Below, in pieces: positions 1-64,000 of a stretch of DNA of 64,000 nucleotides. The stretch is taken from positions 62,001 through 126,000 of IMG/VR virus record IMGVR_UViG_3300026078_000017. One strand, 5' to 3'. Under the pieces are notes generated by a model. It was not told where the DNA came from, made no database searches, and saw only the letters and a program-made list of their open reading frames with translations. How positions within the stretch are numbered: the first letter of the stretch is position 1; each line of letters starts with the position of its first letter. Both the position numbers and the translations under genes were made by a program.

Positions 1-707
1 ATGCGATCTTCGAACGGACCACCAGCCTCGGGTGCGTCGAAAATCATGTACTTGACATTTTGCCACTCACTATCCGTGGGAACGAGCTTTCGAACAGCCG
101 AAACTGTTTCCTGGAAACGCTTACGACCAATGAAAAGCTCTCCATCCAGAACAATCTGAGGAAGTTCTGCCTTGAACCAATCCGGAGCATGATATTCATT
201 TCCAAGGCGCGAAATAAACTTCTCACCATCCCACCAAGCACGAACACCATCCAGCTTTTCTGACATCCACATTCCGGTGGGATCTTCATTTTCCCACTTG
301 TGAGCCAGGAGACACGGAGGAGCGGTATCCTTAACCACAGCCCCACCAACTGCCGTGGAAATTTTCCCGGTCTTTGTAAGCTTTGGTCCTACAGGGGTAC
401 TTCCAACCACCACAGCAGGTCCTGTGCCAGTCAGGGCGGCATTGATAGCCGCAGTCATGGGTGCAGCCAAACCCTTGGCAGGAAGGCTCACAGAGCCATT
501 AAAAATCGCCTGAGCCTGAGGGAGAAGGCAAGCAGGGTCAATGTTGGCCTTGATGTGCTTACACACCCGGACGTCAATAGGACCACCCAGGTTTCGCCAG
601 GCAGGACAGGAACAGTCCACAACTCCACCAGTCTTCTTGACGATGTAGGGCTTTTTCCCCGAACCCTGGATTTCTACCTTGTCGCCCTCATTCAAAAATG
701 TGCTCAT
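1..707 (-). CDS. ATP-dependent DNA ligase with N-terminal SWIM zinc finger (3' end runs off the window)
   Basis: Not in the ORF track; translated by hand from ATG at 707: MSTFLNEGDKVEIQGSGKKPYIVKKTGGVVDCSCPAWRNLGGPIDVRVCKHI... then CLLAHKW...WMSEKLDGVRAWWDGEKFISRLGN...LDGELFIGRKRF...KYMIFDAP. KxDGxR, DGEL and FD ligase motifs are present. ATGA overlap with the stop of 704..904. Confidence 0.9.
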   Translation of the reverse strand, partial: MSTFLNEGDKVEIQGSGKKPYIVKKTGGVVDCSCPAWRNLGGPIDVRVCKHIKANIDPACLLPQAQAIFNGSVSLPAKGLAAPMTAAINAALTGTGPAVVVGSTPVGPKLTKTGKISTAVGGAVVKDTAPPCLLAHKWENEDPTGMWMSEKLDGVRAWWDGEKFISRLGNEYHAPDWFKAELPQIVLDGELFIGRKRFQETVSAVRKLVPTDSEWQNVKYMIFDAPEAGGPFEDR

Positions 708-904
708 GACTCTTCTTCCTCAGATTCAGGAACAATAGCATCCTCAACCTTGACTGTCAAACCCTCTACATTTCCAGAGAAATCTGAGATGGTTCGGGTG
801 AATTCATCAATGATTTCCTCGATTTCTTGATCTGCCTGAGGATTATCGGTCATAATGCAGATATTAATACGTCGAACCTTTCGGATTAAGTCACTATTAG
901 TCAT
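704..904 (-). CDS. small acidic hypothetical protein
   Basis: 66-aa ORF downstream of a sigma70-like promoter; its stop overlaps the ligase start (ATGA). Confidence 0.6.
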   Translation of the reverse strand: MTNSDLIRKVRRINICIMTDNPQADQEIEEIIDEFTRTISDFSGNVEGLTVKVEDAIVPESEEEES

Positions 905-910
905 GCCTGG

Positions 911-938
911 AGTGTATCACCAATCATTTTGCTGTCAA
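911..938 (-). promoter_or_regulatory. sigma70-type promoter, TTGACA-N16-TACACT with extended -10 (TGn)
   Basis: Minus strand reads TTGACAgcaaaatgattggTGATACACT; the same layout occurs at 55827-55854. Confidence 0.65.
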
Positions 939-985
939 GCGTCTTCTGACAGTTAATTGACACGCCATCAATATATTTAAATGGC

Positions 986-1450
986 ATGAGAAACACTATT
1001 GACACCAGAGGCTTTATTGAGGAACGGGATGACACAACCGATTCCTTAACCATTAACTCGGGCAATATTACTGTTATTGGTAATTTGACGATTTCTGGTT
1101 CGTCTTCTGTATCTTCTGCCTCTCTTGGAACTCAGTTGAATCCTACATGGATTCCTGATCCAGGCGCAAACAGAGATGCCAACACCACAGCTCTAGTTCT
1201 CTATAATGCTGGCGAAGGTATTAGCGTTTGGAGTCCAACGGCTCTTAGAACTATCGACGTTGTCAGCGCTCCTTCCTCAATGGCATTTACCGTTGTGAAG
1301 ATCAACACTGCCGCAACAGGTATACAGGTTTCGGGTTCTGGCTGGACGGGCAATGGAACTCTTTACAACAGCGACCAGGCAAACTCTGGCTCTTGGCTTG
1401 TAAGACTCGACAAACCAAACAAAATTATCATCACAACTCCTGGAGCTTAA
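986..1450 (+). CDS. hypothetical beta-rich protein, possibly virion-associated
   Basis: 154-aa Ser/Thr/Gly-rich ORF; TATTTA 6 nt upstream; first gene of a plus-strand three-gene cassette. Confidence 0.7.
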   Translation: MRNTIDTRGFIEERDDTTDSLTINSGNITVIGNLTISGSSSVSSASLGTQLNPTWIPDPGANRDANTTALVLYNAGEGISVWSPTALRTIDVVSAPSSMAFTVVKINTAATGIQVSGSGWTGNGTLYNSDQANSGSWLVRLDKPNKIIITTPGA

Positions 1451-1453
1451 TCC

Positions 1454-2998
1454 ATGCCATTTCGAGCTGGACATAGTGCTGGCAGAAAGTCAGTAACACC
1501 ACCATCAGCTCCTGTTATTGCTGGGTCTGTAACTATTGGTAGTAATTTAACTTGGTCCGCTGTTCCTACTGCAACAAGTTACACTCTTTTTCGTAATGGT
1601 GTAAGTGCAACAACAGTAACAAGTCCATATACCTGTGTTGAAGCTGACTGTAGTGGCAATCCAATCACTATTAAAGCAAATAATTCTGGTGGTTCCAGTC
1701 CATCAAGTAATGCATTATCATATTCTCCATCAGGACTTACAAATCTTCGTTCTTGGTTGCGTACTGACTCCATGACGGTTTCTGGAACTAATGTAACTGC
1801 ATGGCTTGATCAAAGTGGTCATGGCAATGATCTTTCAACGCTAGCTACCAGCCCAACCCGCGTCTCCAATTATAATGGAGTAGCAGGAATTTTTGCAATA
1901 CGTGGTGATGGTGCTGCGGCTGGTCTTCGTAAAACTACTTTCGACTGGGGTGCCGCAGTTGACCAGTATACGATTATGTCAATTGGCACCGTAAACTCCT
2001 TGACTGCTGATGCTCTATATTGGCAATATAATGGTGGTGGTTCACAGATTCCATACCTTTATGCCCTAAATGCCTCTAGTGGTTCTGCCAAAATGTTTGG
2101 TCCAGGAAACGTTACTACAACTGGTGTTGAATCTGGTCTTCAACCACAGGTTGTTGTTGCTTCTTGGGATGGAAGTACACAAAAAATTTATGACTCTGCT
2201 CGTCTTGGTAATACATCATCCAACGCAAACGCAGGACCTCCAAACAGTGCTTCGTTCACTGCACTTGGCTCAGCAGTAAACACACTATTCCTCAATGCAG
2301 ATCTTGTTGAAATGGTTGCTATGCGAAAAGCAATCACGCAAAATGAATTGCGTTCATTTTCTTACTATGCACGTTGGAGATATAATATTGCCACGCGTGT
2401 TATTTTTTGCGGCGATTCAATTGTTTATGGTTATGGTCCGCCATATATTGGTGGTTATCGTCCAGAAGTACTTACAGCTTGTACGAATGCTGGCATTAAT
2501 ACACAACAAGTTGGTTCAGTCAATGGTCCAAATGGATTTCATCGAGGTATTGCTGGAGAACAATTGGCAGATGTTGCAGCCAACTTATCAACACTTGACA
2601 ACATTTTAACTACTAATAGTCCATCTCGTCTTGCAGACATTGTTTGTGGAGCTTGGGGTACAAACGATGCATTGGTAAACAGTGGTTCTGATGTAAGTGC
2701 AACCATGTTGACAAATGCTGGTCTTATTATGGATCAGATGAAAATCTCTTTGCCAAATGCCAAGTATCTTTGGCAAACATGTACTCGTCCAACTGATCCT
2801 TCTTTTTCAGGATTGTGGGCATCTATAGATGGCTATAATGCAGGTTTGCCTGCATTGTGTGCAGCTAAAGGCTTCACACTTATTCAAATTCCAAATACCG
2901 TGACTTTCCTTTCGGTAAGTGTCCACCCTGATGTTGCTGGTTATACAACCATGTCTGTTCCTATTGCAGCCGCTGTTATTACAGCTTCAAGAAATTAA
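1454..2998 (+). CDS. multidomain protein: Fn3/Ig-like + LamG-like + C-terminal SGNH/GDSL esterase
   Basis: SWLRTD...WLDQSGHGN (LamG-like start); VIFCGDSIVYG (block I Ser), GIAG, WGTND (block III), VHPDVAGY (block V His). Confidence 0.8.
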   Translation: MPFRAGHSAGRKSVTPPSAPVIAGSVTIGSNLTWSAVPTATSYTLFRNGVSATTVTSPYTCVEADCSGNPITIKANNSGGSSPSSNALSYSPSGLTNLRSWLRTDSMTVSGTNVTAWLDQSGHGNDLSTLATSPTRVSNYNGVAGIFAIRGDGAAAGLRKTTFDWGAAVDQYTIMSIGTVNSLTADALYWQYNGGGSQIPYLYALNASSGSAKMFGPGNVTTTGVESGLQPQVVVASWDGSTQKIYDSARLGNTSSNANAGPPNSASFTALGSAVNTLFLNADLVEMVAMRKAITQNELRSFSYYARWRYNIATRVIFCGDSIVYGYGPPYIGGYRPEVLTACTNAGINTQQVGSVNGPNGFHRGIAGEQLADVAANLSTLDNILTTNSPSRLADIVCGAWGTNDALVNSGSDVSATMLTNAGLIMDQMKISLPNAKYLWQTCTRPTDPSFSGLWASIDGYNAGLPALCAAKGFTLIQIPNTVTFLSVSVHPDVAGYTTMSVPIAAAVITASRN

Positions 2999-3011
2999 GA
3001 AAGAATTTCAA

Positions 3012-4709
3012 ATGCCTTTTAGAGCAAGTCATAGCGCTGGTAGAGCTTCACTCATAACAACTTTAACCAATTTCGTTTCCACACGTTCTGGTATTTTGCT
3101 TGACTCCCAATTTGGTACTGTTTTTGAAACTGGTCAAAGATGTACTTCCTGGACACCTCGTACAGGTGGTTCTGCTTTCACGGCTGCATCCGCAAGTACA
3201 GCTCGTCCAACACTAACCAATGGAAACATGGTTTTTGATGGCGTTGCCAATGTCATGAAGGGAAGCACCGGTTTCTTTGCTGGTACTCTTGGTTGGACTT
3301 GTGTTGTCGTTGGTAAAGCCACAGGTGGTGGCACAGAAAGCTACCTCGTTAATGCTGGTGATGCTAGCAACTATCTAGGCATTTATTGTAGAAACACACC
3401 AGTTTTTGGTGGTGTCATCGTTGGTGCTGGACCAAAGGTAAACGAATACCAAAGTTACAAGGATAGTTCTGGTTGGGGTATTTATGCTGGTCGTGCCACA
3501 TACGCAAATGGCATAAATGCTGTCGCCCCACAAACACTAAATGGTACAACTTTGTTTGGTACTCTTCTTGGTGGCAGTCAAAGCGTGGCAACTGTCACGA
3601 TTCCTTCGACACCAGTTGCTCTTGGAGGCGTGAATGCCAGTGCTGGTACTTTTGCTGCAATGACAGCTCGCTTTATTGTGATGTTTCAAACAGCACTTAG
3701 CGATGCAGACTTAACCACTTTGACAACCTTGTTGATGCAGGTTTCTACTTCAAGAAAATACCAAATCAAAAACGCACCTTATACAGACACCGTTGTTCCA
3801 AATGCTACAAATCCAAACTATGACGTTGTCTCCGAGTTCGCACGTCTTATCTGTTCTACAGACGCAGATGAAATCCAACTTCTGACAACTGCCGTTACTT
3901 CTACGCCTCAATATACCATCGGCTGGAGATTGAATGGCGGTGCAAGAACTGTTGTAGACGTAGGTACGATTGCTTATCCTTTGTTGTCTCTTGGTTCGCC
4001 AGGTACAACAAAAACTGTTGAAATAGAAGTTGGTCCGCAGTCTTTCAACATCACACAACCAAACGCAGGCAACTATCCTACAGAAGCCTGGGTGCCTCCA
4101 GGAAGAAGTCTTTCCTTCGTTCCACAGTCAGCACCAACCCGTAGACTTGTGGCTGTAGGCGACTCTATCTTCACTGGACAGGCTGCTACTCAATATCAAG
4201 CAAGTGGTTGTGCCATTCTTACCAGAAACACCTACCCAGGTCAGGTCACTTACCTAAGTGCTGGTGTTTATTCCTTGTTTGAACTTTCAACACAAAAATA
4301 TGCCAATGTAACAACTCTTGCAAATGCAATAAATGCCCTTGCTGATGGAACTGGAACAAACGAACTTTTGTTGCAGGTTTCTACGAATGATTTCGGCTTA
4401 AGTCAATGGTCAAGCGTTGCCAACTTCCAGACTGCTTATCAAAATCTCCTTACCTTGGTTGGCCCAAGTTTCTCAAAAGTCTGGATTCAAACCGCGGGTC
4501 AACGTACAGACATCCCATCCAACTCCTTTGGACAACTGATTTCTCAGTATAGAACTGCCGTGTCAGGTGCTGCTGTCGCAACAGGCATTGGAACTGTTAT
4601 TGACGGAACAACCTTGTACACACTTACAGGAAGTTCTGACAACTTGCATCCAGCCGCATCTGAACAAATCAACTACGCTGCTAACCTCAAAACAGCCATG
4701 GGTTTCTGA
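3012..4709 (+). CDS. LamG-like + C-terminal SGNH/GDSL esterase protein
   Basis: Start re-assigned from 2919 to ATG 3012 (MPFRASHSAGRAS, matching the previous gene's N-terminus). VAVGDSIFTG, STNDF and DNLHP motifs. Confidence 0.8.
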   Translation: MPFRASHSAGRASLITTLTNFVSTRSGILLDSQFGTVFETGQRCTSWTPRTGGSAFTAASASTARPTLTNGNMVFDGVANVMKGSTGFFAGTLGWTCVVVGKATGGGTESYLVNAGDASNYLGIYCRNTPVFGGVIVGAGPKVNEYQSYKDSSGWGIYAGRATYANGINAVAPQTLNGTTLFGTLLGGSQSVATVTIPSTPVALGGVNASAGTFAAMTARFIVMFQTALSDADLTTLTTLLMQVSTSRKYQIKNAPYTDTVVPNATNPNYDVVSEFARLICSTDADEIQLLTTAVTSTPQYTIGWRLNGGARTVVDVGTIAYPLLSLGSPGTTKTVEIEVGPQSFNITQPNAGNYPTEAWVPPGRSLSFVPQSAPTRRLVAVGDSIFTGQAATQYQASGCAILTRNTYPGQVTYLSAGVYSLFELSTQKYANVTTLANAINALADGTGTNELLLQVSTNDFGLSQWSSVANFQTAYQNLLTLVGPSFSKVWIQTAGQRTDIPSNSFGQLISQYRTAVSGAAVATGIGTVIDGTTLYTLTGSSDNLHPAASEQINYAANLKTAMGF

Positions 4710-4716
4710 AATGAAA

Positions 4717-4738
4717 ATGGCGACCTTTTGGTCGCCAT
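4717..4738. terminator. intrinsic terminator between convergent genes, probably bidirectional
   Basis: ATGGCGACC-tttt-GGTCGCCAT 9-bp stem, with CTTTT on the right and AAAA on the left. Confidence 0.75.
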
Positions 4739-4763
4739 CTTTATCATAAAACTGTGAACTAGG

Positions 4764-5057
4764 TCAATCGTCAACAGCAGCCGTTTGCTGCATCAACTTA
4801 CGTTGTGCTTCTGCTTCCTCATTGAGCTTCATTACCATCTCATTATATGCCGAAACATATTCTGGAGTTACGGTAAGACGATCGTGACGATCCGTTGTGG
4901 GCTCAAGCTGAATTGCACGAAGATGGTCCACAATGTTTGTTCCAGTCAACAGGGACAACTGGACAATCTCACGAATCATGGAGATTGCGTCATCGGACAT
5001 TTGGAAAATGGCACGATTACTTGGAGGCGTTGGGGTTTGATTTTCTTGATCTGACAT
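4764..5057 (-). CDS. hypothetical protein
   Basis: 97-aa ORF in the minus-strand gene string, ending just before the terminator. Confidence 0.7.
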   Translation of the reverse strand: MSDQENQTPTPPSNRAIFQMSDDAISMIREIVQLSLLTGTNIVDHLRAIQLEPTTDRHDRLTVTPEYVSAYNEMVMKLNEEAEAQRKLMQQTAAVDD

Positions 5058-5334
5058 TTCTCGGTTCCTTCTTTGGAAGATTGGTTAAAAGCATTTTAGC
5101 AAGTTTTTCTCTATCTGGATGACTTAAAATAATATCTTCATATTGAGTGTGTTTGCTTGCTGTGTTGCCAAAGACGTACTTGCAGGCAATCCACAGTCTT
5201 TCCCACCATGGCAAATATTGGTTTAACTTCAGTTCCACGTAAACTTCATTGTCCTCAGGGTCATATGTTACAAACATATGATGTGTGGGAGTATGACAGT
5301 TACAGTGGAATGTTTCGATTTGAGGTTCGTTCAT
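5017..5334 (-). CDS. hypothetical protein
   Basis: 105-aa ORF starting 1 nt after the upstream stop. Confidence 0.55.
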   Translation of the reverse strand: MNEPQIETFHCNCHTPTHHMFVTYDPEDNEVYVELKLNQYLPWWERLWIACKYVFGNTASKHTQYEDIILSHPDREKLAKMLLTNLPKKEPRNVRSRKSNPNASK

Positions 5335-5335
5335 C

Positions 5336-5992
5336 TTAGTGACAATATAGGGAATTCAACAGGTGAGTGTCTGAGTCTGTAAACCTAATAAGGTCAAGAG
5401 TGTCAGAACCCTGTGCTGGTTGCGTTGGATACATGATGCTTGACTCAAATGGGTCATGAGCAAGTCCAAGTGCATGACCAAACTCATGAACCAACACACG
5501 GGTTTTACTTGTTGGGTCAGTTACGTTCACCGTTTCAACAACGGCAAACATCCTGCCAGTTGCGCCTCTTACGTGGCGACAAGACCCACCAGCATCAACT
5601 TCAATGCCATTTGGAGCAACCTGTGCTGGTTGATCAAGGGCAACGTTAATGTCTGCCGTCAATCCAGCGCCTGGGTGGAGCCTGAGAACCTCACAACCAA
5701 TCTGGTGATTGACTATGCTGACTGCCTCAGAAACCTCAGAGGAGTCCGGTGGAGCGTCTACAATAAGCGGAATGCGTGCTCTATCCCACTGTAAGTTTGC
5801 AGGAGTTGTACACGGGGCAGTATAATCTGCCGTGCCATCAAGATTCCAGCAAACGCTTAACAAACCTGGCTCTGTGTGAGTCGTAACTCCAACAATCACG
5901 CCAACAATTGCTCCAACTGTCAATAGAGCAAACACCACGTACATTACGATATTTAGAATATTTTTTGTCTTTGTGTCCATATCTGACCTCAA
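5336..5992 (-). CDS. membrane-anchored matrixin-like (metzincin) Zn metalloprotease
   Basis: HEFGHALGLAH (HExxHxxGxxH), Met-turn SIMYP, N-terminal hydrophobic helix IVMYVVFALLTVGAIVGVIVGV. Confidence 0.85.
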   Translation of the reverse strand: MRSDMDTKTKNILNIVMYVVFALLTVGAIVGVIVGVTTHTEPGLLSVCWNLDGTADYTAPCTTPANLQWDRARIPLIVDAPPDSSEVSEAVSIVNHQIGCEVLRLHPGAGLTADINVALDQPAQVAPNGIEVDAGGSCRHVRGATGRMFAVVETVNVTDPTSKTRVLVHEFGHALGLAHDPFESSIMYPTQPAQGSDTLDLIRFTDSDTHLLNSLYCH

Positions 5993-6008
5993 TGGGCCAG
6001 TATGGACT

Positions 6009-7130
6009 TCAAAGAACGCTCTTGTTCAACGACTCAGAAATGATTTTCTCACACAAAAGGTTGAGACGTGCATGGTCTGGTTCCCTAGGAAGAACCGTGG
6101 AGGTTTTGTAAAGGGCGTTGAGTTCCTTTTCCTGGGTGTTGGACCAGTCAATCAGTTTCTCGTAAGACCAAATGCCATGGTTTTTGATAGCAAGAAGTTC
6201 CTCACGGTCATCTGTACGCTTAACCTTGACCTTACCTTCGGTCAAAATCTCCTTGCACATCTTCATCAGACGAACAAGGTGACTTCCATGCTTTGTGTCA
6301 TATCCGAACTTGCGTTCAAGTTCCGCACGCTTTGGGTTACGGGTCTTGAGCCAGTTCTGATACTGATCCCACTCGACCATTTTGGACTTGTAGGCACGTT
6401 CCTTCACAAGGTGGGTCAAAAGGTTGTCTTCAAACCCAAGAGACCGACCAGTTCGAAACCACACGTCATCAGACGTAAGTTGCATCTCCGAGAAGAAATC
6501 GGTGATACATGCCTGTAGGTTGATACGTTGACTTTCATCCAAGACAGACCAGTCGAAGTCAAAGGTTTCGACCTTCTTACGGATCTCAGCCTCAACCACG
6601 CCCATCTGGTCACGAGAAATGGCAGTGAACTCTGGAAGGTCAAACTCGGCACGAGTCGGAGGAGCCTTTGGAGGATTGGAAATCCAACGAAAGTGTGTCT
6701 CAATTCGCTTCAACTGAGCATGAGCATATCCAGAAAATGTGTGCTTTGCCTTCAAGGACAAAAACATATCCTTGTTGTCGAGCAACTGTTGTCCAGCATC
6801 CGTAACATGGATATAGACACTTGGGTCTACATGCAAGACCTCAATGATGTTTGGGTTGCAAGCAGCCGCTAGCTTGAAGAACTTACGAACCTCATAAACC
6901 ACAAGGTCATAAGGGTCTTTTCCTTCTGCCTGCTCAAATCCTGAGTTGTACCCAAGATACACTTCCTTTGGAGCAACACACACACCCTTGACATCAATGT
7001 CAGAGGTTTCCGTGTTCAATCCATAAGCATGAGACCCATGAAGACAAGCAAAAATGGTTCGATCCTTGAGCCACTTTACGTTGCCCGAGTACATCTTCTC
7101 AAAGGAAAGCTGGTCTTTAATGTCGGTCAT
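6009..7130 (-). CDS. predicted nucleotidyltransferase (Pol-beta superfamily, RlaP/Nuc-transf-like)
   Basis: HGSHAYGLNTETSDIDVKGV (GS...DxD), NPNIIE, GYAHAQLKR, GYDTKHGSHLVRL. Confidence 0.85.
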   Translation of the reverse strand: MTDIKDQLSFEKMYSGNVKWLKDRTIFACLHGSHAYGLNTETSDIDVKGVCVAPKEVYLGYNSGFEQAEGKDPYDLVVYEVRKFFKLAAACNPNIIEVLHVDPSVYIHVTDAGQQLLDNKDMFLSLKAKHTFSGYAHAQLKRIETHFRWISNPPKAPPTRAEFDLPEFTAISRDQMGVVEAEIRKKVETFDFDWSVLDESQRINLQACITDFFSEMQLTSDDVWFRTGRSLGFEDNLLTHLVKERAYKSKMVEWDQYQNWLKTRNPKRAELERKFGYDTKHGSHLVRLMKMCKEILTEGKVKVKRTDDREELLAIKNHGIWSYEKLIDWSNTQEKELNALYKTSTVLPREPDHARLNLLCEKIISESLNKSVL

Positions 7131-7528
7131 CTTGGCATTCTACCAGCATTTGGAACTGGTGCAACCAGATAGTGAACTCCTAGTTCCTTTCCTCGGGTAT
7201 TTTTTATCGTGTCATATTCGTGAATAATAAATTGGTGTGTCAAAAGTTCCACACCTTTTTGATAATCACGATAAGACTGTCGAAAATCAATGACATTTGG
7301 AGCTTCTACTTGATCAACATACAAACTAATGTATTCCAAGTAAATGTCTGGTGAAATTCCATAGTAATACTGTAGGTCAACTAGAGTCTCTGGCGTTACT
7401 GGAAACTTGCCATTAAAAAATGCCATGATGCCCACTAAATTGTCAATCACATATGGAAATCGTTTTGTGTCAATGAGGCCAAGTTTTTTGATTGACTTCA
7501 AGGCTTTTTCGTATTGGTTTAGGGTCAT
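7127..7528 (-). CDS. hypothetical protein (paralog of 7525..7974)
   Basis: 133-aa ORF with ATGA overlaps on both sides; FFNGKF motif. Confidence 0.65.
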   Translation of the reverse strand: MTLNQYEKALKSIKKLGLIDTKRFPYVIDNLVGIMAFFNGKFPVTPETLVDLQYYYGISPDIYLEYISLYVDQVEAPNVIDFRQSYRDYQKGVELLTHQFIIHEYDTIKNTRGKELGVHYLVAPVPNAGRMPR

Positions 7529-7974
7529 ATTGTTCTGTCAATGGGGCTTGACACATACCAAGTTTCCAAGTGATGAAATGGCTCTTCTTCTCCAGCGGTC
7601 CAGTGAAAGTGTTCTTCAAGAGTCAACTTGTGGAGCAAAAATGTTCCATCATTTTCTATAACGCAATGATCAAGGACTATTTGAGAATCTATGTCTACGT
7701 TTTTGACATATTTTGAAACCTTGTCTAATATGTCAACTGGCATTATGTTGTAATCAAAATAGAAGTCTCCAAACATAACAACCGACGCTGAGAACTTGCC
7801 ATTAAAAAAGTCCAGATAATTGTGATGGATCATTAGAGAATCATCATCGCTACCAAAATAAAGATAGTCCCCAAACATTTTTGGGTTGGCTAAAAGGAGA
7901 TCTTTTTTTTTAATGAGGTGTCTCGTGGGTCTTGCTGCTTTGTGCTTCTGGCAGATCGATGATTTCCATCCCAT
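7525..7974 (-). CDS. hypothetical protein (paralog of 7127..7528)
   Basis: 149-aa ORF; FFNGKF motif; AT-rich. Confidence 0.65.
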   Translation of the reverse strand: MGWKSSICQKHKAARPTRHLIKKKDLLLANPKMFGDYLYFGSDDDSLMIHHNYLDFFNGKFSASVVMFGDFYFDYNIMPVDILDKVSKYVKNVDIDSQIVLDHCVIENDGTFLLHKLTLEEHFHWTAGEEEPFHHLETWYVSSPIDRTI

Positions 7975-7993
7975 TTGTTTGACAATCTCATTA

Positions 7994-8353
7994 TCATTTT
8001 ATGTTTGGATTATCGTTTTGGGTTTGTAGAACAGCGTTAAGAGCCTTTATGTCTTCTTGTGGTTGTTCGTCCTTTAGGACTCCTAGTAAGGCATATCCGG
8101 CAATGTCCCTGTAAGGACTTTCACCAAAAGCATCCTTCTTGGTTGCGATTCTCTTTAGTTTGTCGAACATGCGGACAATGCAAAGTGCATCCGTGTAAGA
8201 GTCTACTGGAATGCCGTTTGGATATAGGATTTTCAGGAAGTCACCAACTTGCCCGAAACTATTTCCATATGCTGCGTTCTTTTCGTCTACCAATGCACCA
8301 ATCTGCTTGCCCAAGTCTTCGTATTTGTTTCCCATAGACACATCGTAACTCAT
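7994..8353 (-). CDS. nucleotide modification-associated domain (DUF1599/Nmad1-like) protein
   Basis: LVDEKNAAYGNSF...RMFDKLKRI...DIAGYALL pattern; start uncertain (8359, 8353 or 8335). Confidence 0.6.
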   Translation of the reverse strand: MSYDVSMGNKYEDLGKQIGALVDEKNAAYGNSFGQVGDFLKILYPNGIPVDSYTDALCIVRMFDKLKRIATKKDAFGESPYRDIAGYALLGVLKDEQPQEDIKALNAVLQTQNDNPNIK

Positions 8354-8391
8354 AGACACTTTGTTTTCTACGACAAACGCTACTTACATAA

Positions 8392-9402
8392 ATGGCTTCT
8401 TTGACTATTTCCGAGCTTCGAAAAAGAAACAATTTCGAGATATTGCTCAAGAAAATTCAAGAGGGTCAACCCCTAGAACTCATCAAGGAAAAACAAGTTC
8501 AACTTGGTGTAGAAGCGGTCATTATCAAAGAAAGTCCTGAGTTGATTTCAGGTCTTCAGCAACTTGCGGAAGATCCTGAAGACTGCCTTGAAACAGTTTT
8601 TGGAGATCTTGTGAAGAACAAGTGTCTTCTACTGGAAACTACAATTGGCACACACATCACCTCAGGTGCCCTTCAGAAGACATGGGAGTTTGGAAGCCTA
8701 ACTTCAGCCATGGTTTACGAGAAGGAAAATCGTGAACAGAAGAACATTCAAAAGAACCTAAAACAACTAACAGTGTTTGGACTCAAGCCAATCACCTTGG
8801 TTATCAGGAGTCTTGGTGGACACACCTACACTTTTGAAAATGTGGCTGCTGTCAAAAATGCCAACAAGATGACAAAGGGCTGTTTTGGTAAGGCAGACTT
8901 TGACTTCGTAGACCTAGATGGGAATGTGATTTTTAACGCCTCTCACAAGTTCGGTAAGCGACCAAGACACTTTAGACAATGGTCTGGTCTCAAGAACTTT
9001 CACGAGCATCCTGAGGTCAAGCAGTTCGGAGAAGACCTGAAGGTTGCCATCGAAAAGGAACTGGTAGAAACCCTTAAGACCAAGGTTTTCCCTAAGACAC
9101 TTTCATTTGCACGAGCCATTCAGGATAACAATCTAAAGAAACAAGCCATCTTTGGAGAAAATGAAGTCAACTTCGTTATTCAGGGAAGATGTGAATTTGT
9201 TCCAACAGACATGCCTTTTAGGTTCGAACTAAAGGCTGGAATGATCTTAAGTCCAGATGATGATTTAAACCTGCTTGCTGATGGGTATCATCCTGTAATT
9301 CTTGCCAGACGTGGAGACCTAAAAAGAGGAGCGTTTGGCATCAAGGGTTGCAGAGGAATGATTTATCCCAAAAAGGGAAGAGCGATTCACAGATTTATAT
9401 GA
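8392..9402 (+). CDS. hypothetical protein, possible PD-(D/E)xK restriction-endonuclease-like nuclease
   Basis: 336 aa; GKADFDFVDLDGNVIFNASHK followed by FRQWSG resembles a D...SxK catalytic core; TACTTA 5 nt upstream. Confidence 0.45.
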   Translation: MASLTISELRKRNNFEILLKKIQEGQPLELIKEKQVQLGVEAVIIKESPELISGLQQLAEDPEDCLETVFGDLVKNKCLLLETTIGTHITSGALQKTWEFGSLTSAMVYEKENREQKNIQKNLKQLTVFGLKPITLVIRSLGGHTYTFENVAAVKNANKMTKGCFGKADFDFVDLDGNVIFNASHKFGKRPRHFRQWSGLKNFHEHPEVKQFGEDLKVAIEKELVETLKTKVFPKTLSFARAIQDNNLKKQAIFGENEVNFVIQGRCEFVPTDMPFRFELKAGMILSPDDDLNLLADGYHPVILARRGDLKRGAFGIKGCRGMIYPKKGRAIHRFI

Positions 9403-9734
9403 AGTCACGTAGAAAGTTCGGACAAGAAAAGCTTCCAAAACATCAGTGTGAGATTTGTGGGTTCTCCAAGAAGAAAGCCCTGAACTATCATCACATAATT
9501 CCTCAGGCTGACTCAAGGTGTACAAATGACAACACAAACCTTGCTGTGTTGTGTCACTGTTGTCACGACTTAGTTCATGCTGGAGAAATAACGATTATTG
9601 GCGTCTACAGCTCTACAGCCGGACGCCAATTAATGTTCTTTCACAAGGGAACCGAACCTCCTCTGGAACATCAGTTCTGGAAGGTTAAGGAAAATCCCTT
9701 GGTTGTTACTTTGTCTTCCAGTGATAGGCCATGA
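9399..9734 (+). CDS. HNH endonuclease
   Basis: Start re-assigned to ATG 9399 (ATGA overlap). CEICG...HHIIP...N...NLAVLCHCCHDLVH. Confidence 0.85.
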   Translation: MKSRRKFGQEKLPKHQCEICGFSKKKALNYHHIIPQADSRCTNDNTNLAVLCHCCHDLVHAGEITIIGVYSSTAGRQLMFFHKGTEPPLEHQFWKVKENPLVVTLSSSDRP

Positions 9735-10257
9735 TAATGTCTGGCAAGTCCGCTTTTCGGATTTTCTTTGCCCAATAATACGCAAGAAGTCGATGTGTGC
9801 CATCCACAACCATGTCGTCTTTAACAAGGGCTTTGTGAATAGCAGGAAATATTCCTTGCTTTTCAAGTTGCTTAACTAAAGCAAAAATATGAGCCACGTC
9901 AGCTTTGGTCTTCTTTACACCTTTGAATGTAAATCCCGACTTTGTCTTGTGAGCTTTTGCATACTTTTTTGCAAAAGCTTTCATAGAAAACTTCTCAAAT
10001 GGAGACTTCAAATCTCCTACTTCTTTCACTTCCATAGTAACAACTGCCATACCTGTCGAAAATGACATTGTGTCAGCAATCCACTTACGACCTGAAGCAA
10101 AAACACTAAATCTAAGTTGATTTTCTAATGGACTTTGAAGATCAGGAGACTCGATAAGTTTGGGAGAAATCAGTTTGACTTTTTCTGTTAAGGCGTGATC
10201 TCCTTCAAGAACAGAACAAACTGCCGCATGAACCGAACAGTCTCTTACTGTTTTCAT
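9706..10257 (-). CDS. hypothetical protein with ParB/Srx-like C-terminal motif
   Basis: VVDGTHRLLA matches the ParB-N DGxHR motif. Confidence 0.5.
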   Translation of the reverse strand: MKTVRDCSVHAAVCSVLEGDHALTEKVKLISPKLIESPDLQSPLENQLRFSVFASGRKWIADTMSFSTGMAVVTMEVKEVGDLKSPFEKFSMKAFAKKYAKAHKTKSGFTFKGVKKTKADVAHIFALVKQLEKQGIFPAIHKALVKDDMVVDGTHRLLAYYWAKKIRKADLPDIIMAYHWKTK

Positions 10258-10958
10258 TTAAATGGTTCTGCCAGGTTTCCATTTTCATCCTTAAGACCAA
10301 AAGCCTTAAGGGTAACTTCGAACTGACCTGTCTTGTCTACCATCTCAAGCATCTGTCTTGCAAGGTCTCTTACCTCAATCTGAGCATGCATGGAGTATCT
10401 CAAAGTCAAGAAGTGGTAAAATGAACGCCAGTTGAACATCACGTCAGCCTGGATTTGATTTCCATATGGCAAGTAATAACGAGCAGATTCCTTTGCGCGC
10501 TTTCTGTCCATACCCTTAGCTACAAGACGTTCTACTGCTCCATGATAGGTTCTGAGAGAATCCTCAAGGTATTGCACATAAAGCAAAACTTCATCTTCGG
10601 GCCAGTCTTGCGGAACATAGAACTTGTCACTCTTGAGTTCCTTGTATCTTGCCGACTCTCCATTTACCGAAACACCTACTCGGTGTTTGATGATGTGGAT
10701 GTGTGTGGCAATGTCTGTCGTAACCAAGAAGTGAATCGTGGACTTTTCAAATGGAGTCTCGTGATGATTCTCTGCAAGCATCGTCAAAAGTTTTGGCACC
10801 CTCTTCAGTTTATCTTCAGTTAACTCACGACTGGTTGAGGTCCAAGCAGACAAGGCATGCGTTAAGTCTCCACCATAGGTTCCAATGATCTCTACTTTGT
10901 TTTGGTGAATATCCTTGTGAGCTTGTGCAATTTCTTTATAGTCAAATCCTTCACTCAT
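10254..10958 (-). CDS. thyX: FAD-dependent thymidylate synthase
   Basis: HETPFEK, KHRVGVSVNGESARY (ThyX motif, first Arg replaced by Lys), KESARYYLP, NWRS, HAQIEVR. Confidence 0.92.
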   Translation of the reverse strand: MSEGFDYKEIAQAHKDIHQNKVEIIGTYGGDLTHALSAWTSTSRELTEDKLKRVPKLLTMLAENHHETPFEKSTIHFLVTTDIATHIHIIKHRVGVSVNGESARYKELKSDKFYVPQDWPEDEVLLYVQYLEDSLRTYHGAVERLVAKGMDRKRAKESARYYLPYGNQIQADVMFNWRSFYHFLTLRYSMHAQIEVRDLARQMLEMVDKTGQFEVTLKAFGLKDENGNLAEPFK

Positions 10959-11308
10959 TTTGTGTCCTCGATTAATTCTATCTTCTCGATCTCTTCTCTA
11001 AGCAAAAGATAGCCAAGAAGACGTTGATTGTTTGCGTCCTTCTTTACGACATTTAACTCAAGGAAGTCGATATTCGTTGGCTTCAAACCAAGTTGCTGTT
11101 TTCGGATAACAAAACCCTCCACGTATCCTCTTTGAACATCTTGCGAGTCCAAACGTTGATATGTGAGGGATTGTGTTTCGGATATTATTCCGATTTTTCT
11201 TGGATCCTTCAAAAACACTCGTATGAAGTCTCCAGTAAGGAGGTCATCCCATCCATAATTGGAGCTAGTGTTCTTTGAAGAAAAAAGGTTCTTGAGCCAA
11301 TCTAACAT
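10955..11308 (-). CDS. hypothetical protein
   Basis: 117-aa ORF coupled to thyX. Confidence 0.65.
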   Translation of the reverse strand: MLDWLKNLFSSKNTSSNYGWDDLLTGDFIRVFLKDPRKIGIISETQSLTYQRLDSQDVQRGYVEGFVIRKQQLGLKPTNIDFLELNVVKKDANNQRLLGYLLLREEIEKIELIEDTK

Positions 11309-11332
11309 CGGCCAAGTATACAGTGAATCGAC

Positions 11333-11578
11333 TTAGAATGAACCAGAGACCGAACCCGACATAAGCTGCCAGATTTGATTTGCAATATTTTGTTCAAGCT
11401 TGAACACAAGAGTTGGCTTACCACCATCATGAAGGTTCTGAAGCTGAGCAATTGGCACCTGTCTGATGCCAACATAAATGCGCGACACGCCATCTGTGTC
11501 TACAATACGACGTACTGTGTACGAAGAAGTAAGATACGTGTTTGTAAAGCCAAGAAAGGTTGAGTCAGGTGTAGTCAT
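11333..11578 (-). CDS. hypothetical protein
   Basis: 81-aa ORF; TAATTA 5 nt upstream. Confidence 0.6.
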   Translation of the reverse strand: MTTPDSTFLGFTNTYLTSSYTVRRIVDTDGVSRIYVGIRQVPIAQLQNLHDGGKPTLVFKLEQNIANQIWQLMSGSVSGSF

Positions 11579-11586
11579 GATTTTAA

Positions 11587-12237
11587 TTATTCTCCACCAA
11601 TCCCCATTCTTGGAGGATTATGGGAATATGGCTTTCTGTTGAGATTTTTCGAAACCTTTGCCATAACAGCCTTGGGTCCCTTTTGGTCAGAGTCATGACG
11701 ATCCATGTAAACCTCACCACCGCCAACCATGTTACGTCTAATAGAGTTTGTAGCCTTGTGTAAGCCCATCTTATCCAGAACGTTTTCCAGAATTTCTTCA
11801 ACGATTTCCCCAAGATAAGCTTGTGTTTGCTCTGACTCTGGCGTTGGAATGCCAACAAGGTGAGTTGTGATGGTTTCTGCTACATAACGAATCTTTGGTG
11901 GTTGAGCACCTGGCTTGTCTCCTTGCCAGAAGAAATCCCTGATTTGATCTCTGTGTTTTCCGTCATGAGTAACTGGACCGCTGGTTTCTCCGAAATTGTT
12001 AAAGTTCTCATCTGCGAGAGTACCGCCTCCATAAGGGGCAAGTAATGCTGCACCAGCAGAAACGCCATTAGCTTCTGAAACTTTCTTTTTGTCACCAGAC
12101 CACATAGTCTTGTGAGCTGGACCCATGTCCATTCCAAGGGGAGCACCACCAGTTGCACTAACTGCACCTGTTCCTACAGCGTTAAACTCGTCCAACTCTT
12201 GTTGAACCAGTTCCTCTATTAGTTGTTTAATCCCCAT
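11587..12237 (-). CDS. hypothetical protein with capsid-type leader
   Basis: MGIKQLIEELVQQELDE N-terminus; several internal [ILV]xE sites. Confidence 0.7.
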   Translation of the reverse strand: MGIKQLIEELVQQELDEFNAVGTGAVSATGGAPLGMDMGPAHKTMWSGDKKKVSEANGVSAGAALLAPYGGGTLADENFNNFGETSGPVTHDGKHRDQIRDFFWQGDKPGAQPPKIRYVAETITTHLVGIPTPESEQTQAYLGEIVEEILENVLDKMGLHKATNSIRRNMVGGGEVYMDRHDSDQKGPKAVMAKVSKNLNRKPYSHNPPRMGIGGE

Positions 12238-12859
12238 GTGTCATTCCTAGGTCGATACAGACGAGTCTGTTGTCTGGCGTAATACCCCAATGATCAAATC
12301 TGTCAATGTCGTCCATTCCAGCTTTTGTTAAATAGACGAACTTCCTGATAAGATCTTTTCCTCGTTTTGTAGGACGAACCTCATCGGCTTCTATGGGTTT
12401 CTTCTTTTTTTCGAATTCTTGAAATGCCTGAGCAGGGTCTTTTGGGGAGTTGTAGTTCTTCAGGAAGTCACCAAAGTGAATCAGCCAGTTTTCCGTAAGT
12501 CCGGTCGAACCAGTGAAGTCTTCATTTGTAGGCCATGTTTGTGCCCGTTCCACAATCATCCAGGCAAAATGTGGGTCATGGTCATAAATGACAGGACAGA
12601 AGTCCTTGCCAAAAGTCTCAAAGGCAGAGAACTCCATGGAACTTTGTTGAGCATCTGAGGCTATTTTGAGAACTTTGGTTGGAGTCAAGGCATAGGCAGT
12701 TCGTGCCATTCCATGCCCCAAAAGGACGAGTCCTGACTGTTTTGCATAGGCATTTCGTTCTTTATAGTTCCGAAGCTGCTTAAAATGCTCAAAGTCGAAG
12801 GATGCACCCTCGAAACTCTCCACAATTAAGGCTTCTAGGATTTCGCTTAGGAGTCCCAC
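12227..12859 (-). CDS. atypical protein-kinase-like protein (paralog 1)
   Basis: LLGHGMARTAY (Gly loop), KVLKIA (beta3 Lys), MEFSAFE (helix C Glu), DIDRFDHWG, IDLG (DFG-like). Confidence 0.7.
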   Translation of the reverse strand: MGLLSEILEALIVESFEGASFDFEHFKQLRNYKERNAYAKQSGLVLLGHGMARTAYALTPTKVLKIASDAQQSSMEFSAFETFGKDFCPVIYDHDPHFAWMIVERAQTWPTNEDFTGSTGLTENWLIHFGDFLKNYNSPKDPAQAFQEFEKKKKPIEADEVRPTKRGKDLIRKFVYLTKAGMDDIDRFDHWGITPDNRLVCIDLGMTHGD

Positions 12860-12867
12860 TCGGTTAA

Positions 12868-13542
12868 TTATACCGGCAAACCCTTGGAACGAAGAATTGC
12901 TTGCAACTTTTGCATGGAATCTTGTGGATTCTTGTGCAAAATGGCAATTCCGCCAGCGCTTTCAAACTTGGTCGTGTACTTGGTACGGTCATCGATCAAA
13001 ATCGAGTTAGGATTTGCGTACTTGTCCTTGTCCTGAGTACACACGAACTTGTCGAACATCCCAGGAAAATGGGAATCCATCCACTGTCGCTTTTCCTGCA
13101 TACAGCGTTCAATGTTGTTGTCTACAGGTGCCGTGAGAATACTTGGCTTACGACCAGTCATGGCTGCTGCCTGGGCAAGCATTTCCTTTGCTCCTGGCAT
13201 TTCTGGAAGATTGGCAAAGAAGCCCTCACGACCCGTCAGGGCGAACTTCTGTTCACGGTAGTGCTGCCATGCCTTCTTGAGAGCCTTGAGTCCAGGATCG
13301 GCTTGAGGACCCGCCAAACGCTTACGAAGCTCATCATCCGTGATGTGCATCAGGTCCGGGAAGTTTTTGAGCAATGCCATGTAGGTGTCACGTGCCTTTC
13401 CAGCACGTGGGTTTCCATCCAACACGCCTTGGTCGAAATCCGCCAGAACGCCATCCATGTCAAAGTAAATGACAGGCTCATTCAAGATGGACATTTCTGC
13501 CTCAACAATATTCTCGACCAAAATCTTTAATTCATCACTCAC
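12868..13542 (-). CDS. HAD-family 5'(3')-deoxyribonucleotidase
   Basis: IYFDMDGVLADF, ILTAP, EKRQW, ILIDDR. Confidence 0.88.
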   Translation of the reverse strand: MSDELKILVENIVEAEMSILNEPVIYFDMDGVLADFDQGVLDGNPRAGKARDTYMALLKNFPDLMHITDDELRKRLAGPQADPGLKALKKAWQHYREQKFALTGREGFFANLPEMPGAKEMLAQAAAMTGRKPSILTAPVDNNIERCMQEKRQWMDSHFPGMFDKFVCTQDKDKYANPNSILIDDRTKYTTKFESAGGIAILHKNPQDSMQKLQAILRSKGLPV

Positions 13543-14735
13543 AGAGCAAGTCTCCTAAAAAGTTCTGTTTCTCTACGTTCTTGTTCTTGTCCAAGCTCTT
13601 TACCAGAGAAACCCTGAGCCTGCAACTCAATTCCGGTTACTGAGTGTTCAAACTTGATAAATGCCTTCACCAAGTGGTCCTCAGGTTTTCCAACCATGTG
13701 GGAAAATTGGACCAAATCAGAATCTGACAACCGGGAGTTTTTGAAAAGCTTCTTTAATTTGTATGCATTCATCACAGAAAGTGACAAAAACATCGACAAA
13801 AATGACACTTGTGCCACTTCGTCCGCAGGGTATTTTAACTGATTGAGTTTGTTCATGAGAACCTTCCAAGGATTCTCTCTAAGCAAGTACCCAAGCATCA
13901 CAGGAATGTTTTTTGATTCCTTGAAGTCACGTGAGACAAGAAGTCCCGGAAAAATCTGTTCCCACAGATTGTACTCGGAAATCAGGTGAAAGAACTGAAC
14001 CACTGACTTGGCACTTTTGATGCCTTTCAAAAATTCATCCCTGATACGTTCGCCAGAAACTCCCTCAAGAGAGTTATTGGCCTTGATGGCTTGAGAAGTT
14101 GCGGGATCAAGTCCAGAACCAACTCGTGCAGCAAATCGAATTGCCCTGAGAATACGAAGTCGATCTTCATCGAATCGTTCTTCTGGTGAACCCACGGTAC
14201 GAATGACACCCTTTTCGATATCACCCATTCCACCAACATAGTCTACAATCTCTTGTTTCTCGATGTCGTAAAACAAGGCATTGATAGTCAAGTCACGACG
14301 TTGAACGTCCTGGTCGATACTGGTAAATGACACAGCATCTGGACGGCGTCCTTTTCCAATGTCCTGGCGGAAGGTGGCAATTTCGTACTCGTTTCCCTCG
14401 GGAGTGATAACTTTTACCACACCAAAGGACTTACCCACCTCCAAGATTTTGTAAGCAGGATTCTGTCTAAGAATCCCAACAACGTCATCCGGTTGAGCGT
14501 CTGTGGCAACGTCTAGGTCTTTTGGAGGCAGTCCCATGAGTGCATCACGAACAGACCCACCCACAAGGAAAAACTGTTTTCCGGCAGACTGAAACATCTT
14601 CGAAATCTGAAGAAGGTCTTCAGGCAGTGGAATATGAAATGACTTTCTTACCGGCTCAGCAGAAGACTCAGCAAGGATTTCATCAACATACTTGTTGACA
14701 AACTCAGACAGAAGGATTTCATGGGGTTTCTGCAT
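13539..14735 (-). CDS. cca: CCA-adding tRNA nucleotidyltransferase (class II; poly(A) polymerase family)
   Basis: LVGGSVRDALMG, KDLDVAT, RRDLTINAL, EDRLRILRAIRF, SGERIRDE. Confidence 0.9.
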   Translation of the reverse strand: MQKPHEILLSEFVNKYVDEILAESSAEPVRKSFHIPLPEDLLQISKMFQSAGKQFFLVGGSVRDALMGLPPKDLDVATDAQPDDVVGILRQNPAYKILEVGKSFGVVKVITPEGNEYEIATFRQDIGKGRRPDAVSFTSIDQDVQRRDLTINALFYDIEKQEIVDYVGGMGDIEKGVIRTVGSPEERFDEDRLRILRAIRFAARVGSGLDPATSQAIKANNSLEGVSGERIRDEFLKGIKSAKSVVQFFHLISEYNLWEQIFPGLLVSRDFKESKNIPVMLGYLLRENPWKVLMNKLNQLKYPADEVAQVSFLSMFLSLSVMNAYKLKKLFKNSRLSDSDLVQFSHMVGKPEDHLVKAFIKFEHSVTGIELQAQGFSGKELGQEQERRETELFRRLAL

Positions 14736-15552
14736 TTTCTTGCTTTACGAGATTTTTGAAGGTCCAACCAATGATTGCTAGGTCAAAGGCTACTCTGAAC
14801 TTAAGAGGCTTTGTTTGTGGTGTCTCAACTGTGGAAGTTTGTTCACATCCAAGTTCATAAACAAATGTTTCTGCTGTAGTTTTGTTGGCATCCTCAAGTT
14901 GCCACACACCCTTTTTCCTAGAGACTCCAACGGCTTCTTGAAGATTGTAAATAGCCCCTCTGTTCTTCTGATTGCGGAAGAGGTAAGGTTCATTGTCCTT
15001 TATAGTAGTATCCTCGTGAAAGTCAAGGAAAAACGTTGGATTGAACTTGATTATTTCCTTACGGATATCCGTGACGTACTTTGGAGGACGAACCTTGGCA
15101 AACTTAAATCTTGACTTGGTCTCATTTTTGCTTATCCAGACTGAGTTGAGGTTGATCTTGTTGTTCTCTTTACGCTGTTTGTTGTTCCAGGCGTCATGAC
15201 CAACAAGAGGAGAAATCATCAAGGAGAAGTCCTTGCTTATCAGGGCACCTTTTGGGGTATTTTCTAACCAGGTCAAAAGAGCAATTGGACCAGCACGTTC
15301 TTCTCCGTGAATACCTGCATTAAACAATACCTTTTGGGGTCCTTTACCCAAGAAGTACACAGATCTGCCAAATCTCATACGTTTAGCGCGAAACCCATGA
15401 ACCTTTGCTGCCTTGTCAAAGCGTTTCATGAAGCTTTCGGCAGACAAGTTGTTTATTTTGTACAGTTTTGGCAAAAAACCTTCAAGTTTTGCCACTTCTG
15501 TAGTAACAATTCTCTTTCTCCATGCAGATTTGGTTCGGGGAGTGATTGCCAT
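14719..15552 (-). CDS. M14-family Zn carboxypeptidase/desuccinylase-like protein
   Basis: AGIHGEERAG (HxxE), NLN, FLDFHE, VETP. Confidence 0.75.
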   Translation of the reverse strand: MAITPRTKSAWRKRIVTTEVAKLEGFLPKLYKINNLSAESFMKRFDKAAKVHGFRAKRMRFGRSVYFLGKGPQKVLFNAGIHGEERAGPIALLTWLENTPKGALISKDFSLMISPLVGHDAWNNKQRKENNKINLNSVWISKNETKSRFKFAKVRPPKYVTDIRKEIIKFNPTFFLDFHEDTTIKDNEPYLFRNQKNRGAIYNLQEAVGVSRKKGVWQLEDANKTTAETFVYELGCEQTSTVETPQTKPLKFRVAFDLAIIGWTFKNLVKQENAETP

Positions 15553-15605
15553 AAAGGTAACTATGGCAACCTCGTTCCCAGGGGACGCATTTTTGGAGAA
15601 GACTT

Positions 15606-15697
15606 TATAAGCCCCTATAAGCCTTCAGGTTTTTATAGGTCGAGACCTACCGGGAAACCCTTTTGGGGTTTCCTAGAGCTATCTGAAGGCTTATAGG
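15606..15697. repeat. nested inverted-repeat element (three-way junction or cruciform)
   Basis: Perfect 15-bp arms 15614-15628 and 15683-15697 enclosing hairpins 15636-15649 and 15653-15673. Confidence 0.8.
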
Positions 15698-15703
15698 CAT
15701 ATT

Positions 15704-18190
15704 TCATCCACACTTGCTGTGTCCGCAGTCTTGGCAGGACACACAACCCTCTTGGTATATCAGTTTAATAGAACCGCAGTTTGGACACTTCTTCTCAGAA
15801 GCCTTGGTGCCGTCCTTGATATAGTGCTTTAGAACTCTGGACATTGCCCTGGAGAAAGAGAACAGGTCGTCTTCCTTTTCTGAACCCTTCTGGAGCTGTT
15901 CCACGATAAACTGAACAGGTGACCCATGTCTCAAGGCAAGAGAAATAGTTCTGGTAAATGCAGAGTGAGTTGTGTTGTTGAAGGACTGAGCAATGTCCTT
16001 TACGATCGTCTCGTCCTCTGGACCCTTTTCGTAGTCATAGTGGAAGTCATAACGTGCCACAGGATTTTCCTGACCATTATGTTTGACGATCTTTCCTGTC
16101 TTCACTCTCTTTGGCATTGAGATGTGTTTTGACAAACCACCAAGAACCTCATATGGTTTTCCATCATACAAGCCAACGAACACCGTCCATTTTTCGCCAT
16201 TCACCGTGAGACTCATAACGTCACATGGAAGTTCCTTAGGTCTCTTTGGAGCATGACGATCCGTAAACTCTTGCTTGTCGTCTTTCTTAGCAGAAGATGA
16301 GGAAGTCTCAGTAACGAGCACACCCGTACGACAACCATCACGATACACAGTCACACCCTTACATCCAGATTCCCATCCGGTCATGTAAATGTCCTTGATG
16401 ACATCAACGGTTGTGTCACTTGGAACGTTTGTTGTGTTCGAAATGCTATGGCAAATCCACTTCTGTGCAGCAGCCTGAACTTTTACCTTGGCAACCCAGT
16501 CAATGTCATTTGCACGTGACTTGAAGTATGGAGAGTTTTCTACGCCAGACTTTCCAGAGACTTCCATCCACTTTGCATATTGGTGATGATAGACCTCATA
16601 CTCTTGCCACTTGTCACCCATGTCATCAATGAAGTCAACTCTGGCTTCCTTGTCATTTGGGTTGATTTTCTTGCGGCGCTTGTAAACGACCTCGAATGCT
16701 GGCTCAATGCCAGAGGTTGTTTGTGTGAGCATCGAAACAGAACCTGCTGGAGCTGTTGTCGTAAGTGCCACATTTCTTCTGCCAAACTTTTTCCACTTTG
16801 CAGCAAGGTCTTTGTCCTGAGAAAAAATCCTCTGCAAGAATGGATGATCTTTTTCTAGCTTGTAGTCGAACGCAGGGAAACATCCGCGCTCTTCTGCCAT
16901 GTCGACAGTTGCCTGATAAGCTCCCATAGCCAACAAACCATAAACCTTGTCGGTCATTTCGATAGACTCTGGTGAGCCATAACGCATGCCAAGAGCTGCG
17001 AACATGTCACCAATAGCCGTTAAACCAAGACCTGTGCGTCTACCACGTGTGCAAGCTTGCTTAATCTTGTTCCACAGGTTGCGTTCAATTGCCTTGACGT
17101 CTTCTGGCTCAGGGTCGCTTTCAATCTTTGCAAGGATTTTATCAACACACTCAAGCTCAAGGTCAACAAGGTCATCCATGAGTCTCTGAGCGACAATCAC
17201 ACACTCCTTGAAGTCTTTTTCCAAGAACTCTGCATTTTTCTTAAATGGGTTCTTCACGAAGGACAGAGCATTTACCAAAAGGAGTCTGCATGAGTCATAA
17301 GGACTGAGAACAATCTCACCACATGGATTTGTGGAAGTCGACTTGAACTCTGCGTAACACTCGGTTGGAGTCTCTCTCTTGACGGTGTCCCAAAATAACA
17401 ATCCAGGTTCTGCGGAAGCGTGTGCACCCTCAATAATCTTGTCCCAAAGTTCACGAGCACTTGTCTTCTGAGAAATGATTGGAGTTTTTGAGTCTACAGG
17501 AAAACGAAGTTCGAAGTCTTCATTGTTTTTCACTGCCGTCATGAACTCATCAGACAGACGAATAGAAATGTTGGCGCCCGTTACCTTCTTGAGATCTCTT
17601 TTGATCTTCACGAAGGTTTCAATCTCGGGATGATGAACCGAAATTGTGAGCATCAAGGCTCCTCTGCGACCACCCTGAGCAACCTCACGACAGGTGTTGG
17701 AGAATCTCTCCATGAACACACCAATACCATCTGTGGTTTTTGCAGCGTTGGAAGTAGCAAGACCTCTTGGGCGAATGGTGGACACGTCAAAGCCAACACC
17801 GCCACGTCTCTTCATCAACTGAGCTTCTTCCTGGTCTGTCTTGAGAATGCCACCATAAGAGTCATATGGGCTCTCAATAACGAAACAGTTGCTCAAGGAG
17901 ACTGTCTGATATGGATTACCAATACCAGACATAGGAGAACCCTGAGGGATTATGTACTCAAAGTTCTTCAACCACTTATAGATCTCTGCTTCTGAAAGTG
18001 CGTTCGGATATTTCTTTTCAATCCTGGCGAACTCCTTTGCAAGTCTCTTGTGCATGTCATCTGGAGTTGGCTCCAAAATGTCACCAAGTGGTTGACTTGT
18101 GAGTGCATACTTGCCAAGAAAGACCTCTGCCGCTAACTTGTCTCCATTGAAATATTCGGTTGACTTTTTTAATGCTGACGTGTAATCCAT
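15704..18190 (-). CDS. nrdJ: adenosylcobalamin-dependent (class II) ribonucleotide reductase
   Basis: SLSNCFV, GGVGFD, TNPCGE, TTTAPAGS, C-terminal CPNCG...CQDCGHSKC Zn ribbon; no adjacent nrdB. Confidence 0.93.
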   Translation of the reverse strand: MDYTSALKKSTEYFNGDKLAAEVFLGKYALTSQPLGDILEPTPDDMHKRLAKEFARIEKKYPNALSEAEIYKWLKNFEYIIPQGSPMSGIGNPYQTVSLSNCFVIESPYDSYGGILKTDQEEAQLMKRRGGVGFDVSTIRPRGLATSNAAKTTDGIGVFMERFSNTCREVAQGGRRGALMLTISVHHPEIETFVKIKRDLKKVTGANISIRLSDEFMTAVKNNEDFELRFPVDSKTPIISQKTSARELWDKIIEGAHASAEPGLLFWDTVKRETPTECYAEFKSTSTNPCGEIVLSPYDSCRLLLVNALSFVKNPFKKNAEFLEKDFKECVIVAQRLMDDLVDLELECVDKILAKIESDPEPEDVKAIERNLWNKIKQACTRGRRTGLGLTAIGDMFAALGMRYGSPESIEMTDKVYGLLAMGAYQATVDMAEERGCFPAFDYKLEKDHPFLQRIFSQDKDLAAKWKKFGRRNVALTTTAPAGSVSMLTQTTSGIEPAFEVVYKRRKKINPNDKEARVDFIDDMGDKWQEYEVYHHQYAKWMEVSGKSGVENSPYFKSRANDIDWVAKVKVQAAAQKWICHSISNTTNVPSDTTVDVIKDIYMTGWESGCKGVTVYRDGCRTGVLVTETSSSSAKKDDKQEFTDRHAPKRPKELPCDVMSLTVNGEKWTVFVGLYDGKPYEVLGGLSKHISMPKRVKTGKIVKHNGQENPVARYDFHYDYEKGPEDETIVKDIAQSFNNTTHSAFTRTISLALRHGSPVQFIVEQLQKGSEKEDDLFSFSRAMSRVLKHYIKDGTKASEKKCPNCGSIKLIYQEGCVSCQDCGHSKCG

Positions 18191-18221
18191 TTCAAATCCT
18201 ATTAGTCCACTCCACCTGATC

Positions 18222-19697
18222 TCATGAGTTGCTGGTGAGAGTATCTAGTTTCTCTATTTTGACTGAGTCATTTTGACTCTGCTTGTAAATTTGTCGCAGT
18301 TTGGAAACTGCACCATTCACATTCGTCTTGCGTTCGTTGTTATTGAAGTTGTTTTGGCTTGAGGTAGAAGGACTTTCCATCGCTTCCATTTCCATCTCGC
18401 CAATAATCTTCAACTTCGACTTTGCAGTATCGAGGTGAATGTTGTACTGAATACCATCTTTACCGGCACGATTCTTTGCGATAAACAACGTGCCAAGTCC
18501 GGTGGACTTCAGTTCGGGCTTTCTGTGTAGACCCAAGATGACGTCACAAGCGTGACTTTGTCCATAGGACTCTGCCATGTTTGTCATGTCAATGAAATCA
18601 GACTTCGCGCCCTCTTTGTTCGACTGAGTTGCAGTCCAAATTGGAACGTTAAGTTCCTGAGCAAGTCCACGAAGTTCTTCGAAAATGCGCTGAAGCTCCA
18701 TTCTTGGAAGGTCATACTTTTCGGTAGATCTCATAATACCAGAATAGTCCACGAGAACCAAGTCTGGCTTAAAGCCTGTAAGAGCAAGCCTGTCGAGGTG
18801 GTTTCTCAAGGTTTCCACAGTTGCAGTACGAGTTGGGAATTCCTTGATAATCAGCTTGCCGTAGTTATCCAAGTTGATTTTATAGTGCTCTTTGATTTTG
18901 TCAATGTTCTCTGAACATTCCAGAGAATTGAGATCGCAGAGATAACTGTCATAACGAACTCCCATGATTCTCTCACGAAGTTCAAAAGAGTAATGAACAA
19001 CATTTTTCCCACGTTTGATTGCCTCTGCACCAAATCCAATAAGGACGTGACTCTTACCAACACCAGACATGGCGATGATTGTACCAATTTCTCCAGCACC
19101 AAGACCACCATTCAAAATCTGCTTGGCATCCAACTCAGGAATACCAGTTTTCACGGGACTTCTGAATGTCTCTGAGTAACGAGTGTCAATGTCACAACCA
19201 AGTTCAAGACCTGGCGTGGTCGTCATACCGGCTGCCAGAGCCTCTTTGATGATCTGAGCTACCTTGTCATACTTCTCGTTGACAATAAGCTCCACAGACT
19301 TTTCTAGAGCCATCTGAAGCCCTTGCTTCTTGCAGAACTCCAAGGACTTTTCTTTTACATAAGGAAGGTCACCAAGATTTTCATTCTTTGCAACAAGAAT
19401 CAAGAAATTGTGAATCTGCTGACGAAGAATTGCATCTCTGTCTGACTTCAGTTCATCCACCAACATTGTCCTGAGAAGTTGATCCGAAGGAAACTCCTTG
19501 AATTGCTTGTGGTATGTAACATATCGATTTGCAATCATCTTGAGATATGCATGTTCGAAGTAGTTAACGTCAAGAATTTCGGCAAACTGAGCTGCCCAAA
19601 TCTTGTCTGCAATCATTGCTTGGACGATTTTTTCTTGAAACGACTTGTCAAAAGTGAAATGTTTACCTTGCGTTTTGTCCTGATTTTGTGTGGACAT
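18222..19697 (-). CDS. dnaB: replicative DNA helicase (DnaB/T4 gp41-like)
   Basis: AMSGVGKS (Walker A), SFEL, LVLVDY (Walker B), ATQSNK, KNRAG. Confidence 0.88.
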   Translation of the reverse strand: MSTQNQDKTQGKHFTFDKSFQEKIVQAMIADKIWAAQFAEILDVNYFEHAYLKMIANRYVTYHKQFKEFPSDQLLRTMLVDELKSDRDAILRQQIHNFLILVAKNENLGDLPYVKEKSLEFCKKQGLQMALEKSVELIVNEKYDKVAQIIKEALAAGMTTTPGLELGCDIDTRYSETFRSPVKTGIPELDAKQILNGGLGAGEIGTIIAMSGVGKSHVLIGFGAEAIKRGKNVVHYSFELRERIMGVRYDSYLCDLNSLECSENIDKIKEHYKINLDNYGKLIIKEFPTRTATVETLRNHLDRLALTGFKPDLVLVDYSGIMRSTEKYDLPRMELQRIFEELRGLAQELNVPIWTATQSNKEGAKSDFIDMTNMAESYGQSHACDVILGLHRKPELKSTGLGTLFIAKNRAGKDGIQYNIHLDTAKSKLKIIGEMEMEAMESPSTSSQNNFNNNERKTNVNGAVSKLRQIYKQSQNDSVKIEKLDTLTSNS

Positions 19698-19847
19698 ACG
19701 TTCTCCTTGGGTGGTTATCTTTTATTTTAGTTGTTGAGAGGACTGGCTATAGGTTAATGCCTATCCATATTCACTTAGACCAACCATCGTCTGTTTAATG
19801 ATGCTGCTCGAACCGTTTCTTCCAAAAATTTCTGAAAGAAAAAGTTG

Positions 19848-20891
19848 TCACTCGACGAGGGTTGTTTTAAACAAAATGGACAGTCTATCGTAGTCAACAT
19901 CCGTGACCACTCCTGCATCAATCATAGTACGAATCAATCCGAGTTTATTCATGTTTGGTTTGAAGTTATCTAGAGCAAAATCAACCTTTTGTATCTGACT
20001 TGCACTCAAGGTTGAAGAGTCAAGATACATCAGTTGCCAATTTCTTTCTAAGATAGACTTCGAGGTCAAAACGTCTGAATATGCTTTGATTTTCGACTTG
20101 CCGTCCACTTTTTCTTGTGAATACTTCATAATGTCCTCAACTTGAAGATCCACAGTGGTGTCGGCAAGAATAGGGAATCTCTTGGCAGCGGTTTTCAAAC
20201 CAATACCGTCGATTCCAGGAATATTATCTGAATTATCTCCAACTAACGTTCTTGCAAGGCAAAAGTTTCGTGGAGCTATATTGTGCTCGGTAAGAATTTT
20301 CTCAGCAGAAACCAAAATTTTCTTGCCTGGGTCGTAGATTTCTATGCTTGGGTTTTCCAAGAGCTGATAGAAGTCCTTGTCAGAAGACACAAGTACCTTT
20401 CGAGCATTCTCTTGCGCGAACTTGTTTCTCAACAAGTAGGAGATAATGTCATCACACTCTGTTTCACCCACATAAATCTGACAGACTGGAAGTTGCTTGA
20501 TGATCTGTGTGAGAAGGTGAAGTTGCTTGAGTTTGTTCTGTGTGTCTGAGAGCAGCCAGGCACGCTTGGAGTCATCCTTGTTGATGTCCTTGAAGGTTTC
20601 CTTGTCCTTGGCTCTATTGGCTTTGTAGCCTTCGTAGATTTTCTTACGACGTGGAGAAGCTCCACCTTGTTCCCACACCACGACCATTTTCTTTGGAACG
20701 AAGTTGTTGGTGAGGAAGTTGAGATACTTCAAAAACCCAACAACACCACCCACAGGGTCTCCACTCGTCGTTGTTGTCTCGTTTACAACGAACATCCGAA
20801 TAAAGATGTTCATGCCGTCGACAATCAAAATTGGACGTTCGGTCTTGTGATTTGGTTTAAATGTTAGGTTTACTGGTGTCATGTGTTCCAA
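19848..20891 (-). CDS. 5'-3' exonuclease / flap endonuclease (T4 RNase H-like)
   Basis: LIVDGMN, YKANR, ECDDII, SSDKDFYQL, LVGDNSDNIPGIDGIG. Confidence 0.92.
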   Translation of the reverse strand: MEHMTPVNLTFKPNHKTERPILIVDGMNIFIRMFVVNETTTTSGDPVGGVVGFLKYLNFLTNNFVPKKMVVVWEQGGASPRRKKIYEGYKANRAKDKETFKDINKDDSKRAWLLSDTQNKLKQLHLLTQIIKQLPVCQIYVGETECDDIISYLLRNKFAQENARKVLVSSDKDFYQLLENPSIEIYDPGKKILVSAEKILTEHNIAPRNFCLARTLVGDNSDNIPGIDGIGLKTAAKRFPILADTTVDLQVEDIMKYSQEKVDGKSKIKAYSDVLTSKSILERNWQLMYLDSSTLSASQIQKVDFALDNFKPNMNKLGLIRTMIDAGVVTDVDYDRLSILFKTTLVE

Positions 20892-21085
20892 CGACTTTCT
20901 CTGGCTTCGTTAAATGGAAGACTCAACAAAACGTACTCATGGTTCTCATCTTGTCTGAGAGTCTGTAAAGCCTTCTGGCATTTACGTTTGTGGGTAAAGC
21001 CTGCAACCAATCGACCTGTTCCCGACTGAAGGATTATGTGAACAAATCGAGTGGAAGCAGCCTTTTTCCTTTTACGATCAATCAT
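20879..21085 (-). CDS. hypothetical protein
   Basis: 68-aa ORF overlapping both neighbours. Confidence 0.5.
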   Translation of the reverse strand: MIDRKRKKAASTRFVHIILQSGTGRLVAGFTHKRKCQKALQTLRQDENHEYVLLSLPFNEARESRWNT

Positions 21086-21327
21086 TGATCCTCATCAAAG
21101 TGGTTGTAAGAAACACGATCAAATTGTTTCTTGATTAGATCTCGTTGTGTTTGTTCGAATTTTGCTAGTCTTTCGAGCATGACAGCGTACTTCTTCGCAA
21201 GAACTGCATTCTTTGGACTCTTGATGAGCCTAAGAAGTCTTGCAGCATCTCTCATCCTCTCAGGTGTGAAGTCGTTTTCTTCTTGATCCAACATAAATTG
21301 GACAAGTGATGATTTTTCGTCCATCAA
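21082..21327 (-). CDS. hypothetical protein
   Basis: 81-aa ORF with ATGA coupling. Confidence 0.55.
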   Translation of the reverse strand: MMDEKSSLVQFMLDQEENDFTPERMRDAARLLRLIKSPKNAVLAKKYAVMLERLAKFEQTQRDLIKKQFDRVSYNHFDEDQ

Positions 21328-21794
21328 ACCAAAACTCCTCTCCAGGACAATCCATAGCGACTAGAAGAATGTGGTGGTAGGGGATATATCTGCAAAGGCT
21401 GATATATGTACACGGTTTGACCTGGTTGAGAACCTAACAAGTATTCCTTTACCAGCTCTTCGGAAAATTCACTTATGTTAGATGCGGAAGGATCAGCTTC
21501 TACTTTTTCGAAAAGCTTGGAAGTGACATTTTTTATGTTGTGAACTTCTGCAATATGAGCCCTGTCATCTTTGCCGATAAACGCAGGTAAGTGTACGCCT
21601 TCAACAGAAGGCAAGTGCAAAGGAATTTGTGCAACTATCTTGAGAACCAAGTCGTTCAAGTCTGACAAGTGTGGATAATCCAACAAATATCTTGCTTGAT
21701 TTTCAAGCAGAAGCGCAGGTGTGTCTTGCTGATCTTGAGTCAAACGTTGATCGACATATCCTGCTTTAACCCATTTTTCTGTGGTCTTATTCAT
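21324..21794 (-). CDS. miniature major-capsid-protein-like protein
   Basis: EKW..AG...LLENQARYLL and YIYQPLQ...SRYG match the N- and C-terminal motifs of the MCP at 59539..61455. Confidence 0.6.
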   Translation of the reverse strand: MNKTTEKWVKAGYVDQRLTQDQQDTPALLLENQARYLLDYPHLSDLNDLVLKIVAQIPLHLPSVEGVHLPAFIGKDDRAHIAEVHNIKNVTSKLFEKVEADPSASNISEFSEELVKEYLLGSQPGQTVYIYQPLQIYPLPPHSSSRYGLSWRGVLV

Positions 21795-22396
21795 TGTCCT
21801 GAACTTCCGAAACCAGCACTACCACGGACAGACTCCGTGGTCTTGTTTGTCTCTTCCATAAGAACTTCACCCGCAGTTCCCACTTTATAAACCACAAGTT
21901 GGGCGATGCGATCACCTCTCTTGAAAGAATAACTGGTTCCAGAACCAGATATCCAACTAAAGAAGTTACACGTCAACACAACGAACATTTCACCACGATA
22001 TGTTGGGTCAATAATCCCACCGACAGGAAAAATGCCTTTTGCTGACAAACCTGAACGTCCTTCCATTTTAAGGAAAATCCTGTTCCTCTCAAGGTCCATT
22101 GTTGGCATGTCTGCCAACTGAATACCTGTCGAGATTTTTAGGGTCTGTCCATGAGAAATGACAAAATCCTGGTCACAGAACACATCAAACCCAATATCGC
22201 CCTCACGGACAGCATGTGGGATTTTTGCGGTCTCCGTCAAGCGTTTAAACTTGATTCGGATAAAAGGATCCGCCTTGGGAATGTTTGGAGCAAACCAATT
22301 TGGATCCTCTGTCTTGTAAGAGGATTTTGCCACGGGTTCCTTTTCGGTAAGTCTTATCGACTCATTGGGATCATGGTTTCCTAGTGTCTTTGTCAT
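21791..22396 (-). CDS. dut: trimeric dUTPase
   Basis: GDIGFD, GRSGLS, GIIDPTYRGE, GDRIAQL, RGSAGFGSSG; ATG at 22396 preferred over TTG at 22402. Confidence 0.93.
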   Translation of the reverse strand: MTKTLGNHDPNESIRLTEKEPVAKSSYKTEDPNWFAPNIPKADPFIRIKFKRLTETAKIPHAVREGDIGFDVFCDQDFVISHGQTLKISTGIQLADMPTMDLERNRIFLKMEGRSGLSAKGIFPVGGIIDPTYRGEMFVVLTCNFFSWISGSGTSYSFKRGDRIAQLVVYKVGTAGEVLMEETNKTTESVRGSAGFGSSGQ

Positions 22397-22398
22397 AA

Positions 22399-23637
22399 TC
22401 AAGCCTCAGCAATGTCTCCAGCAGACTTGTTTGCCACTTCTGCTGCTTGCACTTCCTCAATAGAGTCGGTGTTTACGCCCTTGAGCGTTGGGTGTTCTTC
22501 CTGAAGAGGCTTCATGATGTAAGCCTCGTCCATCAAACCATCCAAAAATGGCTTATAGACCTTGTCTGCCAAAATCTCGTCAAAGTTGGACTTGTTAAAC
22601 TTCTTTTCCACAATGGACTTTCCATCCTTAGAAATCGAAAGTGTCTTCCAGGCCGAAACACCATCAACCGAAACCTTATGACCATTTACCATAGCTGGTC
22701 CATTCTTTTCGCAGTGCTCACGAAGGAAGTCGAAAATCTGTTCGTGTTCCTTGATGCCAACACCGAAGTGGATTTCGAAAGTGCACTCACGGAATGGACG
22801 TGCAACCTTGTTCTTGATGGTTTTTGCAGTTACCTGAATACCGATAACCTGTCCATCCTTGTTTTCAAGCTGCTTACCACCTGTGAGCTTGATTCTGGTG
22901 GATGCCGAGTAAGGAATAGCCATACCACCTGACGTGGTCGTTGGATCTCCGTACATAACGCCAATCTTGGTGCGTTGCTGACTTACAAGCATAAGCAACA
23001 CCTTCTGACTCGAAATCACGTTGGCGATTTTTCTCATGCCCTTGGAAAGCACACGAGCCTGAAGACCAATTGTGTTCTGGTCATAGTCACCCTCAAGTTC
23101 AGCCTTTGGAGAAGACTGAGAAACCGAGTCCCAAATCACGATAACAGGAACATCCTTTGTCATCGAGCGAGCCTTGGTAATCGTGCTTTCGATAACCGAC
23201 AGAATCTCTTCTGTGCAAGCCGTCTGAACGAACACGAAACGCTTGGAAATATCAATACCAAGGTCTGCAAGGTTGTCGATGTTTGTTGCGTTCTCTGTGT
23301 CGACGTACACGCAAATGCCACCCATCTGCTGAACAGAACGAGCTGCCGCAAAACACAAGTGACTCTTACCCAAGCCTGGCTGTGCCTGGATTTCTACAAT
23401 ACGTCCTTCTGCCCAACCACCGCCATTGCGATTGCCAATAACATAGTCAAGCTGACGAGAGCCTGTGGAAATCCACCGCTTGATTTCTGTCGGTGCGTCA
23501 TCGGATGCAAGGTTGAACGCGATGTTGGAGCCGTGCTCCTTGTTCAACTGTCTAATAAGTTCTTGCGAGAAGTCGTCATGCTGCTTCATGCTTGCTGCTG
23601 ACTCATAATCTGGCTTTTTTGTTGTCTTTGGTCCCAT
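22399..23637 (-). CDS. recA: RecA/UvsX-like recombinase
   Basis: ISTGSRQLD, AQPGLGKS (Walker A), YVDTENA, IWDSV, SQQR, TTSGGMAIPYSASTRI, KNKVARP. Confidence 0.93.
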   Translation of the reverse strand: MGPKTTKKPDYESAASMKQHDDFSQELIRQLNKEHGSNIAFNLASDDAPTEIKRWISTGSRQLDYVIGNRNGGGWAEGRIVEIQAQPGLGKSHLCFAAARSVQQMGGICVYVDTENATNIDNLADLGIDISKRFVFVQTACTEEILSVIESTITKARSMTKDVPVIVIWDSVSQSSPKAELEGDYDQNTIGLQARVLSKGMRKIANVISSQKVLLMLVSQQRTKIGVMYGDPTTTSGGMAIPYSASTRIKLTGGKQLENKDGQVIGIQVTAKTIKNKVARPFRECTFEIHFGVGIKEHEQIFDFLREHCEKNGPAMVNGHKVSVDGVSAWKTLSISKDGKSIVEKKFNKSNFDEILADKVYKPFLDGLMDEAYIMKPLQEEHPTLKGVNTDSIEEVQAAEVANKSAGDIAEA

Positions 23638-23697
23638 TGAATACCTCTGTCTTAGATTCTAACCGTTTGTCATTCTTACATAAACCCGTTTGAGTAC

Positions 23698-23722
23698 AAA
23701 AAAGCCCCAAGAAGGGGCTTTG
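23698..23722 (-). terminator. intrinsic terminator after the SSB gene
   Basis: Minus strand AAGCCCC-ttctt-GGGGCTT followed by TTTT. Confidence 0.75.
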
Positions 23723-23784
23723 ATGTAACCGTATGTCAACCTCTCACTTTTCAGTAAGATGAAGACAACCCTATTTTGTGTGAA

Positions 23785-24606
23785 TCACTCGATGTCTTTG
23801 AAAGCTGCATCGACGTCGGCAACTGCCTTGTCGGAACTTTCTGTTTGACCGCGAGATGTACCCTCAACCGTAACCTCACCAGCAACCTGTTCACCAGACT
23901 GAATAGCAAGGAAGTTGTCACGAATTTGGACAAGTTCATCTGCCGACTTAACCTGTGCCTTGAAGTATGCCTCAAAGTTTGGAACAGTCTTCATGAGAGC
24001 CTCAACCTGCTCCTTCTTTGGAAGAAGTTTCGAAGCCTTTCTGCGTGGCTGCAACTTGATTTCCTTCACAGGGAAGTTGTTGAAAGTTTTGTCAGTTGCC
24101 GAAACGGTGACCGTGAAGTCATAGCCGTTATCTGCCGAGAACATGTCTTCATCGGCATAATCTGGGTGAACGAGGATTCCGTAGATATCCTTGCAAAGCT
24201 TTGGAGACAACTCCCAAACCTGCAAACCCTTTTCCTCTTCGCCACGGATGATGATTGCTGCGTAGTAACGCTCTCTTGGCGTAAGCTTTTTACGAACCAA
24301 CCAAGCCTCACGGGACTTGTCTTTTGCAAGCTCCATTGCTGCTTCCTTGATTGGATCTTCCATTCCGAACTGCGAAGGAGCTACAAAGCGTCTTTCCGAA
24401 AGTTCTTTGTTGTCGTAGTACGACACTTCATAGAATGGCTGTGCAAGTGGATTGCCAGAACCATCAAGCAATCCGACGAATCTTACGTCGTATGTGCCGA
24501 TGCCGAGTTTTGCCCAAGTGATCTTCGCTTTTTCGGTGGTTGACTTTTGGTTTCCAGTAAGCGACGTGATCTTCTCTTTGATGTTGTTTAACGTATAGCT
24601 ACTCAT
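23785..24606 (-). CDS. single-stranded DNA-binding protein (T4 gp32-like)
   Basis: DVRF...QPFYEVSYY, RERYYAAIIIRGEEEKG, GYDFTV, acidic C-terminal tail DAAFKDIE; adjacent to recA. Confidence 0.8.
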   Translation of the reverse strand: MSSYTLNNIKEKITSLTGNQKSTTEKAKITWAKLGIGTYDVRFVGLLDGSGNPLAQPFYEVSYYDNKELSERRFVAPSQFGMEDPIKEAAMELAKDKSREAWLVRKKLTPRERYYAAIIIRGEEEKGLQVWELSPKLCKDIYGILVHPDYADEDMFSADNGYDFTVTVSATDKTFNNFPVKEIKLQPRRKASKLLPKKEQVEALMKTVPNFEAYFKAQVKSADELVQIRDNFLAIQSGEQVAGEVTVEGTSRGQTESSDKAVADVDAAFKDIE

Positions 24607-24685
24607 TGTGTTTTCTCCTAATAAAAAGCCGGTATAAGGTAGGACCGGACTAGTTCTAAGTATGTTGAACAGACCCTAAGTTGTA

Positions 24686-25051
24686 TCAAGTTTCTTCAGA
24701 ATTTTGAGCTTGGAAACCCTTGAAATCATTGGGTTTTTTGTTCTCAAATTCAGCGGTTTTTGGCATCAAATTGTAGACTGATTTCAACACGTTAATGGCG
24801 CCTTCCATTCCGTAAAGAATCTTTGGAAGATCATCCTTGTCCAAGGTGCCAGCATCGATCTGATCTTGAAGACCTTGCATGCTAATAACGATGAGTCTGT
24901 CGAAATCCTCATTGGAATTTCTGTACTCCCACACTGCTACACCAGCCTTCTTCTTTTCAGAAGGGGCAACAGGTGCAGTCTCTGTTGGGGTCGTCTCAAA
25001 TAGGTCAATTTTCTCAGTGGGTGCAGTGTTTATAGTTGTTTCGTCGCTCAT
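24686..25051 (-). CDS. hypothetical protein
   Basis: 121-aa ORF coupled to the polymerase-domain gene. Confidence 0.65.
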   Translation of the reverse strand: MSDETTINTAPTEKIDLFETTPTETAPVAPSEKKKAGVAVWEYRNSNEDFDRLIVISMQGLQDQIDAGTLDKDDLPKILYGMEGAINVLKSVYNLMPKTAEFENKKPNDFKGFQAQNSEET

Positions 25052-26223
25052 AGTTTATTTCCAGACATCCAAAAAACCTGATTTGCAAAACCGGGAATGT
25101 CTTTAGAGCCAAGACTACACAGCTTAGGGATTAGATGTTCAACGTCATTGTGCACATCCAAAATCAAAGCATCATGCAACAGGAAAATTGGAGCTATGAC
25201 TTCTAAGGAATTTGGGATGCTTGCAAGTTTCTCAAGAATCTTCTTGAATCCTAACAAGGCAACGTCCACAGCCGTTGACTGAATGTAGTAGTTTAAAAGC
25301 GCGTGGGGCTTGCCGTCCTCGGGGGTGAGGTGTCGGCAGTAGAAAGTTCGAAGATGCCTACAATCGGTTTTTACGTAGCCCTGGGACACGAATTGACGAA
25401 GGTCGTCAATCCCGAAGAAGTCATTAACCATTTCAACGACCTCATCAGGGTCTCGAATATTATGTTTCTCAAGTGCCTCAACCGTCAGAGACTTGGATTG
25501 TCCATAAAGCTGACTCAGGACAATCTGTTTGATGTTGTCACGAGAAATGTCCTTTGACATTTTCAGTGTCTTGAGTGCATATGAATATACATCTTTTGGC
25601 ACTGGCTCTGTGATCTCATATTTCAATATCTCCATAAGTGGAGGATAACCAATTAGAAGAGAGTTTAAGATATATGATTTAAGACTTAGAGCCACACGAG
25701 GTTCAAGGGAAGTAAAATCTAAATACCAAATAGACCCTTTTTCACCAAAGCGACTGGTAATGATGTCCCTGAATTTCTTAGGCAAAAGCAGAATGTTTGG
25801 TCCTGACTTGATTTTCATCCTACCTGTTACACTCTCATTTAGAGAGTAAGTTGGCACAGGCAAAAATCCATATTTGTCAGGAGTCCAATTTAGAAGATGT
25901 TGACGGTTTTCTGGATTTACCGAGTGCATCTTATGCTTGACGAAGTTTATTTTTGCGGGTTGCAAGTAGTCAAACACGGAATTTGTCTTGGAGTAGATTT
26001 CCTTGTAATAATCTATATCTGTCCCAATTTCCTCTAGGGCTCCAGACACTTGATTGTCATGTTGGGTTTTTGCCTGACGATAAATGTCTGTCGGCAAAAT
26101 GCTTTCCCACGGTAGACTTCCTGAGGTGTGAGGAAGAACCGTTCTCATCATTTTTTTGTAGTGTTCGGGTATGGTATCAGGTAAGTGCTTTCCATACACC
26201 TTGAAAATGTCATTATGATTCAC
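25048..26223 (-). CDS. family A DNA polymerase, polymerase domain only
   Basis: TGRM, YLDFTSLEPRV (motif A), RDNIKQIVLSQLYG (motif B), NYYIQSTAVD, LLHDALILD (motif C); only 391 aa. Confidence 0.8.
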   Translation of the reverse strand: MNHNDIFKVYGKHLPDTIPEHYKKMMRTVLPHTSGSLPWESILPTDIYRQAKTQHDNQVSGALEEIGTDIDYYKEIYSKTNSVFDYLQPAKINFVKHKMHSVNPENRQHLLNWTPDKYGFLPVPTYSLNESVTGRMKIKSGPNILLLPKKFRDIITSRFGEKGSIWYLDFTSLEPRVALSLKSYILNSLLIGYPPLMEILKYEITEPVPKDVYSYALKTLKMSKDISRDNIKQIVLSQLYGQSKSLTVEALEKHNIRDPDEVVEMVNDFFGIDDLRQFVSQGYVKTDCRHLRTFYCRHLTPEDGKPHALLNYYIQSTAVDVALLGFKKILEKLASIPNSLEVIAPIFLLHDALILDVHNDVEHLIPKLCSLGSKDIPGFANQVFWMSGNKL

Positions 26224-26253
26224 AAGTAGAGTCTACCTGAGGAATTATGACTT

Positions 26254-29200
26254 TTATTCTCTTGGAACTGCGGCACCTGTTGCTTGATCGGAAGAGGTTG
26301 CATCCTGAGAGGATTCTCTCAAGGCAAGGGCAGCATTATTCACACGCTCAATAAGAGAACGATATGTGCCATAGGCGTCAAGTGGAGCAAGTCTTGCTTC
26401 TGTGTTAAACTCACCAGCAGAAATCCTGTGAGAAATACCTACAACACCGTAAATGTTGTCAACGGAGGTTCCAGTCTGGAAGTCAATGAAGAACTGTTGA
26501 GCAAAGTCAATAAATGGACAACCAAAAGTCGTGAGTGACAACTCACATGGGATAATCTGAAGAGGTAAGCCTCCAGGTTGTTCACCATTGGCATCAAGTT
26601 GAGAGGTTTGATAGGATCTCAACATGTTGACGGTTGACAAAGCTGCATCCTGAATGGATGTCAAGTTTGCCTGTTTGATTGTTGTACCTTGAGCACCAAA
26701 GATGATGTAAGGCATGGTTCTTCTAAGGAACTCTTTCAAAACTGGAGTTCCTCCTCTGATACGATACATCTCACTATCTGGAATACGTTCAATCAAACCA
26801 GCAGAAGATGCTGCGTTGATAATTTCGTTTGCTGCCTGAACTTGGCTTTCAATGACACCTTCATCGCCACCAGAAAGATTTGGAATACCCGAGATATTTC
26901 TTATTTCTTCTTCTCTTGCGGCTGCAATCAAGGCGCCTTGTGTTTCATAGGCAGTTGTCTGTCTGTCAAACACGTGAATTCTCAAAATTGTCTTGAGGGT
27001 ACCTGTGTCATCAACGTCTCCCTCTCTGTCAATACGCTGAGGAAGACACTCAAGGTAGAAGTCCACCTGAGGCATTCTGAAGGAAGCATCTGGAGTTACG
27101 CCCTGAAGAAGTCTTTCGATACGATTCTGAAGTTCAACAGAGTCGACCGTAGCTTCAGTGGTTGAACCACCACCGTCTGATGACACACGTCTAAACAAGG
27201 CACCATCTCGACCAGCAGTAAACAAGCCATATGACCTAGCTGCATGGTCATCAATGACAGTTGTGGCAATGAACTGCAAGAAGTCCTGAAGGTTCATGTT
27301 GGCTGAACGTGACAAGTTCTCAAGTCTGGTTCTCATGTAGTTCTCATAGAAGAATCTAGTGTCAACTATGAAACTGCCAATATTCAAGTTGCGGGCATAA
27401 CCTGCACCACCATTGAACGGATAGAAGATGAACTGAATGTCATCAAACTTTCTTGTCATGGCAAGAGGTTCACCAACAAACAAAACCAAAAGCTTAGCAA
27501 GAGAAATGTCTTGTGGAACGCCACGCAACTCAGAATCCAGGGTTGCTCCCGTACGTGTGTCGGCATGTCCTCTGGAGTCTCGTCTCTGGGCAGTCAAGGA
27601 ACCAGAACGGGCTCTTGCCAAATAAGGATGGTCCTGAAGAGCATTGGCTCTCAAAAATGGATCTGGAGTTGTGCTCAAACGAACCATCTTAGCTCTAATG
27701 GCTTCTTGCACAGTGCGTCTAATGGCGTTTACAAGCCCTCCTGAGGTAGAAGAGCTGCCGGTACCACTAGCACTGCCATAAAGCTCCTCAAGGCTTACAG
27801 AGAGCTGCCTTGCGGCTTCGCTGCCAGTAGACCCAGCTCCTCTTTGGGACAAGGTCCTTTGAAACTGTCTAAGTTGGGTTCTAAGGTTGTCATCTAATAT
27901 GATGTTATTGCGTGCATCTTCAGCGGCATCCAAGATTTGGATACCACGAACTTCAACGGAAGATGGACCACTTTCCTGACCAAAGATTCTTCTTCTGTAG
28001 TTGCCAATGGTTTCGGAGAGTTCACGAATTCTAGACAAAACCTGATTTACGTTACCAGTTTCATCTGTGGAAATGGTTTCAGAAGAAGCATCAGAACCAC
28101 CACGCATGGCAAGTTCAAGGGTAATGTCTACAAGTCCACCATCCTGGAAGGTAAGGCTTGAGTTGACAATACCATATTTTTCTCTGCATCTCATGGCATT
28201 AATCAACTCAGCATAGTAGTTGTTAATTGCCTCAGTTTGAATGTTGGCTTCTGGGTGATTCCAGCCATATTCAACCATGAGTTCTGTACGAGCATAAAGG
28301 TCAGGACGAATGAGGTTGGCAATTTCAGCAAGACGTGAACGATCATGCAAAATGAAGTTGAGTCGAGCAGTCTTGAACGACATAAGACCAGTACTTGGAG
28401 CTACATCAACCGTAAGTTCTTTCAAGGTCAACAAAGGTTGGAACTTGTCCAAAATTGGGTTAACTCGGTCTGGGTTGTTGTAGAACTCATTGCCATTCAC
28501 CAGAGTTTGGGGGCTTGTGAATATTTCCATGCCCGTTTGGGTATAGGTTGTATTTTGTTCTGTAGGTTCCTGACCTTCCAAGAAGTCTGCATTGCGAACT
28601 TTGTTGGCAAGAGCAATTGTCGACCTAACGTTACCTGAGTCTGAGTCTACTTGAACATTTCCTTCCAAGAATCTAAACAAGGAGATATTCTCCAGTCGAC
28701 CATTTTGAGAAATTGGACTACCAGGAGTAAGAAGCTGAATATTCAAGTAAGGAACTGCCTTGGCTAGTTCAATGGTTGGGATGCCATTAAGAAAAACCGA
28801 AATAGCATTGATATTACGTCCTGTTGGGGTGATTCGAACGTTGTTGACCTTGATGACAGACAAGTGAGGAGAAATGTCCTTGTCTGGGTTATTTGGGTTG
28901 CTGTTGATGAAGCTGTTTGCCAAAACATCATTCATGGACACGGTATTTTCCGCACCATTCAAGTTGGCACCCTCTGGACCTGTGATTTCGATGAATCGAT
29001 TTATTCTTTCCTGGAGTCCACCAGACTCTCCAGACACAGGTGCTCCAGCATCACTACCTTCCGCCGTTTGAGGAGCCGTCATGGTATTGTTGATTTTGTC
29101 AACAAGCTCATGCATCAAGTAGGCACCTTCAGAGGTATCTACGATTGCAGCTACAAGATCAGTGATTTCTTGTGGAGGTGGAGGTAAGTCGAAGTTGGCA

Positions 29201-29337
29201 GTTGTGGAGTTGGCACCAACGATGCCTTGCAGTTGTTCAAGCGCAATTCGACCAGCAAGATCTCTGGCCGTATAAAGGCCAAAGTATTTTGCTAGTCTAT
29301 TTGTAGCTGCATATAGTTTTTGTTGGTCGTTTGGCAT
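26254..29337 (-). CDS. baseplate hub-like structural protein
   Basis: 1027 aa after the LysM/gp53-like gene; hub-like motifs VEYGW, YGIVNS and C-terminal YGVVGISHRISAGEFNT. Confidence 0.5.
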   Translation of the reverse strand: MPNDQQKLYAATNRLAKYFGLYTARDLAGRIALEQLQGIVGANSTTANFDLPPPPQEITDLVAAIVDTSEGAYLMHELVDKINNTMTAPQTAEGSDAGAPVSGESGGLQERINRFIEITGPEGANLNGAENTVSMNDVLANSFINSNPNNPDKDISPHLSVIKVNNVRITPTGRNINAISVFLNGIPTIELAKAVPYLNIQLLTPGSPISQNGRLENISLFRFLEGNVQVDSDSGNVRSTIALANKVRNADFLEGQEPTEQNTTYTQTGMEIFTSPQTLVNGNEFYNNPDRVNPILDKFQPLLTLKELTVDVAPSTGLMSFKTARLNFILHDRSRLAEIANLIRPDLYARTELMVEYGWNHPEANIQTEAINNYYAELINAMRCREKYGIVNSSLTFQDGGLVDITLELAMRGGSDASSETISTDETGNVNQVLSRIRELSETIGNYRRRIFGQESGPSSVEVRGIQILDAAEDARNNIILDDNLRTQLRQFQRTLSQRGAGSTGSEAARQLSVSLEELYGSASGTGSSSTSGGLVNAIRRTVQEAIRAKMVRLSTTPDPFLRANALQDHPYLARARSGSLTAQRRDSRGHADTRTGATLDSELRGVPQDISLAKLLVLFVGEPLAMTRKFDDIQFIFYPFNGGAGYARNLNIGSFIVDTRFFYENYMRTRLENLSRSANMNLQDFLQFIATTVIDDHAARSYGLFTAGRDGALFRRVSSDGGGSTTEATVDSVELQNRIERLLQGVTPDASFRMPQVDFYLECLPQRIDREGDVDDTGTLKTILRIHVFDRQTTAYETQGALIAAAREEEIRNISGIPNLSGGDEGVIESQVQAANEIINAASSAGLIERIPDSEMYRIRGGTPVLKEFLRRTMPYIIFGAQGTTIKQANLTSIQDAALSTVNMLRSYQTSQLDANGEQPGGLPLQIIPCELSLTTFGCPFIDFAQQFFIDFQTGTSVDNIYGVVGISHRISAGEFNTEARLAPLDAYGTYRSLIERVNNAALALRESSQDATSSDQATGAAVPRE

Positions 29338-29338
29338 G

Positions 29339-29626
29339 TTAGCCTATGAATTTTTGCACATCTGCAAGTTTAGGAATTTTGATTCTTGTACCTGGAGGAG
29401 CCTGAAGACCCCAACCCACGTCACTTGCGGCAGCAATAATCCACCACAAAGATGAGTCTCCATAGACTTGACCAGCAAGAATGTCGAATCTCTCAGCTTC
29501 ATCCAAGTAGGTTTCGTCAAAACGAATGTTGCCAGCCTTGATGTTATTTCTGATGATAGGAATGCAGTAACTTGTTCCATAAGAGAAACCAAGTCCAAGA
29601 ACAGGTGTTCTAGCGTATCTCTTCAT
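29339..29626 (-). CDS. LysM-like baseplate wedge protein (gp53-like)
   Basis: ERFDILAGQVYGDSSLWWIIAAAS...PGTRIKIP. Confidence 0.8.
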   Translation of the reverse strand: MKRYARTPVLGLGFSYGTSYCIPIIRNNIKAGNIRFDETYLDEAERFDILAGQVYGDSSLWWIIAAASDVGWGLQAPPGTRIKIPKLADVQKFIG

Positions 29627-32600
29627 GAGTTCCTCCTATTAGCACCAACAGTGATTTGTGTATTTTGTCTATAATCTGTCTCTTTGGCTGCCAAGTCAGC
29701 TTGACTCTTTCTTGTAGCGTTCTTAGTAAGAGAACCAACGTTATACACAGGAGCGTTGTTGAAGCCGTTATGGTCAAGACCTGGCTGAAGGTCATGAATA
29801 GGATCAAACTGGAAGCTGATCTTCACAAGTTTTGGAGCACGATTGTTCAGGCCAACAGTTTCCCAAGGGAACTTCTGGTCGATGTTCATGGAGAAGTTTC
29901 TGATAAATCCAGCAAGACCTCTGCCTCTGACGGATTCAAAGGACTTGAAGATTGGGTTTGGATTGTCGCCTGTTGGCGTGAAGAAGGCATCAATAGCCTG
30001 TCTGTCATCACTTGCATCAGATGCTTCAAGGTCTGTAGGATTGATACCAGCTTGTTGCTGTGCCTGTCTTTCGATTTCAGGTTCATAAACTGCCAAGGCA
30101 GGACGGTTTCCCAAAATAGAAACGACAAACTCTCCCTGTTCGCTTTCATCAATAGGGTTGTTGATTCTAACCTTGATGCCACCAAGAGAACCATCTCTAA
30201 ATCTAGCATTTGGATCAACGATTGTAACCAAGGCTGGAGTTGCAAGAATGAGATTGCCAAGAGGAGGACTTGCTCCGTCTTGTGGAAGTGGATCTGAAGC
30301 ACCTTCCTGAAGTACTCTTTCATAGGTGTCATCTGGAAAGGTTGTCAGGATTGGATGAAGGGTTGCAATGTCATTTGCTCTCCAGTCACCGCTTTGCATT
30401 CTGTTACGAATTTGAATTCTGGCACTTTCCAAGTCAGCTTGTTGCTGTTGATTTCTTGCCTGAGCTTGGTTTTGGATAAAGAACTCTGGACTTGCAAGAC
30501 CAAAGACTCTTGCAAGGTCAAACTTGTTGTAGTTCGACTTGAAGACGTCACCAAGTCTAAGACGAATGAGAGGAGAAGCTGCTGGAACCTGAGAAAATGG
30601 TTGAATGAAGGAATCATTGCCAAACTGAAGACTTCTACCTTCTGTGTACTGTGGGTACAACAAGGTAATCAGTTTGTCAATTTTGAACCACATGTCATCG
30701 AAGTCGTCTGTGTTCGTTGCAACAACAGCAAATCCAACGTTAATCTGTCTTTGAGTATTTTTGTAGGTCAATACTTTACCGACACGACCATAACCCTCAT
30801 TTTCTGTATAGTCCACGGTATAGGTGTCAGAAATGTCATCCAAGAAAGCATGGAATGAAATAATTTCGTTTGTTCTCAAGTCATGGAAGTAAAATGGCAT
30901 GTAGTCTGCCTCAAGATAGTCTTCCATTCTTTCGACTTCTTCAGCAGAGAACCTTCCTGTGTCTGAGGTTTTAAATCCCTTCTCTGCCGTGAATGCAGAG
31001 AATCTTCCATCGTCTCCATCAAGACGATTTGCTGCTGTCTTGATTTGGTTTGGAAGGAGATACATCGATTTTACAGTATTGCTACCCCAGGCAAGTCGAT
31101 TGCCGAATGTGTCGCTAAGTCTCTGCTTGGCATGAAGAACACCAAGCTTTGGGAATGTTGCTCCATCTGGGTCCTGACCAATGTCATTGATTTGATCAAT
31201 GATGGTAGTCTGATTTGTGATGCTGTAAAATGCTGCCTCTCCAATAAGAGCCAAAATATTCATGAACTTCAAAATCGGAGAGTTATTGATCTGTTGAACG
31301 TAGGTTACTGCGGCTGTTCCAACGTCAACCGCAACAGCTCCAGTACCACCAAGATTTGGGTCAACGTCATAAGCCTGACGATGTAAGCCGGCACTGTCAG
31401 TAGAAATAACATTTGTCAAAAGATCGCTGGTTGTTCTAAGAAGATTTCTGAACACGGTGTTATACCAACCAGCCGATAACTGAATGTTGTTGCTGTTTGC
31501 AATGACAAGTTGATTCGTGTTGTCAGTTCCAAAGAAAACCGAGATACCCTTTTCTACACACTTGAAATATGGGTACTTTGTTTTGACTAGATTAATGACG
31601 CTGTAGTCCTTGTATGGACGATATGTGGCACTGTCATCCTGTTTGCCTTCATGACTTCCAAGTCTCAGTTTTCGTGCTTGGGATGGAGACACGTTGTTGG
31701 TGATAGCGTTGGTAGAAAGAAGTTTTTGTTCTTGTTCTACGGCATTGAGAACCGTGTACAAGGTCTTTACCATACCAGCAACGGTGAGAGCCAGGAGTTG
31801 TGCACTAGCCACGCTAGATGCCGACAAAAGTCCAGCAAAAGGAACCAAAGGGTTATTGGTGTTACCATGAGACAAAATGTCTGGACCCTGAAGTTGCTTG
31901 TTTCGAATTTCCTTGTTGTATGTTGGCTCAAGGTCATTAAGGATTTTGACCTGGTCAAAGCGTCCGACAGGAACTCTTTGTCCAAGTCTTGCCAAGCCTG
32001 GTGCTGATGCCATTTGATTTGCACCCATAGCCAAAAATGGATCACTCAAGTCCTTTGGAACGCTAATCTCTCCAGAAGCATTTAACAGAGTTGTCAAACC
32101 GAAGTTCTTCAACTTGTCGATAGGAATGGAAACGAAGTCACTTCCTTCGCCATCAGCTTTTTGCGGAAACTTCTGAGGAACGTGTTGACCAAGTTTTGGT
32201 TGAACGATTAGTGAACCGATGGTATTTTGAACACCTTCAGCTTGACCTGAAGCAAAGGCTGGACTAGACTCAGCAAATCTGTTGTTTGCAAGCATGGTCT
32301 TTTCGATTCTCTGTGGAACTTCAGCATTTCCACCCTTGGAATCAATGTCGCGAAAATAGTCATTGCCTGTTTTCTCAGTGCTGTCTGACTTACCCTTTTT
32401 GATTTGAAACTTTGTGTCAGTGTCTAAGAGACCTGACTCACTTGAGTGTTCAAAGATAGAACGAGCTTGTTGACCAGCATCTGTGGATGCCACGTCATCC
32501 ATGTAGGTCTTTACGGCATTGGAGTTGACGTCAGAAATTGGAGCCGGGTTTCCTGAAGGAGTTCTCTGCTCAAAAATGGTAGAGTCTCCACTGATAGGAT

Positions 32601-32772
32601 AGTCGTTTTTGTAAACCTGTTGGGTTTGGTAGGCAAGATAATCCCCAAGACGCTTTCTTTCCCTTGGGACAAGATCGTCTGAACCAATGACTTGCTTTCC
32701 CTGATCCGACTTTGTCGTCTCTGGAAGCGGTCTTGGTGGGACATTTGGATCCGAATCTGATAGATCTGCCAT
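29623..32772 (-). CDS. baseplate / tail-tube initiator-like structural protein
   Basis: 1049 aa between tape measure and LysM genes; FHAFLDDISDTY...GYGR...YKNTQR tube-like segment. Confidence 0.5.
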   Translation of the reverse strand: MADLSDSDPNVPPRPLPETTKSDQGKQVIGSDDLVPRERKRLGDYLAYQTQQVYKNDYPISGDSTIFEQRTPSGNPAPISDVNSNAVKTYMDDVASTDAGQQARSIFEHSSESGLLDTDTKFQIKKGKSDSTEKTGNDYFRDIDSKGGNAEVPQRIEKTMLANNRFAESSPAFASGQAEGVQNTIGSLIVQPKLGQHVPQKFPQKADGEGSDFVSIPIDKLKNFGLTTLLNASGEISVPKDLSDPFLAMGANQMASAPGLARLGQRVPVGRFDQVKILNDLEPTYNKEIRNKQLQGPDILSHGNTNNPLVPFAGLLSASSVASAQLLALTVAGMVKTLYTVLNAVEQEQKLLSTNAITNNVSPSQARKLRLGSHEGKQDDSATYRPYKDYSVINLVKTKYPYFKCVEKGISVFFGTDNTNQLVIANSNNIQLSAGWYNTVFRNLLRTTSDLLTNVISTDSAGLHRQAYDVDPNLGGTGAVAVDVGTAAVTYVQQINNSPILKFMNILALIGEAAFYSITNQTTIIDQINDIGQDPDGATFPKLGVLHAKQRLSDTFGNRLAWGSNTVKSMYLLPNQIKTAANRLDGDDGRFSAFTAEKGFKTSDTGRFSAEEVERMEDYLEADYMPFYFHDLRTNEIISFHAFLDDISDTYTVDYTENEGYGRVGKVLTYKNTQRQINVGFAVVATNTDDFDDMWFKIDKLITLLYPQYTEGRSLQFGNDSFIQPFSQVPAASPLIRLRLGDVFKSNYNKFDLARVFGLASPEFFIQNQAQARNQQQQADLESARIQIRNRMQSGDWRANDIATLHPILTTFPDDTYERVLQEGASDPLPQDGASPPLGNLILATPALVTIVDPNARFRDGSLGGIKVRINNPIDESEQGEFVVSILGNRPALAVYEPEIERQAQQQAGINPTDLEASDASDDRQAIDAFFTPTGDNPNPIFKSFESVRGRGLAGFIRNFSMNIDQKFPWETVGLNNRAPKLVKISFQFDPIHDLQPGLDHNGFNNAPVYNVGSLTKNATRKSQADLAAKETDYRQNTQITVGANRRNS

Positions 32773-32780
32773 GAACTTAA

Positions 32781-32945
32781 CTATTTGGTAAAGGACTTCC
32801 TGAGAGGGATTACAACATTTTGTTCAAATTCGGTCAAAAGGTCACGGGTTGCTTTTTCGGCCAATTTTCTCTCTTCATCTGACATTTCGGACAAAAGTCT
32901 CTGATATTCAGGATTTTCAATAAGTTCCTTAAGAGTGTCTGACAT
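32781..32945 (-). CDS. small helical hypothetical protein (54 aa)
   Basis: Not in the track (under 60 aa). MSDTLKELIENPEYQRLLSEMSDEERKLAEKATRDLLTEFEQNVVIPLRKSFTK; TAATG overlap with the tape-measure stop; fills the gap exactly. Confidence 0.65.
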   Translation of the reverse strand: MSDTLKELIENPEYQRLLSEMSDEERKLAEKATRDLLTEFEQNVVIPLRKSFTK

Positions 32946-35900
32946 TATCTACCTCCACCACCTGGACGTGACATTATTCTAGAGTTTGGTCTCTCAACCA
33001 AAACTCGTTCCATTTCCTGTGCATCAATGTTGACAGTTACGTTCACGTCAATGTTAAAGTCTCTGTTACGGATTGTAATTTCTTCACTGTCACCAAGACC
33101 AAGTCTACCTGCAAGTGCCTTGAGAGACGTGTTGATGTTTACTGGTTGAATTGCACCAAGATCCGTTGCAATAGAGTTGACCTGTTCAACCATCGCAGAG
33201 ATATTTGTGCTAAGGTGTTGGAATGCCTCACTCTTGAGAACTTCAGCGTTTGCCTGAATGCCCGTTGCAAGGTCATTGAAGTCAATATCACGAATAACAT
33301 TCAAGGAACTGATGCCCTTGGAGATTTGTTCAAGTTTAGCTGCTGGATTACCTGCAATGTCAGGGATGTTGTTAAATGTTCCAACCATCTGTCTGAAGAA
33401 TGCAGGAAGAGAAGCTGGGTGTGCTGCGTCATCATAGAACAAACTAATAATAGTTCCAAGACGAGCAGTAATTTGTTCATATTGTCCTTGGGTACCTTCA
33501 CTCAAGCCATCATACAAAGACTTGAGGGCTGGAGGAAGGCTGACAACAGCTTCAATCATTCCCTTGATTGCATTAACACCAGAAATAAGGTTTGCTGCAT
33601 CACCACGAGAAAGACCAGTGAATAATCCCTTGGTGCTTTCAATCAAACTGGTTATGACATCTCTGATACCGTAAAGCATTGTGCCAACGATAGCTCTGAT
33701 TGTGCCGATTGCAGCTCCCTGGGACTCCGGAGAGACACCAGAAACCAATGTACCGAGTCCTGCCACTGTGTTACCAATCGTGGCAATAGCCTCAAATGCG
33801 GATTTTAGAACAGGGGCAAGTGTACTGAGACGACTTACGTCTCTTTCACTCAAACCAGAGACTTGAGCAACCATCGTTTGAATGAGAGTTGTCATCGAAG
33901 AAATAAGACCACCACTTCCACCTGTGAAAATGTTGGTGAGAAGAGTGTTGATAATGTCTGTTACTGCTGGAAGTCTTGCAGAAAGTTCTTCTGTAGACAA
34001 TCCTGAATATTGTTGATTGATGACAATCAACAGACTTCTGGACAAGTTGCCAATAATTTCCAACATGTGTCCAACAGCCTCAAAGCTTCTAAGGGCATTT
34101 TCGGAGAAACCTCCACCTGTTGCCAAGTTTTGGAACTGTTCAACGACAGCCTTCAGGATTCCCTTCAGGGAACTTCCAAGAACTGTCACGAACAAACTTA
34201 GACCATTTAGACGTTCATCTATATTTGAACCAAACAGAGAATTGTCTGCCTGAAGTAAACTGTCCGGAGGTTGAAGGTTCTTCAGGAGTTCTCCAATGCT
34301 TGTCATGATTCTTCCGAAGAGTTCAGCCTTCTGAAGTTGTTCTGGAGCAACTGCAAGAGAGTCAACCTGACGAATCACTCCCTTAACCAAGTCCATCATC
34401 TCATGACCCAAGGTTTCAACAGTCTTTCTAACCGCAGCCAAGGAGTCGATTTGTTGTTGGGCCGCATTTCCGGTAAACCAACTCCAAATAGAAGAGTGAG
34501 ACGTTGACTCAGAAATGCGAACAATCATTCCACCAAAATCACTTACAGCCGAAAGAACCGTTGTAAAAATAGAAAGTCTACGATCAATGTCTCCAGGAAT
34601 CGACATGTGACTGATGGACTCAATAATGTGGTTGATTTCCTCAATCATTGCTTCAGAGGTTGCAGCGATTGCGGCAATACCAGCAACAGCAGCAATAGCT
34701 CCAACACCAGAAGTTGCGATAAACAAAGCACCTACTGCTGTAGCAGCAATCAAAATACCTGCGGCAGCAGCAACGAAGATTCCGCCTGCTTCCATGGCCT
34801 GAACGGCATTATGAAGTTGTCTGTCATCAAATCCACTCAAGGACTCAACAGCATACACGATACCAGCAGTCATTGCGGCAGCAAAGAGACCAACTGCTGC
34901 CAAACCAATAAGAGCACCAGGCAAGCTACCTTGGATCAAGTTACCTGCTTGACTTACAAGAGCCACAGCTCCAGCAATTTCAATCATTACCAAACCAGCA
35001 GCACCAAGTACTGCGGCAGAACTCAACATTTGTGTGGGTGTGAGATGTCTTGCTCTCATAAGTTCTGCAAGACCCCAAATGCCCAAAACGATAGCTGCTA
35101 CACCGATCGCAATGACAGCACCAATTTGCAACATTCTGGGAATTACGGAAGCATTGGCAGTTGCAGAAGCAGCTTGTGCAGCAGCACCAGCTTCACCAGT
35201 TGCCACAGTTGCGGCAGTTGCTGCCTGGATAGCCTGAGGATTTGCCACCGAGCCAATGATGGACGTAAGACCACTCTGTGCAGCTTGTCTTACGGCAGTG
35301 CCTGCAAAGGCTTTTGTAAATGCCTCAATAAGACCCTTAGTCAAGGATCCTCCAACTGCACTTACCAAACCACCAATGAGGGCTCTACCAAAAGCAGGAC
35401 CAAACAACAACAAAGAAATTGCGCCTGCATGAGCCACAAGGAAGTCTCGTACTCTCGGCCAGATTTCTTGTTGCCACAAGTCCTCAAGAGCTGCCACAAG
35501 TGGCGGCCAAGCAGCTTTAATGGCTTCCAATATTGGTTGGAATAGTTCCATGATGAAAGACAAGGCACCTGAAGCTTCTGCTCCACCACCCAGACTCTTT
35601 CTTCCCGACAACAAGTCAGTTATAAGACGTATACCAGAAGTTATGCCCTTGGCAGCTTCTGTAATAAGTCCTGCGATAATAACGCTCATTGCCTTGGAGA
35701 ACTTTCTCACGCCATCCAAAATACCTCTGCCGGCTGCTGTTGAGCCATTGAAGTAATTCCAGAACATTGTCTTGAGACGTTCCATCAAGTTCTTGAAGGA
35801 ATCTCTTCCTGAGGTGCTTGTGAGACTAGAAAAGAAGTCTCTGAAAATGGTACGAAGGCTCTTCGTCATTTCTCGGAAACGATTTCTGTCAAAAAGGTTG

Positions 35901-37522
35901 TCGAGTCCCTTCAGCACTTGCTGAATGCCAGGGAACATTTGTACGAATGCTTGACCAACAGATATACCTGCCAGATACGTTTGTCGCAAGGCCAAACGTA
36001 TGTCAATCATTAATTTTCGGAATTCCCTACTTCGTATTATCCCTCGTTCGAATCCTTGGAAGAATCTTTCAAAGAATCCTCCTGCACCCATACTACCGGA
36101 TTTAACCAAACGTTCAATAGCTCCAGCAATTTGCTGAAGAGCTTCTGCTTGGGTAAGTTGTGACTTACGAGCAGCATCAGATTTCTTTTTAACCTGCTCA
36201 TAACTCTGACTTTGGTTCTTTTGACTAAAGACAAGGTCCAGGGTACTGTCCTCCAAACCTGTCTGTTGTGCCAAAAGGGCACGCTCTTGACGTGTCATGT
36301 TTTCAACAGAACGTCCTGCGGCAAAGAATGCCTTTCGGATTTGTTCTGTTCGTTCTGCGGGGTCCTGTGCCTTAAGAAGTTGCAAGGCATCAAGCTGAAG
36401 ACCAAATGCCTGAGTAAGTTGAGAAGCTGACCTTGCAGCATCCTCAAAGTTGTCAAACTGGTCAATAACGCCAAGAAGACCCTTGACTTCAACACCAAGT
36501 CTACGGGCATAGACAGAAATCTGAGTAAGAATCTGAGGAGCCATACCTCCAAAGTGTTGGAAGTCGTTCATCATGTCGCCCACGTCCTGAGAGACTTGGG
36601 CGGCGGATTGTCCGAACTCATCCGCCAGTTGAACAGAATAGTTGGCTATTTGCCGGGTGACTTCGGTTAGGTCTTGTCCTAGAGCTTGCGCTCGTATACC
36701 AACGGCTTTTTGTCCTTCCTCCGTTAAGTGCAGACCTTTAAAGTATGCACCCACCGCCTCACCGTTCTTCATGAACTGTGTAGCAAGGTTGGCAAAGGTA
36801 TTTCCCATGTTTTTGGCGAACTCGGCTATGGTTTTCAGTCGTTCTGCCAATCTACCAAAGGTTCTCCATACACTGAGTCCCGTGTTGGCAAGTTCACCCT
36901 TCATTCCTCTAGAAATGTCAATAATGGCATTTGCAGAAGACTTTCTAAGGTCACCGAACTCCTTACGGATGTCCTCAAGAGCCTGACGAAGACTGTTGTC
37001 ACCTCCACCCTGACTTGCGAAGTTGATGAGGTTTCCAAGGATTTTGAACGGGAAGCTAATAACCGACAGAGCCAGTTGTCCCAGAGCTTCTATGGCTGTG
37101 GAGGTCGTAGACCCGAATAGTTGTAGAGCATGTGAGGTTCCACTTATACCTGCCGTAAATCCTTCCCAAATACCACTAAAGGCAGCAAACTGTGGCAAAA
37201 GCTTCACAGCCTGTTTTAAGGAACCCACAAGTCCTTGACCGCTTGTAAGGCTTTTTTTGAGAGAATTGGTGAAATTCTTCATTGTGTTGCCACCACCGAG
37301 TTTATCAGCGGCTTTAGCAGCATCTTCAAGGGTTTTTTGTTGTTTTTCGAGATTTCCAACAGTATTGCTGGAAGTGTTGTTCATTTGAGACAGGGAGTCA
37401 GAAATTTGACGCACTATGTCAAGCTGACTTTTCAGCGACTTAGTCTGAGCTTCCACAAGAGAATTCATGTCCTCTTGCAGTTGTTTCAATTGTTCTGCGA
37501 TTTTAATATTGTCTACAGCCAC
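32945..37522 (-). CDS. tail tape measure protein
   Basis: 1525 aa, helical, Ala/Gly/Leu-rich with hydrophobic mid-segments; lies between the chaperone and baseplate genes. Confidence 0.85.
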   Translation of the reverse strand: MAVDNIKIAEQLKQLQEDMNSLVEAQTKSLKSQLDIVRQISDSLSQMNNTSSNTVGNLEKQQKTLEDAAKAADKLGGGNTMKNFTNSLKKSLTSGQGLVGSLKQAVKLLPQFAAFSGIWEGFTAGISGTSHALQLFGSTTSTAIEALGQLALSVISFPFKILGNLINFASQGGGDNSLRQALEDIRKEFGDLRKSSANAIIDISRGMKGELANTGLSVWRTFGRLAERLKTIAEFAKNMGNTFANLATQFMKNGEAVGAYFKGLHLTEEGQKAVGIRAQALGQDLTEVTRQIANYSVQLADEFGQSAAQVSQDVGDMMNDFQHFGGMAPQILTQISVYARRLGVEVKGLLGVIDQFDNFEDAARSASQLTQAFGLQLDALQLLKAQDPAERTEQIRKAFFAAGRSVENMTRQERALLAQQTGLEDSTLDLVFSQKNQSQSYEQVKKKSDAARKSQLTQAEALQQIAGAIERLVKSGSMGAGGFFERFFQGFERGIIRSREFRKLMIDIRLALRQTYLAGISVGQAFVQMFPGIQQVLKGLDNLFDRNRFREMTKSLRTIFRDFFSSLTSTSGRDSFKNLMERLKTMFWNYFNGSTAAGRGILDGVRKFSKAMSVIIAGLITEAAKGITSGIRLITDLLSGRKSLGGGAEASGALSFIMELFQPILEAIKAAWPPLVAALEDLWQQEIWPRVRDFLVAHAGAISLLLFGPAFGRALIGGLVSAVGGSLTKGLIEAFTKAFAGTAVRQAAQSGLTSIIGSVANPQAIQAATAATVATGEAGAAAQAASATANASVIPRMLQIGAVIAIGVAAIVLGIWGLAELMRARHLTPTQMLSSAAVLGAAGLVMIEIAGAVALVSQAGNLIQGSLPGALIGLAAVGLFAAAMTAGIVYAVESLSGFDDRQLHNAVQAMEAGGIFVAAAAGILIAATAVGALFIATSGVGAIAAVAGIAAIAATSEAMIEEINHIIESISHMSIPGDIDRRLSIFTTVLSAVSDFGGMIVRISESTSHSSIWSWFTGNAAQQQIDSLAAVRKTVETLGHEMMDLVKGVIRQVDSLAVAPEQLQKAELFGRIMTSIGELLKNLQPPDSLLQADNSLFGSNIDERLNGLSLFVTVLGSSLKGILKAVVEQFQNLATGGGFSENALRSFEAVGHMLEIIGNLSRSLLIVINQQYSGLSTEELSARLPAVTDIINTLLTNIFTGGSGGLISSMTTLIQTMVAQVSGLSERDVSRLSTLAPVLKSAFEAIATIGNTVAGLGTLVSGVSPESQGAAIGTIRAIVGTMLYGIRDVITSLIESTKGLFTGLSRGDAANLISGVNAIKGMIEAVVSLPPALKSLYDGLSEGTQGQYEQITARLGTIISLFYDDAAHPASLPAFFRQMVGTFNNIPDIAGNPAAKLEQISKGISSLNVIRDIDFNDLATGIQANAEVLKSEAFQHLSTNISAMVEQVNSIATDLGAIQPVNINTSLKALAGRLGLGDSEEITIRNRDFNIDVNVTVNIDAQEMERVLVERPNSRIMSRPGGGGR

Positions 37523-37571
37523 AGACTAATCCAATCGACTCATAATTACATCTCAGTTGGAGTTTAGAGCC

Positions 37572-37925
37572 ATGTTAAAGAAAAAACCAGAAACCCTTGA
37601 TGAAATAATCCTCTCAGAAGCCAAAAAGGCCAAGGCTAGAGAAACCCTTATTACTGAAGGCAGTCTTTCTACAACTGGAAAGATTTTGTTTGCCTCGGTC
37701 GCTGCATACCTCGCTGGCAAGATAGCCTCTGGGTCATTTTTAAAGCTCCGTGGCAAGCCTGAGGAGCTTCGTGCAATGGCAGACGCTATCGTGGCTTCCA
37801 AAGCCTTCCTGGACGAACTGAAGCGTCCTGGAGCCACCATTGACAGCGTTATTGACAAAATGAACCTAAAGAACGTCACAACTGCCAAGTTTAAGCAGAT
37901 TACCGGTCAAAACTGGCCATTATAA
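37572..37925 (+). CDS. hypothetical protein with capsid-type leader
   Basis: ATG at 37572 preferred; TLDEIILSE...LITE leader; C-terminal TGQNWPL. Confidence 0.7.
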   Translation: MLKKKPETLDEIILSEAKKAKARETLITEGSLSTTGKILFASVAAYLAGKIASGSFLKLRGKPEELRAMADAIVASKAFLDELKRPGATIDSVIDKMNLKNVTTAKFKQITGQNWPL

Positions 37926-37941
37926 CTTTTATAGGTCAGCA

Positions 37942-38502
37942 ATGTCAGACTCAAAACTGCAATATAAGAAGATTCGAGAAAAGAAGTTCAAGCTCCTTGA
38001 TAAAGAGTCTGGCTATGACAAGCACATTGTTTTAAAGTCCTTCGAAATGCCAAATGGCATGACAGAGAACTTCTTTATCGACGACAACAAGAGTTCTGTG
38101 CAGATTTTTGCCATAACCGATGATGAACAAGTCTTGTGTGTCAAACAGTTCCGAGCTGGACCCGAGAAGGTTCAACTGGAAATCCCAGGTGGCGGATTGG
38201 AAGACGGGGAAAATCCACAAGAGGCAGCAGCAAGAGAACTTTTGGAAGAAACCGGGTATGCCGGTTCTGTACCTGTGTTTCTAGCTGCCTTGGACTATTC
38301 CCCATATTCTTCTGGCAAGAGATACATGTACATGTGTACCGAGTGCCAAAAGAAAAAGGAACTCGACTTGGATCCAAATGAGTTCCTTGAAGTAGTTCTC
38401 GTTCCCTTGGAACAATTTAGAAAACTAATGATTGAAGGCAAAGTAAGAGGTCATGACACAGCCTACATGGGGCTTGACAGACTTCATCGTCTGTCATTTT
38501 AG
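37942..38502 (+). CDS. NUDIX hydrolase (ADP-ribose pyrophosphatase-like)
   Basis: Nudix box GGGLEDGENPQEAAARELLEETG; KQFR...LEIPGG typical of ADPRase/NudF. Confidence 0.9.
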   Translation: MSDSKLQYKKIREKKFKLLDKESGYDKHIVLKSFEMPNGMTENFFIDDNKSSVQIFAITDDEQVLCVKQFRAGPEKVQLEIPGGGLEDGENPQEAAARELLEETGYAGSVPVFLAALDYSPYSSGKRYMYMCTECQKKKELDLDPNEFLEVVLVPLEQFRKLMIEGKVRGHDTAYMGLDRLHRLSF

Positions 38503-38778
38503 AATTGTCGACCTCTAAGTTTTGCTGGTACCTGTGGGCGAAGTTTGCCCTGAAGAGACCTAATGTCTGGAGTGTTGTGATGAGCTGCCTTTGATGGAGG
38601 TTCTTTACCTTCCTTGGAAGCTTTCTCAAATTCTTCGTTCAGTCGTTTAATCAACCATCTTCGGTATGTAAGAGGGAAGTTGTAAAACGTCACCCAATCC
38701 ATACCGAAGTAGTAAGATAGCGCAAAGAAGGGCTCAAGAATTAGGAGTTCACGATTTTCTGGCGTTGGGCCAAAAAAA
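38499..38778 (-). CDS. tail chaperone C-terminal extension (gpT-like), probably reached by frameshift
   Basis: The open frame crosses the T7 run at the end of the chaperone: FFGPTPENRELLILEPFFALSYYFGMDW...RRWLIKRL; its first ATG (38702) has no clear SD. Confidence 0.6.
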
Positions 38779-39630
38779 GCTCGGACCGAGTGGCAACGGC
38801 ATGACCTCCCAGTGTTCACAGTTCTTACATGTGAAGTCAAACTTCATGTCAATACCTGGTTCAATTTCATCCATGTACTGACGAAGTGCAATGGAGTCCT
38901 TTGCTGGCATGAAGGAAATGAACTGAGCAAGTTTCGTCTTGTCCTCAATACCTCCAACCGACACAATCGAGTGAAGCAAACGAGTTGTGACAATGTTGTC
39001 ATTTTGAATGCCACGCTTTTTCTTAGCTTCAAGCGTTGCCAAAATCTCTTCTTCTTCCTTGCCTGTCAAGAACTTAAAAATAACTTCCTTCTTGGTTTGT
39101 GGTAAAGTAAAGGAAAACTTGTTGACGCCTGCCTCAATAGGAGATGCCTTAAGGTCCTTCACTTCAAGACCATTGAGGTCTACAGAAATCTCGTTCTTCT
39201 GTTCGCACTTTGGACAATCCATGGAGCCGGCATACTCAGCACCATAACCAAGAATACGAATGGCAATCATGAGGGCGTTTCTGTCGCCACCAATGAGGCT
39301 CTGTACGTCCACGCCATCTGTAACGATACAGGACTTGATAAGTTCGGAAATAACGGTACCCTTACGAATAAGGGCGCGAGACATAAGAATGTCTTCTTCT
39401 CTTGTGGTCATACCACGGATGTCCACAGTCTGTTGCATGTGTAGTGGACTATCAAGAGGATAAATCACACCACCGCTTGGAAGTGGTACTGCGGAGACTG
39501 GAATATCCAACCCGAAGTCACGCCTCATGACCTCTTCTTTTGAAATCGAATTTGCTGAAGATGCTCTTTCAGCAGCTTCTCTTGCTGCAAAAATTGCGTT
39601 CTTCGTCTTGCGGTCATCTTCATCTGACAT
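38749..39630 (-). CDS. tail assembly chaperone / T4 gp26-like baseplate hub assembly protein
   Basis: VPLPSGG, MTTREEDIL, GDRNALMIAIR, CPKC...CKNC, ending LGPSFFWP; upstream of the tape measure gene. Confidence 0.75.
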   Translation of the reverse strand: MSDEDDRKTKNAIFAAREAAERASSANSISKEEVMRRDFGLDIPVSAVPLPSGGVIYPLDSPLHMQQTVDIRGMTTREEDILMSRALIRKGTVISELIKSCIVTDGVDVQSLIGGDRNALMIAIRILGYGAEYAGSMDCPKCEQKNEISVDLNGLEVKDLKASPIEAGVNKFSFTLPQTKKEVIFKFLTGKEEEEILATLEAKKKRGIQNDNIVTTRLLHSIVSVGGIEDKTKLAQFISFMPAKDSIALRQYMDEIEPGIDMKFDFTCKNCEHWEVMPLPLGPSFFWPNARKS

Positions 39631-39639
39631 AAATTAAAA

Positions 39640-39678
39640 ACTCCTAGTTCACTGGTTGTAGCGTACTAGGAGTAAATA
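39640..39678 (-). promoter_or_regulatory. TATTTA motif plus 9-bp hairpin that sequesters the SD; may also act as a terminator
   Basis: Minus strand: TATTTA CTCCTAGT-N16-ACTAGGAG TTTTT aattt ATG. Confidence 0.6.
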
Positions 39679-39711
39679 CATTTGTCTTTAAGTTTTGGGA
39701 AAGATAGGATT

Positions 39712-40014
39712 TTACAACTTAGACATGTCTAGCATGTCTTCTGTAGAAGGTGTTGGTTGTTCTGGTTTTGGGTTATGGCTTTTGTGAAGTTCAAGGGTTG
39801 CAACAGCGGATTTAAGAAGAGCAAGTGCTTTTTCAGGATCTCCACCGGCTCCTGCCATGGCGGTCATAATCAAGCTCCAGCGTCCTTTAAGTTTGCCTTG
39901 AGCCTGAAGGAGTTTCATTTTCTCCCAATCAATACCGAACATTCCGGCTTCCTGAAGCTTTTTGTCAACTGCCTCTCTAATGAGAGACCTAAGTTCTGTA
40001 AGGGAAATTTCCAT
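39712..40014 (-). CDS. hypothetical protein with capsid-type leader
   Basis: MEISLTELRSLIREAVDKKLQE N-terminus. Confidence 0.7.
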   Translation of the reverse strand: MEISLTELRSLIREAVDKKLQEAGMFGIDWEKMKLLQAQGKLKGRWSLIMTAMAGAGGDPEKALALLKSAVATLELHKSHNPKPEQPTPSTEDMLDMSKL

Positions 40015-40040
40015 ATTAGTTCAAATAAATGGTTAATATT

Positions 40041-40529
40041 TCAGTACTGAAGAACAGCGTTATCAAAGCGAATGGTAAGTGCGATTTCTGTCTGATCAGA
40101 ACCTTCGTAGGTAATATCGTTAAAGTTAGCTTCCTGTACCCAGGCGCCCTTGATATCCCAAAGCTGAATGACTGTACCAACTGGATCAAGCATTTTAATC
40201 TGAATGTCACGCTTGTAGAAGTCAGCGTAACCAGAACGACCAGTTACCGACTCGAAGCAAAGACGAATCCACTCCATAACCTGCTGTGCACCCGATGGAG
40301 CAATGGCATCATGGAGAGTTACAGCCATCGTACCGAAGGTTGTCTTACCAGCAACATAACGTGTGGAGTTAATCCAGTTAATTGCCACTTCTTCTGTCGT
40401 GATCGTTGGACGAGCAGCGGTTTTTACCAAAAATGCGTCAACGCCTTCAATCGCAAGCAAGAACTGACGTTTTGCAATCGGTTGAAACTTCGTTGGAAGC
40501 ATCTCTGTTACATCTAAGGTTGTTGCCAT
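40041..40529 (-). CDS. tail tube protein (T4 gp19-like)
   Basis: PIAKRQFLL, AARPTI, YVAGKTTF, QQVMEW, ADFYKRDI, WDIKGAW, LTIRFD; 162 aa downstream of the sheaths. Confidence 0.88.
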   Translation of the reverse strand: MATTLDVTEMLPTKFQPIAKRQFLLAIEGVDAFLVKTAARPTITTEEVAINWINSTRYVAGKTTFGTMAVTLHDAIAPSGAQQVMEWIRLCFESVTGRSGYADFYKRDIQIKMLDPVGTVIQLWDIKGAWVQEANFNDITYEGSDQTEIALTIRFDNAVLQY

Positions 40530-40577
40530 AATCTTTTATTTCTCTCCAATATTTCTAAGTATTGTTCTCTAGGGGTT

Positions 40578-41555
40578 TTAAATCCACTCGAATCCAAGGT
40601 TATCCATAATACTAGAAGCCAAATTCTCAGCTCTTTCGCAGACACCCGCAAACTCTGGGTCCTCGGACTGACAGTCTGCCAAAGCCTGAACGACTACTTT
40701 CATACCCTCTGGTGTGGACATTTTAGCCTCAGCCTCATGTGGGTTAAGTCCTGCAACTTCCATTGCAACTTCAAAAGCCTCACGGTCAGAACGACCAAGC
40801 TTCCAGTGCCAACCATTTGCCATTGCCTTGTGCCAAAGCTCTTCAGAAGGCATTTGTCCCCAGGTCATTTTGGCCAAATAGCCATGTTCATGACGGTCAT
40901 AGGGTTTTTCTGAAGGCTCCTCAGCTAAAGGGCTGGCTGCCTCTCCCATCTCATCAGACATTCCAAGCTTTTGCTTGAGTTCTGCCTTTCTGTGTTCGAG
41001 AGATTTTCTGGTCATGCCAGAAAGCATGTTGCTACCAGAAAGTTGGGATTCAATTCTCTCAAGTTCTGTGTGTGGATCTTCGCCTGGGTCAACATTGTGG
41101 TTATAACCCATTTCTTTACCAAGTAGGTCAAGTTCATCTGGGCCAAGTTCATTCAAGTCATCGGCAGTTGCCAAAATCTGGACGCCTGCAAGTGGAACAG
41201 CCTGCATTTTAATGCCATCACGGGTAATAGCAACCTTGTCACCACTAACCTGAACGACATAACCTGTCTTGCCATGGAATGCCACGAGGTCGCCTTCTGC
41301 TGGCATTTCACCCATGGACTCACGGAGCATCCTATTTTCCTTCAAACGGGCTGAGATGGCTTCCTTGACCATTGCACGAAGGTGTTCTACGGTAATCTTT
41401 TGAACGCCTTCATTTTGAGACTTCTCCTTGTCGTCCTTGATTTTCTCACGACGATCAGAAGCACTTTGCTTGGACTTGTTGAGTTGCAAGGCAACTGCCT
41501 CACGAACCATTTTCTGGAGTTCCTGAATGGAAACTTTTGTTACTTTTTCTGTCAT
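40578..41555 (-). CDS. hypothetical protein with two capsid-type leader motifs
   Basis: KVSIQELQKMVREAV and KITVEHLRAMVKEAI repeats. Confidence 0.7.
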   Translation of the reverse strand: MTEKVTKVSIQELQKMVREAVALQLNKSKQSASDRREKIKDDKEKSQNEGVQKITVEHLRAMVKEAISARLKENRMLRESMGEMPAEGDLVAFHGKTGYVVQVSGDKVAITRDGIKMQAVPLAGVQILATADDLNELGPDELDLLGKEMGYNHNVDPGEDPHTELERIESQLSGSNMLSGMTRKSLEHRKAELKQKLGMSDEMGEAASPLAEEPSEKPYDRHEHGYLAKMTWGQMPSEELWHKAMANGWHWKLGRSDREAFEVAMEVAGLNPHEAEAKMSTPEGMKVVVQALADCQSEDPEFAGVCERAENLASSIMDNLGFEWI

Positions 41556-42241
41556 ACTCTTGCTCCTGCGAAACCAGGCGTTGCGGGTTCATCTTCTGCA
41601 TCTACAACTCTTGAACCTACTACTCTTGGAGTTGCTTCTGGTCTATAACCTGCCAAAGCCTCAGCATCCTGTTCAAGGTTGTAACCCTGAGTACCTGCCT
41701 CTTTTGCCATAGCAGAAAGATATACTTCAATTCTCTTCTTCTCTTCCATCAAGGCATTATAGAACATGCCTACGACCTGAAGAACCTCACGCTCATACTT
41801 GCCTCTGGATTCCTGAGGAAGCGAGTCAAGCAAGTTGTAAAACTTACCAAAAAGGTCAAAAACGGAGTTTTGGAGAGTGTTGATTGCTTGTGAACTTCTA
41901 ATGGCATCTGCCTTGAAACTTGTTACTTGCTTTCTGGCATTTGCAATCGTCTTGTCCAACAAACCCTGGACCTGTTTAGGATCCGAGGTTCTGTGCTGAG
42001 GATCAACAAGGACGTTCTTGTTGTAGAAGTCCTTAGCTTTCATGTCGGCACCTAAATACTTGTTCTTGACCCAGCTCTTGGCTCTGTCAATCCAGTCAGC
42101 CTCATTGAGGTCCAACATTTCATTGATAAGAACAACTCTGTTTTCAAGCATGATTCTTTGAACCTGCTTGTTCTCAGAAAGTGCCTTTTTGACTGACTCG
42201 TTTATGGTTGCCTTAAGCAAGGCGGGTGTAACTTTGCTCAT
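41552..42241 (-). CDS. hypothetical protein with capsid-type leader
   Basis: MSKVTPALLKATINESVKKALSE...LINEMLDLNE. Confidence 0.7.
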   Translation of the reverse strand: MSKVTPALLKATINESVKKALSENKQVQRIMLENRVVLINEMLDLNEADWIDRAKSWVKNKYLGADMKAKDFYNKNVLVDPQHRTSDPKQVQGLLDKTIANARKQVTSFKADAIRSSQAINTLQNSVFDLFGKFYNLLDSLPQESRGKYEREVLQVVGMFYNALMEEKKRIEVYLSAMAKEAGTQGYNLEQDAEALAGYRPEATPRVVGSRVVDAEDEPATPGFAGARV

Positions 42242-42252
42242 TTGTTATCCAA

Positions 42253-45252
42253 TCAAGTAATGTTGAAGTTGCCTTGGTTCGTAAGTACGAATGTAAGGTC
42301 CAAGAACTCAAGGGAACGAACTGGGACAATGAAAATCTTACCACGAATGGTCTTGTTCTCAATATCCACCTGTGTGGTTGTGGTTGTGTCAATCTTCACA
42401 AGGAAGGACTCAACACCCTGCTGATCTTGAACCTTCTTCAAGATAGGCTGGCAAAGTTGCTGGAATCTTGCAAGGGTGGATGCACGGTTTGGTTCAAACA
42501 AGAATCTGTTTGCAACCTTACGGATTTGACGACGAAGGCTAAGAAGAAGACGACGTACGTTGACTCTTTCAAGCGCACTTGGCGTTGCAAGAAGCGTCTT
42601 CTGACCCCAAACAACCGTACCCTCGGAACCTGGGAAGGCGACGATTGGGTTAATGTTGACTTGGTAAAGGTCATCCATGTTTCCACGGGAAAGTTTCACA
42701 GCAGCCTCTTGAGTTGTGTCAAGAGCACCACGAGAGAAACCTGCTGGAGCAAACCATGGGAAGGCAACAGCGTCGTTCTTGGAGAATGCACCAAGGACAG
42801 CAACAGAAGGAGCAACCTCACGAACTACGTTCGAAAGCTGATCTCTCAAAATCACGTTAGGGAAGTATGCAGCACCGAAGGAGCTGTTAAGACCACGACC
42901 TGTGAAGTTGTTGACAGTATTTCTTACAGAAATGATTTGGTCTTGTCCACCAACCATTGTGTGAGCCTGCGAGTCAAGTTCTTCAATGTCCATCAAATAA
43001 ATGGCATCGAAACGATTTTCTGCGACTGCAAGAGCCTGGTCAGTAAGGTATCTGTGACGGATACCTGGAAGTGTCATAATTTGAATGTCAAGCTCAGATG
43101 TGTCGTTCATGATGGACAAGGAACGCTCATAAGCCTTAACGGTTGGACCAGAAGACAACAAACGGTTACCGTTGTTGAGTTCTTGAACAACTGCTGTGTT
43201 GCTCATGTACTGACACTCACGATCGAAGATTCTTACACCGTCAAATCCGCCTTCAACAAAGAAGGAGAACTTGGCTACCTGGCGAACCGTTGGGTCTGCA
43301 AGGTCATCAACTGTCAAAGCACGGGTAAGACCAACCGTGTCGGTTGTGATGCCGCCAGCACGAACGTAGGTCCAGTTCTGGAGGTTGTTCATGTCTGGGG
43401 AGTTGCTTGCCGCAATGTAAGGTACCTTGATTTTCTCAAGGGAGAACAAGTTGTTGTTAAATCTGTCAGCATCCAAGATGCCGTTGCTTGCTGTGTCAGC
43501 CACGCCCTCATTGTCTCTTACAACAACGCTCTGCCAGTCTGTGTGGAAGTTTGGCAAATATTTTGCAAACGAACAAACGGAAGTGTCTGGAACAAGCGAT
43601 GCATTCGACTCAGAGATGGAAATAACCTTTTCGAACTGAACACCCCAATAAAGAGCACGGTCACCAATTTGGTTACCAGATGCACCACGGGAGAGGTTTC
43701 TACGCATTGGAACTGGTGGTTGTGCAAGGTTGAACCATGGGTTCGAAGCAACCAAGTTCGTTGCGTCTGCATAACCGCCCATTGGGCCTGTACCAGAAAC
43801 CATCAAGTGTTGATTTCCTCTGAAGCCTACTGGAAGTGCTGTTGGGTCAACGTTTGCGTCATTTACGCCAGAAGCAACTTCAACACGAATGTACTTGGAG
43901 TTATTTGGGTAGTCGCCATCAACAACAAGCTTCTGTTCGCCATTTGCGGCTTCGAAGTTATAGAATGTGTGGTAGTTACCAATAACACGTGCAACGTAGT
44001 TGTCAGCATTTGGATCAAGGGACAAACCTCTCCACTGCTCAAGAACTGCACGGCTCTTGTCTGTGTCGGTTCCATCACGAACAAGCAAGTCGAACTTACC
44101 ATAAAGGTAGGTGTCGCTGAGGCTTGGCGAGATATTTTCGATGGAGATTTTTACTTTACCAGTTGTGTAAGCACCGTCATCCAAGGTGTGAACCTTGAAC
44201 AAGTTTTGTGGCTTGCCACCAAAGAGCTGGGATGTTACCCATGGGCTCTTTGCTGTTCTAAATCTGTCTTCGAAGTTTTCAAAGTTAGGAGCTACGGTTG
44301 AACCAGAGTTTCTTGTCTGGGAACCTGTGAGCAAGAATGCTGCTCTTTCAAGACCGGCCGAACTGGAGACGATTGCACCAGCGCCTGTTACGACTGCAAC
44401 TGATGGGTAAATGTCCCAGGAGTTGTAGAGAACGTAACCAGCCTGTTCAAGGCGGAATGGGTCTTTGTTGAAAATGCTACCGAAGTAGTTTGGTGCTGTT
44501 GGGTCAAAGGATGCCGTAACAACGTTTGGATAAGAGAGGTCCAAACCACGATGACCATTAAGGAGCATAACGAACTCTTGTTTGGAGTTCGCAAGATTTA
44601 CAGAACCTGTCTGACCACCACGGATGTTTGCACCAGCGGCTGCAAGAGTTGTGGATGGAGCTGAGTTTGTACCAACCGAGTCTGAAAGTGTCAAAACGAC
44701 ACCGGATGCTGCCATGATCATGCCACGGACAACTGGAAGACCAACACCAACTCTACCTGCCTCAGAGAACCATGTCGAGCCATTGGACTCGGACATGAAA
44801 GCACCGATCATGTACATTCTGCCAAGAGGACCGACATCGGTACCCGAGGATGTAACTGCATAAGCATTGTAGCCAAGAGCACCAGAAAGGACGCTTTGTG
44901 GCTGTTGATCACCGACTACGAAACCTGCGTTTGTAACCTTGCCCTTGTTGTTTCCAGCCGTTGTACGTGGGTCACCAGTACCAATACCAAGAACACGAAG
45001 GAAGGTTGCTGCCTGAGCATTTCTAAGCCACTCAGATACTGCTAAAGGACCATTTACTGCGCCGTCTGTTGTCTTACCGAACACAACAATAAAGTCTTGT
45101 GTCGTTGGAACAGTCATTGGCACGAATGCTGGTCCTTTCTGAGCAGAACCAACAACACCAGCAGGGATACCCACTGGTACAAGTGCTGTCGGACCAGTCA
45201 AGTTTATTGTTCTTGCTGATACGCCCGCTGATTTGAAGTTTATCTCAGTCAT
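42253..45252 (-). CDS. contractile tail sheath protein (copy 2)
   Basis: GVVGSAQKGPAFVP, PWFAPAGFSRG, INPIVAFP, VWGQKTL, RVNVRRLL, FEPN. Confidence 0.93.
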   Translation of the reverse strand: MTEINFKSAGVSARTINLTGPTALVPVGIPAGVVGSAQKGPAFVPMTVPTTQDFIVVFGKTTDGAVNGPLAVSEWLRNAQAATFLRVLGIGTGDPRTTAGNNKGKVTNAGFVVGDQQPQSVLSGALGYNAYAVTSSGTDVGPLGRMYMIGAFMSESNGSTWFSEAGRVGVGLPVVRGMIMAASGVVLTLSDSVGTNSAPSTTLAAAGANIRGGQTGSVNLANSKQEFVMLLNGHRGLDLSYPNVVTASFDPTAPNYFGSIFNKDPFRLEQAGYVLYNSWDIYPSVAVVTGAGAIVSSSAGLERAAFLLTGSQTRNSGSTVAPNFENFEDRFRTAKSPWVTSQLFGGKPQNLFKVHTLDDGAYTTGKVKISIENISPSLSDTYLYGKFDLLVRDGTDTDKSRAVLEQWRGLSLDPNADNYVARVIGNYHTFYNFEAANGEQKLVVDGDYPNNSKYIRVEVASGVNDANVDPTALPVGFRGNQHLMVSGTGPMGGYADATNLVASNPWFNLAQPPVPMRRNLSRGASGNQIGDRALYWGVQFEKVISISESNASLVPDTSVCSFAKYLPNFHTDWQSVVVRDNEGVADTASNGILDADRFNNNLFSLEKIKVPYIAASNSPDMNNLQNWTYVRAGGITTDTVGLTRALTVDDLADPTVRQVAKFSFFVEGGFDGVRIFDRECQYMSNTAVVQELNNGNRLLSSGPTVKAYERSLSIMNDTSELDIQIMTLPGIRHRYLTDQALAVAENRFDAIYLMDIEELDSQAHTMVGGQDQIISVRNTVNNFTGRGLNSSFGAAYFPNVILRDQLSNVVREVAPSVAVLGAFSKNDAVAFPWFAPAGFSRGALDTTQEAAVKLSRGNMDDLYQVNINPIVAFPGSEGTVVWGQKTLLATPSALERVNVRRLLLSLRRQIRKVANRFLFEPNRASTLARFQQLCQPILKKVQDQQGVESFLVKIDTTTTTQVDIENKTIRGKIFIVPVRSLEFLDLTFVLTNQGNFNIT

Positions 45253-45310
45253 TTTTTCTCTTCCTTGAGCTTTTTCTAAGTATTGGCCTGATTTACTTTA
45301 ATATCCCCTA

Positions 45311-48300
45311 TCAGACGAACTGAATACCGCTATTTGTGATAATGAAATCGATAGCAATGAACTCAGCAGCGCGAACTGGAACCACCTTAATGGAGGCATT
45401 CATTCTGTTTGCCAAAACATCTTGGGAGGTGTTGTTACGTTCGTCACAGATGATTTCGAATCTCTCGATACCATCGCGGATTTGAACAGTTGACAAAATA
45501 GGCTTAACCAAGTCAACGAATCTCTGGCGAAGTGCCGGAGTAAGCTGTTCGAAGATAAGGCTATTACCAGCATTTACGATTTGTTGCTTAATGCTGATAA
45601 TCATTCTGTTCACGTTGATGCTCTGAAGGGCAGTTCCTGCCTGTTCAAGCGTCTGTTGGGAGAAGATTACAAATCCCTCATTTGGGAACTTGGTGATTGG
45701 GTTAATTCTAACTGCGTAAAGTCTTTCACGCTCAGGCTGGTTGACCTTGCTTGAGGTGTTGGTTACGAAGTCAAGGGCTGCACGATTGAAGCCGGCAGGC
45801 GCAAACCATGGGTAAGCTACCTTGTCGTTAAATCCGATTGCTGCAAGAGCAGCAACAGAAGCTGGAACCGTTACCTTGCGGTTGTTGTTGACAGTGTCTT
45901 CCAAAACGATATTTGGGAAATATGCAGCAACGAAGTTGTTGTCAACTGCACGAGACTCAAACATGTCTGCCGTTCTGTTATTGGAAGCGTATCTTGTGGT
46001 GTCACCATCGAAAATACGAATGGAGTTGGAGTCGTAGTAAGGAACGTCCATCAAGTACTCAGCCAAACCGTAGTTTTGTACTGCTGTACCAATGTAGTCC
46101 GTTACAAGAGGGTCTCTCTGACCTGGAACTGCCAAAATGTTGATGTTGCTTACGAATGGATCCGTAATAAGAGCACCTGCCACACGGTAAGATGCAACAG
46201 CGTTGTTCTTTCTGGATGTACCCGACTGATTTACTGCGAAACCGGTTGGGATATACGCAGAATTTGCGCCACCGCCAGTTTCGGCAGATGTACCCTTGTC
46301 GGTCATGCGTGCCTGCTCTTTGTCAAGGATGTTCAAACCATCAAAACCACCATAAAGAACTGTTGTGAACTTGGAGTAGTTTGAGAAACGGTTGAATGTC
46401 GTAGCGTCACCGTTCTGCAACAATGTTGCAAGAGTAATACGGTTCATGTACGTGTCGTTGATCTTGTAGTCACTTGGGTTTGGCTGACCATTTCTGATAT
46501 AAGCCGCTTCCTTCATGTGTTGGTCTGCGGATGCAGTCAAGTCTGTGATTGCAGCGTTACCAAAGGCAACTCTTGCAAGAGAGAACTTGTTATTGTTGAA
46601 TGCGTCTGCCTGAGAGCCCGTTACAAGCACGTCAAGCTTCTTGATACCAACGAACTGGGTGTATGCACCAACAAGGTGATTGATTTCGCCATTGACGTTG
46701 GTGTTCAACACGTCATTGTTATTTCTGGTAACCTTAACACCCCAGTAAAGGCGTGCGTCAGCAATTTCAGTTGGACCTGGTGTACCGATTGGACCGATTG
46801 CAGAAGTGATTGCACCACGAGTAACCTTAAATCTGAAAGGAAGTGGTGGAACGATTGCGCCAAGCAATCTTGCTTGTGTGGAACCAACCGTACCCGAGGC
46901 TGCCAATCTCGTAAGAGCTGGAATCGAGGAAGTTGTGTCCGTAAGAAGTGGGTTTGTGTCGATTGTGTTTACGCCACGGTAACCGAATGGAAGGCATTTT
47001 GCTGGAATGACCTTGTCTTCAACACCCTTGGACATGTTCACACGGATGTAGTTCGAACGGCTTGGGTACTTACCAGTCTTTACCAAACGACGGTCGTCTT
47101 CATTTTCAACGTCAAAGTTGAAGAAGACCTTTGTGTTACCAATGACACGACCAACATAGTTGTCCGAGTCTGGGTTAAGGTTGCAGTTGTTGAACTGTTC
47201 CAAAATCTGGATGTTTACGTCATCGTCATCAAACGAGCGAACCAACACTGCGAACGTTCCGTAAGGATTTTTTGGATCTGTGGATGCCTGTACGTTTGCA
47301 ACAGATGCCTTGATTTTGCTATTGCTGTATGCGCCATCATCCAAGCTTTCAATCTGGAAGAGGTCGTACTCTGCAAGACCGAAAGGCTGTGAAATGATCA
47401 TTGGGGTTGCTGGGGTTGTGAATCTTGTGTCGAAACGACCAAAGGCATTTCTGAATACAAGAGAAGTGTCACCAGACGTCTGAGACGTGTTGTCAGAACC
47501 GGATGCAATGCACACGGAAACAGAGCTTGTAACAACCGAAGCAATTTCGTTATCTACAGCGAAATCAGCATAAAGCAAGTGCTTTTCGGCACCAAACTTG
47601 ATTGGATCACGGTTGAAGACCTTAGCGAAATAATCCTTGGAACTTGGGTCAAAGGAAGCTGTGAAAATCTTGATGCCAGTGTTGCCATCGGCTGTACCGA
47701 AAGAACTACCGGCAGAACTCGAAATAACCACCTTAATCTTACCATTGGTATCTGGGGTTGCAAGGTCGTCAGTAAGATTTGAGAAAGACTGGTTGGTGTC
47801 GAGAATCATAATTCTCGTGTCGCTTGCAGCAAACAAAATACCACGAACCAAGTTTACTTCATTAGAAGAACCTGTCGTGAAGAAGGAACTGTTGTCAGAG
47901 AACATTGGGAAACCGGCGACTTCTGTGCCAGTTACAACGTGTCTTGCTGTGATGAACTGAACCGAGTGATTGTGACGATTGTCAACGCCAGGGTTTACCT
48001 GGGAACCACTAAGCTTGAAACCTGCGTTGAGTACAGTACCCTTTGTACGGGTTGCATCCATGTCTGAAGATGTTTCGTTTGCACCTGCACCCAAAGTACG
48101 GATGAAGGTAAGAGCAAACTTGTTCTTCAAAAAGAGATTAACACCGTATGGTGCTGGTAATTTGGAATCAAGCGTACCGAATTTCGTGTTGAAATCTGCG
48201 AAAGAACCAACTGTGGTTGGAACGAAAGCGGGACCTTTTTGGGAGGTTCCGATTACGCCAGCCGGGATACCAGTTGGACTCTGTACTTCGACAGTAAGAT

Positions 48301-48349
48301 CGATTTCTCTGTCGAAAAATCCGGGTGCTTTAAAGATTTGTTCTGCCAT
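45311..48349 (-). CDS. contractile tail sheath protein (copy 1)
   Basis: FKAPGFFDREIDLT, GVIGTSQKGPAFVP, PWFAPAGFNRA, INPITKFP, FEQL. Confidence 0.92.
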   Translation of the reverse strand: MAEQIFKAPGFFDREIDLTVEVQSPTGIPAGVIGTSQKGPAFVPTTVGSFADFNTKFGTLDSKLPAPYGVNLFLKNKFALTFIRTLGAGANETSSDMDATRTKGTVLNAGFKLSGSQVNPGVDNRHNHSVQFITARHVVTGTEVAGFPMFSDNSSFFTTGSSNEVNLVRGILFAASDTRIMILDTNQSFSNLTDDLATPDTNGKIKVVISSSAGSSFGTADGNTGIKIFTASFDPSSKDYFAKVFNRDPIKFGAEKHLLYADFAVDNEIASVVTSSVSVCIASGSDNTSQTSGDTSLVFRNAFGRFDTRFTTPATPMIISQPFGLAEYDLFQIESLDDGAYSNSKIKASVANVQASTDPKNPYGTFAVLVRSFDDDDVNIQILEQFNNCNLNPDSDNYVGRVIGNTKVFFNFDVENEDDRRLVKTGKYPSRSNYIRVNMSKGVEDKVIPAKCLPFGYRGVNTIDTNPLLTDTTSSIPALTRLAASGTVGSTQARLLGAIVPPLPFRFKVTRGAITSAIGPIGTPGPTEIADARLYWGVKVTRNNNDVLNTNVNGEINHLVGAYTQFVGIKKLDVLVTGSQADAFNNNKFSLARVAFGNAAITDLTASADQHMKEAAYIRNGQPNPSDYKINDTYMNRITLATLLQNGDATTFNRFSNYSKFTTVLYGGFDGLNILDKEQARMTDKGTSAETGGGANSAYIPTGFAVNQSGTSRKNNAVASYRVAGALITDPFVSNINILAVPGQRDPLVTDYIGTAVQNYGLAEYLMDVPYYDSNSIRIFDGDTTRYASNNRTADMFESRAVDNNFVAAYFPNIVLEDTVNNNRKVTVPASVAALAAIGFNDKVAYPWFAPAGFNRAALDFVTNTSSKVNQPERERLYAVRINPITKFPNEGFVIFSQQTLEQAGTALQSINVNRMIISIKQQIVNAGNSLIFEQLTPALRQRFVDLVKPILSTVQIRDGIERFEIICDERNNTSQDVLANRMNASIKVVPVRAAEFIAIDFIITNSGIQFV

Positions 48350-48378
48350 GCGCTTCCTCGTAGGATTTAAATATGATG

Positions 48379-48415
48379 AGGGGGCTACCCAACCTTTGGT
48401 TAATTAGAGCCCCTT
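48379..48415. other. intergenic stem-loop (terminator or processing site?) between two TANTTA motifs
   Basis: GGGGCT (48381-86) pairs with AGCCCC (48408-13); inner AACC-ttt-GGTT. Confidence 0.4.
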
Positions 48416-48435
48416 AAAGTGATTCCCAAATATTC

Positions 48436-49686
48436 TCACTTATCCTCCGACAATAGGAATTCTTGCAAAGTCGCTATATCTGAGGCCGAATACACAGTTT
48501 CTCCCTTTCGTTGATTTCGTTCAATCTTTTTGATATATTTTGTACACTTTTTGCCCGTAATTGGGTCAACAAAGGTCTTTTTGAATAAAAACTGTTGATT
48601 TGTTGTCGGAGCTTGTTTGGTAGCTGCTTCCTGATTTATGTCGCTCAGCAAGAATTTGCTGTCGTTGGGGTTGACAAGAGGAGGAACCGTCAAATCGCGG
48701 GGACTTAGAATGTCTCCTGTTGGGGCTTCATTGATTTCAAAGGAAATGGTTGGAGCACTTAGGTAACGTCTAATAGGCACTGGGTTAGCTGGTCCATTTG
48801 GGGCCAAAACGAATCCCTTTACCGTCATGGTAAAACTATAACGGATGATTCTTTCATTATTGGAAAAATCATCAAAATTGTCCTCCGAAGAAAGGGTGTC
48901 GTCTACATAACCCATAAACCAGTATCCCTTGTCGGTTCCAAGGCGGAACATTTTGCCCTGAGGTAAGAAGGAAGACATGAATGTCTCAATAAGGTAGTTC
49001 ATGTGCTGGTGATAGGAGGTCCAAAAGGTGATCTCATAGGTTGCCGTAAAGAACTGAGGTTGAGGGATTGTAAAAATCTCAAAGATGTTCTGTCCTAGGT
49101 GTGGAGACAACAAAGCTCCATTAAGAACATCATGGTCATTTGCTAGACCCTCAATTTTCTTTGTATCTGTGGATCTTGGTAGATCTGGGATATTTTTGAA
49201 GGCATATTTGTTCAAAAGACCCTGAAAGTCCTGATCTTCTGGAGCTAAACGACGCTTTATGACAAGATCTCCAGTAAACTGGTTCATACCACGAGCTGTG
49301 ATGTCATCATCCGTCTGTTGAATGCCAGTCCTACGGATAGAGATGGCAGGAAGTAACAAAACCTGATTTTTATCTCTTGGTGGGCGAAGCTTCTTGGCAA
49401 GAGCGAACTTTTCACCAGTTGCAAAGATTACTTGTGGCTTTTTAAGATAAATCGCCTCTTGTCCGCCACCATAGGTTTGAACAGAAAACTTGATAGTTTC
49501 ATTGAACAAGGCATGAAGTCCCTTGTCACAGTCCTCAATGCCACACGGAGGAATGGTGTAGGTCTCAGATGCAGCTCCACCGCCATCAGCATAACCGCTA
49601 GGTAGATTACCTAACGTTTCTCCTGGCTTAGGTTCAGGAATGTTATGACGTGTTATGTTAGTATCACGTGGTGGTGAAATCGGCAT
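48436..49686 (-). CDS. tail completion / sheath stabiliser (T4 gp15-like)
   Basis: LPAISIRRTGI, YEITFWT..HQHMNYLIE, RIIRYSFTMTVKG; between neck and sheath genes. Confidence 0.6.
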   Translation of the reverse strand: MPISPPRDTNITRHNIPEPKPGETLGNLPSGYADGGGAASETYTIPPCGIEDCDKGLHALFNETIKFSVQTYGGGQEAIYLKKPQVIFATGEKFALAKKLRPPRDKNQVLLLPAISIRRTGIQQTDDDITARGMNQFTGDLVIKRRLAPEDQDFQGLLNKYAFKNIPDLPRSTDTKKIEGLANDHDVLNGALLSPHLGQNIFEIFTIPQPQFFTATYEITFWTSYHQHMNYLIETFMSSFLPQGKMFRLGTDKGYWFMGYVDDTLSSEDNFDDFSNNERIIRYSFTMTVKGFVLAPNGPANPVPIRRYLSAPTISFEINEAPTGDILSPRDLTVPPLVNPNDSKFLLSDINQEAATKQAPTTNQQFLFKKTFVDPITGKKCTKYIKKIERNQRKGETVYSASDIATLQEFLLSEDK

Positions 49687-49704
49687 ACCTATAAATAGGT
49701 ACGC

Positions 49705-50631
49705 TTAGGCTCTTCGTGCTGGACGTGCCGTTTTCACTGAATCTTGTGGAGGTCTTGGAGCTGCTGGTTCTTGTGAGGCAGGCTGCTGTTGAGACTGTTG
49801 TCCAACCAAGCCCTGAGGTTCTTCTGGAGTCTGTGATTGACCTTCTGGTGGAGCTGTGTGATCCATGGCATGACCTGAAGGGGTGTAGTACTTACCAGAA
49901 ACCTCACGAGTAAATCCATAGTCAAGCAAGACAACTCGACCATCTGCGGTGTATCCGTAGTGACCAATGGTATTGTCATCGGCTGCATCAAATCTAGCAA
50001 CGTCACCCACAGACAAGCTTTCGCTGACCAACATCATCATGGTCTTAACGAAGGGACTTTGAGCAGCTTTCTGATATTGGTCTACTCTACGTTTTGTAAT
50101 CAAGTAGATTTGTTTACTTGCGTGTTCTGCTTCTATTTCTTCAAGTCTCTCCTGCCACTTGGCAAGGGTTGCCTTAAGGTAGGCATCTGGGTTGCTTTGA
50201 TCTTCAGCTTCATTCCATCCGCGAATGACATCCACGTAAGTAGTAAATGACAAACCTGTGAGTTGTTGAAACTGGTCTGCGGACCTGAGAGGGTTTGCAA
50301 TTTCTGACACAAGCCAGGAGAAGGCAGTTTTGTCCCAGTCAAAGATAGCAGTGACTACACCCTTTGTTCTTGGGTCTCTAAAAATGTCATACTCTGCACG
50401 GTTCTGTGCAAGACCAGCTTTATTGATGGCGATCTTGAGAACCTTGCCACCACTGAGAGCAAATACCGCTCTAGAAGAACCATAACCCATTTCTGGAAGG
50501 TTCTGTTTGGCATAGTCAATTCTTAGATTTGGAGAACCAAGGGTTTTGAACTGAGCAAAGTTGAACTTACGAAGAACTTCCGAAATGGCTTCTTCTGTGA
50601 GTTGTTCTACTAGTGTCTTTAAAATACTCAT
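49705..50631 (-). CDS. atypical protein-kinase-like protein (paralog 2)
   Basis: MGYGSSRAVF, KVLKIA, QNRAE, WLVSE, GHYGYTADG, LLDYG. Confidence 0.72.
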   Translation of the reverse strand: MSILKTLVEQLTEEAISEVLRKFNFAQFKTLGSPNLRIDYAKQNLPEMGYGSSRAVFALSGGKVLKIAINKAGLAQNRAEYDIFRDPRTKGVVTAIFDWDKTAFSWLVSEIANPLRSADQFQQLTGLSFTTYVDVIRGWNEAEDQSNPDAYLKATLAKWQERLEEIEAEHASKQIYLITKRRVDQYQKAAQSPFVKTMMMLVSESLSVGDVARFDAADDNTIGHYGYTADGRVVLLDYGFTREVSGKYYTPSGHAMDHTAPPEGQSQTPEEPQGLVGQQSQQQPASQEPAAPRPPQDSVKTARPARRA

Positions 50632-50637
50632 ACGTCC

Positions 50638-51438
50638 TCAGTAATGCTTTCTCATGACTTCCATGGTTGCACCGAAGTCGAGAATTCTAATCTGTCCATC
50701 TGCCGTTCTACCAAAATGATTTGGGAACAAGTCATGTGGATTTAACTTGTGGGTATACTTCATGTTGTCAACATCAATCCAAAACTTGTGAGACAGTGGG
50801 TCATTAAGCAAGTCTTGTAGTTGATGATATTTCTGTGTGTATTTTTGCAGAGTACTTTGGGCATGAGCAAGATCCCACTGAGAAGTGTTTGGATCTGCCT
50901 TGGCTTTATTCAACTTGAGTTCCCAGTTTCTGATGTCGATATCGTAAGTGTCAAGCCAACCCTCAACAGTTTCTGGAGTTTCCAATATTACAGTCATCCA
51001 AAACTTTGGATCTATGTGGGTGTATTTCTCAAACTCTTCCCACTGAATTTCCTTGACAAGTTCTGAAATGAGCCACTTATAGTCAGGACTATAGTCAAAG
51101 ATTCTTGTAACCAAGGAGTTATCCTTGTTGTGAGTGAAAATCTCAAGCTCAGCTTGATTTTGAGAAATGCCTGCTGGATTCAGAGCAACCTTAAGAACCT
51201 TGCTTGAACTCAAGGCAAATGCCACACGAGAAGAACCTCTACCAAGTTCTGGAAGAAACTTCTTGGCATAGACAATCTCTGGGTGTTCCTTGCCAAGCCA
51301 AGCAAAGTCTTCTTCTTCGGATCTGTTACTAGGACGAACGTCTCCAGCAGAAATTTGCTTAAAGGTATTCAAGTTGAAGCCTCTGAAGGCTTCAGCAATT
51401 AACTCGTGAATCAGGTTTTCTAAAATACTGACTTTCAT
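50638..51438 (-). CDS. atypical protein-kinase-like protein (paralog 3)
   Basis: LGRGSSRVAF, KVLKVA, QNQAE, WLISE, DLFPNHFGRTADG, ILDFG. Confidence 0.75.
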   Translation of the reverse strand: MKVSILENLIHELIAEAFRGFNLNTFKQISAGDVRPSNRSEEEDFAWLGKEHPEIVYAKKFLPELGRGSSRVAFALSSSKVLKVALNPAGISQNQAELEIFTHNKDNSLVTRIFDYSPDYKWLISELVKEIQWEEFEKYTHIDPKFWMTVILETPETVEGWLDTYDIDIRNWELKLNKAKADPNTSQWDLAHAQSTLQKYTQKYHQLQDLLNDPLSHKFWIDVDNMKYTHKLNPHDLFPNHFGRTADGQIRILDFGATMEVMRKHY

Positions 51439-52124
51439 TCATCCTCGTCATTGTAGAAGGAACTTGCCTTCTTGTCAGGGTCCACACTAACAACTCTTGG
51501 TCCTTCCCCAAGAGCGATTTCTGCCATGTCTTCCTTGAGACGCTCGTGCATTTGTCTGACGTCTCCAGTAGCGCCTTCCAAGGAGGTTTCACCCAAACCA
51601 CGTTGCTGTTCGAAGGTCTTTTGAACTTGTGTTTGTTCGTAGTTGCCCTTGGAATCCTTGTTTGGTGGGAAGAAGTTCTTTGGGTCGAACTGACCAAGAC
51701 GGGCTGGTTGTCCTAGAACCTTATAGCCAACTTCATACTCTTCCTGACCAAAGATGTTTCCAATAACCGTGAAAGAGGCAACTTCAAATGCCTGGTCGGC
51801 AAACGTAAAGAAGTCACCTTCATAAAGAGTGAATCCCTTGTCAATCAAGTCACGAGCCTGAATGAACACTTCAATCTGAGCCGTCTTTTCAAGACCGAAT
51901 CTATTGCTTTTGATTTCTGCCTGAGGCCAAGAAGCCAAAACCGGAATCTTGATTGGATTATCAAAAATCTTTTGTACTGCCTCTTCATACACGGGGTGAA
52001 TTCGAGTCTTCAGTGTGCTGACAGGATAATAGTTGATCGTCTGACCAACAACGTCCTTTACGAATTCCTTCGTAACGTCATTGATGAAGTGAATCTCACG
52101 TGATGTAATAAAGAGACGTGCCAT
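51435..52124 (-). CDS. neck / head-closure protein (T4 gp14-like)
   Basis: GQTINYYPVS..KTRIHPVYEEA, EGDFF; position in the head-tail junction block. Confidence 0.55.
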   Translation of the reverse strand: MARLFITSREIHFINDVTKEFVKDVVGQTINYYPVSTLKTRIHPVYEEAVQKIFDNPIKIPVLASWPQAEIKSNRFGLEKTAQIEVFIQARDLIDKGFTLYEGDFFTFADQAFEVASFTVIGNIFGQEEYEVGYKVLGQPARLGQFDPKNFFPPNKDSKGNYEQTQVQKTFEQQRGLGETSLEGATGDVRQMHERLKEDMAEIALGEGPRVVSVDPDKKASSFYNDEDE

Positions 52125-52385
52125 TTAGCGTAAATACCTTGCTCCCTTTTGAAGTATCTTGAGAGCCTTTCTAAAAAATACCTGTGCCTGTTGAAGTTCT
52201 GCGGTACGAATCTCCACTGCTTGCTTTTCAAGTCTTGACATCTTAGTTGTGTCTACAGGTGGAAGATTTGTTATTGTGTTTATGAGTCTGTCGACCTCTA
52301 ACTCGATTCTGTTGATCGACAACTTGACTTCATTATTTTCCTTCTTTGTCTTAGCGTACTTGTTTTCCAAAAATGACTTGAGCAT
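52125..52385 (-). CDS. hypothetical protein
   Basis: 86-aa ORF filling the gap between the neck genes. Confidence 0.6.
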   Translation of the reverse strand: MLKSFLENKYAKTKKENNEVKLSINRIELEVDRLINTITNLPPVDTTKMSRLEKQAVEIRTAELQQAQVFFRKALKILQKGARYLR

Positions 52386-52388
52386 GAT

Positions 52389-53657
52389 TTATCCCATTCT
52401 AATGATGTATGCCGGTGGCATTGGGAGATAGTTCATTTGTTTCTGAAGGCTTTCGGCCAAAGTTGCTTGTTGTTCGGCAAGGTTTGCATAGGTAAGTCCA
52501 TCCAAAGTTGCACGAAGTCCACCATCTCCATTAAGGAGACTATCCTTGTCTTCCCTTGCTTGTTCAATCAAATCATCACCATTTAAGGTAAGTTCGCCAG
52601 AAGGAATTGGGAAGTTCTTGAACTTGCTTCTGATCAAACCAAGAAGTTCCTTTGCAAGTGCAAGAGTGTACTCATAAATCCAGTTTCTCGACCAAGGGTT
52701 AAGAGACTTATAGTCAATCAAACCAAATGGAACGTTGGCAGGATTGGACACACCATAAATCGTTGCATCTGGGAAAGACTGGAACACGTTTATATTACCA
52801 AATGGCAAGGCAGACCCAGAGACAGAACCTGTAATCAACAACTCTGGAGCTGGAGACATTGGGTAGGAAATACGAATCCACAACTTGTCATTATAGCCAG
52901 GAACCATGTTACTTGGAACTGGTAAAATACGAATGTGACGACCAGAGATTCTGTAGGAGTAGTGAGAACGTCTCACGCGACCAGCAGCTTCCAACATACC
53001 TGCTCTAAGAACGTCCTCAAACAACGGAAGAACATAAAATCTGGTATCTGGGATGTAGGATTCAACTGGCAAACCCTGAGCAACAAAGTTACTTGCAAGG
53101 TTTGAGTTAAACACATACTGAAGTGGTGCAAAGTGGTACACCTCATGGATTTTCATTTTTCCGGCAGTTCCTGAGGGCATCAGGGCAGCAAGGGGAGTTC
53201 CTGAGTCATCCTTGAGTTCTGTGTAAAGGTCATAGTCCTGACGACCCATGTCAAGGGTAATGGAACCTGAGTAGGTGTCTTGAATGCCACCAAAGCCAAC
53301 CTCGGCAGCATATGGTTCAGCCTGACGAACAAGGAATTCTAGGGTAGGTCTGACGTAGGTGTTCGTAAGGTTAATACTGGAAAGATTGGTGTTTGTATTT
53401 AGGGAACCTGTAGGGGAACCCAAAAGGCTTGAAAGATTGCTTTTTGCCTGGTATTCTATCATCAAAGCATTGAAGTTCAGGGTAGCTTCTTCAAAACATG
53501 CCCATATTTCCTTTTTTGTGAGTTCAACCGACAAAACATCTTCACCAAGTTTTCTAAGGACGAAAACAACAACTTTATCAGCATCCACCTGGTATGCTGG
53601 GTCTGAGTCAAAGAAACCAAACGGGGTTGGTTTCAAAACGTTCATGAAGTTTGCCAT
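52389..53657 (-). CDS. neck / head-tail adaptor protein (T4 gp13-like)
   Basis: LSVELT...CFEEA, YTLALAKELLGLIRSKF...PIPSGELTLNGDDL. Confidence 0.7.
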   Translation of the reverse strand: MANFMNVLKPTPFGFFDSDPAYQVDADKVVVFVLRKLGEDVLSVELTKKEIWACFEEATLNFNALMIEYQAKSNLSSLLGSPTGSLNTNTNLSSINLTNTYVRPTLEFLVRQAEPYAAEVGFGGIQDTYSGSITLDMGRQDYDLYTELKDDSGTPLAALMPSGTAGKMKIHEVYHFAPLQYVFNSNLASNFVAQGLPVESYIPDTRFYVLPLFEDVLRAGMLEAAGRVRRSHYSYRISGRHIRILPVPSNMVPGYNDKLWIRISYPMSPAPELLITGSVSGSALPFGNINVFQSFPDATIYGVSNPANVPFGLIDYKSLNPWSRNWIYEYTLALAKELLGLIRSKFKNFPIPSGELTLNGDDLIEQAREDKDSLLNGDGGLRATLDGLTYANLAEQQATLAESLQKQMNYLPMPPAYIIRMG

Positions 53658-53687
53658 TATTGTGCTTCCTCGTACGAGGGTAATTAG

Positions 53688-54245
53688 ATGAATACACCAA
53701 GCATTATTACAAATAAGAAACTATGCGTTTTTGATTTTGACTTCACCCTTGTGGCTTCAGAAAAGCAGTATATCACTGTTTATCATGAAAATGGGGGACA
53801 AACAGTTCTGGACAGCTTCAACTGGTCAGAATATCAACAAAAACCAGGGGACAAGTTCGATTTCTCAGAATTTGACTACCTGAACAAACCCGAAAAGATT
53901 GAACAGCCTTGGAAGACCTTCCTGGACCGAATGTGGTCCAATGGGTATGACCACACCTATATCCTTACCGCCAGAGGCTCCACAGTGCCCCTAGAAAAAT
54001 ACTTTGATGACCATGGCATACGAGTACAGTGCGTAGGCATCGGAATCCCTCCTGGGGCGAATAACGGTCACTACAAGGCTAAGTGGATTGAAGATAAAAT
54101 CCAAGAGGGATTTTATGGTACCGTGGAGTTCTTTGACGACCGAGATGACTGTGTTACACATGTTGGTGAACTAGGTCAGAAATATCCACATGTTAAGTTC
54201 CACGTGTGGCAAGTGACAAATGGAGAAATGAATAAATGCTTTTAG
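53688..54245 (+). CDS. HAD-superfamily phosphatase ('Swiss Army Knife' RNA-repair HAD-like)
   Basis: VFDFDFTL (motif I), ILTARG (motif II), KAKWI, VEFFDDR (motif IV). Confidence 0.8.
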   Translation: MNTPSIITNKKLCVFDFDFTLVASEKQYITVYHENGGQTVLDSFNWSEYQQKPGDKFDFSEFDYLNKPEKIEQPWKTFLDRMWSNGYDHTYILTARGSTVPLEKYFDDHGIRVQCVGIGIPPGANNGHYKAKWIEDKIQEGFYGTVEFFDDRDDCVTHVGELGQKYPHVKFHVWQVTNGEMNKCF

Positions 54246-55099
54246 AAATCGCTGTTGGTGATGCTTATGGTGCCGGGTTTGAGTTCGCTTCCAAGGACAG
54301 ACTCAAAGAACTAAACAATGACCTGAAACAGTATTATCCACATAATCTGCCTGGTCATTTACCACCTGGCTCTTATACAGATGACACCCAAATGTCAATT
54401 GCCATTTCTGAGATGATTTTGAATGACACTCCCTGGACCGTCGAAAATCTGGCACAGAAGTTTGTTGAGGTCTACAAGAGAGACCCAAGAAATGGGTATT
54501 CCCGTAAGTTTCAAGAAATCCTTGACAAGATTACCACAGGTGACGAACTGAGAGAGAAGATTATTGCTAACTCAACTGCCTGTGGGTCTGCCATGAGAGC
54601 TGTGCCAATCGGACTTCTCAAGTACGAACAAGAAATTATGGAAAAGGCTCATATTCAGGCAAGCATCACACATAACACAACAGATGGTATCATGTGTGCA
54701 AAGGCTGTGGCTCTTGCGGCACACTATGCAAGAACGTATCAACAGTGTAGCATTAATTCCTACCTCAACTGGCACCTCAAGTCTGAAATAGACTGGACAG
54801 GGTGGGAACCTGGCACTTACGTAACGTCAGCAGGCATGCCAGTAGTTCGGGCTGCTATTTCTGCCTGGAAACGCAACACAAAAATGTCGGATATTCTTAA
54901 GCAGTGTGTTGCTTATGAGGGTGACGTAGATTCGGTCAGTGCAATTGCTCTTGGCATTGCCAGCCTAGACAAGAAAGTAGAAAAAGACCTACCCGCCGTC
55001 CTCGTGGATAACCTTGAGAACAACGGGTTTGGTCGAGACTACTTGATTGAACTTGACAGGAAGCTTCTTACTCTTCCACGACTTCAAGATGCTGGTTGA
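54236..55099 (+). CDS. ADP-ribosylglycohydrolase (DraG/ARH family)
   Basis: IAVGDAYGAG, YTDDTQM, GSAMRA, ITHN, GDVDSVSAIA. Confidence 0.92.
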   Translation: MLLEIAVGDAYGAGFEFASKDRLKELNNDLKQYYPHNLPGHLPPGSYTDDTQMSIAISEMILNDTPWTVENLAQKFVEVYKRDPRNGYSRKFQEILDKITTGDELREKIIANSTACGSAMRAVPIGLLKYEQEIMEKAHIQASITHNTTDGIMCAKAVALAAHYARTYQQCSINSYLNWHLKSEIDWTGWEPGTYVTSAGMPVVRAAISAWKRNTKMSDILKQCVAYEGDVDSVSAIALGIASLDKKVEKDLPAVLVDNLENNGFGRDYLIELDRKLLTLPRLQDAG

Positions 55100-55817
55100 T
55101 ATAACCCCTGTCCTCAGAGAACAACGGGATTTCATCATCAACACCCCATTTTGAGCGTGGAGCAACAGAATCTGCAACCAAGTAGGTTTCCTTGACGATG
55201 CACCTTCCACGCTTCTGGTAAGTTGGGTAGTTTCCCCAATTCTTTCCGGTCTTGAGGAAAATCATTTCCTGAAGTTCGGCACTATTCTTGCCATCAAGCT
55301 GAGAGTGCGAGTACAAGGACCGAGCAACCATCTGAACAGAGTTTCGGGTTGCATCCTGCTGACGCCACAAGAAATAGTTGCAAACTTCACTCTCGGGCAA
55401 AACAAATGCCCGAGCATCAAATGCTGCAATCTTGGTTTCTCCGAAAATGGTTGGACTCAAGGCAGTCATGTATCCAGCAGCAATGGAAGCGGAAACCGAA
55501 ACCATTTTCTGGATCTGGTTTTCAAACCAAGGTGTGGATGAAAATCGCTTGTAGTTGTGAACCAAGACCGAGATTTCATCAGACTGCACATAAGCAATCT
55601 GTGCACCCTGAATCTGCTCACACAAGGCAATCCCAACATTATCCATTGCCGAGATGAGACGTTCATCAAATGGACGCTCACAAGAAGCAGTGTAGGTGTG
55701 AAATGCCTTGCCGTCGATTCGAAGAATGACAGGCATGCGAATTGGAAGAGACTGTCTGAAAGCCCCTTCATAGATTTTCATTCGGTCGCCAAGTGAGGTT
55801 TTATCTGATGTTCCCAT
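55068..55817 (-). CDS. thg1: tRNA(His) guanylyltransferase-like protein (Thg1/TLP)
   Basis: RIDGKAFHTYT, YVQSDEIS, QKMVS, FDAR, YFLWRQQDATRNS, KRG. Confidence 0.93.
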   Translation of the reverse strand: MGTSDKTSLGDRMKIYEGAFRQSLPIRMPVILRIDGKAFHTYTASCERPFDERLISAMDNVGIALCEQIQGAQIAYVQSDEISVLVHNYKRFSSTPWFENQIQKMVSVSASIAAGYMTALSPTIFGETKIAAFDARAFVLPESEVCNYFLWRQQDATRNSVQMVARSLYSHSQLDGKNSAELQEMIFLKTGKNWGNYPTYQKRGRCIVKETYLVADSVAPRSKWGVDDEIPLFSEDRGYINQHLEVVEE

Positions 55818-55826
55818 AGAAGGAAC

Positions 55827-55854
55827 AGTGTATCAGACATCATCAAATGGTCAA
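55827..55854 (-). promoter_or_regulatory. sigma70-type promoter for thg1, TTGACC-N16-TACACT with extended -10
   Basis: Minus strand TTGACCatttgatgatgtcTGATACACT; same layout as 911-938. Confidence 0.6.
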
Positions 55855-55858
55855 GAAC

Positions 55859-56725
55859 TTATTTCAACTTCACCTTACGGATTACTTTTGCGTAAGGTGC
55901 ATAAAATACAGTTGTACCCTCTGTGTTATTTAGGACGCTGATAGGTCCCTGAGGTTCAACCTCATAAACTGCTGGGTGTCCTCCAAGGGAGTGAACTGCT
56001 CTTCCTGCATAAATTAAGGCAGATCTTGGGTCTTTCGTGAAGAAAACCACATCAAGATTTTTCTTTCTTCCCTTCTCGGAAACCTTGTTGGTCTTGGAAG
56101 GAGGAAGGATTAGACTTCCAGGTTTGAAGTCATGAGAAGTCCCATGATAATAAACCGTGTGAGTGTTTTGATGTAAGTGACTTGCATCTTTTGGTTGATC
56201 GTCTTCACCCATAATAACTGCTGCTGAAGCTGGAGTGTTTGCTTCTGGATCCATGTCTGCCCAGTCTGTAGATTCTCCAAAAGGCATGTTGTGTTGATCG
56301 TAGGAATATTTTCTAAAGTCCTTGAATGGATCGTGTCTGATTTTATCATTCTTGGAACGAAGATACTTTGCCAATCCTCTACGATAAGCATGACCGAATG
56401 GAAGAAAGGTCATCCACCTTGTCCACTTGTCAAGTTTCTCCATGTCAGAACGGTTAAGCGTTGCTCTACCTTTTCTTTTTGTTAAGAGTTTGTTGATCAA
56501 CACGTCAATCTGAGCTTCCTCATGAGAAGCCTGTTGAGGTGTCATGGATGTGTCACGAAGTTTTTGTTTTGCCTTCTTCAAGGTTGACACCATGTGATCA
56601 TCTCCAGGAGTCATAAATGAGTCAGGACCAATGGTTTCAAAAACCATCGGAACTTCTTCTGTGATAACTTCCTTGACAATCTCTTCAATCAAGGCATGAA
56701 GAGACTCTTCGATCATTTTGGTCAT
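55859..56725 (-). CDS. leader-bearing protein with C-terminal Arr-like ADP-ribosyltransferase domain
   Basis: YYHGTSHDFKPGSLILP...VFFT...VYEVEPQG resembles the rifampin ADP-ribosyltransferase pattern FYHGT...PGDL...Y...IYxVEPTG. Confidence 0.7.
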   Translation of the reverse strand: MTKMIEESLHALIEEIVKEVITEEVPMVFETIGPDSFMTPGDDHMVSTLKKAKQKLRDTSMTPQQASHEEAQIDVLINKLLTKRKGRATLNRSDMEKLDKWTRWMTFLPFGHAYRRGLAKYLRSKNDKIRHDPFKDFRKYSYDQHNMPFGESTDWADMDPEANTPASAAVIMGEDDQPKDASHLHQNTHTVYYHGTSHDFKPGSLILPPSKTNKVSEKGRKKNLDVVFFTKDPRSALIYAGRAVHSLGGHPAVYEVEPQGPISVLNNTEGTTVFYAPYAKVIRKVKLK

Positions 56726-57342
56726 TATTTGTGCTTCTTGTTGTAGCGTGCCCAGGCGATCTGAAATGGACGAGGGGAATCCTCTCCGTACTTCTTCTTA
56801 AGGGCTAGAACCATGTCCTCAAGCCCTGGAGGTGCCTTCTCTGTCATAACTTGTTTGACAGCCTCATCAACCATTGCCTTAAGAGGGTCTTTTGCTTCTG
56901 GCATTCCTGGCTTGGACTTGGAAAGAATCTGCATCAAACCTTCTTTCTCTCGGATTGTCTTTGTGATAATCCCAAGAGCAGTGTTCATTTGGTCTTTTTC
57001 TTCTGGAGTTTGAGCATTCCCCAAGGCATCCATGATTTCCTGACGAACCTTCTCGTCTTCACCCATCGTGGTGAGAATATCACGAACAAGGTAGTTACTT
57101 TCCGCTTCCTTACCAATGTCGTCCATTGGATTTTCCTTGAGTTCATGACCAGTTTCGGCTGCATGTTGCATAGCCTGGTCACCATACTTTTTACGACCAA
57201 TAGAAGCAGCAACTGCTCCAGGATTGGTTACGCCCTTCTGGTGCGCAAGAGAACGCTTTAGTTTGTCAAAACCCATGTGCTTTTCCTGAATGGTTCTGTC
57301 AATCAGGGCTTCAAGAACATTTTCAAGTACAATCTTTTTCAT
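56725..57342 (-). CDS. hypothetical protein, probable internal head protein with small basic modules
   Basis: Leader ending TIQE; modules HMGFDKLKRSL...IGRKKYG and EKAPPG...QIAWARYNK. Confidence 0.7.
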   Translation of the reverse strand: MKKIVLENVLEALIDRTIQEKHMGFDKLKRSLAHQKGVTNPGAVAASIGRKKYGDQAMQHAAETGHELKENPMDDIGKEAESNYLVRDILTTMGEDEKVRQEIMDALGNAQTPEEKDQMNTALGIITKTIREKEGLMQILSKSKPGMPEAKDPLKAMVDEAVKQVMTEKAPPGLEDMVLALKKKYGEDSPRPFQIAWARYNKKHK

Positions 57343-57410
57343 TTGAACCTCAAACTACGTCCATAAATAGGGTTTTCAAATGGAAAGGGCTACCAAAGTA
57401 GCCCGTTCTA

Positions 57411-58004
57411 TCACAGTTGTTTTGCTAGATGTTTGATTCGAGAACGAACCAAGGCATGCTTGTCAATCCTTGGTTTTTGTTCCTTTTTAGCTTTGGTTAT
57501 GTTTTTAGTAGAGTCTACGGTTGTTATCAGGACTTCCTTGTCTCCATCTTTTCCACAAAATCCACTTTCAGAAGTTTCGCTGTTTACAACAAGCTCATTT
57601 ACAACTGAGAAGGCATTGGGAATCTCTTTTTTCTCATATTCCTCTGTGAGATGGTCAATCAGTCTCCGTGAAATTTTAGCAGTATGGTAGCCTGTTTCAT
57701 TAGCAGAAACGATAGAAGGATTCTGTTCTCTCTCATACATGAAAGATGGATCTTTCCCTGCCTTGATTTGGTCTAAGACCTCTGCGCTTTCTAAGAAGAC
57801 CAAGGCAAGGTCTCGAAGCTGATTGGCTGTAAAGCCATTATAGTCTTCTCCTCGCACTTCCATTTCTGTAGAAAATGCTCCCATAGAGCCATTTTGGATT
57901 TTAAGGACAGCCTTTGTAGGATGTTTAATGTGTCTTTCTACCAGAATCGTCACGCCACTATTTCCGGTATGAATATACCGGGATTCAATTACCAATTCAC
58001 TCAT
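57411..58004 (-). CDS. hypothetical protein
   Basis: 197 aa with strong SD AAGGAG. Confidence 0.75.
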   Translation of the reverse strand: MSELVIESRYIHTGNSGVTILVERHIKHPTKAVLKIQNGSMGAFSTEMEVRGEDYNGFTANQLRDLALVFLESAEVLDQIKAGKDPSFMYEREQNPSIVSANETGYHTAKISRRLIDHLTEEYEKKEIPNAFSVVNELVVNSETSESGFCGKDGDKEVLITTVDSTKNITKAKKEQKPRIDKHALVRSRIKHLAKQL

Positions 58005-58106
58005 GTTGTTTCTCCTTGGTTAGGGAGTTGTCCGTAGACAACCTTACCCCGAAGCCTGGATAGGGCTTCATCAGAAAGAATGACTTGAGCAGCTTGGAAA
58101 GTATAG

Positions 58107-58781
58107 TTACTTGATTTTTGGCAATCTTAGCTTCTGCAAAAGCCAACTATAATCCATCTGTTTCAAACTAGTATCTATTTTTGGACAAAAAGTCCAATTG
58201 TTTCCTGTGTTAAAATATGGTGCATTTGGTGGAATTATAACTTCATCCAACCAAATAATTGTTGTTTCTTCAAAATAATAACCATCTTCTACTTTGCTTA
58301 AAAAACGAGGACATGCTAAACAAATTAGCTCATCAGGATTGTAATTGGCAATTACAACATGATCAGGTTTTTGATAAGAAGCAACACTAGGAGGCAAATT
58401 TAAATGATTTATTCTTTTTTGAGGCCAAAAAGGATGTAAATCATATGCAACTCTAAATTCTCCTGGAACCGAATGATCTTCTCTCCATATAGAAATTTTT
58501 CGATGGAGATCAAACAAATGTGGATGTTGTCTAAACTTTATTTGCAAATTTGGTTCTGTTTTTGTGAGAAAGACACATGAAACATTAACAAAATTACCAG
58601 ACCAATCAATTTTTGATTTTATTAGAGGTATTAATGAAGTATTGACAAGTTCATCAATAATTTTCCATTTTTTACTCCTTGGCATTTTCCCAAAATCAAT
58701 TAGTTCATTCAATTCTTCTTTAGTAAGGTGTGTAAAAGTAACCAAAACTGGCTCAATTTGGAGATTAAATGGTTTTTTCAC
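58107..58781 (-). CDS. hypothetical protein (AT-rich)
   Basis: 224 aa; a hand-counted 60-nt line is about 30% GC. Confidence 0.65.
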   Translation of the reverse strand: MKKPFNLQIEPVLVTFTHLTKEELNELIDFGKMPRSKKWKIIDELVNTSLIPLIKSKIDWSGNFVNVSCVFLTKTEPNLQIKFRQHPHLFDLHRKISIWREDHSVPGEFRVAYDLHPFWPQKRINHLNLPPSVASYQKPDHVVIANYNPDELICLACPRFLSKVEDGYYFEETTIIWLDEVIIPPNAPYFNTGNNWTFCPKIDTSLKQMDYSWLLQKLRLPKIK

Positions 58782-59439
58782 TTTTCACCCATCCACCACT
58801 GCTCTTAACCTTACCCCTGACCATCAAGTGCAAAGCCTTGTAAGAGAGCCCTCTCTGAAGAGCAAACTCTCTTAAGGAGCCTGTGACTTCTACAGTTTCT
58901 TGTGTGTTCTTGTTCACAAGAGTTACACCAGCCGAATGTCCTGCCCATAACCCATTTTTGCAGTTCTCTGCTGCCTTTGCACGGGCTTCTGGTGTTCTCT
59001 TGGCTATGGCACTTGCCAAAGCTCTTTTGGTTTTTACCTCAAGAGATGGAGACTTACAACGTTTATCTGTTAAAGGGTTTGGTGGCTGTTTGGCTCTTGA
59101 ACCCATTCTATTAGCTCTTGCTTCTTTTTCAATGTTGTAGCAATGCTTTTGGTTATCATAGTGTTTATCAAGATAGGTCTGTTCAACCGCAAGACAGTCT
59201 TCTGTTGTTCCTTGTACTATCTCAAGTACTTCAAACAGAAAATTCTCTTGACCACACTTTACGAAGTCATTTTGAAGAAATGAGTTTGTGTGCGTTCCTC
59301 CCATTAAGTTATTGAAATGGTTGTTCGCTCTTTTATAGAAGCACTTGGTACTACCAAAGTATCGTCTCCCATTTGAGAGATTCAAAATTCTATAGACGCC
59401 ACCATCACTAGCATTTGCAGAACCATAAAGTCGTTTCAT
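58765..59439 (-). mobile_element. free-standing GIY-YIG homing endonuclease (Seg-like)
   Basis: GVYRILNLSNGRRYFGST..FYKRANNH...FEVLE...EQTYLD...YN; C-terminal helix-turn-helix-like segment. Confidence 0.85.
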
Positions 59440-59481
59440 AGAAGAAAGTATGATTCATGTCTAGTGATTTGGACATGAAAA

Positions 59482-59503
59482 AGGCGAGGGATTAGCCTCG
59501 CCT
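59482..59503 (-). terminator. intrinsic terminator after the major capsid gene
   Basis: Minus strand AGGCGAGG-ctaatc-CCTCGCCT followed by TTTT. Confidence 0.8.
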
Positions 59504-59538
59504 CTTCAAACTCTAGAGTCCGTTAGGACCCACCAAAA

Positions 59539-61455
59539 TTAGATGACGTTCATGTCGAGAACGGTGACAGTTGCGTAGAAGTCTGCGCGAACCATCTTTT
59601 TGCCGTAGCGAGTCATGATACCCTTACGTGGAGTGAAGTCCTCCTGAGCGTAAATAACTGGTGTCAAGATGAGTGGAACGTATGGTGCGTAAATGTAACC
59701 CGACTCAAGGAAGGTGTTACCCTTAAGACCAATCAAAATGCGGTTTGCTGGGAAGTATGGGTCCTTGTAAACCGTGTAACGGTTGTTAAGGGTACCTGCG
59801 GACTCAGCGCCGAGTGTCATGCTGTCTTGGACTTGACCATCTGTGTCAATCTTGTAGGACGACTTGTAGGTCTGCAAGTGCTCAAGGATTGTGCAAACGT
59901 CTGGGGACGTTACGATGAAGTTTGCAGAACCGCGAAGCGTCTTACGTGCGATTGTGTTTGCTGCATCGGTAATAGTCTCAAGGAGCGTCTGGTACCAGTC
60001 TTGGACGTTGACGTAAGCTTGTGGGCCTGCGGACAATGCCGAAGAGTGGAGCGCTTCTGCGCCAGTCTGCTTGTTAACGATCTTACCTGGAGCGCGGGAC
60101 CAGTAAAGGTTTGCTGCGTTTGCCTGTGTAAGAAGGTCGTTGAGGATTTCACGGTCGATGTCGAGCGTGATGTGCTCAGAAAGAATGTTTGTCAATTCAA
60201 CTTCAACGTCGATGTTGTAGAACGCTGTAAGGTCTTGTGCCATTTCTGGTGACCAACGTGCGCGCAACTTACGGGTTGTTGCTGTTACTGCAACGGACTC
60301 AATCTTGATGTCAATCTCTGGGATGACAGGCGATGGAGGGTTGATTGCGAAATCAGTTTCGAACGAAGGAATCGTAAGAGTCGAACCATCGGAGTTAACC
60401 GAAAGTGCGTCAGAGATTGCAGCCGAAGCTGTTACCTTTGTTGTTGCTGTTGCGTTTGGCTGTGGAGCTGTACCACCGTTTGCCACGCGAATGACGAACT
60501 GAATGTGGGAGCCGCCGATTGGGTCTGGTGTGAACAAACCAGATGTTGGGTCCCAAGAACCGCGCTTGTTGAGCTTACGGAGGTTGAGAACGCCGTTACC
60601 ACCTTGATACTGATCGCCCCATGCAGTTGCCGAGCCTACTGCTGAACCGAAACCAGTGATTGCAATCTGCTCAAGCGAGTTGAGGTCTGCGCCACCGATG
60701 TTTGCAGTTACTTCAGATGCGGACATGTGAAGGAATACAAAGTCAAGGGCGTTGTTTGCAAGGTCAACTTCCATCTTGGAGTCGAAAAGAGCAAAACGTG
60801 CGTTGAAACCAACGAACTGTGCGCTTGTGCCAACGACTGCCGTTGTGCCAGTTGTCCAGATAGAACCCGATGCCCAGTAACCAACAGAGTCGGTCGTTGC
60901 ATTGAGGTTAAGGCTCTGCTTGTGAACCTTTGTGAAACCTGTGCCTACAAGGTCGTACTGACCACCAGTTGCAAAGGAGCCAGAACGAATTCTTGCGCCA
61001 ACTGGGTTATTGTAGATGGAGTCACCCTTCTTGTAGGTCTCGTTAACGGAGGAGTTCGACAAGTTTACACCTGCGTCGCCACCAACGTTGTTACCATACA
61101 TGTAATCGAGATAGAACAAAAGACCCGATGGCAAGCTCATTGGCTGCACGGAAACGACTTCATTTGCAATCAAGCCGGCGAATACACGACGGACGATTGG
61201 GAATGCGACGTTTGTGAAACCAGCTACTTGACCACTCGACACGAGGTTTGCACCACCGGTCGACAAAGCATTGGACTCACGAAGGAGTTCTGCTGCTTGG
61301 TTTTCAAGGAGACGACTCATCGAGTCACGGGTGTTGCCCTTGAGACCCGAGAGAAGACCTGTTTTGTCCCACTTCTCGTTAATGCGTGGCATGTCTGCGC
61401 CGAGGGACTTTCTCGAAACGCCTTCTGCAATCATGTCTAATGAAAATGACTTCAT
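59539..61455 (-). CDS. major capsid protein (T4 gp23-like)
   Basis: LLENQ, VSVQPMSLPSGLLFYLD, TRKLRARWSPEMAQDL, IDREIL, GYIYAPYVPL, TPRKGIMTRYG. Confidence 0.96.
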   Translation of the reverse strand: MKSFSLDMIAEGVSRKSLGADMPRINEKWDKTGLLSGLKGNTRDSMSRLLENQAAELLRESNALSTGGANLVSSGQVAGFTNVAFPIVRRVFAGLIANEVVSVQPMSLPSGLLFYLDYMYGNNVGGDAGVNLSNSSVNETYKKGDSIYNNPVGARIRSGSFATGGQYDLVGTGFTKVHKQSLNLNATTDSVGYWASGSIWTTGTTAVVGTSAQFVGFNARFALFDSKMEVDLANNALDFVFLHMSASEVTANIGGADLNSLEQIAITGFGSAVGSATAWGDQYQGGNGVLNLRKLNKRGSWDPTSGLFTPDPIGGSHIQFVIRVANGGTAPQPNATATTKVTASAAISDALSVNSDGSTLTIPSFETDFAINPPSPVIPEIDIKIESVAVTATTRKLRARWSPEMAQDLTAFYNIDVEVELTNILSEHITLDIDREILNDLLTQANAANLYWSRAPGKIVNKQTGAEALHSSALSAGPQAYVNVQDWYQTLLETITDAANTIARKTLRGSANFIVTSPDVCTILEHLQTYKSSYKIDTDGQVQDSMTLGAESAGTLNNRYTVYKDPYFPANRILIGLKGNTFLESGYIYAPYVPLILTPVIYAQEDFTPRKGIMTRYGKKMVRADFYATVTVLDMNVI

Positions 61456-61490
61456 ATTCTTATCCTTCTTGAGGTTACTTGTTGTAAGTA

Positions 61491-63869
61491 TTACTTGCGA
61501 TTCTTAATTCCTGCCAAAAGCTGCCAACGTGCTGTTTCGATCTCGCCAGCCTTAGGCTGTGCGCTCTCGGTCAATCTTGCGCTTCCTGTCGAAGTAGGCT
61601 TCGAAGCCGAACCAGACAATTGGGTGGAAGATGTGCTTTCTGCGAGGATTTTCTTGATCTTGGTATAAGTCTCTTTTGCTTCTGCAAGGCTCTTAGCTTT
61701 GTCAAAATACGAAGCAATTTTTTGCTTCTGCGTCTTGGTCAAATCTTCACGAACTGCAAACTTGGAGACATACAAAGCCTTAGCTGTAAGAAGCTTAGAC
61801 TCTGAAAGTTGTGACTGGAGTGCTTTGACAGTTGTTGCTGCCTTAGCGATTACTGCTGCTTCTGTAAGAGGCTTTTTGGTAGAAGCTGGCTTCTTGGACT
61901 CCATTGGCATCTTAGATTCATCTTTACCTGGCTTGTCCTTGTCCATAAGCATGGAGGATGCGTCGTCGTCGTCTTTGCCTGCGCCCATCTCTGGTGCAGA
62001 GTCGCCGTCATCGCCTACAAGGTCAATACTAAGTGCATCGTCATCACCGGCACCGGCTGCTGCGCCCATTGCGTCGCCTGCTACTGGTTCTGCCGAAAAC
62101 TCTTCTGTTGCGCCATTAAGGAGAGCCTCAAGGTCATCAACGTCAATTTGGAAGGTAAGTTCTACTTCACCACCGCCAGCGCCTGCCATGTCATGCTCGC
62201 CACCTGCTGGTGCGTCTTCCATTGGCATCTTGGATGGACCTGCGCCCATTGGAGCTGCTGCACCTGGGGTGCCCATTGAGGTTGCATCCTCATTTTCCAT
62301 ACCACATTCCTTAAGTTCGGACTGTGCTGGAGCCTTGCCGCCTGCTGGCTTCTGGGAACCTTGATCGCCTTCTGGAACCGAAGGTGGCTTAAGGTGACCA
62401 TCTTTATCTGTACCCTTGAGAGCCGATTCTTTCTTTACGGCTGCAAGACGACGGGAAAGATTTTCCTTACGGAGTTTTGCAACTGCCTCACGGAGTTCCT
62501 TTTCGTCAAACTCAAGAATCGAGTTGTTACCCTTTTTGTCAATAAGAGCCTCACCAGAGTGAACCTTTGGAGAAGTGTTCTCTGCGCCCTTTGTCTTTTC
62601 GCCGTCACCGAAGTTAGACGATGCTGGTGCGGACTCTGCGATACCTGCACCTGGCTCCTTGATAAGAGCGTCTGGGTTGTGAACTCTTGGAGTCTTTGTC
62701 TGTGCATCACCCTCAACCTTGCCATCACCGAAGTTCGAGGATGCTGGTGCATCTTCACCAAGGAGGGACTCGGCCATATTGGACATTTCGCTGTCGTCTG
62801 CCTTTGGAGCTTCACCTTCTTTGAACAAGTCAACGCCAGGTGCTACGCCAGATGTCTTTTCTGCATGTGCAGTTGCTTTATCAGCGGTTGCTGGTCCGAG
62901 TGCGTCTTCCTCGAAAAGCTTTGCTGCAAATTCTTTGAGAGTGGTCATCGATGCTCCTTTATTCTCTTTGTAACTAGTAGTTGATTCTGCTTCATTCAGT
63001 TTCATGAACAAAAATTCAAGCTTATTTTCGGCCAAGCGAGCCTTTTTAGATGAAATAACGTCTTCATTGACCATCTCATCCAGTTTTTCACACAAGGTAA
63101 ATAGTTTCGATTTCAACGATTCTTTTACCAACATAGGTACGTTGCCCTTGAAATAAAGATAATCAATCTTTTCGGCAACCACGCGAACTTCTTCTTTGAA
63201 GCCAAAAATCTTAGCCTCACCAGCAACTACTGGTGTTGGTTCGTTTTCGTCTTCTGGGTTTGTTGGAGGAAGACCTGTTGGCGACGTTGGCGCCTCTGGG
63301 CCTTGCGTTGGTGCGGTGCCGGTTGGTCCGATTGGAGCCACAGGAGCAGGCGCAGCAGGTTGACCAGAACTTGCGTCAACCGGAGAAGCAGGGGGCGAAA
63401 CCATCTCAGGACTTGCTGGCGCATTAGGTGTTTCTCCTTGCGCACCAAGAGAATCCATGCCTCCCGCAACTGGAGGAGCTGCCTCAGCGCCGCCACCACC
63501 AAGTGAGAAAAGCTGCTGGAAATCTACGGTGATTTTGCCTTCATCATCTGGCATTGGCATTCCTACCAAACCATCCGATGGAGAGATTGGGGCAGCATTT
63601 GGCATGTCACCAGGGGTCATTGTAGGTTCCTCAGGAGAAACCTCGGCAGAAGACAAGGAAGCAAGGTCGCCTGTGTCTGCAACGCCGTCTATTCCACCAG
63701 GTGCATCTTCTTCACCAAACAAAAATCTGCTTGCGTCAGCAGCTTCTGTGGCGATCATTTTCTTGATCACTGGGGCTACAGCCTCGATGATTTTGTTTCT
63801 TGCATCGATCTCGGCTATTTCTTTGAGTTTCTTAGCCTCAATAATTGATTGTTTGTAAAGCTCGCTCAT
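61491..63869 (-). CDS. prohead core / scaffolding protein
   Basis: Acidic, Pro/Gly-rich; directly upstream of the MCP; many [IL]xE sites; C-terminal RWQLLAGIK. Confidence 0.8.
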   Translation of the reverse strand: MSELYKQSIIEAKKLKEIAEIDARNKIIEAVAPVIKKMIATEAADASRFLFGEEDAPGGIDGVADTGDLASLSSAEVSPEEPTMTPGDMPNAAPISPSDGLVGMPMPDDEGKITVDFQQLFSLGGGGAEAAPPVAGGMDSLGAQGETPNAPASPEMVSPPASPVDASSGQPAAPAPVAPIGPTGTAPTQGPEAPTSPTGLPPTNPEDENEPTPVVAGEAKIFGFKEEVRVVAEKIDYLYFKGNVPMLVKESLKSKLFTLCEKLDEMVNEDVISSKKARLAENKLEFLFMKLNEAESTTSYKENKGASMTTLKEFAAKLFEEDALGPATADKATAHAEKTSGVAPGVDLFKEGEAPKADDSEMSNMAESLLGEDAPASSNFGDGKVEGDAQTKTPRVHNPDALIKEPGAGIAESAPASSNFGDGEKTKGAENTSPKVHSGEALIDKKGNNSILEFDEKELREAVAKLRKENLSRRLAAVKKESALKGTDKDGHLKPPSVPEGDQGSQKPAGGKAPAQSELKECGMENEDATSMGTPGAAAPMGAGPSKMPMEDAPAGGEHDMAGAGGGEVELTFQIDVDDLEALLNGATEEFSAEPVAGDAMGAAAGAGDDDALSIDLVGDDGDSAPEMGAGKDDDDASSMLMDKDKPGKDESKMPMESKKPASTKKPLTEAAVIAKAATTVKALQSQLSESKLLTAKALYVSKFAVREDLTKTQKQKIASYFDKAKSLAEAKETYTKIKKILAESTSSTQLSGSASKPTSTGSARLTESAQPKAGEIETARWQLLAGIKNRK
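62606..62750 (-). repeat. internal 40-aa-period repeat in the scaffold protein
   Basis: APASSNFGDG encoded twice, 120 nt apart (62606-62630 and 62726-62750). Confidence 0.85.
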
Positions 63870-63901
63870 GTATTGCCTCGCCCGTTAATTACTGTACAGA
63901 A

Positions 63902-64000
63902 TTACGGTTCTCTGCTGGAACGACCAAAAATTAAATCACCGATGCGTCTTGCACCGATTTTAGCAGATGTTCTGCTTGGACTTTCAAGACCATTACCTAC
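63902..64000 (-). CDS. 3' end of an upstream hypothetical protein (truncated by the window)
   Basis: VGNGLESPSRTSAKIGARRIGDLIFGRSSREP* read by hand; TAA at 63904-63902. Confidence 0.6.
   Translation of the reverse strand, partial: VGNGLESPSRTSAKIGARRIGDLIFGRSSREP

Follow-up and report, generated by a model that had tools for sequence, protein, structure and literature searches.

The window analysed here, a 64,000-nt stretch of the 320-kb record of an uncultured T4-like jumbo phage, encodes three paralogous kinase-like proteins, hereafter K1, K2 and K3. The reading that I favour, and to which I would give an even chance, is that they are minimal phosphotransferases with a protein-kinase-like (PKL) fold and a working active site, and that K2 and K3 are packaged in the virion, relieved of their leader by cleavage, and phosphorylate host targets.

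Paralogy and genomic setting

An earlier note on this DNA, made from the sequence alone, had described three paralogous genes, two of them within the neck/tail gene block, and both statements hold. The open reading frames (210, 308 and 266 aa; Table 1) are true paralogs, their similarity lying far above chance with BLASTP E values from 1e-35 (K2/K3, 31% identity over the full length) through 1e-17 (K1/K2) to 3e-11 (K1/K3). A family HMM scores all three at E 1e-43 to 1e-77 and, searched against the 320-kb genome, finds no member besides them. The family, with 3,491 representative clusters, is a large, phage-restricted and uncharacterised one, phrog_4301: its HMM matches K1 at E 7.8e-10, K2 at 1.8e-13 and K3 at 4.9e-13, as well as 13 of the 13 members of alignment A2. 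A few GenBank records of jumbo phages tag its members 'putative protein kinase', and a Pfam search of the K1-K3 family returns no match even at E 10.

The operon partners of K1 are nucleotide and tRNA enzymes. K2 and K3 lie inside a structural block, with a gp13-type neck gene on one side and two tail-sheath genes on the other, where neighbouring genes overlap or stand 6-18 nt apart; the stop of the gene at the gp14 position overlaps the start of K3 by 4 nt. That gene finds no match in family searches and owes its identity to position alone, and the gene at the gp15 position has a weak match to T4-gp15_tss (E 0.032, below cut-off). K2 carries a C-terminal tail of ~60 aa, rich in Pro and Gln.

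Table 1. Kinase genes, their parts and neighbouring features (window positions unless stated otherwise)
Feature	Position	Strand	Remarks
K1	12227..12859	(-)	210 aa; smallest of the three paralogs
K1 leader	12818-12859		aa 1-14
K1 Gly-loop	12701-12718
K1 KVLKIA	12659-12676
K1 Q-S-x-x-E	12632-12646
K1 hinge	12548-12562
K1 catalytic loop	12272-12310		D184..H190
K1 IDLG	12245-12256
K2	49705..50631	(-)	308 aa; neck-slot kinase
K2 leader	50578-50631		aa 1-18
K2 Gly-loop	50470-50487
K2 KVLKIA	50428-50445
K2 QNRAE	50392-50406
K2 catalytic loop	49942-50004
K2 LDYG	49915-49926
K3	50638..51438	(-)	266 aa; neck-slot kinase, modelled representative
K3 leader	51391-51438		aa 1-16
K3 Gly-loop	51226-51243
K3 KVLKVA	51184-51201
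K3 QNQAE	51148-51162
K3 hinge	51061-51075
K3 variable helical hairpin			aa ~129-230
K3 catalytic loop	50698-50733		D236..H241
K3 LDFG	50671-50682
Leader-bearing protein	11587..12237	(-)	216 aa, no assigned function; start overlaps K1 stop by 11 nt
5'(3')-deoxyribonucleotidase (NT5C/HAD)	12868..13542	(-)	directly upstream of K1; leader-like N-terminus, weaker score
CCA-adding tRNA nucleotidyltransferase	13539..14735	(-)	two genes upstream of K1
Two tandem tail-sheath paralogs	42253-45252 and 45311-48349	(-)	~1000 aa each; immediately downstream of slot
T4 gp15-position gene	48436..49686	(-)	416 aa, conserved; downstream border of kinase slot
T4 gp14-position gene	51435..52124	(-)	229 aa, conserved structural-module gene; upstream border of kinase slot
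gp13-type neck protein	52389..53657	(-)	ortholog 81% identical with PF26809 Phage_T4_gp13; weak adaptor PHROG match
Leader plus C-terminal Arr-ms ADP-ribosyltransferase domain	55859..56725	(-)	288 aa
T4 gp23-type major capsid protein	59539..61455	(-)	N-terminus ends I-A-E, then G
gp21-type protease (Peptidase_S77, PF03420, 93.3 bits)	127011-127439 (genome positions)

Fold and catalytic residues

In AlphaFold (AF2) models of K3 and K1 (pLDDT 88.6 and 89.5), the fold is that of a PKL enzyme, with a five-stranded N-lobe including helix C, a hinge and a helical C-lobe. From the N-terminus, an amphipathic leader of ~15 residues running to [LIV]-x-E is followed by two short helices (F-x-F-x-x-F-K and Y-A-K), by the five strands of the N-lobe with the G-x-G-S-S-R loop, the V-L-K Lys and, on helix C, the Q-N-x-x-E Glu, and then by the hinge W-x-x-S-E, a helical hairpin, the loop G-D-[LIV]-x(3-4)-H-[WFY]-G and L-D-Y-G. 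The atypical kinase fold with conserved catalytic residues that had been proposed is borne out by Foldseek against the PDB, where all matches listed for both models are PKL or PKL-related chains (for K1, 82 matches at E<=1e-3). A wide search with VIA gives the same picture for K1: 50/50 among the matches listed have PKL or SAICAR-synthase folds, including the minimal kinases OspG, NleH, ArkI and Bud32, over 130-154 aligned residues and with alignments that reach no further than the DFG of the targets, their Z-scores being middling (up to 8.3), values that, according to the tool, may reflect a common arrangement. Fold matches of the models also take in RIO and eukaryotic kinases and, in BFVD, RaK2 ORF356, at a TM of about 0.6, as well as T7-like entries named 'protein kinase'. 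Against the favoured reading, the best structural match of the K1 and K3 models is an antibiotic kinase and not a protein kinase.

The conserved residues sit on the Gly-loop, at the Lys of beta3 and the Glu of helix C, and at two Asp residues, the catalytic one and that of the DFG-like motif. Among the motifs listed in the earlier note, KVLK[IV]A, H[WYF]GxTxD and [IL]D[LYF]G (I-D-L-G, L-D-Y-G and L-D-F-G in K1, K2 and K3) recur exactly in all three proteins, as does the helix-C Glu, within Q-[NS]-x-x-E; it pairs with the beta3 Lys as K65/E76 in K1, K66/E80 in K2 and K83/E97 in K3, the K1 residue being misplaced by the small alignments A1/A2 and correct in A4/A5. Three further motifs need loosening by one position each: LGxGxxR fits K1 (LGHGMAR) and K3 (LGRGSSR) while K2 begins with M (MGYGSSR); W[LM]IxE fits K1 (WMIVE) and K3 (WLISE) while K2 has V for I (WLVSE); and F-x-F-x-x-F-K fits K1 and K2 while in K3 the second F is replaced by L, hence F-x-[FL]-x-x-F-K. 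The HRD loop is, as had been claimed, replaced by D(x)nH with variable spacing, namely 5 residues in K1, 13 in K2 (Asp210/His224) and 4 in K3; across 139 representatives the spacing is 4 or 5 in 127, with a maximum of 16.

In K3 numbering, G68, R71, K83, Q93, E97, G243, D254 and G256 are invariant across these 139 representatives, D254 and G256 belonging to a DFG-type metal-binding motif with the consensus L-D-Y-G; the catalytic D236 is found in 135 and H241 in 131, and the residue preceding the catalytic Asp is Gly in 95. The canonical catalytic-loop Asn at Asp +5 is absent from K1-K3, which have His at the Asn position; Asn is kept in that column by Munch gp046 and RaK2 ORF356 (D-x4-N) and by XacN1 ORF170 (D-x5-N). 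In a profile search against the PDB, the loop is aligned with H-x-D-L-K-P-x-N, and with D-F-G, of TTK and PAK. The chains end ~10 residues past the DFG motif (median 14 after D-x-G among the representatives) and are therefore minimal kinases, lacking the activation segment, the APE motif and the alphaF-alphaI core of Pkinase (PF00069).

On the favoured reading, the V-L-K Lys would anchor ATP, the Asp of the catalytic loop would act as base, with the His serving as metal ligand where canonical enzymes have Asn, and L-D-Y-G would bind metal; without an activation segment, K1-K3 should be constitutively 'on'. Catalysis could, however, be lowered or altered by the exchange of Asn for His and by the variable distance from Asp to His (13 residues in K2).

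That the three proteins might be pseudokinases, non-catalytic neck or head parts built on a kinase fold, is suggested by the location of the genes amid neck and tail-terminator-position genes, by the loss of the canonical Asn, and by the RNase L pseudokinase domain being the best VIA match of K1. I regard this as very improbable: the Lys, the Glu and both Asp residues (catalytic and DFG) show no or almost no variation and the His is kept in 131/139 representatives, unlike what is expected of pseudokinases, and a set of 2-4 copies with fast turnover beside well-conserved structural genes is a misfit for stoichiometric structural parts.

A different question, independent of packaging, is whether the substrates are proteins at all. 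Kinases of small molecules (as are APH and choline kinase), of nucleotides or of RNA/tRNA 2'-OH groups (ArkI) would suit the best Foldseek matches of both models, aminoglycoside 2''-phosphotransferases (APH(2''); E about 1e-4, probability 1.0), which likewise have a helical hairpin between hinge and catalytic loop; archaeal ArkI RNA kinases are matched at Z 6.1-7.1, the operon of K1 also encodes a 5'-nucleotidase and a CCA-adding enzyme, and at a distance of 3.6 kb from K3 there is a gene for a Thg1-type tRNA enzyme. I consider non-protein substrates unlikely, for the structural scores of protein kinases and of minimal effector kinases are as good, the nearest functionally named viral structural matches are T7-type protein kinases, and, unlike APH(2''), K1-K3 lack the H-x-D and the Asn of the APH Brenner motif and also, because the chain stops past the DFG motif, the C-terminal helices that bind substrate in APH/CAK enzymes. 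Membership in the APH/choline-kinase family (PF01636) was rejected, with no Pfam match at E<=10, no H-x-D-x4-N motif and no C-terminal subdomain.

A fast-evolving kinase slot in the neck module

The kinase slot, between the genes at the gp14 and gp15 positions, occupies the same place in five related phage contigs, with two copies here, three in each of L006, L027 and L028, and four in L021/L022. Between phages, slot kinases are 39-44% identical, whereas the flanking genes of the same phages are 80-90% identical, in agreement with the diversified set of kinases that had been postulated; judged by these identities, the K2/K3 tandem array diversifies fast. Conservation is lowest in the helical region (top-residue frequency 0.20; N-lobe, 0.61), whose length ranges from 56 to 147 aa among the 139 representatives; its hairpin is likely the substrate-recognition element. 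The change in copy number (2-4) and the rapid divergence suggest that the array is engaged in an arms race with targets in the host, plausibly those of defence or takeover.

The leader and the case for virion delivery

The capsid-type leader that had been noticed is indeed common to the three kinases. It ends in L-I-V-E in K1, A-I-S-E in K2 and L-I-A-E, then A, in K3, and the same [LIV]-x-E end is found on the N-terminus of the capsid protein and on the T4 capsid-targeting sequence; T4 IPII and IPIII start with a 10-aa sequence ending in F-I-A-E, then A. K1-K3 thus have the short leader ending in [LI]-x-E of capsid targeting, as a match at the level of sequence, and the genome has the Peptidase_S77 gene for a gp21-type protease. 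A leader HMM of a 16-residue motif, trained on foreign kinases only, picks out, within this genome, the N-termini of five proteins other than kinases at a threshold of at least 8 bits; at that threshold, internal tiles give 0/1641 and reversed N-termini 1/504 (10.4 bits). Among the leader bearers, the CCA-adding enzyme has it on an added N-terminal extension of ~45 aa. In the models, the leader helix has a pLDDT of 66-73, against 82-98 in nearly all 10-residue blocks of the core.

The resemblance of the K1-K3 tag to the head-loading tag of T4 suggests that these kinases may be injected with the DNA. A precedent is T4 Alt, a packaged ADP-ribosyltransferase that undergoes processing by gp21 (PMC9958956), to which the leader-bearing Arr-type ADP-ribosyltransferase of this phage offers a parallel. 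Virion delivery of K1-K3 is plausible, as are protein substrates. K2 and K3 would be expressed late, alongside neck and tail proteins, carried by the leader into the prohead core and cut at [LIV]-x-E by the phage's gp21-type protease; the mature kinases would then leave the head along with the DNA, and their phosphorylation of host targets would precede any phage gene expression.

Alternatively, the kinases may be active and yet unpackaged, K2 and K3 being late cytoplasmic enzymes of the producing cell whose N-terminal helix is an integral part of the fold or serves oligomerisation, and is no targeting signal; phage assembly proteins or late host targets are conceivable substrates in that case. 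The distance from leader to kinase core is constant in 74/139 representatives, from many phages, as for a domain element, so that the leader could be a mere structural N-terminal helix of the domain; leaders are borne by housekeeping-type enzymes that are not obvious cargo (the CCA-adding enzyme, the nucleotidase), and K1 sits outside the structural block. Yet a purely kinase-domain element would not be expected on non-homologous proteins, nor to end, like the capsid protein N-terminus and the T4 capsid-targeting sequence, in a gp21-type cleavage motif; early or metabolic gene settings belong to the leaderless relatives, and a kinase made only late profits most if carried to the next cell. This alternative is, in my view, somewhat doubtful, though the strongest competitor of packaging.

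Neither a CCA-adding enzyme nor a nucleotidase is usual virion cargo, and the leader may for this reason serve another role. In favour of packaging, those members of the family that lack the acidic leader occur as single copies in non-structural contexts. The leaderless relatives of XacN1 and RaK2 are not among the virion proteins given in the papers on these two phages.

Comparison with known systems

The closest named relatives are phrog_4301 members of cultured jumbo phages, namely Salmonella phage Munch gp046, annotated as a 'putative protein kinase', Klebsiella phage RaK2 ORF356 and Xanthomonas phage XacN1 ORF170 (phrog_4301 E 1e-26 to 8e-40; hhalign of A2 against Munch gp046, probability 98.8, E 1e-16), for which no experimental characterisation was found in the literature. 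They have G-x-G-S-S-R, V-[LI]-K, Q-N-x-x-E and D-[YA]-G in common with K1-K3 and, at about 195-215 aa, likewise stop shortly past the DFG-like motif. They differ from K1-K3 in being single-copy, with small early-type or metabolic genes as neighbours, in having no acidic [LIV]-x-E leader and in retaining the canonical Asn, whereas the clade of K1-K3 has the His and the leader, its helical hairpin is longer, and it forms tandem arrays in the neck module.

K1-K3 do not belong with T7 gp0.7 (T7K), which the earlier note cites as a phage kinase acting on host proteins. Both groups are phage-restricted atypical PKL kinases, and K1 matches T7-like 'protein kinase' entries in BFVD at E about 1e-7, but K1-K3 belong to the separate family phrog_4301: the T7 gp0.7 family (PHROG 2828) was rejected, phrog_2828 being unmatched at E<=1 and hhalign of A2 against T7 gp0.7 giving E 0.33, and Munch bears both families as separate genes. 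T7K, a promiscuous kinase that disarms defences and thereby a functional precedent, reads D-P-V at the D-F-G position and carries a C-terminal shut-off/DNA-binding domain (PMC13645617); K1-K3 have D-[YFL]-G and no shut-off domain. T7K is an early gene product made in the infected cell, whereas K2 and K3 are encoded in a late structural operon.

Among the T4 internal proteins, none is known to be a kinase. In other respects the T4 internal head proteins and Alt resemble the present case, with a short amphipathic N-terminal leader to [LI]-x-E (PMC9958956, PMC3012670) and a cargo that is diverse, fast-evolving and non-essential-looking. The leader here, at 14-18 aa, is longer than that of T4, and the T4 ip genes, unlike K2 and K3, lie outside the neck operon.

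Truncated PKL enzymes, reduced as K1-K3 are to N-lobe, catalytic loop and DFG, with neither activation segment nor alphaF-alphaI, are known in OspG/NleH and archaeal ArkI/Bud32/RIO (Z 6.4-7.4 over about 110-140 residues). These differ from K1-K3 in keeping the catalytic Asn and in their helical inserts, and the sequence relationship is undetectable. OspG and NleH are type III effector kinases, delivered pre-made to the target cell.

Three paralogous probable kinases of minimal architecture

The three open reading frames that the earlier note described as atypical kinases, here K1, K2 and K3, are present at the positions listed in the table and are paralogous (BLASTP E 1e-35, 1e-17 and 3e-11); a family HMM detects all three (E 1e-43 to 1e-77) and, whether the called ORFs or all six reading frames are searched, no further member in the genome better than E 0.05. 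The motifs ascribed to them, such as L-G-x-G-x-x-R and W-[LM]-I-x-E, were found in K1-K3 with small departures (M-G-Y-G-S-S-R and W-L-V-S-E in K2, F-N-L in K3). K2 ends in a Pro/Gln-rich low-complexity tail (residues ~248-308, ~60 residues) with a basic patch at its end, which is absent from K1 and K3; some orthologs carry shorter Gly/acidic tails ending in Trp. Pfam returned nothing for K1-K3 and 13 relatives, even at E 10, while in the PHROGs collection the three fall into phrog_4301 ('unknown function') and match kinase PHROGs only marginally.

That these proteins have a kinase fold is very probable. AlphaFold2 models of K3 (pLDDT 88.6, 13-sequence alignment) and K1 (pLDDT 89.5, 128-sequence alignment) find as best Foldseek matches in the PDB the APH(2'') enzymes (E about 1e-4, probability 1.0), followed by YtaA, MEK1, CDK6, choline kinase, Mps1, PknB, PRPK and Lpg2603; among the matches listed for both models, only PKL or PKL-related chains occur. 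The VIA search, which is independent of Foldseek, gave mostly kinases for K3 (Z up to 7.9), plus coiled-coil matches to its long helical hairpin, and for K1 (Z up to 8.3) 50 of 50 listed rows of PKL or the related SAICAR-synthase fold, including RIO1/2, Bud32, the RNA kinase ArkI and the minimal effector kinases OspG and NleH. Since the tool's own caveat rates such Z values as middling, the fold argument draws on the uniformity of the K1 list and on the residues that map onto the fold.

Across 139 close representatives, the Gly-loop G68, K83, E97, D236 (135 of 139) and D254-x-G256 (K3 numbering) are invariant or nearly so, and the family-specific R71 and Q93-N94 are conserved to the same degree as the kinase-critical positions. 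The helix-C Glu is common to K1, K2 and K3, K1 being placed by deep alignment; its seeming absence from K1 in the small alignments A1 and A2 was a misalignment, as the larger alignments A4 and A5 showed. The catalytic loop is altered much as had been proposed, His standing in place of the canonical Asn in 131 of the 139. The two positions are equated because distant members from cultured jumbo phages have Asn in the same columns (D-x4-N in Munch gp046 and RaK2 ORF356, D-x5-N in XacN1 ORF170), and the homology of Munch gp046 is secure (hhalign probability 98.8, E 1e-16). In a profile search against PDB sequences, which did not reach significance (E from 0.16 upwards), the H-x-D-L-K-P-x-N and D-F-G of TTK and PAK were paired with the family's G-D-I-x-x-x-H-F-G and L-D-Y-G. 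K1-K3 are likely to be catalytically competent, and the His-for-Asn loop may represent a variant of kinase chemistry.

The chain ends a median of 14 residues past D-x-G, and the structural alignments stop at the DFG of their targets; therefore, activation segment and alphaF-alphaI core are absent. As modelled, K1-K3 have a minimal kinase architecture. The segment from the hinge to the catalytic Asp forms a helical hairpin (56-147 residues). It shows the lowest conservation of the chain (top-residue frequency 0.20, versus 0.61 in the N-lobe and 0.62 in the catalytic region) and is for that reason the natural candidate for substrate recognition. Proteins would be more likely substrates than small molecules or RNA.

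Positions of the kinases and associated features (window coordinates unless marked)
Feature	Position	Strand	Remark
216-aa protein	11587-12237	-	Leader HMM match
K1	12227-12859	-	210 aa
5'(3')-deoxyribonucleotidase	12868-13542	-
CCA-adding tRNA nucleotidyltransferase	13539-14735	-	Leader HMM match
AstE/AspA-like (succinylglutamate desuccinylase/aspartoacylase) gene	14719-15552	-	Upstream of K1 operon
Ribonucleotide reductase with TSCPD domain	15704-18190	-	Upstream of K1 operon
100-aa protein	39712-40014		Leader HMM match; N-terminus like second leader type
Gene	40578-41555		N-terminus like second leader type
Gene	41552-42241		N-terminus like second leader type
Tail-sheath paralog	42253-45252	-	~1000 aa
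Tail-sheath paralog	45311-48349	-	~1000 aa
416-aa gene	48436-49686		gp15 position
K2	49705-50631	-	308 aa
K2 C-terminal tail	49705-49890	-
K3	50638-51438	-	266 aa
229-aa gene	51435-52124		gp14 position
gp13-type neck protein	52389-53657	-	81%-identical ortholog carries PF26809
Thg1-type tRNA-His guanylyltransferase	55068-55817	-	Ortholog with PF04446; phmmer E 2e-99
288-aa protein	55859-56725	-	Leader HMM match
205-aa protein	56725-57342		Leader HMM match
224-aa ORF	58765-59439	-	Adjoins capsid gene
gp23-type capsid protein	59539-61455	-	phrog_138, E 7e-74
159-aa gene	126424-126903 (genome)		N-terminus like second leader type
Five small genes	G000:C1:11504-14042	+	Same record, outside window
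P0011, leaderless family member	8688-9794 (contig L025)	-

The phage and the neck-slot array

The source virus is a T4-superfamily jumbo myovirus (IMG/VR record length 320,479 bp, of which the window covers positions 62001-126000; completeness estimate 81%). Its capsid protein is ~45% identical to that of its closest cultured relatives, and the genome also holds a gp13-type neck protein, a tape-measure-like gene, a baseplate hub gene and, shortly outside the window on its right-hand side, a prohead protease of gp21 type (Peptidase_S77, 93 bits) beside a 792-aa scaffold-like gene with 2.65 [LI]-x-E motifs per 100 residues, versus 1.03 across the proteome. The tail-sheath gene is duplicated in tandem, which is unusual; the two copies are 31-32% identical to each other and both are kept, at 82-86%, in the related contig L006. 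The head/neck block further includes a Thg1-type gene, and the ORF adjoining the capsid gene resembles by eye a GIY-YIG homing endonuclease, the gene at its position in contig L027 carrying PF01541. A DNA-level search of cultured phages with the kinase locus gave no match, and the family is absent from the phages nearest by capsid protein (Flavobacterium phage immuto, Microcystis phage Mel-JY01 and the uncultured LR756508).

K2 and K3 leave almost no intergenic space (an upstream overlap of 4 nt, followed by gaps of 6 nt and 18 nt) and lie between genes at the T4 gp14 and gp15 positions, which by position would be the counterparts of gp14 and gp15, the 416-aa gene having a sub-threshold gp15 match only. 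The operon structure rests on gene spacing, since sigma-70 promoters and terminators turned up around the two loci no more often than by chance and the one occurrence of the T4 late-promoter word is on the wrong strand.

The equivalent slot holds three copies in L006/L007, L027 and L028, and four in L021/L022. The genes flanking the slot share 80-90% identity with their L006 counterparts, versus 39-44% for the best kinase pairs; the four L021 copies are 43-46% identical to one another, more than to the copies of other phages, which points to lineage-specific duplication. Copy-number change and fast divergence beside conserved structural genes form the pattern that would be expected of genes engaged in conflict.

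Relation to other phage kinases

The family is very large: an exhaustive profile search of representative clusters recovered 3,491 at E<=1e-3, 2,163 at <=1e-10 and 435 at <=1e-30. Cultured members occur in RaK2-like, 121Q-like and XacN1-type jumbo phages, and the ESM Atlas neighbours consist of viral clusters named 'hypothetical protein', one of which is in part labelled Phage_T7_kinase. Some representatives (P0012, P0013 and P0014) reach 640-920 aa with 3-8 matched stretches; either a single ORF joins several kinase copies, or gene calling has run tandem genes together, possibly through stop-codon recoding. A few GenBank records already bear the label 'putative protein kinase'; the literature search on phrog_4301 found no experimental work, and a comparative review of jumbo phages does not discuss protein kinases. 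The family is already catalogued, if loosely annotated, and what is new is the His-loop, leader-bearing clade with its tandem, fast-evolving neck-slot arrays. Four features set this clade apart from its thousands of uncharacterised relatives, namely a T4-type leader, a late structural operon, variable copy number and divergence about twice that of the neighbouring genes.

A direct kinship to T7 gp0.7 does not hold. Membership in that family was rejected because hhalign against gp0.7 was not significant (nor was the PHROG 2828 profile matched), no BLASTP match linked Munch gp046 to gp0.7, and the gp0.7 homolog of Munch is a different gene. The known anti-defence phage kinases are early genes that have first to be expressed in the infected cell. 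Homologs of T7 gp0.7 combine D-P-V with a shut-off domain (PMC13645617); in K1-K3 the motif reads D-[YFL]-G, and there is no additional domain. Even so, by structure the nearest annotated viral matches include T7-type kinases. A phage kinase acting as a broad anti-defence weapon has recently been shown for gp0.7 (PMC13645617), and only by analogy with it might one speculate on such a function for K1-K3.

Leaders and possible virion delivery

All three kinases begin, as the earlier note had it, with a leader, an amphipathic helix of 14-18 residues ending L-I-V-E, A-I-S-E or L-I-A-E, for which the models of K1 and K3 give lower pLDDT (66-73) than for the cores. The capsid protein likewise starts with a short sequence ending I-A-E before G (L-A-E before G in an ortholog). 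In T4, the capsid-targeting sequence, that is the N-terminal ten residues of IPII and IPIII, loads cargo into the prohead core, and gp21 cleaves after [LI]-x-E; in the T4 record these ten residues end F-I-A-E, followed by A. Small N-terminal peptides are trimmed by gp21 off IPI-III and Alt (PMC9958956, PMC3012670). Within the family, 74 of 139 representatives have [LIV]-x-E placed so that its Glu precedes the conserved Phe by five residues.

When 61 leaders from foreign kinases, the window's own excluded, were made into an HMM, five non-kinase N-termini of this genome came within its top seven matches, at 8.0-11.5 bits; the best of 1,641 internal tiles reached 7.6 bits, and among reversed N-termini one scored 10.4 and the next 7.4. 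The enrichment at N-termini is real, though the motif is short and the statistics modest. One of the five, the 288-aa protein, carries at its C-terminus an ADP-ribosyltransferase domain of the rifampin-type Arr-ms family (PF12120, 26.2 bits; Pfam cut-off 25), likewise flagged in its L027 and L028 orthologs; such a leader-bearing protein is a direct parallel to T4 Alt, of which it may be the counterpart. Members with a basic N-terminus or none (in L025, L030, L031, Munch, RaK2 and XacN1) are single genes in non-structural neighbourhoods.

K1 lies in an operon distinct from that of K2 and K3, downstream of ribonucleotide reductase, in the order AstE-like gene, CCA-adding enzyme, 5'-nucleotidase, K1 and a 216-aa protein of unknown function. 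Both the CCA-adding enzyme and the deoxyribonucleotidase have N-terminal extensions resembling the leader, the Pfam/PHROG matches of the former beginning only at residues ~41-56 and those of the latter at ~16-24; a leader on housekeeping enzymes was unexpected.

Because of the leader likeness, the N-terminal enrichment, the Arr-ms parallel and the contexts of leaderless members taken together, loading into the head followed by injection would be the most economical reading for the leader-bearing proteins. Virion delivery, as proposed in the earlier note, is plausible, at about even probability, and the main reasons for caution are that the leader stands in fixed register to the kinase core and occurs on housekeeping-type enzymes. 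The homologs are not named among virion proteins in the papers on XacN1 and RaK2, which is uninformative for the leader-bearing clade, and a literature search for virion-packaged phage kinases returned nothing relevant, which is not proof of absence. If packaged, K1-K3 would extend the T4 strategy of injected internal proteins (IPI, Alt) to phosphorylation and offer for study a compact set of naturally diversified, predicted constitutively active minimal kinases. Rather doubtful is the wider proposition that a T4-like jumbo lineage loads ready-made enzymes into its head via one capsid-targeting leader and injects them with its DNA, namely two to four fast-diversifying minimal kinases, an Arr-type ADP-ribosyltransferase and possibly the CCA-adding enzyme and nucleotidase; these would then be the first virion-delivered phage protein kinases, and the neck-slot array an arms-race cassette modifying host defence or takeover targets before phage transcription begins.

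Two further observations concern neighbouring genes. Beside the leaderless member P0011 stands a gene with DUF444 (PF04285), of the YeaH/YhbH type that partners PrkA in kinase operons. Elsewhere in the record, five consecutive small genes share a second amphipathic leader type, [ST]-x-x-[EQ]-L-x-x-[LM]-[IV]-x-E-[AT]-V, which is resembled by the N-termini of three genes in the window and of a 159-aa gene between scaffold and protease; the proteins so marked may be prohead-core or internal proteins.

What the first reader, a model, noticed from the sequence alone, without database searches (positions are those of the whole stretch)
11587..14735. Shared cleavable leader on unrelated enzymes: a candidate capsid-cargo addressing system
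Seen: four consecutive genes start with similar amphipathic Leu/Glu-rich leaders ending in a [ILV]-x-E-type site just before the catalytic domain: MGIKQLIEELVQQELDE, MGLLSEILEALIVE (kinase), MSDELKILVENIVEAEMSILNE then PVIYFDMDG (HAD nucleotidase), MQKPHEILLSEFVNKYVDEILAE (CCA enzyme). The same type of leader occurs at 37572, 39712, 40578 (twice), 41552, 49705, 50638, 55859 (ART) and 56725. The scaffold and MCP carry similar sites. Known: T4 prohead protease gp21 cuts after [IL]-x-E and removes capsid-targeting leaders from internal proteins; cellular CCA enzymes and 5'-nucleotidases lack such extensions. Inference: about 12 proteins, including kinases, a tRNA-repair enzyme, a nucleotidase and an ART, are packaged and injected with the DNA.
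Basis: partly seen in the sequence, partly recalled or inferred. Interest (0 to 1): 0.75.

Follow-up and report, generated by a model that had tools for sequence, protein, structure and literature searches.

The report
Capsid-address leader on phage enzymes
A 320-kb uncultured T4-like phage puts the same short, probably cleavable N-terminal helix on about 20 unrelated proteins, including a tRNA CCA-adding enzyme and a nucleotidase. The helix most likely works like phage T4's capsid-targeting sequence, loading these proteins into the head, but no experiment shows this yet.

Summary
Four consecutive minus-strand genes (11587-14735) and at least seven more in the window start with a 14-24-residue amphipathic Leu/Ile/Glu helix that ends in [LIV]-x-E. 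The motif is 4-8 times commoner at N-termini than inside proteins (p 1e-6 to 1e-55). The whole 320-kb genome has about 19-20 such genes.

The phage belongs to the T4 superfamily. It has a gp23-like capsid protein and a Peptidase_S77 (gp21-type) prohead protease just beyond the window. The conserved small protein next to that protease carries the same kind of leader, and the leader is its best-conserved part.

- **CCA enzyme:** 99 of 108 distinct N-termini among environmental homologs have a variable helix with a near-invariant L-x-E 5-8 residues before the enzyme core. Nine natural leaderless versions start at the core.
- **Nucleotidase:** its homologs show the same pattern.
- **Solved cellular homologs:** they lack the extension.

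The best reading is a T4-type capsid-targeting propeptide that has spread onto enzyme cargo (confidence about 0.6). Packaging, cleavage and injection are all inferred. Two points count against it: the four enzymes sit in a nucleotide-metabolism cluster, and the CCA enzyme has an obvious cytoplasmic job because the genome carries 38 phage tRNAs.

The parts
13539..14735 (-). tRNA CCA-adding / poly(A) polymerase-family enzyme. The leader is residues 1-23 (nt 14667-14735), ending ILAE|S.
   Evidence: Pfam PolyA_pol 5e-34 and PolyA_pol_RNAbd. About 33 residues longer at the N-terminus than 1miv. AF2 gives helix 4-24 at pLDDT about 77 against 94-98 for the body. In homologs, L21 is kept in 53/62 and E23 in 60/64 sequences while the rest of the leader varies.
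12868..13542 (-). NT5C-type HAD 5'(3')-deoxyribonucleotidase. The leader is residues 1-16 (nt 13495-13542), LKILVENIVEAE|M, followed by the normal start MSILNEPVIYFDMDG.
   Evidence: Pfam NT5C 1e-13. Solved homologs start 5-9 residues before DxDG. AGGAG lies 9 nt before the GTG start. The 30 closest homologs all carry the extension; distant ones start 2-5 residues before DxDG.
12227..12859 (-). Kinase-like protein 1 (phrog_4301). The leader is residues 1-14 (nt 12818-12859), MGLLSEILEALIVE|S.
   Evidence: phrog_4301. Paralog of 49705 and 50638. Orthologs P0244, P0245 and L103 keep the leader in frame, but database gene calls drop it.
11587..12237 (-). 216-aa protein of unknown family. The leader is residues 1-17 (nt 12187-12237), MGIKQLIEELVQQELDE|F, followed by a Gly/Ala linker. 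A second internal copy lies at about residue 141.
   Evidence: No Pfam or PHROG hit. The leader is 82% conserved with 7 synonymous changes against L103. Internal copy.
39712..40014 (-). 100-aa leader protein, MEISLTELRSLIREAVDKKLQE|A (leader nt 39949-40014).
40578..41555 (-). 325-aa leader protein, ...VSIQELQKMVRE|AV (leader nt 41499-41555), with internal copies at residues 57 and 71.
41552..42241 (-). 229-aa leader protein, MSKVTPALLKATINESVKKALSE|N (leader nt 42173-42241).
49705..50631 (-). Kinase-like protein 2 (308 aa). The leader is MSILKTLVEQLTEEAISE|V (nt 50578-50631).
   Evidence: phrog_4301. In the AF2 model the leader is helix 2-22 at pLDDT 65-72 and the body is above 90. Foldseek hits are uniformly APH/protein-kinase-like, E 3e-4 with low TM 0.28-0.31. 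ESM Atlas neighbours agree.
50638..51438 (-). Kinase-like protein 3 (266 aa). The leader is MKVSILENLIHELIAE|A (nt 51391-51438).
55859..56725 (-). 288-aa protein with a C-terminal Arr-type ADP-ribosyltransferase domain. The leader is MTKMIEESLHALIEEIVKEVITEE|V (nt 56654-56725).
   Evidence: Pfam Arr-ms 9.6e-6, 26.2 bits against a cut-off of 25, and phrog_2110. The 54% ortholog L097 keeps the leader. In L098 the ART domain stands alone without one.
56725..57342 (-). 205-aa leader protein, MKKIVLENVLEALIDRTIQE|K (leader nt 57283-57342). It is the first gene of an operon with the ART.
   Evidence: The candidate late-promoter motif CCTATTTA lies 21 nt upstream.
37572..37925 (+). Weaker candidate, MLKKKPETLDEIILSE|A.
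   Evidence: It was not picked up by the profile scans.
59539..61455 (-). gp23-like major capsid protein. The clade-conserved site LL[RK]E|S at about residue 60 corresponds in position to the T4 gp23 site LTE65|A.
   Evidence: phrog_138 7e-74. tblastn to T4-superfamily capsid proteins. Alignment of 41 relatives. T4 sequence.
61491..63869 (-). 792-aa acidic, low-complexity scaffold-like protein, assigned by position (gp22 slot). It has 26 [LIV]xE sites and the C-terminal motif RWQLLAGIK.
   Evidence: No family hit. Site density 3.3 per 100 aa against a genome mean of 1.4. Its N- and C-termini are conserved in 71 loci.

Best explanation
The shared leader is a capsid-targeting propeptide of the T4 kind.

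Proposed mechanism:
1. An N-terminal amphipathic acidic helix of 14-24 residues binds the scaffolding core of the assembling prohead. The cargo is therefore trapped when the gp23-like shell closes.
2. The gp21-type (Peptidase_S77) prohead protease, which acts inside the prohead, cuts after the Glu of the terminal [LIV]-x-E. This frees the mature protein.
3. The mature protein stays in the head with the DNA and enters the next host at infection.

In this uncultured clade the tag has spread from small internal proteins onto enzymes: a CCA-adding enzyme, an NT5C nucleotidase, three kinase-like paralogs, an Arr-type ART and about a dozen small proteins.

Shown:
- The leader exists, is translated and is under selection.
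- It is portable across unrelated proteins.
- It ends in a conserved L-x-E.
- It is dispensable for the enzyme fold.
- It resembles the N-terminus of the conserved protein next to the protease.
- The protease is present with its His and Ser conserved.

Inferred: binding to the core, cleavage, packaging and injection.
For: 1. T4-type head module: gp23-like capsid protein and Peptidase_S77 at G000 127011-127439, 93 bits (phrog_207). His82 and Ser136/137 are invariant in 36 sequences including T4 gp21. The capsid protein has a conserved L-[RK]-E|S site.
2. The 159-aa protein encoded between protease and scaffold starts MKLTRSQFKGLMKECLTELINEG. In relatives this N-terminus is often the only part that still aligns. 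A PSSM built from it in other phages finds the N-termini of the ART, kinase-like proteins and CCA enzyme here.
3. Portability: in 80 loci around the capsid gene, 9.5% of ORFs carry the helix at the N-terminus against 1.2% internally. Together with this genome's own leader proteins they fall into 58 clusters by mature part, at least about 45 after likely false positives are removed. This is like the T-even internal proteins, which share "only a conserved CTS" (PMC3012670).
4. CCA family: 99 of 108 distinct N-termini have the helix plus h-x-E 5-8 residues before VRKKF, and 9 natural versions start at VRKKF. The NT5C family shows the same gradient.
5. Solved cellular homologs lack the extension.
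6. AF2 models the leader as a separate N-terminal helix with lower confidence than the body.
7. T4 precedent from real sequences: ipII/III MKTYQEFIAE, Alt MELITE, gp68, gp22 and gp24 all end in [LI]xE. Their removal by gp21 and the sufficiency of the CTS for packaging foreign proteins are reported in PMC5694885 and PMC9026906.
8. All leader genes lie in the first 132 kb. Most are in or next to head, neck or tail operons, and one operon (56725 plus the ART) follows the candidate late-promoter motif.
Against: - There is no virion proteome, N-terminal sequence or expression-timing data. The clade has no cultured member in the phage collection.
- The four genes of the finding lie among ThyX, RNR and other nucleotide-metabolism genes, and have no TATTTA motif within 70 nt upstream.
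- The CCA enzyme has an obvious cytoplasmic role, since the genome carries 38 phage tRNAs.
- The leader does not resemble the T4 CTS in sequence, and the core protein shows no profile similarity to T4 gp67 or gp68.
- The protease plus nucleotidase complex prediction gave no answer.
- Leader pLDDT of about 77 does not exclude that the helix packs on the enzyme.
- Some leader proteins also carry internal copies of the motif.
Confidence: 0.6

Rival explanations
1. The leader is a general docking or oligomerisation helix. It would tether the proteins to each other or to a cytoplasmic complex, for example a nucleotide-synthesis or tRNA-maturation assembly like the T4 dNTP synthetase complex. No packaging would be involved.
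For: The four enzymes sit in a nucleotide-metabolism cluster with ThyX and RNR. The heptad-like amphipathic pattern suits coiled-coil pairing. The CCA enzyme is needed in the cytoplasm for 38 phage tRNAs.
Against: The same helix heads the conserved protein next to the prohead protease, and dozens of small ORFs flanking the capsid gene. The only near-invariant residues are the L and E of a protease-type site at the leader/enzyme boundary. Natural leaderless enzymes exist.
Confidence: 0.2
2. The leader is a propeptide used only for regulation. It would hold the enzymes inactive or mark them for timed cleavage or turnover, and any presence in the head would be incidental.
For: The h-x-E is conserved exactly at the start of the enzyme core. 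Longer fusion proteins have the leader-like segment as an internal linker, which looks like a polyprotein.
Against: T4-type prohead proteases act inside the prohead (PMC5694885), so cleavage by one implies being there. The leader is far from the active sites in the CCA model. Many leader proteins are small and non-enzymatic.
Confidence: 0.08
3. The leader targets the proteins somewhere other than the head, for example the tail or baseplate during assembly, the membrane, or the phage-encoded Cpn60 chaperonin.
For: Three leader genes (39712-42241) lie between the baseplate hub and the sheath genes. A Cpn60 gene lies 6 kb from the head module.
Against: The leaders are acidic, so they are not membrane anchors. 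The closest match is the head-module core protein. No test bears on the chaperonin idea.
Confidence: 0.07
4. The resemblance is compositional chance, or a side effect of codon choice at gene starts.
For: The leaders are short and low in information. PSSM scores are modest. DNA similarity is at background level.
Against: Positional enrichment has p-values from 1e-6 to 1e-55. The hydrophobic periodicity and the L-x-E are conserved over more than 100 homologs in two unrelated enzyme families. Synonymous-change patterns show selection on the peptide.
Confidence: 0.03

Closest known systems
Phage T4 capsid-targeting sequence (CTS) of internal proteins IPI-III and Alt, removed by prohead protease gp21
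   Same: Both are short N-terminal propeptides ending in [LI]-x-E on otherwise unrelated proteins. Both genomes have a gp21-family protease in a gp20-21-22-23-type head module. In both, an ADP-ribosyltransferase is among the tagged proteins.
   Different: There is no sequence similarity to MKTYQEFIAE. The leader here is longer (14-24 residues) with a clear heptad-like amphipathic pattern. The cargo includes housekeeping-type enzymes (CCA-adding enzyme, NT5C nucleotidase, kinase-like fold) rather than small basic anti-restriction proteins. Function is untested here.
Long propeptides of ejection and inner-body proteins in phiKZ-like giant phages (phiKZ, SPN3US, 201phi2-1)
   Same: Many head-internal proteins, including enzymes (vRNAP subunits), are processed by a gp21-related protease after x-x-E. 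The propeptides are thought to act in targeting (PMC5694885).
   Different: Those propeptides are mostly over 100 residues long and the cleavage motif is A/S/G-x-E. They belong to a different capsid lineage within the T4-like protease users. The phage here is a closer T4 relative by capsid protein.
Encapsulin cargo-loading peptides and scaffold C-terminal coat-binding peptides (e.g. P22)
   Same: These too are short terminal peptides that address unrelated enzymes to the interior of an HK97-fold shell. The scaffold C-terminal motif RWxxLAGI noticed here, reused at the termini of other proteins, is analogous.
   Different: Encapsulin tags are usually C-terminal, are not cleaved, and bind the shell protein itself. 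No homology was tested or is claimed.

Membership tests
T4-type CTS / prohead-protease propeptide system | A gp21-family (Peptidase_S77) prohead protease is encoded in the head module | tested here: met
   PF03420 at 93.3 bits, above the cut-off, at G000 127011-127439. phrog_207 1e-47. His82 and Ser136/137 are invariant, T4 gp21 included.
T4-type CTS / prohead-protease propeptide system | Cargo carries a short N-terminal propeptide ending in [L/I]-x-E | tested here: met
   All 11 window leaders end in [LIV]-x-E. L and E are near-invariant at the CCA boundary. T4 reference sequences.
T4-type CTS / prohead-protease propeptide system | Only the leader is shared among otherwise unrelated cargo | tested here: met
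   58 clusters by mature part, at least about 45 of them credible. Exception: the three kinase-like paralogs.
T4-type CTS / prohead-protease propeptide system | Sequence similarity to the T4 CTS (MKTYQEFIAE) or homology of core proteins to gp67/gp68 | tested here: not met
   The leaders differ from the T4 sequences. hhalign of the core-protein profile against gp68 and gp67 gave probability below 1%.
T4-type CTS / prohead-protease propeptide system | The propeptide is cleaved by the prohead protease | not testable with these tools
   The complex prediction of protease plus nucleotidase gave no answer.
T4-type CTS / prohead-protease propeptide system | The leader is sufficient to put a protein into the prohead, and the cargo is present in virions and ejected | not testable with these tools
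   There is no cultured relative and no proteome.
T4-type CTS / prohead-protease propeptide system | Cargo genes are expressed when heads assemble (late) | tested here: inconclusive
   The candidate late motif NTATTTA precedes structural genes and the 56725/ART operon, but not the four-gene cluster. RNA runs hold only relatives and give no timing.
Class II CCA-adding enzyme / poly(A) polymerase family | PolyA_pol head domain plus RNA-binding domain | tested here: met
   Pfam 5e-34 and 4e-9. PDB hits 1e-36 to 1e-39. AF2 pLDDT 93.7. CCA-adding versus poly(A) activity was not resolved.
NT5C 5'(3')-deoxyribonucleotidase (HAD superfamily) | NT5C profile and HAD motif I (DxDG) | tested here: met
   Pfam NT5C 1e-13. 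FDMDGV at residues 27-32. PDB hits.
Protein-kinase-like (APH/ePK) fold | Bilobal kinase fold with a Gly-rich loop, the Lys of VAIK, and catalytic and DFG Asp residues | tested here: inconclusive
   Foldseek top 50 hits are almost all APH or MTR-kinase, E 3e-4, but TM is only 0.3. ESM Atlas neighbours are APH, RIO and Pkinase. GxGxxR, KVLK and DxG are conserved. There is no Pfam hit and the catalytic-loop motif is atypical.
Arr-type ADP-ribosyltransferase | Arr-ms domain profile | tested here: met
   PF12120 9.6e-6, 26.2 bits against a cut-off of 25, residues 192-264. This is marginal, and catalytic residues were not checked.

The most novel reading that the evidence does not exclude
A widespread uncultured clade of T4-superfamily phages, found in rhizosphere, freshwater, wastewater and marine samples, uses a modular capsid address code made of two terminal tags. 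One is the cleavable N-terminal L/E helix. The other is the scaffold's own terminal RWxxLAGI peptide. With these the phages pre-load heads with a changing set of enzymes: tRNA 3'-end repair, nucleotidase, kinase-like and ART. The ejected proteome could then be read directly from metagenomic sequence, and tRNA repair and nucleotide-directed activities would act at time zero against host defences.
Probability: 0.3. Interest if true: 0.75.

Novelty: new variant of a known kind. Interest (0 to 1): 0.58.

Why it matters
In T4 the CTS is known for a handful of small anti-restriction proteins and for Alt. If the leader here does the same job, three things follow.

- The mechanism is an evolvable general-purpose address in a large uncultured branch of T4-like phages. 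It is used for ordinary enzymes that nobody expects inside a capsid, namely a tRNA CCA-adding enzyme, a deoxynucleotidase and kinase-like proteins.
- There would be a simple sequence rule (N-terminal amphipathic helix plus L-x-E before the domain) for predicting injected proteins from metagenomes.
- It would point to early-acting counter-defence or take-over functions, such as repair of tRNA ends and removal of nucleotides or nucleotide signals.

It also shows that gene callers routinely drop these leaders.

Tried and rejected
- **Complex prediction:** protease (33-row alignment) plus nucleotidase scored 0.07 against a mark of 0.32. This gives no answer and is not evidence either way. I rebuilt it without them.
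- **T4 late promoter:** TATAAATA is depleted (3 found, 22 expected), so it could not be used for timing. A candidate NTATTTA motif was found instead, but it is absent upstream of the four-gene cluster.
- **Sigma-70 and terminator scan of 9.5-20 kb:** no more sites than in shuffled sequence.
- **Homology of the core protein to T4 gp67/gp68:** none. PHROGs has no family for the core protein, the scaffold or the 297-aa protein.
- **Cultured relatives:** megablast of the locus and tblastn of the core protein against 50,697 phage records found nothing.
- **Recent DNA cassette idea:** leader DNA identity equals that of internal controls.
- **RNA evidence:** the source is a rhizosphere DNA metagenome. 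RNA libraries hold only contigs of relatives (less than 90% alike; most under 90%, one 90-95%), which give no timing or 5' ends.
- **T4-CTS-like MKTFKEF on marine NT5C homologs:** T4 Acb1 (MMEFKDF) starts much like the Acb1 homolog beside them (MKSFKEY), so that start may be a family feature, not a tag. I gave it little weight.
- **Scaffold [LIV]xE density:** only 2.3 times the genome mean, so this is weak support.


Full report
**What the window is.** The window is bases 62001-126000 of a single 320,479-bp virus record from IMG/VR (CheckV completeness 81%, GC 44%). The only run holding the sequence in full is a rhizosphere DNA metagenome. The phage belongs to the T4 superfamily.
- The 638-aa protein at 59539-61455(-) matches the gp23-type major head protein family (phrog_138, 7e-74). 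By tblastn it finds 2,520 T4-like phages, the best at 45% (Flavobacterium phage immuto).
- Just beyond the window's end lies a Peptidase_S77 (T4 gp21) prohead protease, with 93 bits against PF03420 and phrog_207 at 1e-47. His82 and Ser136/137 are invariant across 36 sequences, T4 gp21 included.
- Gene order on the minus strand is: portal, a 297-aa protein, the protease, a 159-aa protein, a 160-aa protein, a 792-aa acidic scaffold-like protein, then the capsid protein. This is the T4 20-21-22-23 layout with different small core proteins.
- No cultured phage in a collection of 50,697 records is close. IMG/VR holds at least 600 contigs with a capsid protein related to this one; the 80 kept are 54-92% identical.

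**The observation.**
- 13539-14735 is a CCA-adding / poly(A) polymerase-family enzyme (PolyA_pol 5e-34).
- 12868-13542 is an NT5C-type HAD deoxynucleotidase (1e-13).
- 12227-12859 belongs to phrog_4301.
- 11587-12237 has no family.
- The other quoted genes exist too. The one at 37572 is a plus-strand internal ATG and a weaker match.

- Three or more [LIV]xE in the first 25 residues: 16/437 N-termini against 14/3028 internal windows (p=8e-8).
- A helix pattern h..hh.E.h near the start: 18/467 against 36/4129 (p=3e-6) in this genome, and 117/1228 against 205/16949 (p=3e-55) in the 80 related loci.
- Genome-wide there are about 19-20 leader genes, all in the first 132 kb. They include a run of five small ones at G000 11504-14042.

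The leaders are translated and under selection.
- The HAD GTG start has an AGGAG 9 nt upstream.
- Against a 70-83% relative (L103), all four leaders are kept in frame, with synonymous changes beside conserved residues. The 216-aa protein, for example, has 7 synonymous and 3 replacement changes in 17 codons.
- Gene callers nevertheless drop the leader of the kinase-like gene.
- Leader DNA is no more alike than internal controls, so these are not recent cassette copies.

**Extension relative to homologs.**
- Against solved structures, the CCA enzyme has about 33 extra N-terminal residues (1miv aligns query 40 to chain 7). The nucleotidase has about 16-20.
- Among the 120 best environmental homologs of the CCA enzyme (55-88% identity, many on contigs of 200-470 kb), 99 of 108 distinct N-termini carry a helix of variable sequence. 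It ends in h-x-E, mostly (81 of 99) 5-8 residues before the conserved VRKKF strand that opens the enzyme. Nine natural versions start at VRKKF with no leader.
- Column by column, the hydrophobic positions follow a heptad-like pattern and the polar ones vary freely. Only L21 (53/62) and E23 (60/64) are nearly fixed.
- More distant phage orthologs (45% and 38% identity) have no leader.
- The nucleotidase family repeats this. The 30 closest homologs all have an extension (median 23.5 residues) with h-x-E. The most distant 28 have a median of 9 residues, and 13 of them have 6 or fewer before DxDG.
- AF2 models the CCA leader as one helix, residues 4-24, at pLDDT about 77 against 94-98 for the body. 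It is followed by a short linker and the first strand. The kinase-like protein shows the same arrangement.

**Link to the head.**
- The 159-aa protein encoded between the protease and the scaffold starts MKLTRSQFKGLMKECLTELINEG. Its relatives in most of the loci held that reach this gene start [FL]KxI[IV]KECL[IV]EIL[AS]EG. In many pairs these 24 residues are the only part that still aligns.
- A PSSM built from those N-termini in other phages only, scanned over this proteome, puts 10 of its top 30 hits at N-termini (2.2 expected, p=3e-5). Those hits include the ART, two kinase-like proteins, the CCA enzyme and several small proteins.
- Around the capsid gene of relatives, the same leader (typically MK[LI]T.xQL[KR]xI[IV]xE[EA][IV]) heads proteins that fall into dozens of unrelated clusters by mature part. 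One is an independent HAD hydrolase.
- The capsid protein has a clade-conserved LL[RK]E|S at about residue 60, shortly after the ENQ motif that it shares with T4 gp23. T4 gp23 is cut at LTE65.

**What is known.** In T4, the internal proteins and Alt associate with the scaffolding core through a 10-19-residue N-terminal capsid-targeting sequence. gp21 then removes these propeptides, together with those of gp23 and gp24, and fragments gp22, gp67 and gp68. The CTS alone packages foreign proteins such as GFP (PMC5694885, PMC9026906, PMC3012670). The real T4 N-termini fetched here all end in [LI]xE: ipII/III MKTYQEFIAE, ipI ...ITE, Alt MELITE, gp22 MLKEQLIAE, gp68 ...ENVEALIPE, gp24 MAKINE. The review PMC9026906 already suggests that the CTS may be a general way for T4-like phages to incorporate varied proteins. 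Alt, an ADP-ribosyltransferase, is the T4 counterpart of the leader-bearing ART here.

**Best explanation and its limits.** The most economical reading is that the leader is this clade's version of the CTS. It would bind the core, be cut after the Glu by the S77 protease inside the prohead, and leave the mature enzyme in the head for delivery. I put this at about 0.6.

Points against it:
- There is no proteomic or timing evidence.
- The four enzymes lie among ThyX, RNR and similar genes, without the candidate late motif NTATTTA that precedes many structural genes and the 56725/ART operon.
- The CCA enzyme is plainly useful in the cytoplasm, because the genome has 38 tRNAs, a tmRNA and a Thg1-like enzyme.
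- The leader is unlike the T4 CTS in sequence, and the core protein shows no similarity to gp67 or gp68.
- The complex prediction gave no answer.

The main rival is a cytoplasmic docking or oligomerisation helix (0.2). It does not explain the near-invariant protease-type site at the boundary, or the match to the head-module protein. Regulation-only propeptide, other destinations and chance are less likely.

- The three "kinases" are paralogs (27-31% identity) with aligned leaders, so they count as one case.
- Their kinase nature is supported only at fold level. Foldseek hits are almost all aminoglycoside phosphotransferase or MTR kinase, at E 3e-4 but TM 0.3. ESM Atlas neighbours agree, and there is no Pfam hit.
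- The ART call rests on a marginal Arr-ms match (26.2 bits against a cut-off of 25) plus phrog_2110.
- The scaffold's [LIV]xE density is only 2.3 times the genome mean.

**Novelty.** The mechanism is of a known kind. What is new is a leader of different sequence and length, in a large uncultured branch of T4-like phages. In the CCA family 99 of 108 distinct N-termini carry it, as do all 30 closest NT5C homologs, along with many other proteins. I found no paper describing this. A second possible tag turned up in passing. The scaffold's extreme C-terminal motif [RK]Wxx[L]AG[IL] is conserved in 71 loci. It recurs at the N-terminus of small ORFs beside the capsid gene in two relatives, and at the N- or C-terminus of several NT5C homologs from other phages. 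This fits the idea that nucleotidases are recurrent capsid cargo, but it was not followed further.

Noticed in passing
window 61491-63869 (scaffold C-terminus, nt 61491-61535); L013:21395-21757, L015:12723-13642; proteins P0165, P0170, P0197-P0203, P0224, P0005: The scaffold ends in ...RWQLLAGIKNRK. The motif [RK][WFM]xx[L]AG[IL] is at the extreme C-terminus of the scaffold in 71 related loci. It also occurs at the very N-terminus of small ORFs next to the capsid gene in two relatives, and at the N- or C-terminus of NT5C nucleotidase homologs from other phages. In the fusion protein P0005 it sits directly before the CCA leader. It may be a second capsid-address tag.
   Followed up: partly
G000 126424-126903 (just beyond the window end) and L001:914-1393: The conserved 159-aa head-module protein has a second conserved end, a C-terminal W[AS]xLAF motif, besides its N-terminal leader. 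It has no PHROG or Pfam family and no detectable similarity to T4 gp67 or gp68.
   Followed up: partly
G000 90-4053, 137491-166047 and 256656-256727 (outside the window): The genome carries 38 tRNA genes, a tmRNA (tag AADNAPLALAA) and a tRNA with anticodon CTA that would read TAG. Standard-code ORFs still cover 90% of the genome.
   Followed up: no
window 986, 38749, 45311, 48436, 51435 and 56725 upstream regions, and elsewhere in the genome: NTATTTA lies 5-20 nt upstream of the start of many structural genes and is 13-fold enriched in upstream regions. The T4 late promoter TATAAATA is depleted (3 found, 22 expected). NTATTTA is a candidate late promoter.
   Followed up: partly
window 55068-55817 (-) and 54236-55099 (+): A Thg1-like tRNA 5'-end guanylyltransferase (1.7e-27) and an ADP-ribosylglycohydrolase (1.3e-36) lie directly beside the leader-bearing ART. 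With the CCA enzyme, the phage thus encodes enzymes for both tRNA ends, and both a writer and an eraser of ADP-ribose. Neither of these two has a leader.
   Followed up: no
window 42253-45252 and 45311-48349 (-): Two tandem tail-sheath paralogs of about 1000 aa each, roughly twice the usual sheath length.
   Followed up: no
window 58765-59439 (-); L004:249-947 and 4125-4943: A GIY-YIG homing-endonuclease gene lies next to the capsid gene. In relative L004 the CCA gene is interrupted, only its C-terminal two thirds being found downstream of such an endonuclease gene. L005 and L006 likewise match only from CCA residue 129 on; no endonuclease gene was identified there.
   Followed up: no
G000 133902-135644 (L095:7902-9644): A phage-encoded Cpn60/GroEL-type chaperonin (6.7e-58) lies 6 kb from the head module.
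   Followed up: no
G000 11504-14042 (L093:1504-4042): Five consecutive small genes (97-268 aa) all carry leaders (MKVTKTQLQKMVNEAV, MKITQSELKKLVQETV and similar). One is preceded by TATTTA. This may be the equivalent of a T4 internal-protein locus.
   Followed up: partly
proteins P0005, P0006, P0011, P0027, P0035-P0037, P0040, P0041, P0044, P0046 and others: 24 CCA homologs are 500-680 aa long, with an extra N-terminal domain joined to the enzyme through a leader-like helix plus L-x-E. One of them carries an AAA_33 kinase domain. They may be polyproteins cut at that site.
   Followed up: no
L101:7089-8522 (Tara Oceans contig): Three consecutive genes (Acb1, a 148-aa ORF and an NT5C nucleotidase) start MKSFKEY, MIKSFKQF and MKTFKEF, close to the T4 IPI/IPIII starts MKTFKEF and MKTYQEF. 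T4 Acb1 itself starts MMEFKDF, so this may be a family feature rather than a tag.
   Followed up: partly
window 12823-12859: The public gene call for the kinase-like gene (P0241, 198 aa) starts at an internal GTG and omits the leader. The same happens in relative L103. Leaders of this kind are probably under-annotated.
   Followed up: yes

What the first reader, a model, noticed from the sequence alone, without database searches (positions are those of the whole stretch)
21324..21794. A 156-aa miniature paralog of the major capsid protein in the replication block
Seen, collinear with the MCP: EKWVKAG-(16)-LLLENQARYLL vs EKWDKTG-(14)-RLLENQAAELL; LNDLVLKIVAQI vs FTNVAFPIVRRV; EVHNIKNVTSKL vs KIESVAVTATTRKL; VYIYQPLQIYP...SRYG vs GYIYAPYVPLILTP...TRYG. 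Most of the HK97 fold in between is deleted, and the gene sits among early/middle genes. Inference: a capsid mimic that could decoy capsid-sensing defences (for example CapRel- or Avs-type), or an assembly/size modulator.
Basis: partly seen in the sequence, partly recalled or inferred. Interest (0 to 1): 0.7.

Follow-up and report, generated by a model that had tools for sequence, protein, structure and literature searches.

The report
Miniature capsid-protein paralog in replication operon
A jumbo T4-like phage carries a small, selected gene that is a stripped-down copy of its own major capsid protein (leader peptide, N-arm and a skeleton of the capsid fold, but no ring-forming domain); it is one of at least four stand-alone capsid-protein pieces in this genome, which suggests molecular mimicry of unassembled capsid protein.

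Summary
The ORF (21324-21794, minus strand, 156 aa) is real. It is translationally coupled to dUTPase upstream and a small ORF downstream, inside a RecA-dUTPase-FEN-DnaB block. Its first ~70 residues are homologous to residues 22-109 of the phage's gp23-type MCP: the propeptide motif KW..G..LENQA..LL, the N-arm, and the LP of VQPMSLP (hhalign E 6e-9; an HMM of the family's N-termini finds only the MCP among 3,912 ORFs, E 8e-9). Beyond residue 70, sequence similarity is not above chance. A confident AF2 model (pLDDT 92) nevertheless superposes on a Gp23-family model (TM 0.76, 146/156 residues). Its best PDB match is T4 gp24, followed by dozens of HK97-fold capsids. The family has seven members (155-166 aa), is under purifying selection, and sits as a fast-diverging cassette in a variable slot. 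The inferred losses are the insertion domain, E-loop, A-domain and the MCP's conserved maturation Glu, so it should not build capsomers. The same genome holds three more stand-alone MCP pieces: an N-arm/Gol-like piece and two A-domain-only proteins. So the miniature-MCP reading is supported; function is untested. I favour a mimic of unassembled MCP (decoy or antagonist), with chaperonin or assembly-line competition as the main rival.

The parts
21324..21794 (-). Gene for the 156-aa miniature MCP paralog (P0001), stop codon included.
   Evidence: ORF list and translation. Its ATG overlaps the dUTPase stop (ATGA), and its TGA overlaps the next ORF's ATG (TGATG). Seven-member family of 155-166 aa. 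dN/dS is 0.06-0.19 for the closest pairs.
21675..21794 (-). Codons 1-40: copy of the MCP propeptide motif (KW..G..LENQA..LL). It holds 7 of the family's 13 invariant residues.
   Evidence: The same motif is visible in T2 gp23 and other gp23-type MCPs.
21576..21674 (-). Codons 41-73: N-arm-like helix (41-60) and first strands, with the invariant L69-P70-A71. They align to MCP 63-109 (FTNVAFPIVRRV..VSVQPMSLP).
   Evidence: hhalign with the diverse gp23/gp24 profile, E 5.7e-9 over mini 1-70. Residue mapping. Secondary structure.
21327..21575 (-). Codons 74-156: strand, short helix, spine-like helix and C-terminal beta-hairpin. This is read as the HK97 P-domain skeleton, with no significant sequence similarity to the MCP.
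   Evidence: AF2 model. Structural matches. Sequence tests not significant. The domain assignment is inferred.
59539..61455 (-). gp23-type major capsid protein gene (P0002, 638 aa), the parent of the paralog.
   Evidence: Pfam Gp23 E 1.7e-78, PHROG major head protein. Matches solved T4 gp23 structures.
61129..61392 (-). MCP codons 22-109: propeptide motif, predicted maturation site (LLRE60|S, Glu60 invariant in the clade), N-arm and VQPMSLP. This is the segment shared with the mini-protein.
   Evidence: Mature T4 gp23* residue 19 aligns to MCP residue 73. A gp21-type protease is present in the genome. The cleavage site is inferred by analogy with T4.
21082..21327 (-). 81-aa ORF (o81), translationally coupled downstream. 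A homolog lies next to the mini gene in two other lineages, with the gene order swapped. Possible partner.
   Evidence: No Pfam or PHROG hit.

Best explanation
SHOWN. The ORF is a maintained gene that encodes a drastically reduced paralog of the phage's own gp23-type major capsid protein. It keeps:
- the N-terminal propeptide motif;
- the N-arm helix and the 'LP' strand;
- by predicted structure, a spine-helix and beta-sheet skeleton that superposes on gp23/gp24.

INFERRED. It has lost the insertion domain, the E-loop and the capsomer-forming A-domain. It has also lost the invariant Glu of the MCP's maturation site. It therefore cannot build capsomers and is probably not processed like the MCP. 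It is made from the RecA-dUTPase-FEN operon rather than with the head genes.

MOST LIKELY MECHANISM (inferred). It acts as a soluble, assembly-incompetent stand-in for the unassembled MCP precursor. It would occupy a factor that recognises the precursor's N-terminal part. My first choice for that factor is a host surveillance or host-factor complex that senses nascent capsid protein through short motifs (Lit-, CapRel- or EF-Tu-type). The mini-protein would then work as a decoy or competitive antagonist before the real MCP accumulates. The three other stand-alone MCP pieces in this genome (an N-arm/Gol-like piece and two A-domain-only proteins) would cover other sensed surfaces.

My confidence that it is an MCP-derived mini-paralog is about 0.85. 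That it works by mimicry or competition, about 0.5. That the competed partner is a defence sensor, about 0.35.
For: Homology and structure:
- N-terminal homology.
- Structure: AF2 pLDDT 91.9; Atlas rank 1 is a Gp23 cluster at TM 0.76 with 146/156 residues aligned; T4 gp24 is rank 1 of 48,161 PDB chains, and about 31 of the top 50 hits are HK97 folds; at least 45 of 50.

A selected gene:
- Seven intact members of 155-166 aa at 27-77% identity.
- dN/dS 0.06-0.19 for the closest pairs.

Accessory cassette:
- The gene is present in three lineages and absent in three at the dUTPase-FEN slot.
- Protein identity is 60% against 90-95% for the flanking genes in the same genome pair.
- pS is 0.75 against 0.36-0.50 for the flanks.
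- Other members lie among small ORFs, one directly upstream of a NADAR gene and near an Acb5-family gene.

Loss of the cleavage Glu:
- E60 is invariant in the MCPs.
- Only 1 of 7 minis has Glu at the aligned position.

Other MCP pieces in the genome:
- P0129 vs MCP 74-123, 50% identity, E 1e-12.
- A133 vs MCP 449-549, E 7e-11, and A135, E 8e-4.
- The mini-protein and A133 do not overlap.

Literature:
- The first quarter of gp23 engages GroEL and EF-Tu, and Gol triggers Lit (PMC3012670; PMC3014915).
- MCP-sensing Avs7/8/10, Lit and CapRel (PMC13581612).
Against: - No partner was identified; the complex prediction with the MCP gave no verdict.
- No sensor of the gp23 propeptide or P-domain is known.
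- Avs7/8/10 bind the A-domain, which this protein lacks.
- Apart from the N-terminal motif and a few residues, the surface has diverged beyond recognition from the highly conserved MCP, which is odd for a surface mimic.
- The motif's conservation could be purely structural (packing on the P-domain skeleton), because the whole model, N-terminal helices included, superposes on a gp23 precursor model.
- Expression timing is inferred only from gene order. No RNA data were found.
- Only the best of five AF2 models was highly confident; the others scored 64-80.
- The domain assignment (P-domain kept, A-domain lost) rests on ranges and length, not on a residue-level superposition.
Confidence: 0.4

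Rival explanations
1. Chaperonin or assembly-line competitor. The conserved N-terminal leader sends the mini-protein to the GroEL-type chaperonin (the phage's own Cpn60/Cpn10 or the host's) or to the prohead core or protease. There it tunes MCP folding or the timing of head assembly, or simply uses the MCP's folding route.
For: - In T4 the gp23 N-terminus strongly targets fusion proteins to GroEL (PMC3012670 citing Snyder & Tarkowski 2005).
- The shared motif lies in that leader and is conserved across gp23-type MCPs.
- It is the most conserved part of the mini family.
- The genome encodes Cpn60 and Cpn10 and a gp21-type protease.
Against: - Distribution is accessory: many close relatives with a near-identical MCP lack the gene.
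- It is not in the head module.
- It shows cassette-like divergence.
- The primary T4 paper could not be read to see which residues matter.
- Co-occurrence with Cpn60 in other members was not testable because the contigs are short.
Confidence: 0.28
2. Prohead-targeted internal protein. The MCP-like leader works as a capsid-targeting sequence (like the CTS of T4 IPI-III and Alt). The protein is packed into heads and injected into the next host.
For: - The MCP propeptide faces the prohead interior in T4-type heads (established knowledge; PMC3012670, describes CTS-directed packaging).
- The motif is shared only by the MCP and the mini-protein.
Against: - The Glu at the MCP's predicted cleavage site is not conserved in the family, 1 of 7.
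- The gene sits in a DNA-metabolism operon, not with head genes.
- A whole P-domain skeleton is not needed for targeting.
Confidence: 0.1
3. Evolutionary debris. It is a partial MCP duplicate (for example a by-product of homing-endonuclease activity near capsid genes) that is drifting without a specific function.
For: - Homing endonuclease genes lie next to the MCP (GIY-YIG) and next to the A-domain pieces (HNH).
- The family is rare.
Against: - Seven intact members of conserved length at 27-77% identity.
- dN/dS 0.06-0.19.
- Thirteen invariant residues.
- A confidently foldable compact model.
- Tight translational coupling.
Confidence: 0.07
4. Not MCP-derived. An unrelated small alpha/beta protein captured or converged on only the 40-residue leader motif, and the HK97 resemblance of the rest is a modelling artefact.
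For: - Sequence similarity beyond residue ~70 is not significant.
- Four of the five AF2 models were less confident.
Against: - TM 0.76 over 146 residues to a Gp23 model.
- More than 100-fold enrichment of HK97 folds among the top PDB hits in two searches.
- The alignment extends through the N-arm to the LP of VQPMSLP.
- The structural match to gp24 ends at residue 382, just after its RYA motif at 378-380.
Confidence: 0.08

Closest known systems
T4 gp24 (capsid vertex protein), the classical paralog of gp23
   Different: gp24 is full-size (427 aa), with a complete HK97 fold. It forms pentamers, is encoded next to gene 23 and is a virion protein. The mini-protein has 156 aa, appears to lack the A-domain, the E-loop and the insertion domain, and sits in a replication operon as an accessory gene.
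Family 4 'A-domain' encapsulins (PF08967/DUF1884; PMC8346489)
   Same: They are a precedent for a severely truncated HK97 fold kept as an independent small protein of about 100 aa.
   Different: They keep only the A-domain and are cellular (archaea and a few Bacteroidota), lying beside enzymes. The mini-protein keeps the complementary part (leader, N-arm, P-domain skeleton) and is phage-encoded. The two A-domain-only ORFs at the left end of this genome are the closer analogue of Family 4.
SaPIbov5 Ccm and cf-PICI capsid homologs (size-redirecting MCP homologs)
   Same: They are MCP-fold proteins encoded apart from the helper's MCP that interfere with capsid assembly. They appear among the structural hits.
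   Different: They have complete HK97 folds, co-assemble into shells and belong to satellites. The mini-protein lacks the ring-forming domain and belongs to the phage itself.
N-terminal leader and Gol region of T4 gp23
   Same: The shared motif lies in the cleaved N-terminal leader, which in T4 directs fusion proteins to GroEL. The adjacent N-arm/VQPM region is the Gol segment, which binds EF-Tu and triggers Lit.
   Different: Those are parts of the MCP itself, not separate genes. In the mini-protein the Gol-equivalent stretch has largely diverged; only the LP is kept. The second small protein, P0129, keeps that stretch at 50% identity.
T4 internal proteins (IPI-III, Alt) with a capsid-targeting sequence
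   Same: They are small accessory proteins carrying an N-terminal peptide related to head assembly, and some are anti-defence proteins.
   Different: The CTS is about 10 residues, is followed by a gp21 cleavage site, and is not derived from gp23. The mini-protein lacks a conserved cleavage Glu and carries a capsid-fold body.
DSAD1-type competitive anti-defence proteins (PMC11087589, abstract seen)
   Same: They share the proposed logic: a phage protein counteracts a sensor that is triggered by a structural protein.
   Different: I know of no report that DSAD1 derives from the trigger itself. No sensor or binding is shown for the mini-protein.

Membership tests
gp23-type major capsid protein family (Pfam PF07068, HK97 fold) | Significant sequence or profile similarity to family members | tested here: met
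   Met for residues 1-70 only: hhalign E 5.7e-9 vs a gp23/gp24 profile, HMM E 8e-9. The Pfam model itself, which starts at the N-arm, gives no hit.
gp23-type major capsid protein family (Pfam PF07068, HK97 fold) | HK97-type three-dimensional core | tested here: met
   The predicted model superposes on a Gp23 cluster model at TM 0.76 with 146/156 residues. T4 gp24 is the top PDB hit and HK97 folds dominate the lists. This is a prediction, not an experiment.
gp23-type major capsid protein family (Pfam PF07068, HK97 fold) | Complete fold, including the A-domain that forms hexamers and pentamers, and the E-loop | tested here: not met
   The protein has 156 aa against 638. No counterpart of MCP 447-549 was found, whereas A133 and A135 match exactly that part. 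The assignment is inferred from ranges and length.
gp23-type major capsid protein family (Pfam PF07068, HK97 fold) | Conserved maturation cleavage site after the leader (L-x-E) | tested here: not met
   Glu60 is invariant in 26 MCPs. At the aligned position only 1 of 7 minis has Glu.
gp23-type major capsid protein family (Pfam PF07068, HK97 fold) | Encoded in the head module and present in virions | tested here: not met
   The gene lies between dUTPase and FEN in a replication/recombination block. Virion presence is not testable here.
T4-type internal proteins with a capsid-targeting sequence | Short N-terminal CTS followed by a prohead-protease site, and packaging into heads | tested here: not met
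   There is no conserved cleavage Glu. Packaging is not testable.
Family 4 A-domain encapsulins | Protein corresponds to the HK97 A-domain only | tested here: not met
   The matched parts are the leader, N-arm and P-domain-like skeleton. There is no similarity to the genome's A-domain-only ORFs.
GroEL-directed proteins carrying the gp23 N-terminal leader | Presence of the conserved gp23 leader motif | tested here: met
   The KW..G..LENQA..LL motif is shared with MCPs of this clade, of Flavobacterium phage immuto, of Microcystis phage Mel-JY01 and of record LR756508. The pattern is also recognisable in T2.
GroEL-directed proteins carrying the gp23 N-terminal leader | Physical binding to the chaperonin | not testable with these tools
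   Only a literature precedent for T4 is available. Cpn60 and Cpn10 are present in the genome.
Anti-defence decoys or antagonists of capsid sensors | Binds the sensor and blocks activation by the MCP | not testable with these tools
   Host and sensors are unknown. The evidence is circumstantial only. An Avs7/8/10-type target is unlikely because those sensors bind the A-domain.

The most novel reading that the evidence does not exclude
This phage lineage has taken its major capsid protein apart into separately encoded, assembly-incompetent pieces:
- leader, N-arm and P-domain skeleton (this ORF);
- an N-arm/Gol-like segment fused to another domain (P0129);
- two A-domain-only proteins (A133, A135).

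It would deploy them as a domain-wise decoy repertoire. Each piece would blunt a different class of capsid-sensing host immunity: motif sensors of the Lit or CapRel kind, and A-domain binders of the Avs7/8/10 kind. A further possibility is that the P-domain piece and an A-domain piece pair up into a split HK97 unit.
Probability: 0.25. Interest if true: 0.9.

Novelty: new variant of a known kind. Interest (0 to 1): 0.72.

Why it matters
Capsid proteins are now known to be major triggers of bacterial immunity (Lit, CapRel, Avs7/8/10, Dsr1, some CBASS). I found no report of a phage counter-measure built from the capsid protein itself. A selected, fast-evolving, assembly-incompetent mini-copy of the MCP, together with three more stand-alone MCP pieces in one genome, makes that idea directly testable.

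Even if the role turns out to be chaperonin- or assembly-related, two things remain of interest. It would be a rare case of an HK97 fold pared down to its leader, N-arm and P-domain half, the complement of the A-domain-only encapsulins. It would also give a handle on what the conserved gp23 leader motif binds.

The family has no Pfam or PHROG model and is absent from cultured phages.

Tried and rejected
- Pfam, PHROG and PDB sequence searches with the protein or the family profile found nothing.
- tblastn and megablast against 50,697 phage records found nothing.
- The first AF2 run, with four sequences, gave pLDDT 47.6 and was unusable. The ESM Atlas's own model is poor, and its feature search was empty.
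- Foldseek found nothing below E 0.1 against PDB and AFDB clusters, and nothing below E 7e-3 against BFVD. The fold emerged only with the Foldseek-independent aligner and the Atlas shape search.
- Complex prediction for MCP plus mini gave no verdict (score 0.00), which is evidence neither for nor against binding.
- Single-sequence and profile chain alignments of residues 71-156 against the MCP were not significant. hhalign -glob was unsuited to the large deletions.
- A search for a third protein with the leader motif in the genome found none.
- Recent gene conversion between the 5' ends of the two genes was rejected; only the codons of conserved residues match.
- The T4-type late promoter TATAAATA is not enriched: 1 match against 0.6 expected. 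The sigma-70 scan was uninformative.
- RNA-seq evidence: only DNA runs hold the sequence.
- The MCP of the phage carrying P0005 could not be reached, so co-variation of the mini and cognate MCP leaders was not tested.
- Single-sequence pattern scan of IMG/VR for close relatives of A133: none found.

Full report
**1. What is at the coordinates**

Window 21324-21794 (minus strand) is an ATG-started ORF of 156 codons.
- Its ATG overlaps the stop of the dUTPase gene upstream (ATGA).
- Its TGA overlaps the ATG of an 81-codon ORF downstream (TGATG).

The gene order on the minus strand is: gp32-like gene, a strong terminator-like hairpin, RecA, dUTPase, mini, o81, o68, 5'-3' exonuclease (FEN), DnaB-type helicase, RNR.

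The window is bases 62,001-126,000 of a 320,479-bp IMG/VR virus record from a rhizosphere metagenome.

It has 638 aa and matches Pfam Gp23 at E 1.7e-78. Its nearest cultured relatives are about 45% identical: Flavobacterium phage immuto and Microcystis phage Mel-JY01.

**2. Is the similarity real?**

The N-terminal block is real.
- BLASTP gives 16/38 identities, E 1e-4.
- No shuffle of 1000 reaches the observed local score.
- An HMM of 121 clade MCPs hits each of the five mini-family members tested, and only at MCP positions 23-62.
- Profile-profile comparison gives 95% probability, E 3e-8.
- An HMM built only from the seven mini N-termini finds the MCP as the single other hit among all 3,912 stop-to-stop ORFs of the genome (E 8e-9). 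It also finds the MCPs of immuto, Mel-JY01 and LR756508 (E 5e-10 to 1e-8).

With a more diverse gp23/gp24 profile the significant alignment grows to mini 1-70 vs MCP 22-109 (E 5.7e-9).
- It puts the family-invariant L69-P70 on the LP of the MCP's VQPMSLP motif.
- Nine of the ten family-invariant residues in this stretch face identical MCP residues.

Beyond residue ~70 the sequence signal is not above chance.
- The profile chain alignment is reached by 27 of 300 shuffles.
- YIYQP/YIYAP has E 0.3-0.4.

**3. Which part of the MCP is shared**

Mature T4 gp23* starts at residue 66 of gp23. Its residue 19 aligns to MCP residue 73, so MCP 24-62 lies in the part equivalent to the cleaved T4 propeptide.

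The clade MCPs have an invariant Glu60 in L-R/K-E|S. This resembles the L-x-E sites of the T4 prohead protease (my knowledge), and the genome encodes a gp21-type protease. The cleavage site is therefore inferred, not shown.

The motif KW..LLEG..A..(L/F)ENQ is recognisable in T2, cyanophage, Vibrio phage and GAP32 MCP leaders.

According to a T4 head review, the gp23 N-terminus strongly targets fusion proteins to GroEL (PMC3012670). The next segment (N-arm and VQPM) is the most conserved gp23 region. It is the Gol region, which binds EF-Tu and triggers the Lit protease (PMC3014915).

**4. The family**

An exhaustive phmmer search of 1.84 billion cluster representatives found three relatives. 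A profile search and locus scans raised the family to seven members of 155-166 aa, 27-77% identical.

Thirteen residues are invariant: seven in the leader motif, then LPA, P133 and R152-G153.

The closest pairs give dN/dS 0.19 and about 0.06, so the gene is maintained by selection.

It is also an accessory cassette.
- At the dUTPase-FEN slot, three lineages carry it, always beside an o81 homolog but with the gene order swapped.
- Three lineages carry other small ORFs or nothing.
- Between two relatives whose flanking genes are 90-95% identical, the mini-proteins are 60% identical.
- Their synonymous sites are saturated: pS 0.75 against 0.36-0.50 for the flanks.
- Other members lie in different neighbourhoods of small ORFs, one directly upstream of a NADAR gene and near an Acb5-family gene.
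- The MCP has more than 7,800 homologs in the same database.

**5. Fold**

With four sequences AF2 failed. With seven, the best model has pLDDT 91.9 and pTM 0.87, while the other four models score 64-80.

The model has three N-terminal helices (2-10, 20-39, 41-60), short strands (64-87), two helices (89-100, 104-118) and a C-terminal hairpin (128-138, 147-155).

Foldseek found nothing convincing. Other searches did.
- The second-look search gave at least 45 of 50.
- The ESM Atlas shape search put a T4-like Gp23 cluster first: TM 0.76 by query, 146 of 156 residues aligned, rmsd 3.1 A. Other capsid families followed.

From the ranges, the length and the sequence anchors, I infer two things.
- The protein keeps the leader, the N-arm and a P-domain-like skeleton.
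- It lacks the insertion domain, the E-loop and the A-domain.

This is an inference. No residue-level superposition was available.

**6. More MCP pieces in the same genome (outside the window)**

A Pfam Gp23 scan of the whole record found a third hit. This is P0129, 157 aa, at G000:C1:222619-223092.
- Its residues 5-54 are 50% identical to MCP 74-123, the N-arm and VQPMSLPSG (that is, Gol-equivalent) segment, E 1e-12.
- A syntenic homolog occurs in another viral contig.

The clade MCP HMM then revealed two tandem ORFs at the left end of the record.
- A133 matches MCP 449-549 (32% identity, E 7e-11).
- A135 matches the same part of the MCP (E 8e-4).
- They are paralogs of each other (E 7e-6).
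- By position after the spine helix, they are A-domain-only proteins.

The mini family and A133 share no similarity, so the pieces are complementary. Immuto, Mel-JY01 and LR756508 show a single Gp23 hit each; T2 has gp23 and gp24.

**7. How it most likely works**

Shown: a selected, accessory, MCP-derived mini-protein that shares the MCP's leader, N-arm and core skeleton.

Inferred:
- It cannot form capsomers, because it has no A-domain.
- It is not processed like the MCP, because the cleavage Glu is not conserved.
- It is expressed with DNA-metabolism genes, judging from the tight coupling within that operon. A terminator-like hairpin separates the operon from the gp32-like gene.
- A short motif found upstream of the MCP and other structural genes is absent upstream of this operon. 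This last point is weak evidence.

The most economical mechanism is mimicry. The protein stands in for unassembled MCP precursor and occupies something that recognises its N-terminal part.

I favour a host sensing or host-factor complex as that partner, which would make the protein a decoy or antagonist. My probability is about 0.35. The reasons are its accessory, cassette-like, fast-diverging nature, and the presence of three more MCP pieces that match surfaces known to be sensed: the A-domain by Avs7/8/10, and short motifs by Lit and CapRel (PMC13581612).

That paper also argues against this particular piece being an Avs7/8/10 decoy, since those sensors bind the A-domain.

The main rival, at about 0.28, is competition on the chaperonin or assembly line. 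It rests on the T4 GroEL precedent and on the phage's own Cpn60 and Cpn10. The patchy distribution weakens it.

The minor rivals are a packaged internal protein, drifting debris, and a non-homologous body with a captured leader.

**8. Comparison and novelty**

The closest known things are:
- T4 gp24, a full-size paralog;
- Family 4 A-domain encapsulins, a truncated HK97 fold that keeps the complementary half and is cellular (PMC8346489);
- satellite Ccm-type MCP homologs, which have full folds and co-assemble;
- the gp23 leader and Gol segments themselves.

The protein fails the membership tests for a functional capsid protein: complete fold, cleavage site, head-module location. It is therefore best filed as a new variant of a known kind, a reduced HK97-fold paralog. 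No family model exists for it, and it has no cultured representative. My literature searches found no report of phage-encoded stand-alone MCP fragments or capsid-derived decoys. That library is incomplete.

**9. Verdict**

Interest is 0.72.

Noticed in passing
outside the window: G000:C1:222619-223092 (-), = L032:1192-1665: A second small MCP-derived protein (P0129, 157 aa). Its residues 5-54 are 50% identical to MCP 74-123, the N-arm and VQPMSLPSG segment (the T4 Gol-equivalent region); E 1e-12, Pfam Gp23 hit. This is fused to an unrelated domain of about 100 aa, possibly a small beta-barrel (low-confidence model). A syntenic homolog lies in L034, beside an IMPDH/GMP-reductase-like gene.
   Followed up: partly
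outside the window: G000:C1:645-1451 (-), = L069: Two tandem ORFs (133 and ~134 aa) are A-domain-only paralogs of the MCP. A133 matches MCP 449-549 at E 7e-11, A135 at E 8e-4, and they match each other at E 7e-6. An HNH endonuclease-like ORF lies immediately upstream (1455-1886). A single-sequence scan of IMG/VR found no close relatives.
   Followed up: partly
outside the window: G000:C1:133998-135632 (+) and 143360-143599 (-): The phage encodes its own GroEL-type (Cpn60, E 2e-57) and GroES-type (Cpn10, E 2e-12) chaperonin genes. It also encodes a gp21-type prohead protease at 127011-127439 (-).
   Followed up: partly
window 20879-21327 (-): Two small ORFs (o81, o68) follow the mini gene. Homologs of o81 (38-44% identity) sit next to the mini gene in two other lineages, but on its other side, so the pair may be a two-gene module. 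Neither has a Pfam or PHROG hit.
   Followed up: partly
window 58765-59439 (-): A GIY-YIG homing-endonuclease gene (PHROG 314, E 2e-23) lies about 100 bp downstream of the MCP gene.
   Followed up: no
L013:2031-2701: In one relative the RecA gene matches in two pieces separated by about 670 bp. This suggests an intron, an intein or an inserted mobile element in recA.
   Followed up: no
window 61491-63869 (-): A 792-aa ORF directly upstream of the MCP has no PHROG hit. By position it is a candidate scaffold or prohead-core protein.
   Followed up: no
window 24654-24663, 40553-40562, 45274-45283, 61482-61491 (-): The motif ATACTTA[GC]AA occurs five times in the 320-kb genome (about 1.2 expected). 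Four of these lie immediately upstream of minus-strand genes: the MCP, two structural-region genes and the gp32-like gene. It is a candidate phage promoter element. TTATGTAAG precedes the RecA-to-FEN operon at 23675-23683. No T4-type TATAAATA enrichment was seen.
   Followed up: partly
window 55068-55817 (-): A tRNA-His guanylyltransferase (Thg1-like) gene, PHROG 4717, E 2.5e-88.
   Followed up: no
model of window 21324-21794 vs BFVD: The best viral-structure neighbours are small uncharacterised proteins of T4-like and jumbo phages (Sinorhizobium phiM9, Erwinia Alexandra, Agrobacterium Atu_ph07, Synechococcus S-CAM7). The matches are weak (E 7e-3 to 0.2) but recurrent. Whether these are further reduced capsid-fold proteins was not examined.
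   Followed up: no
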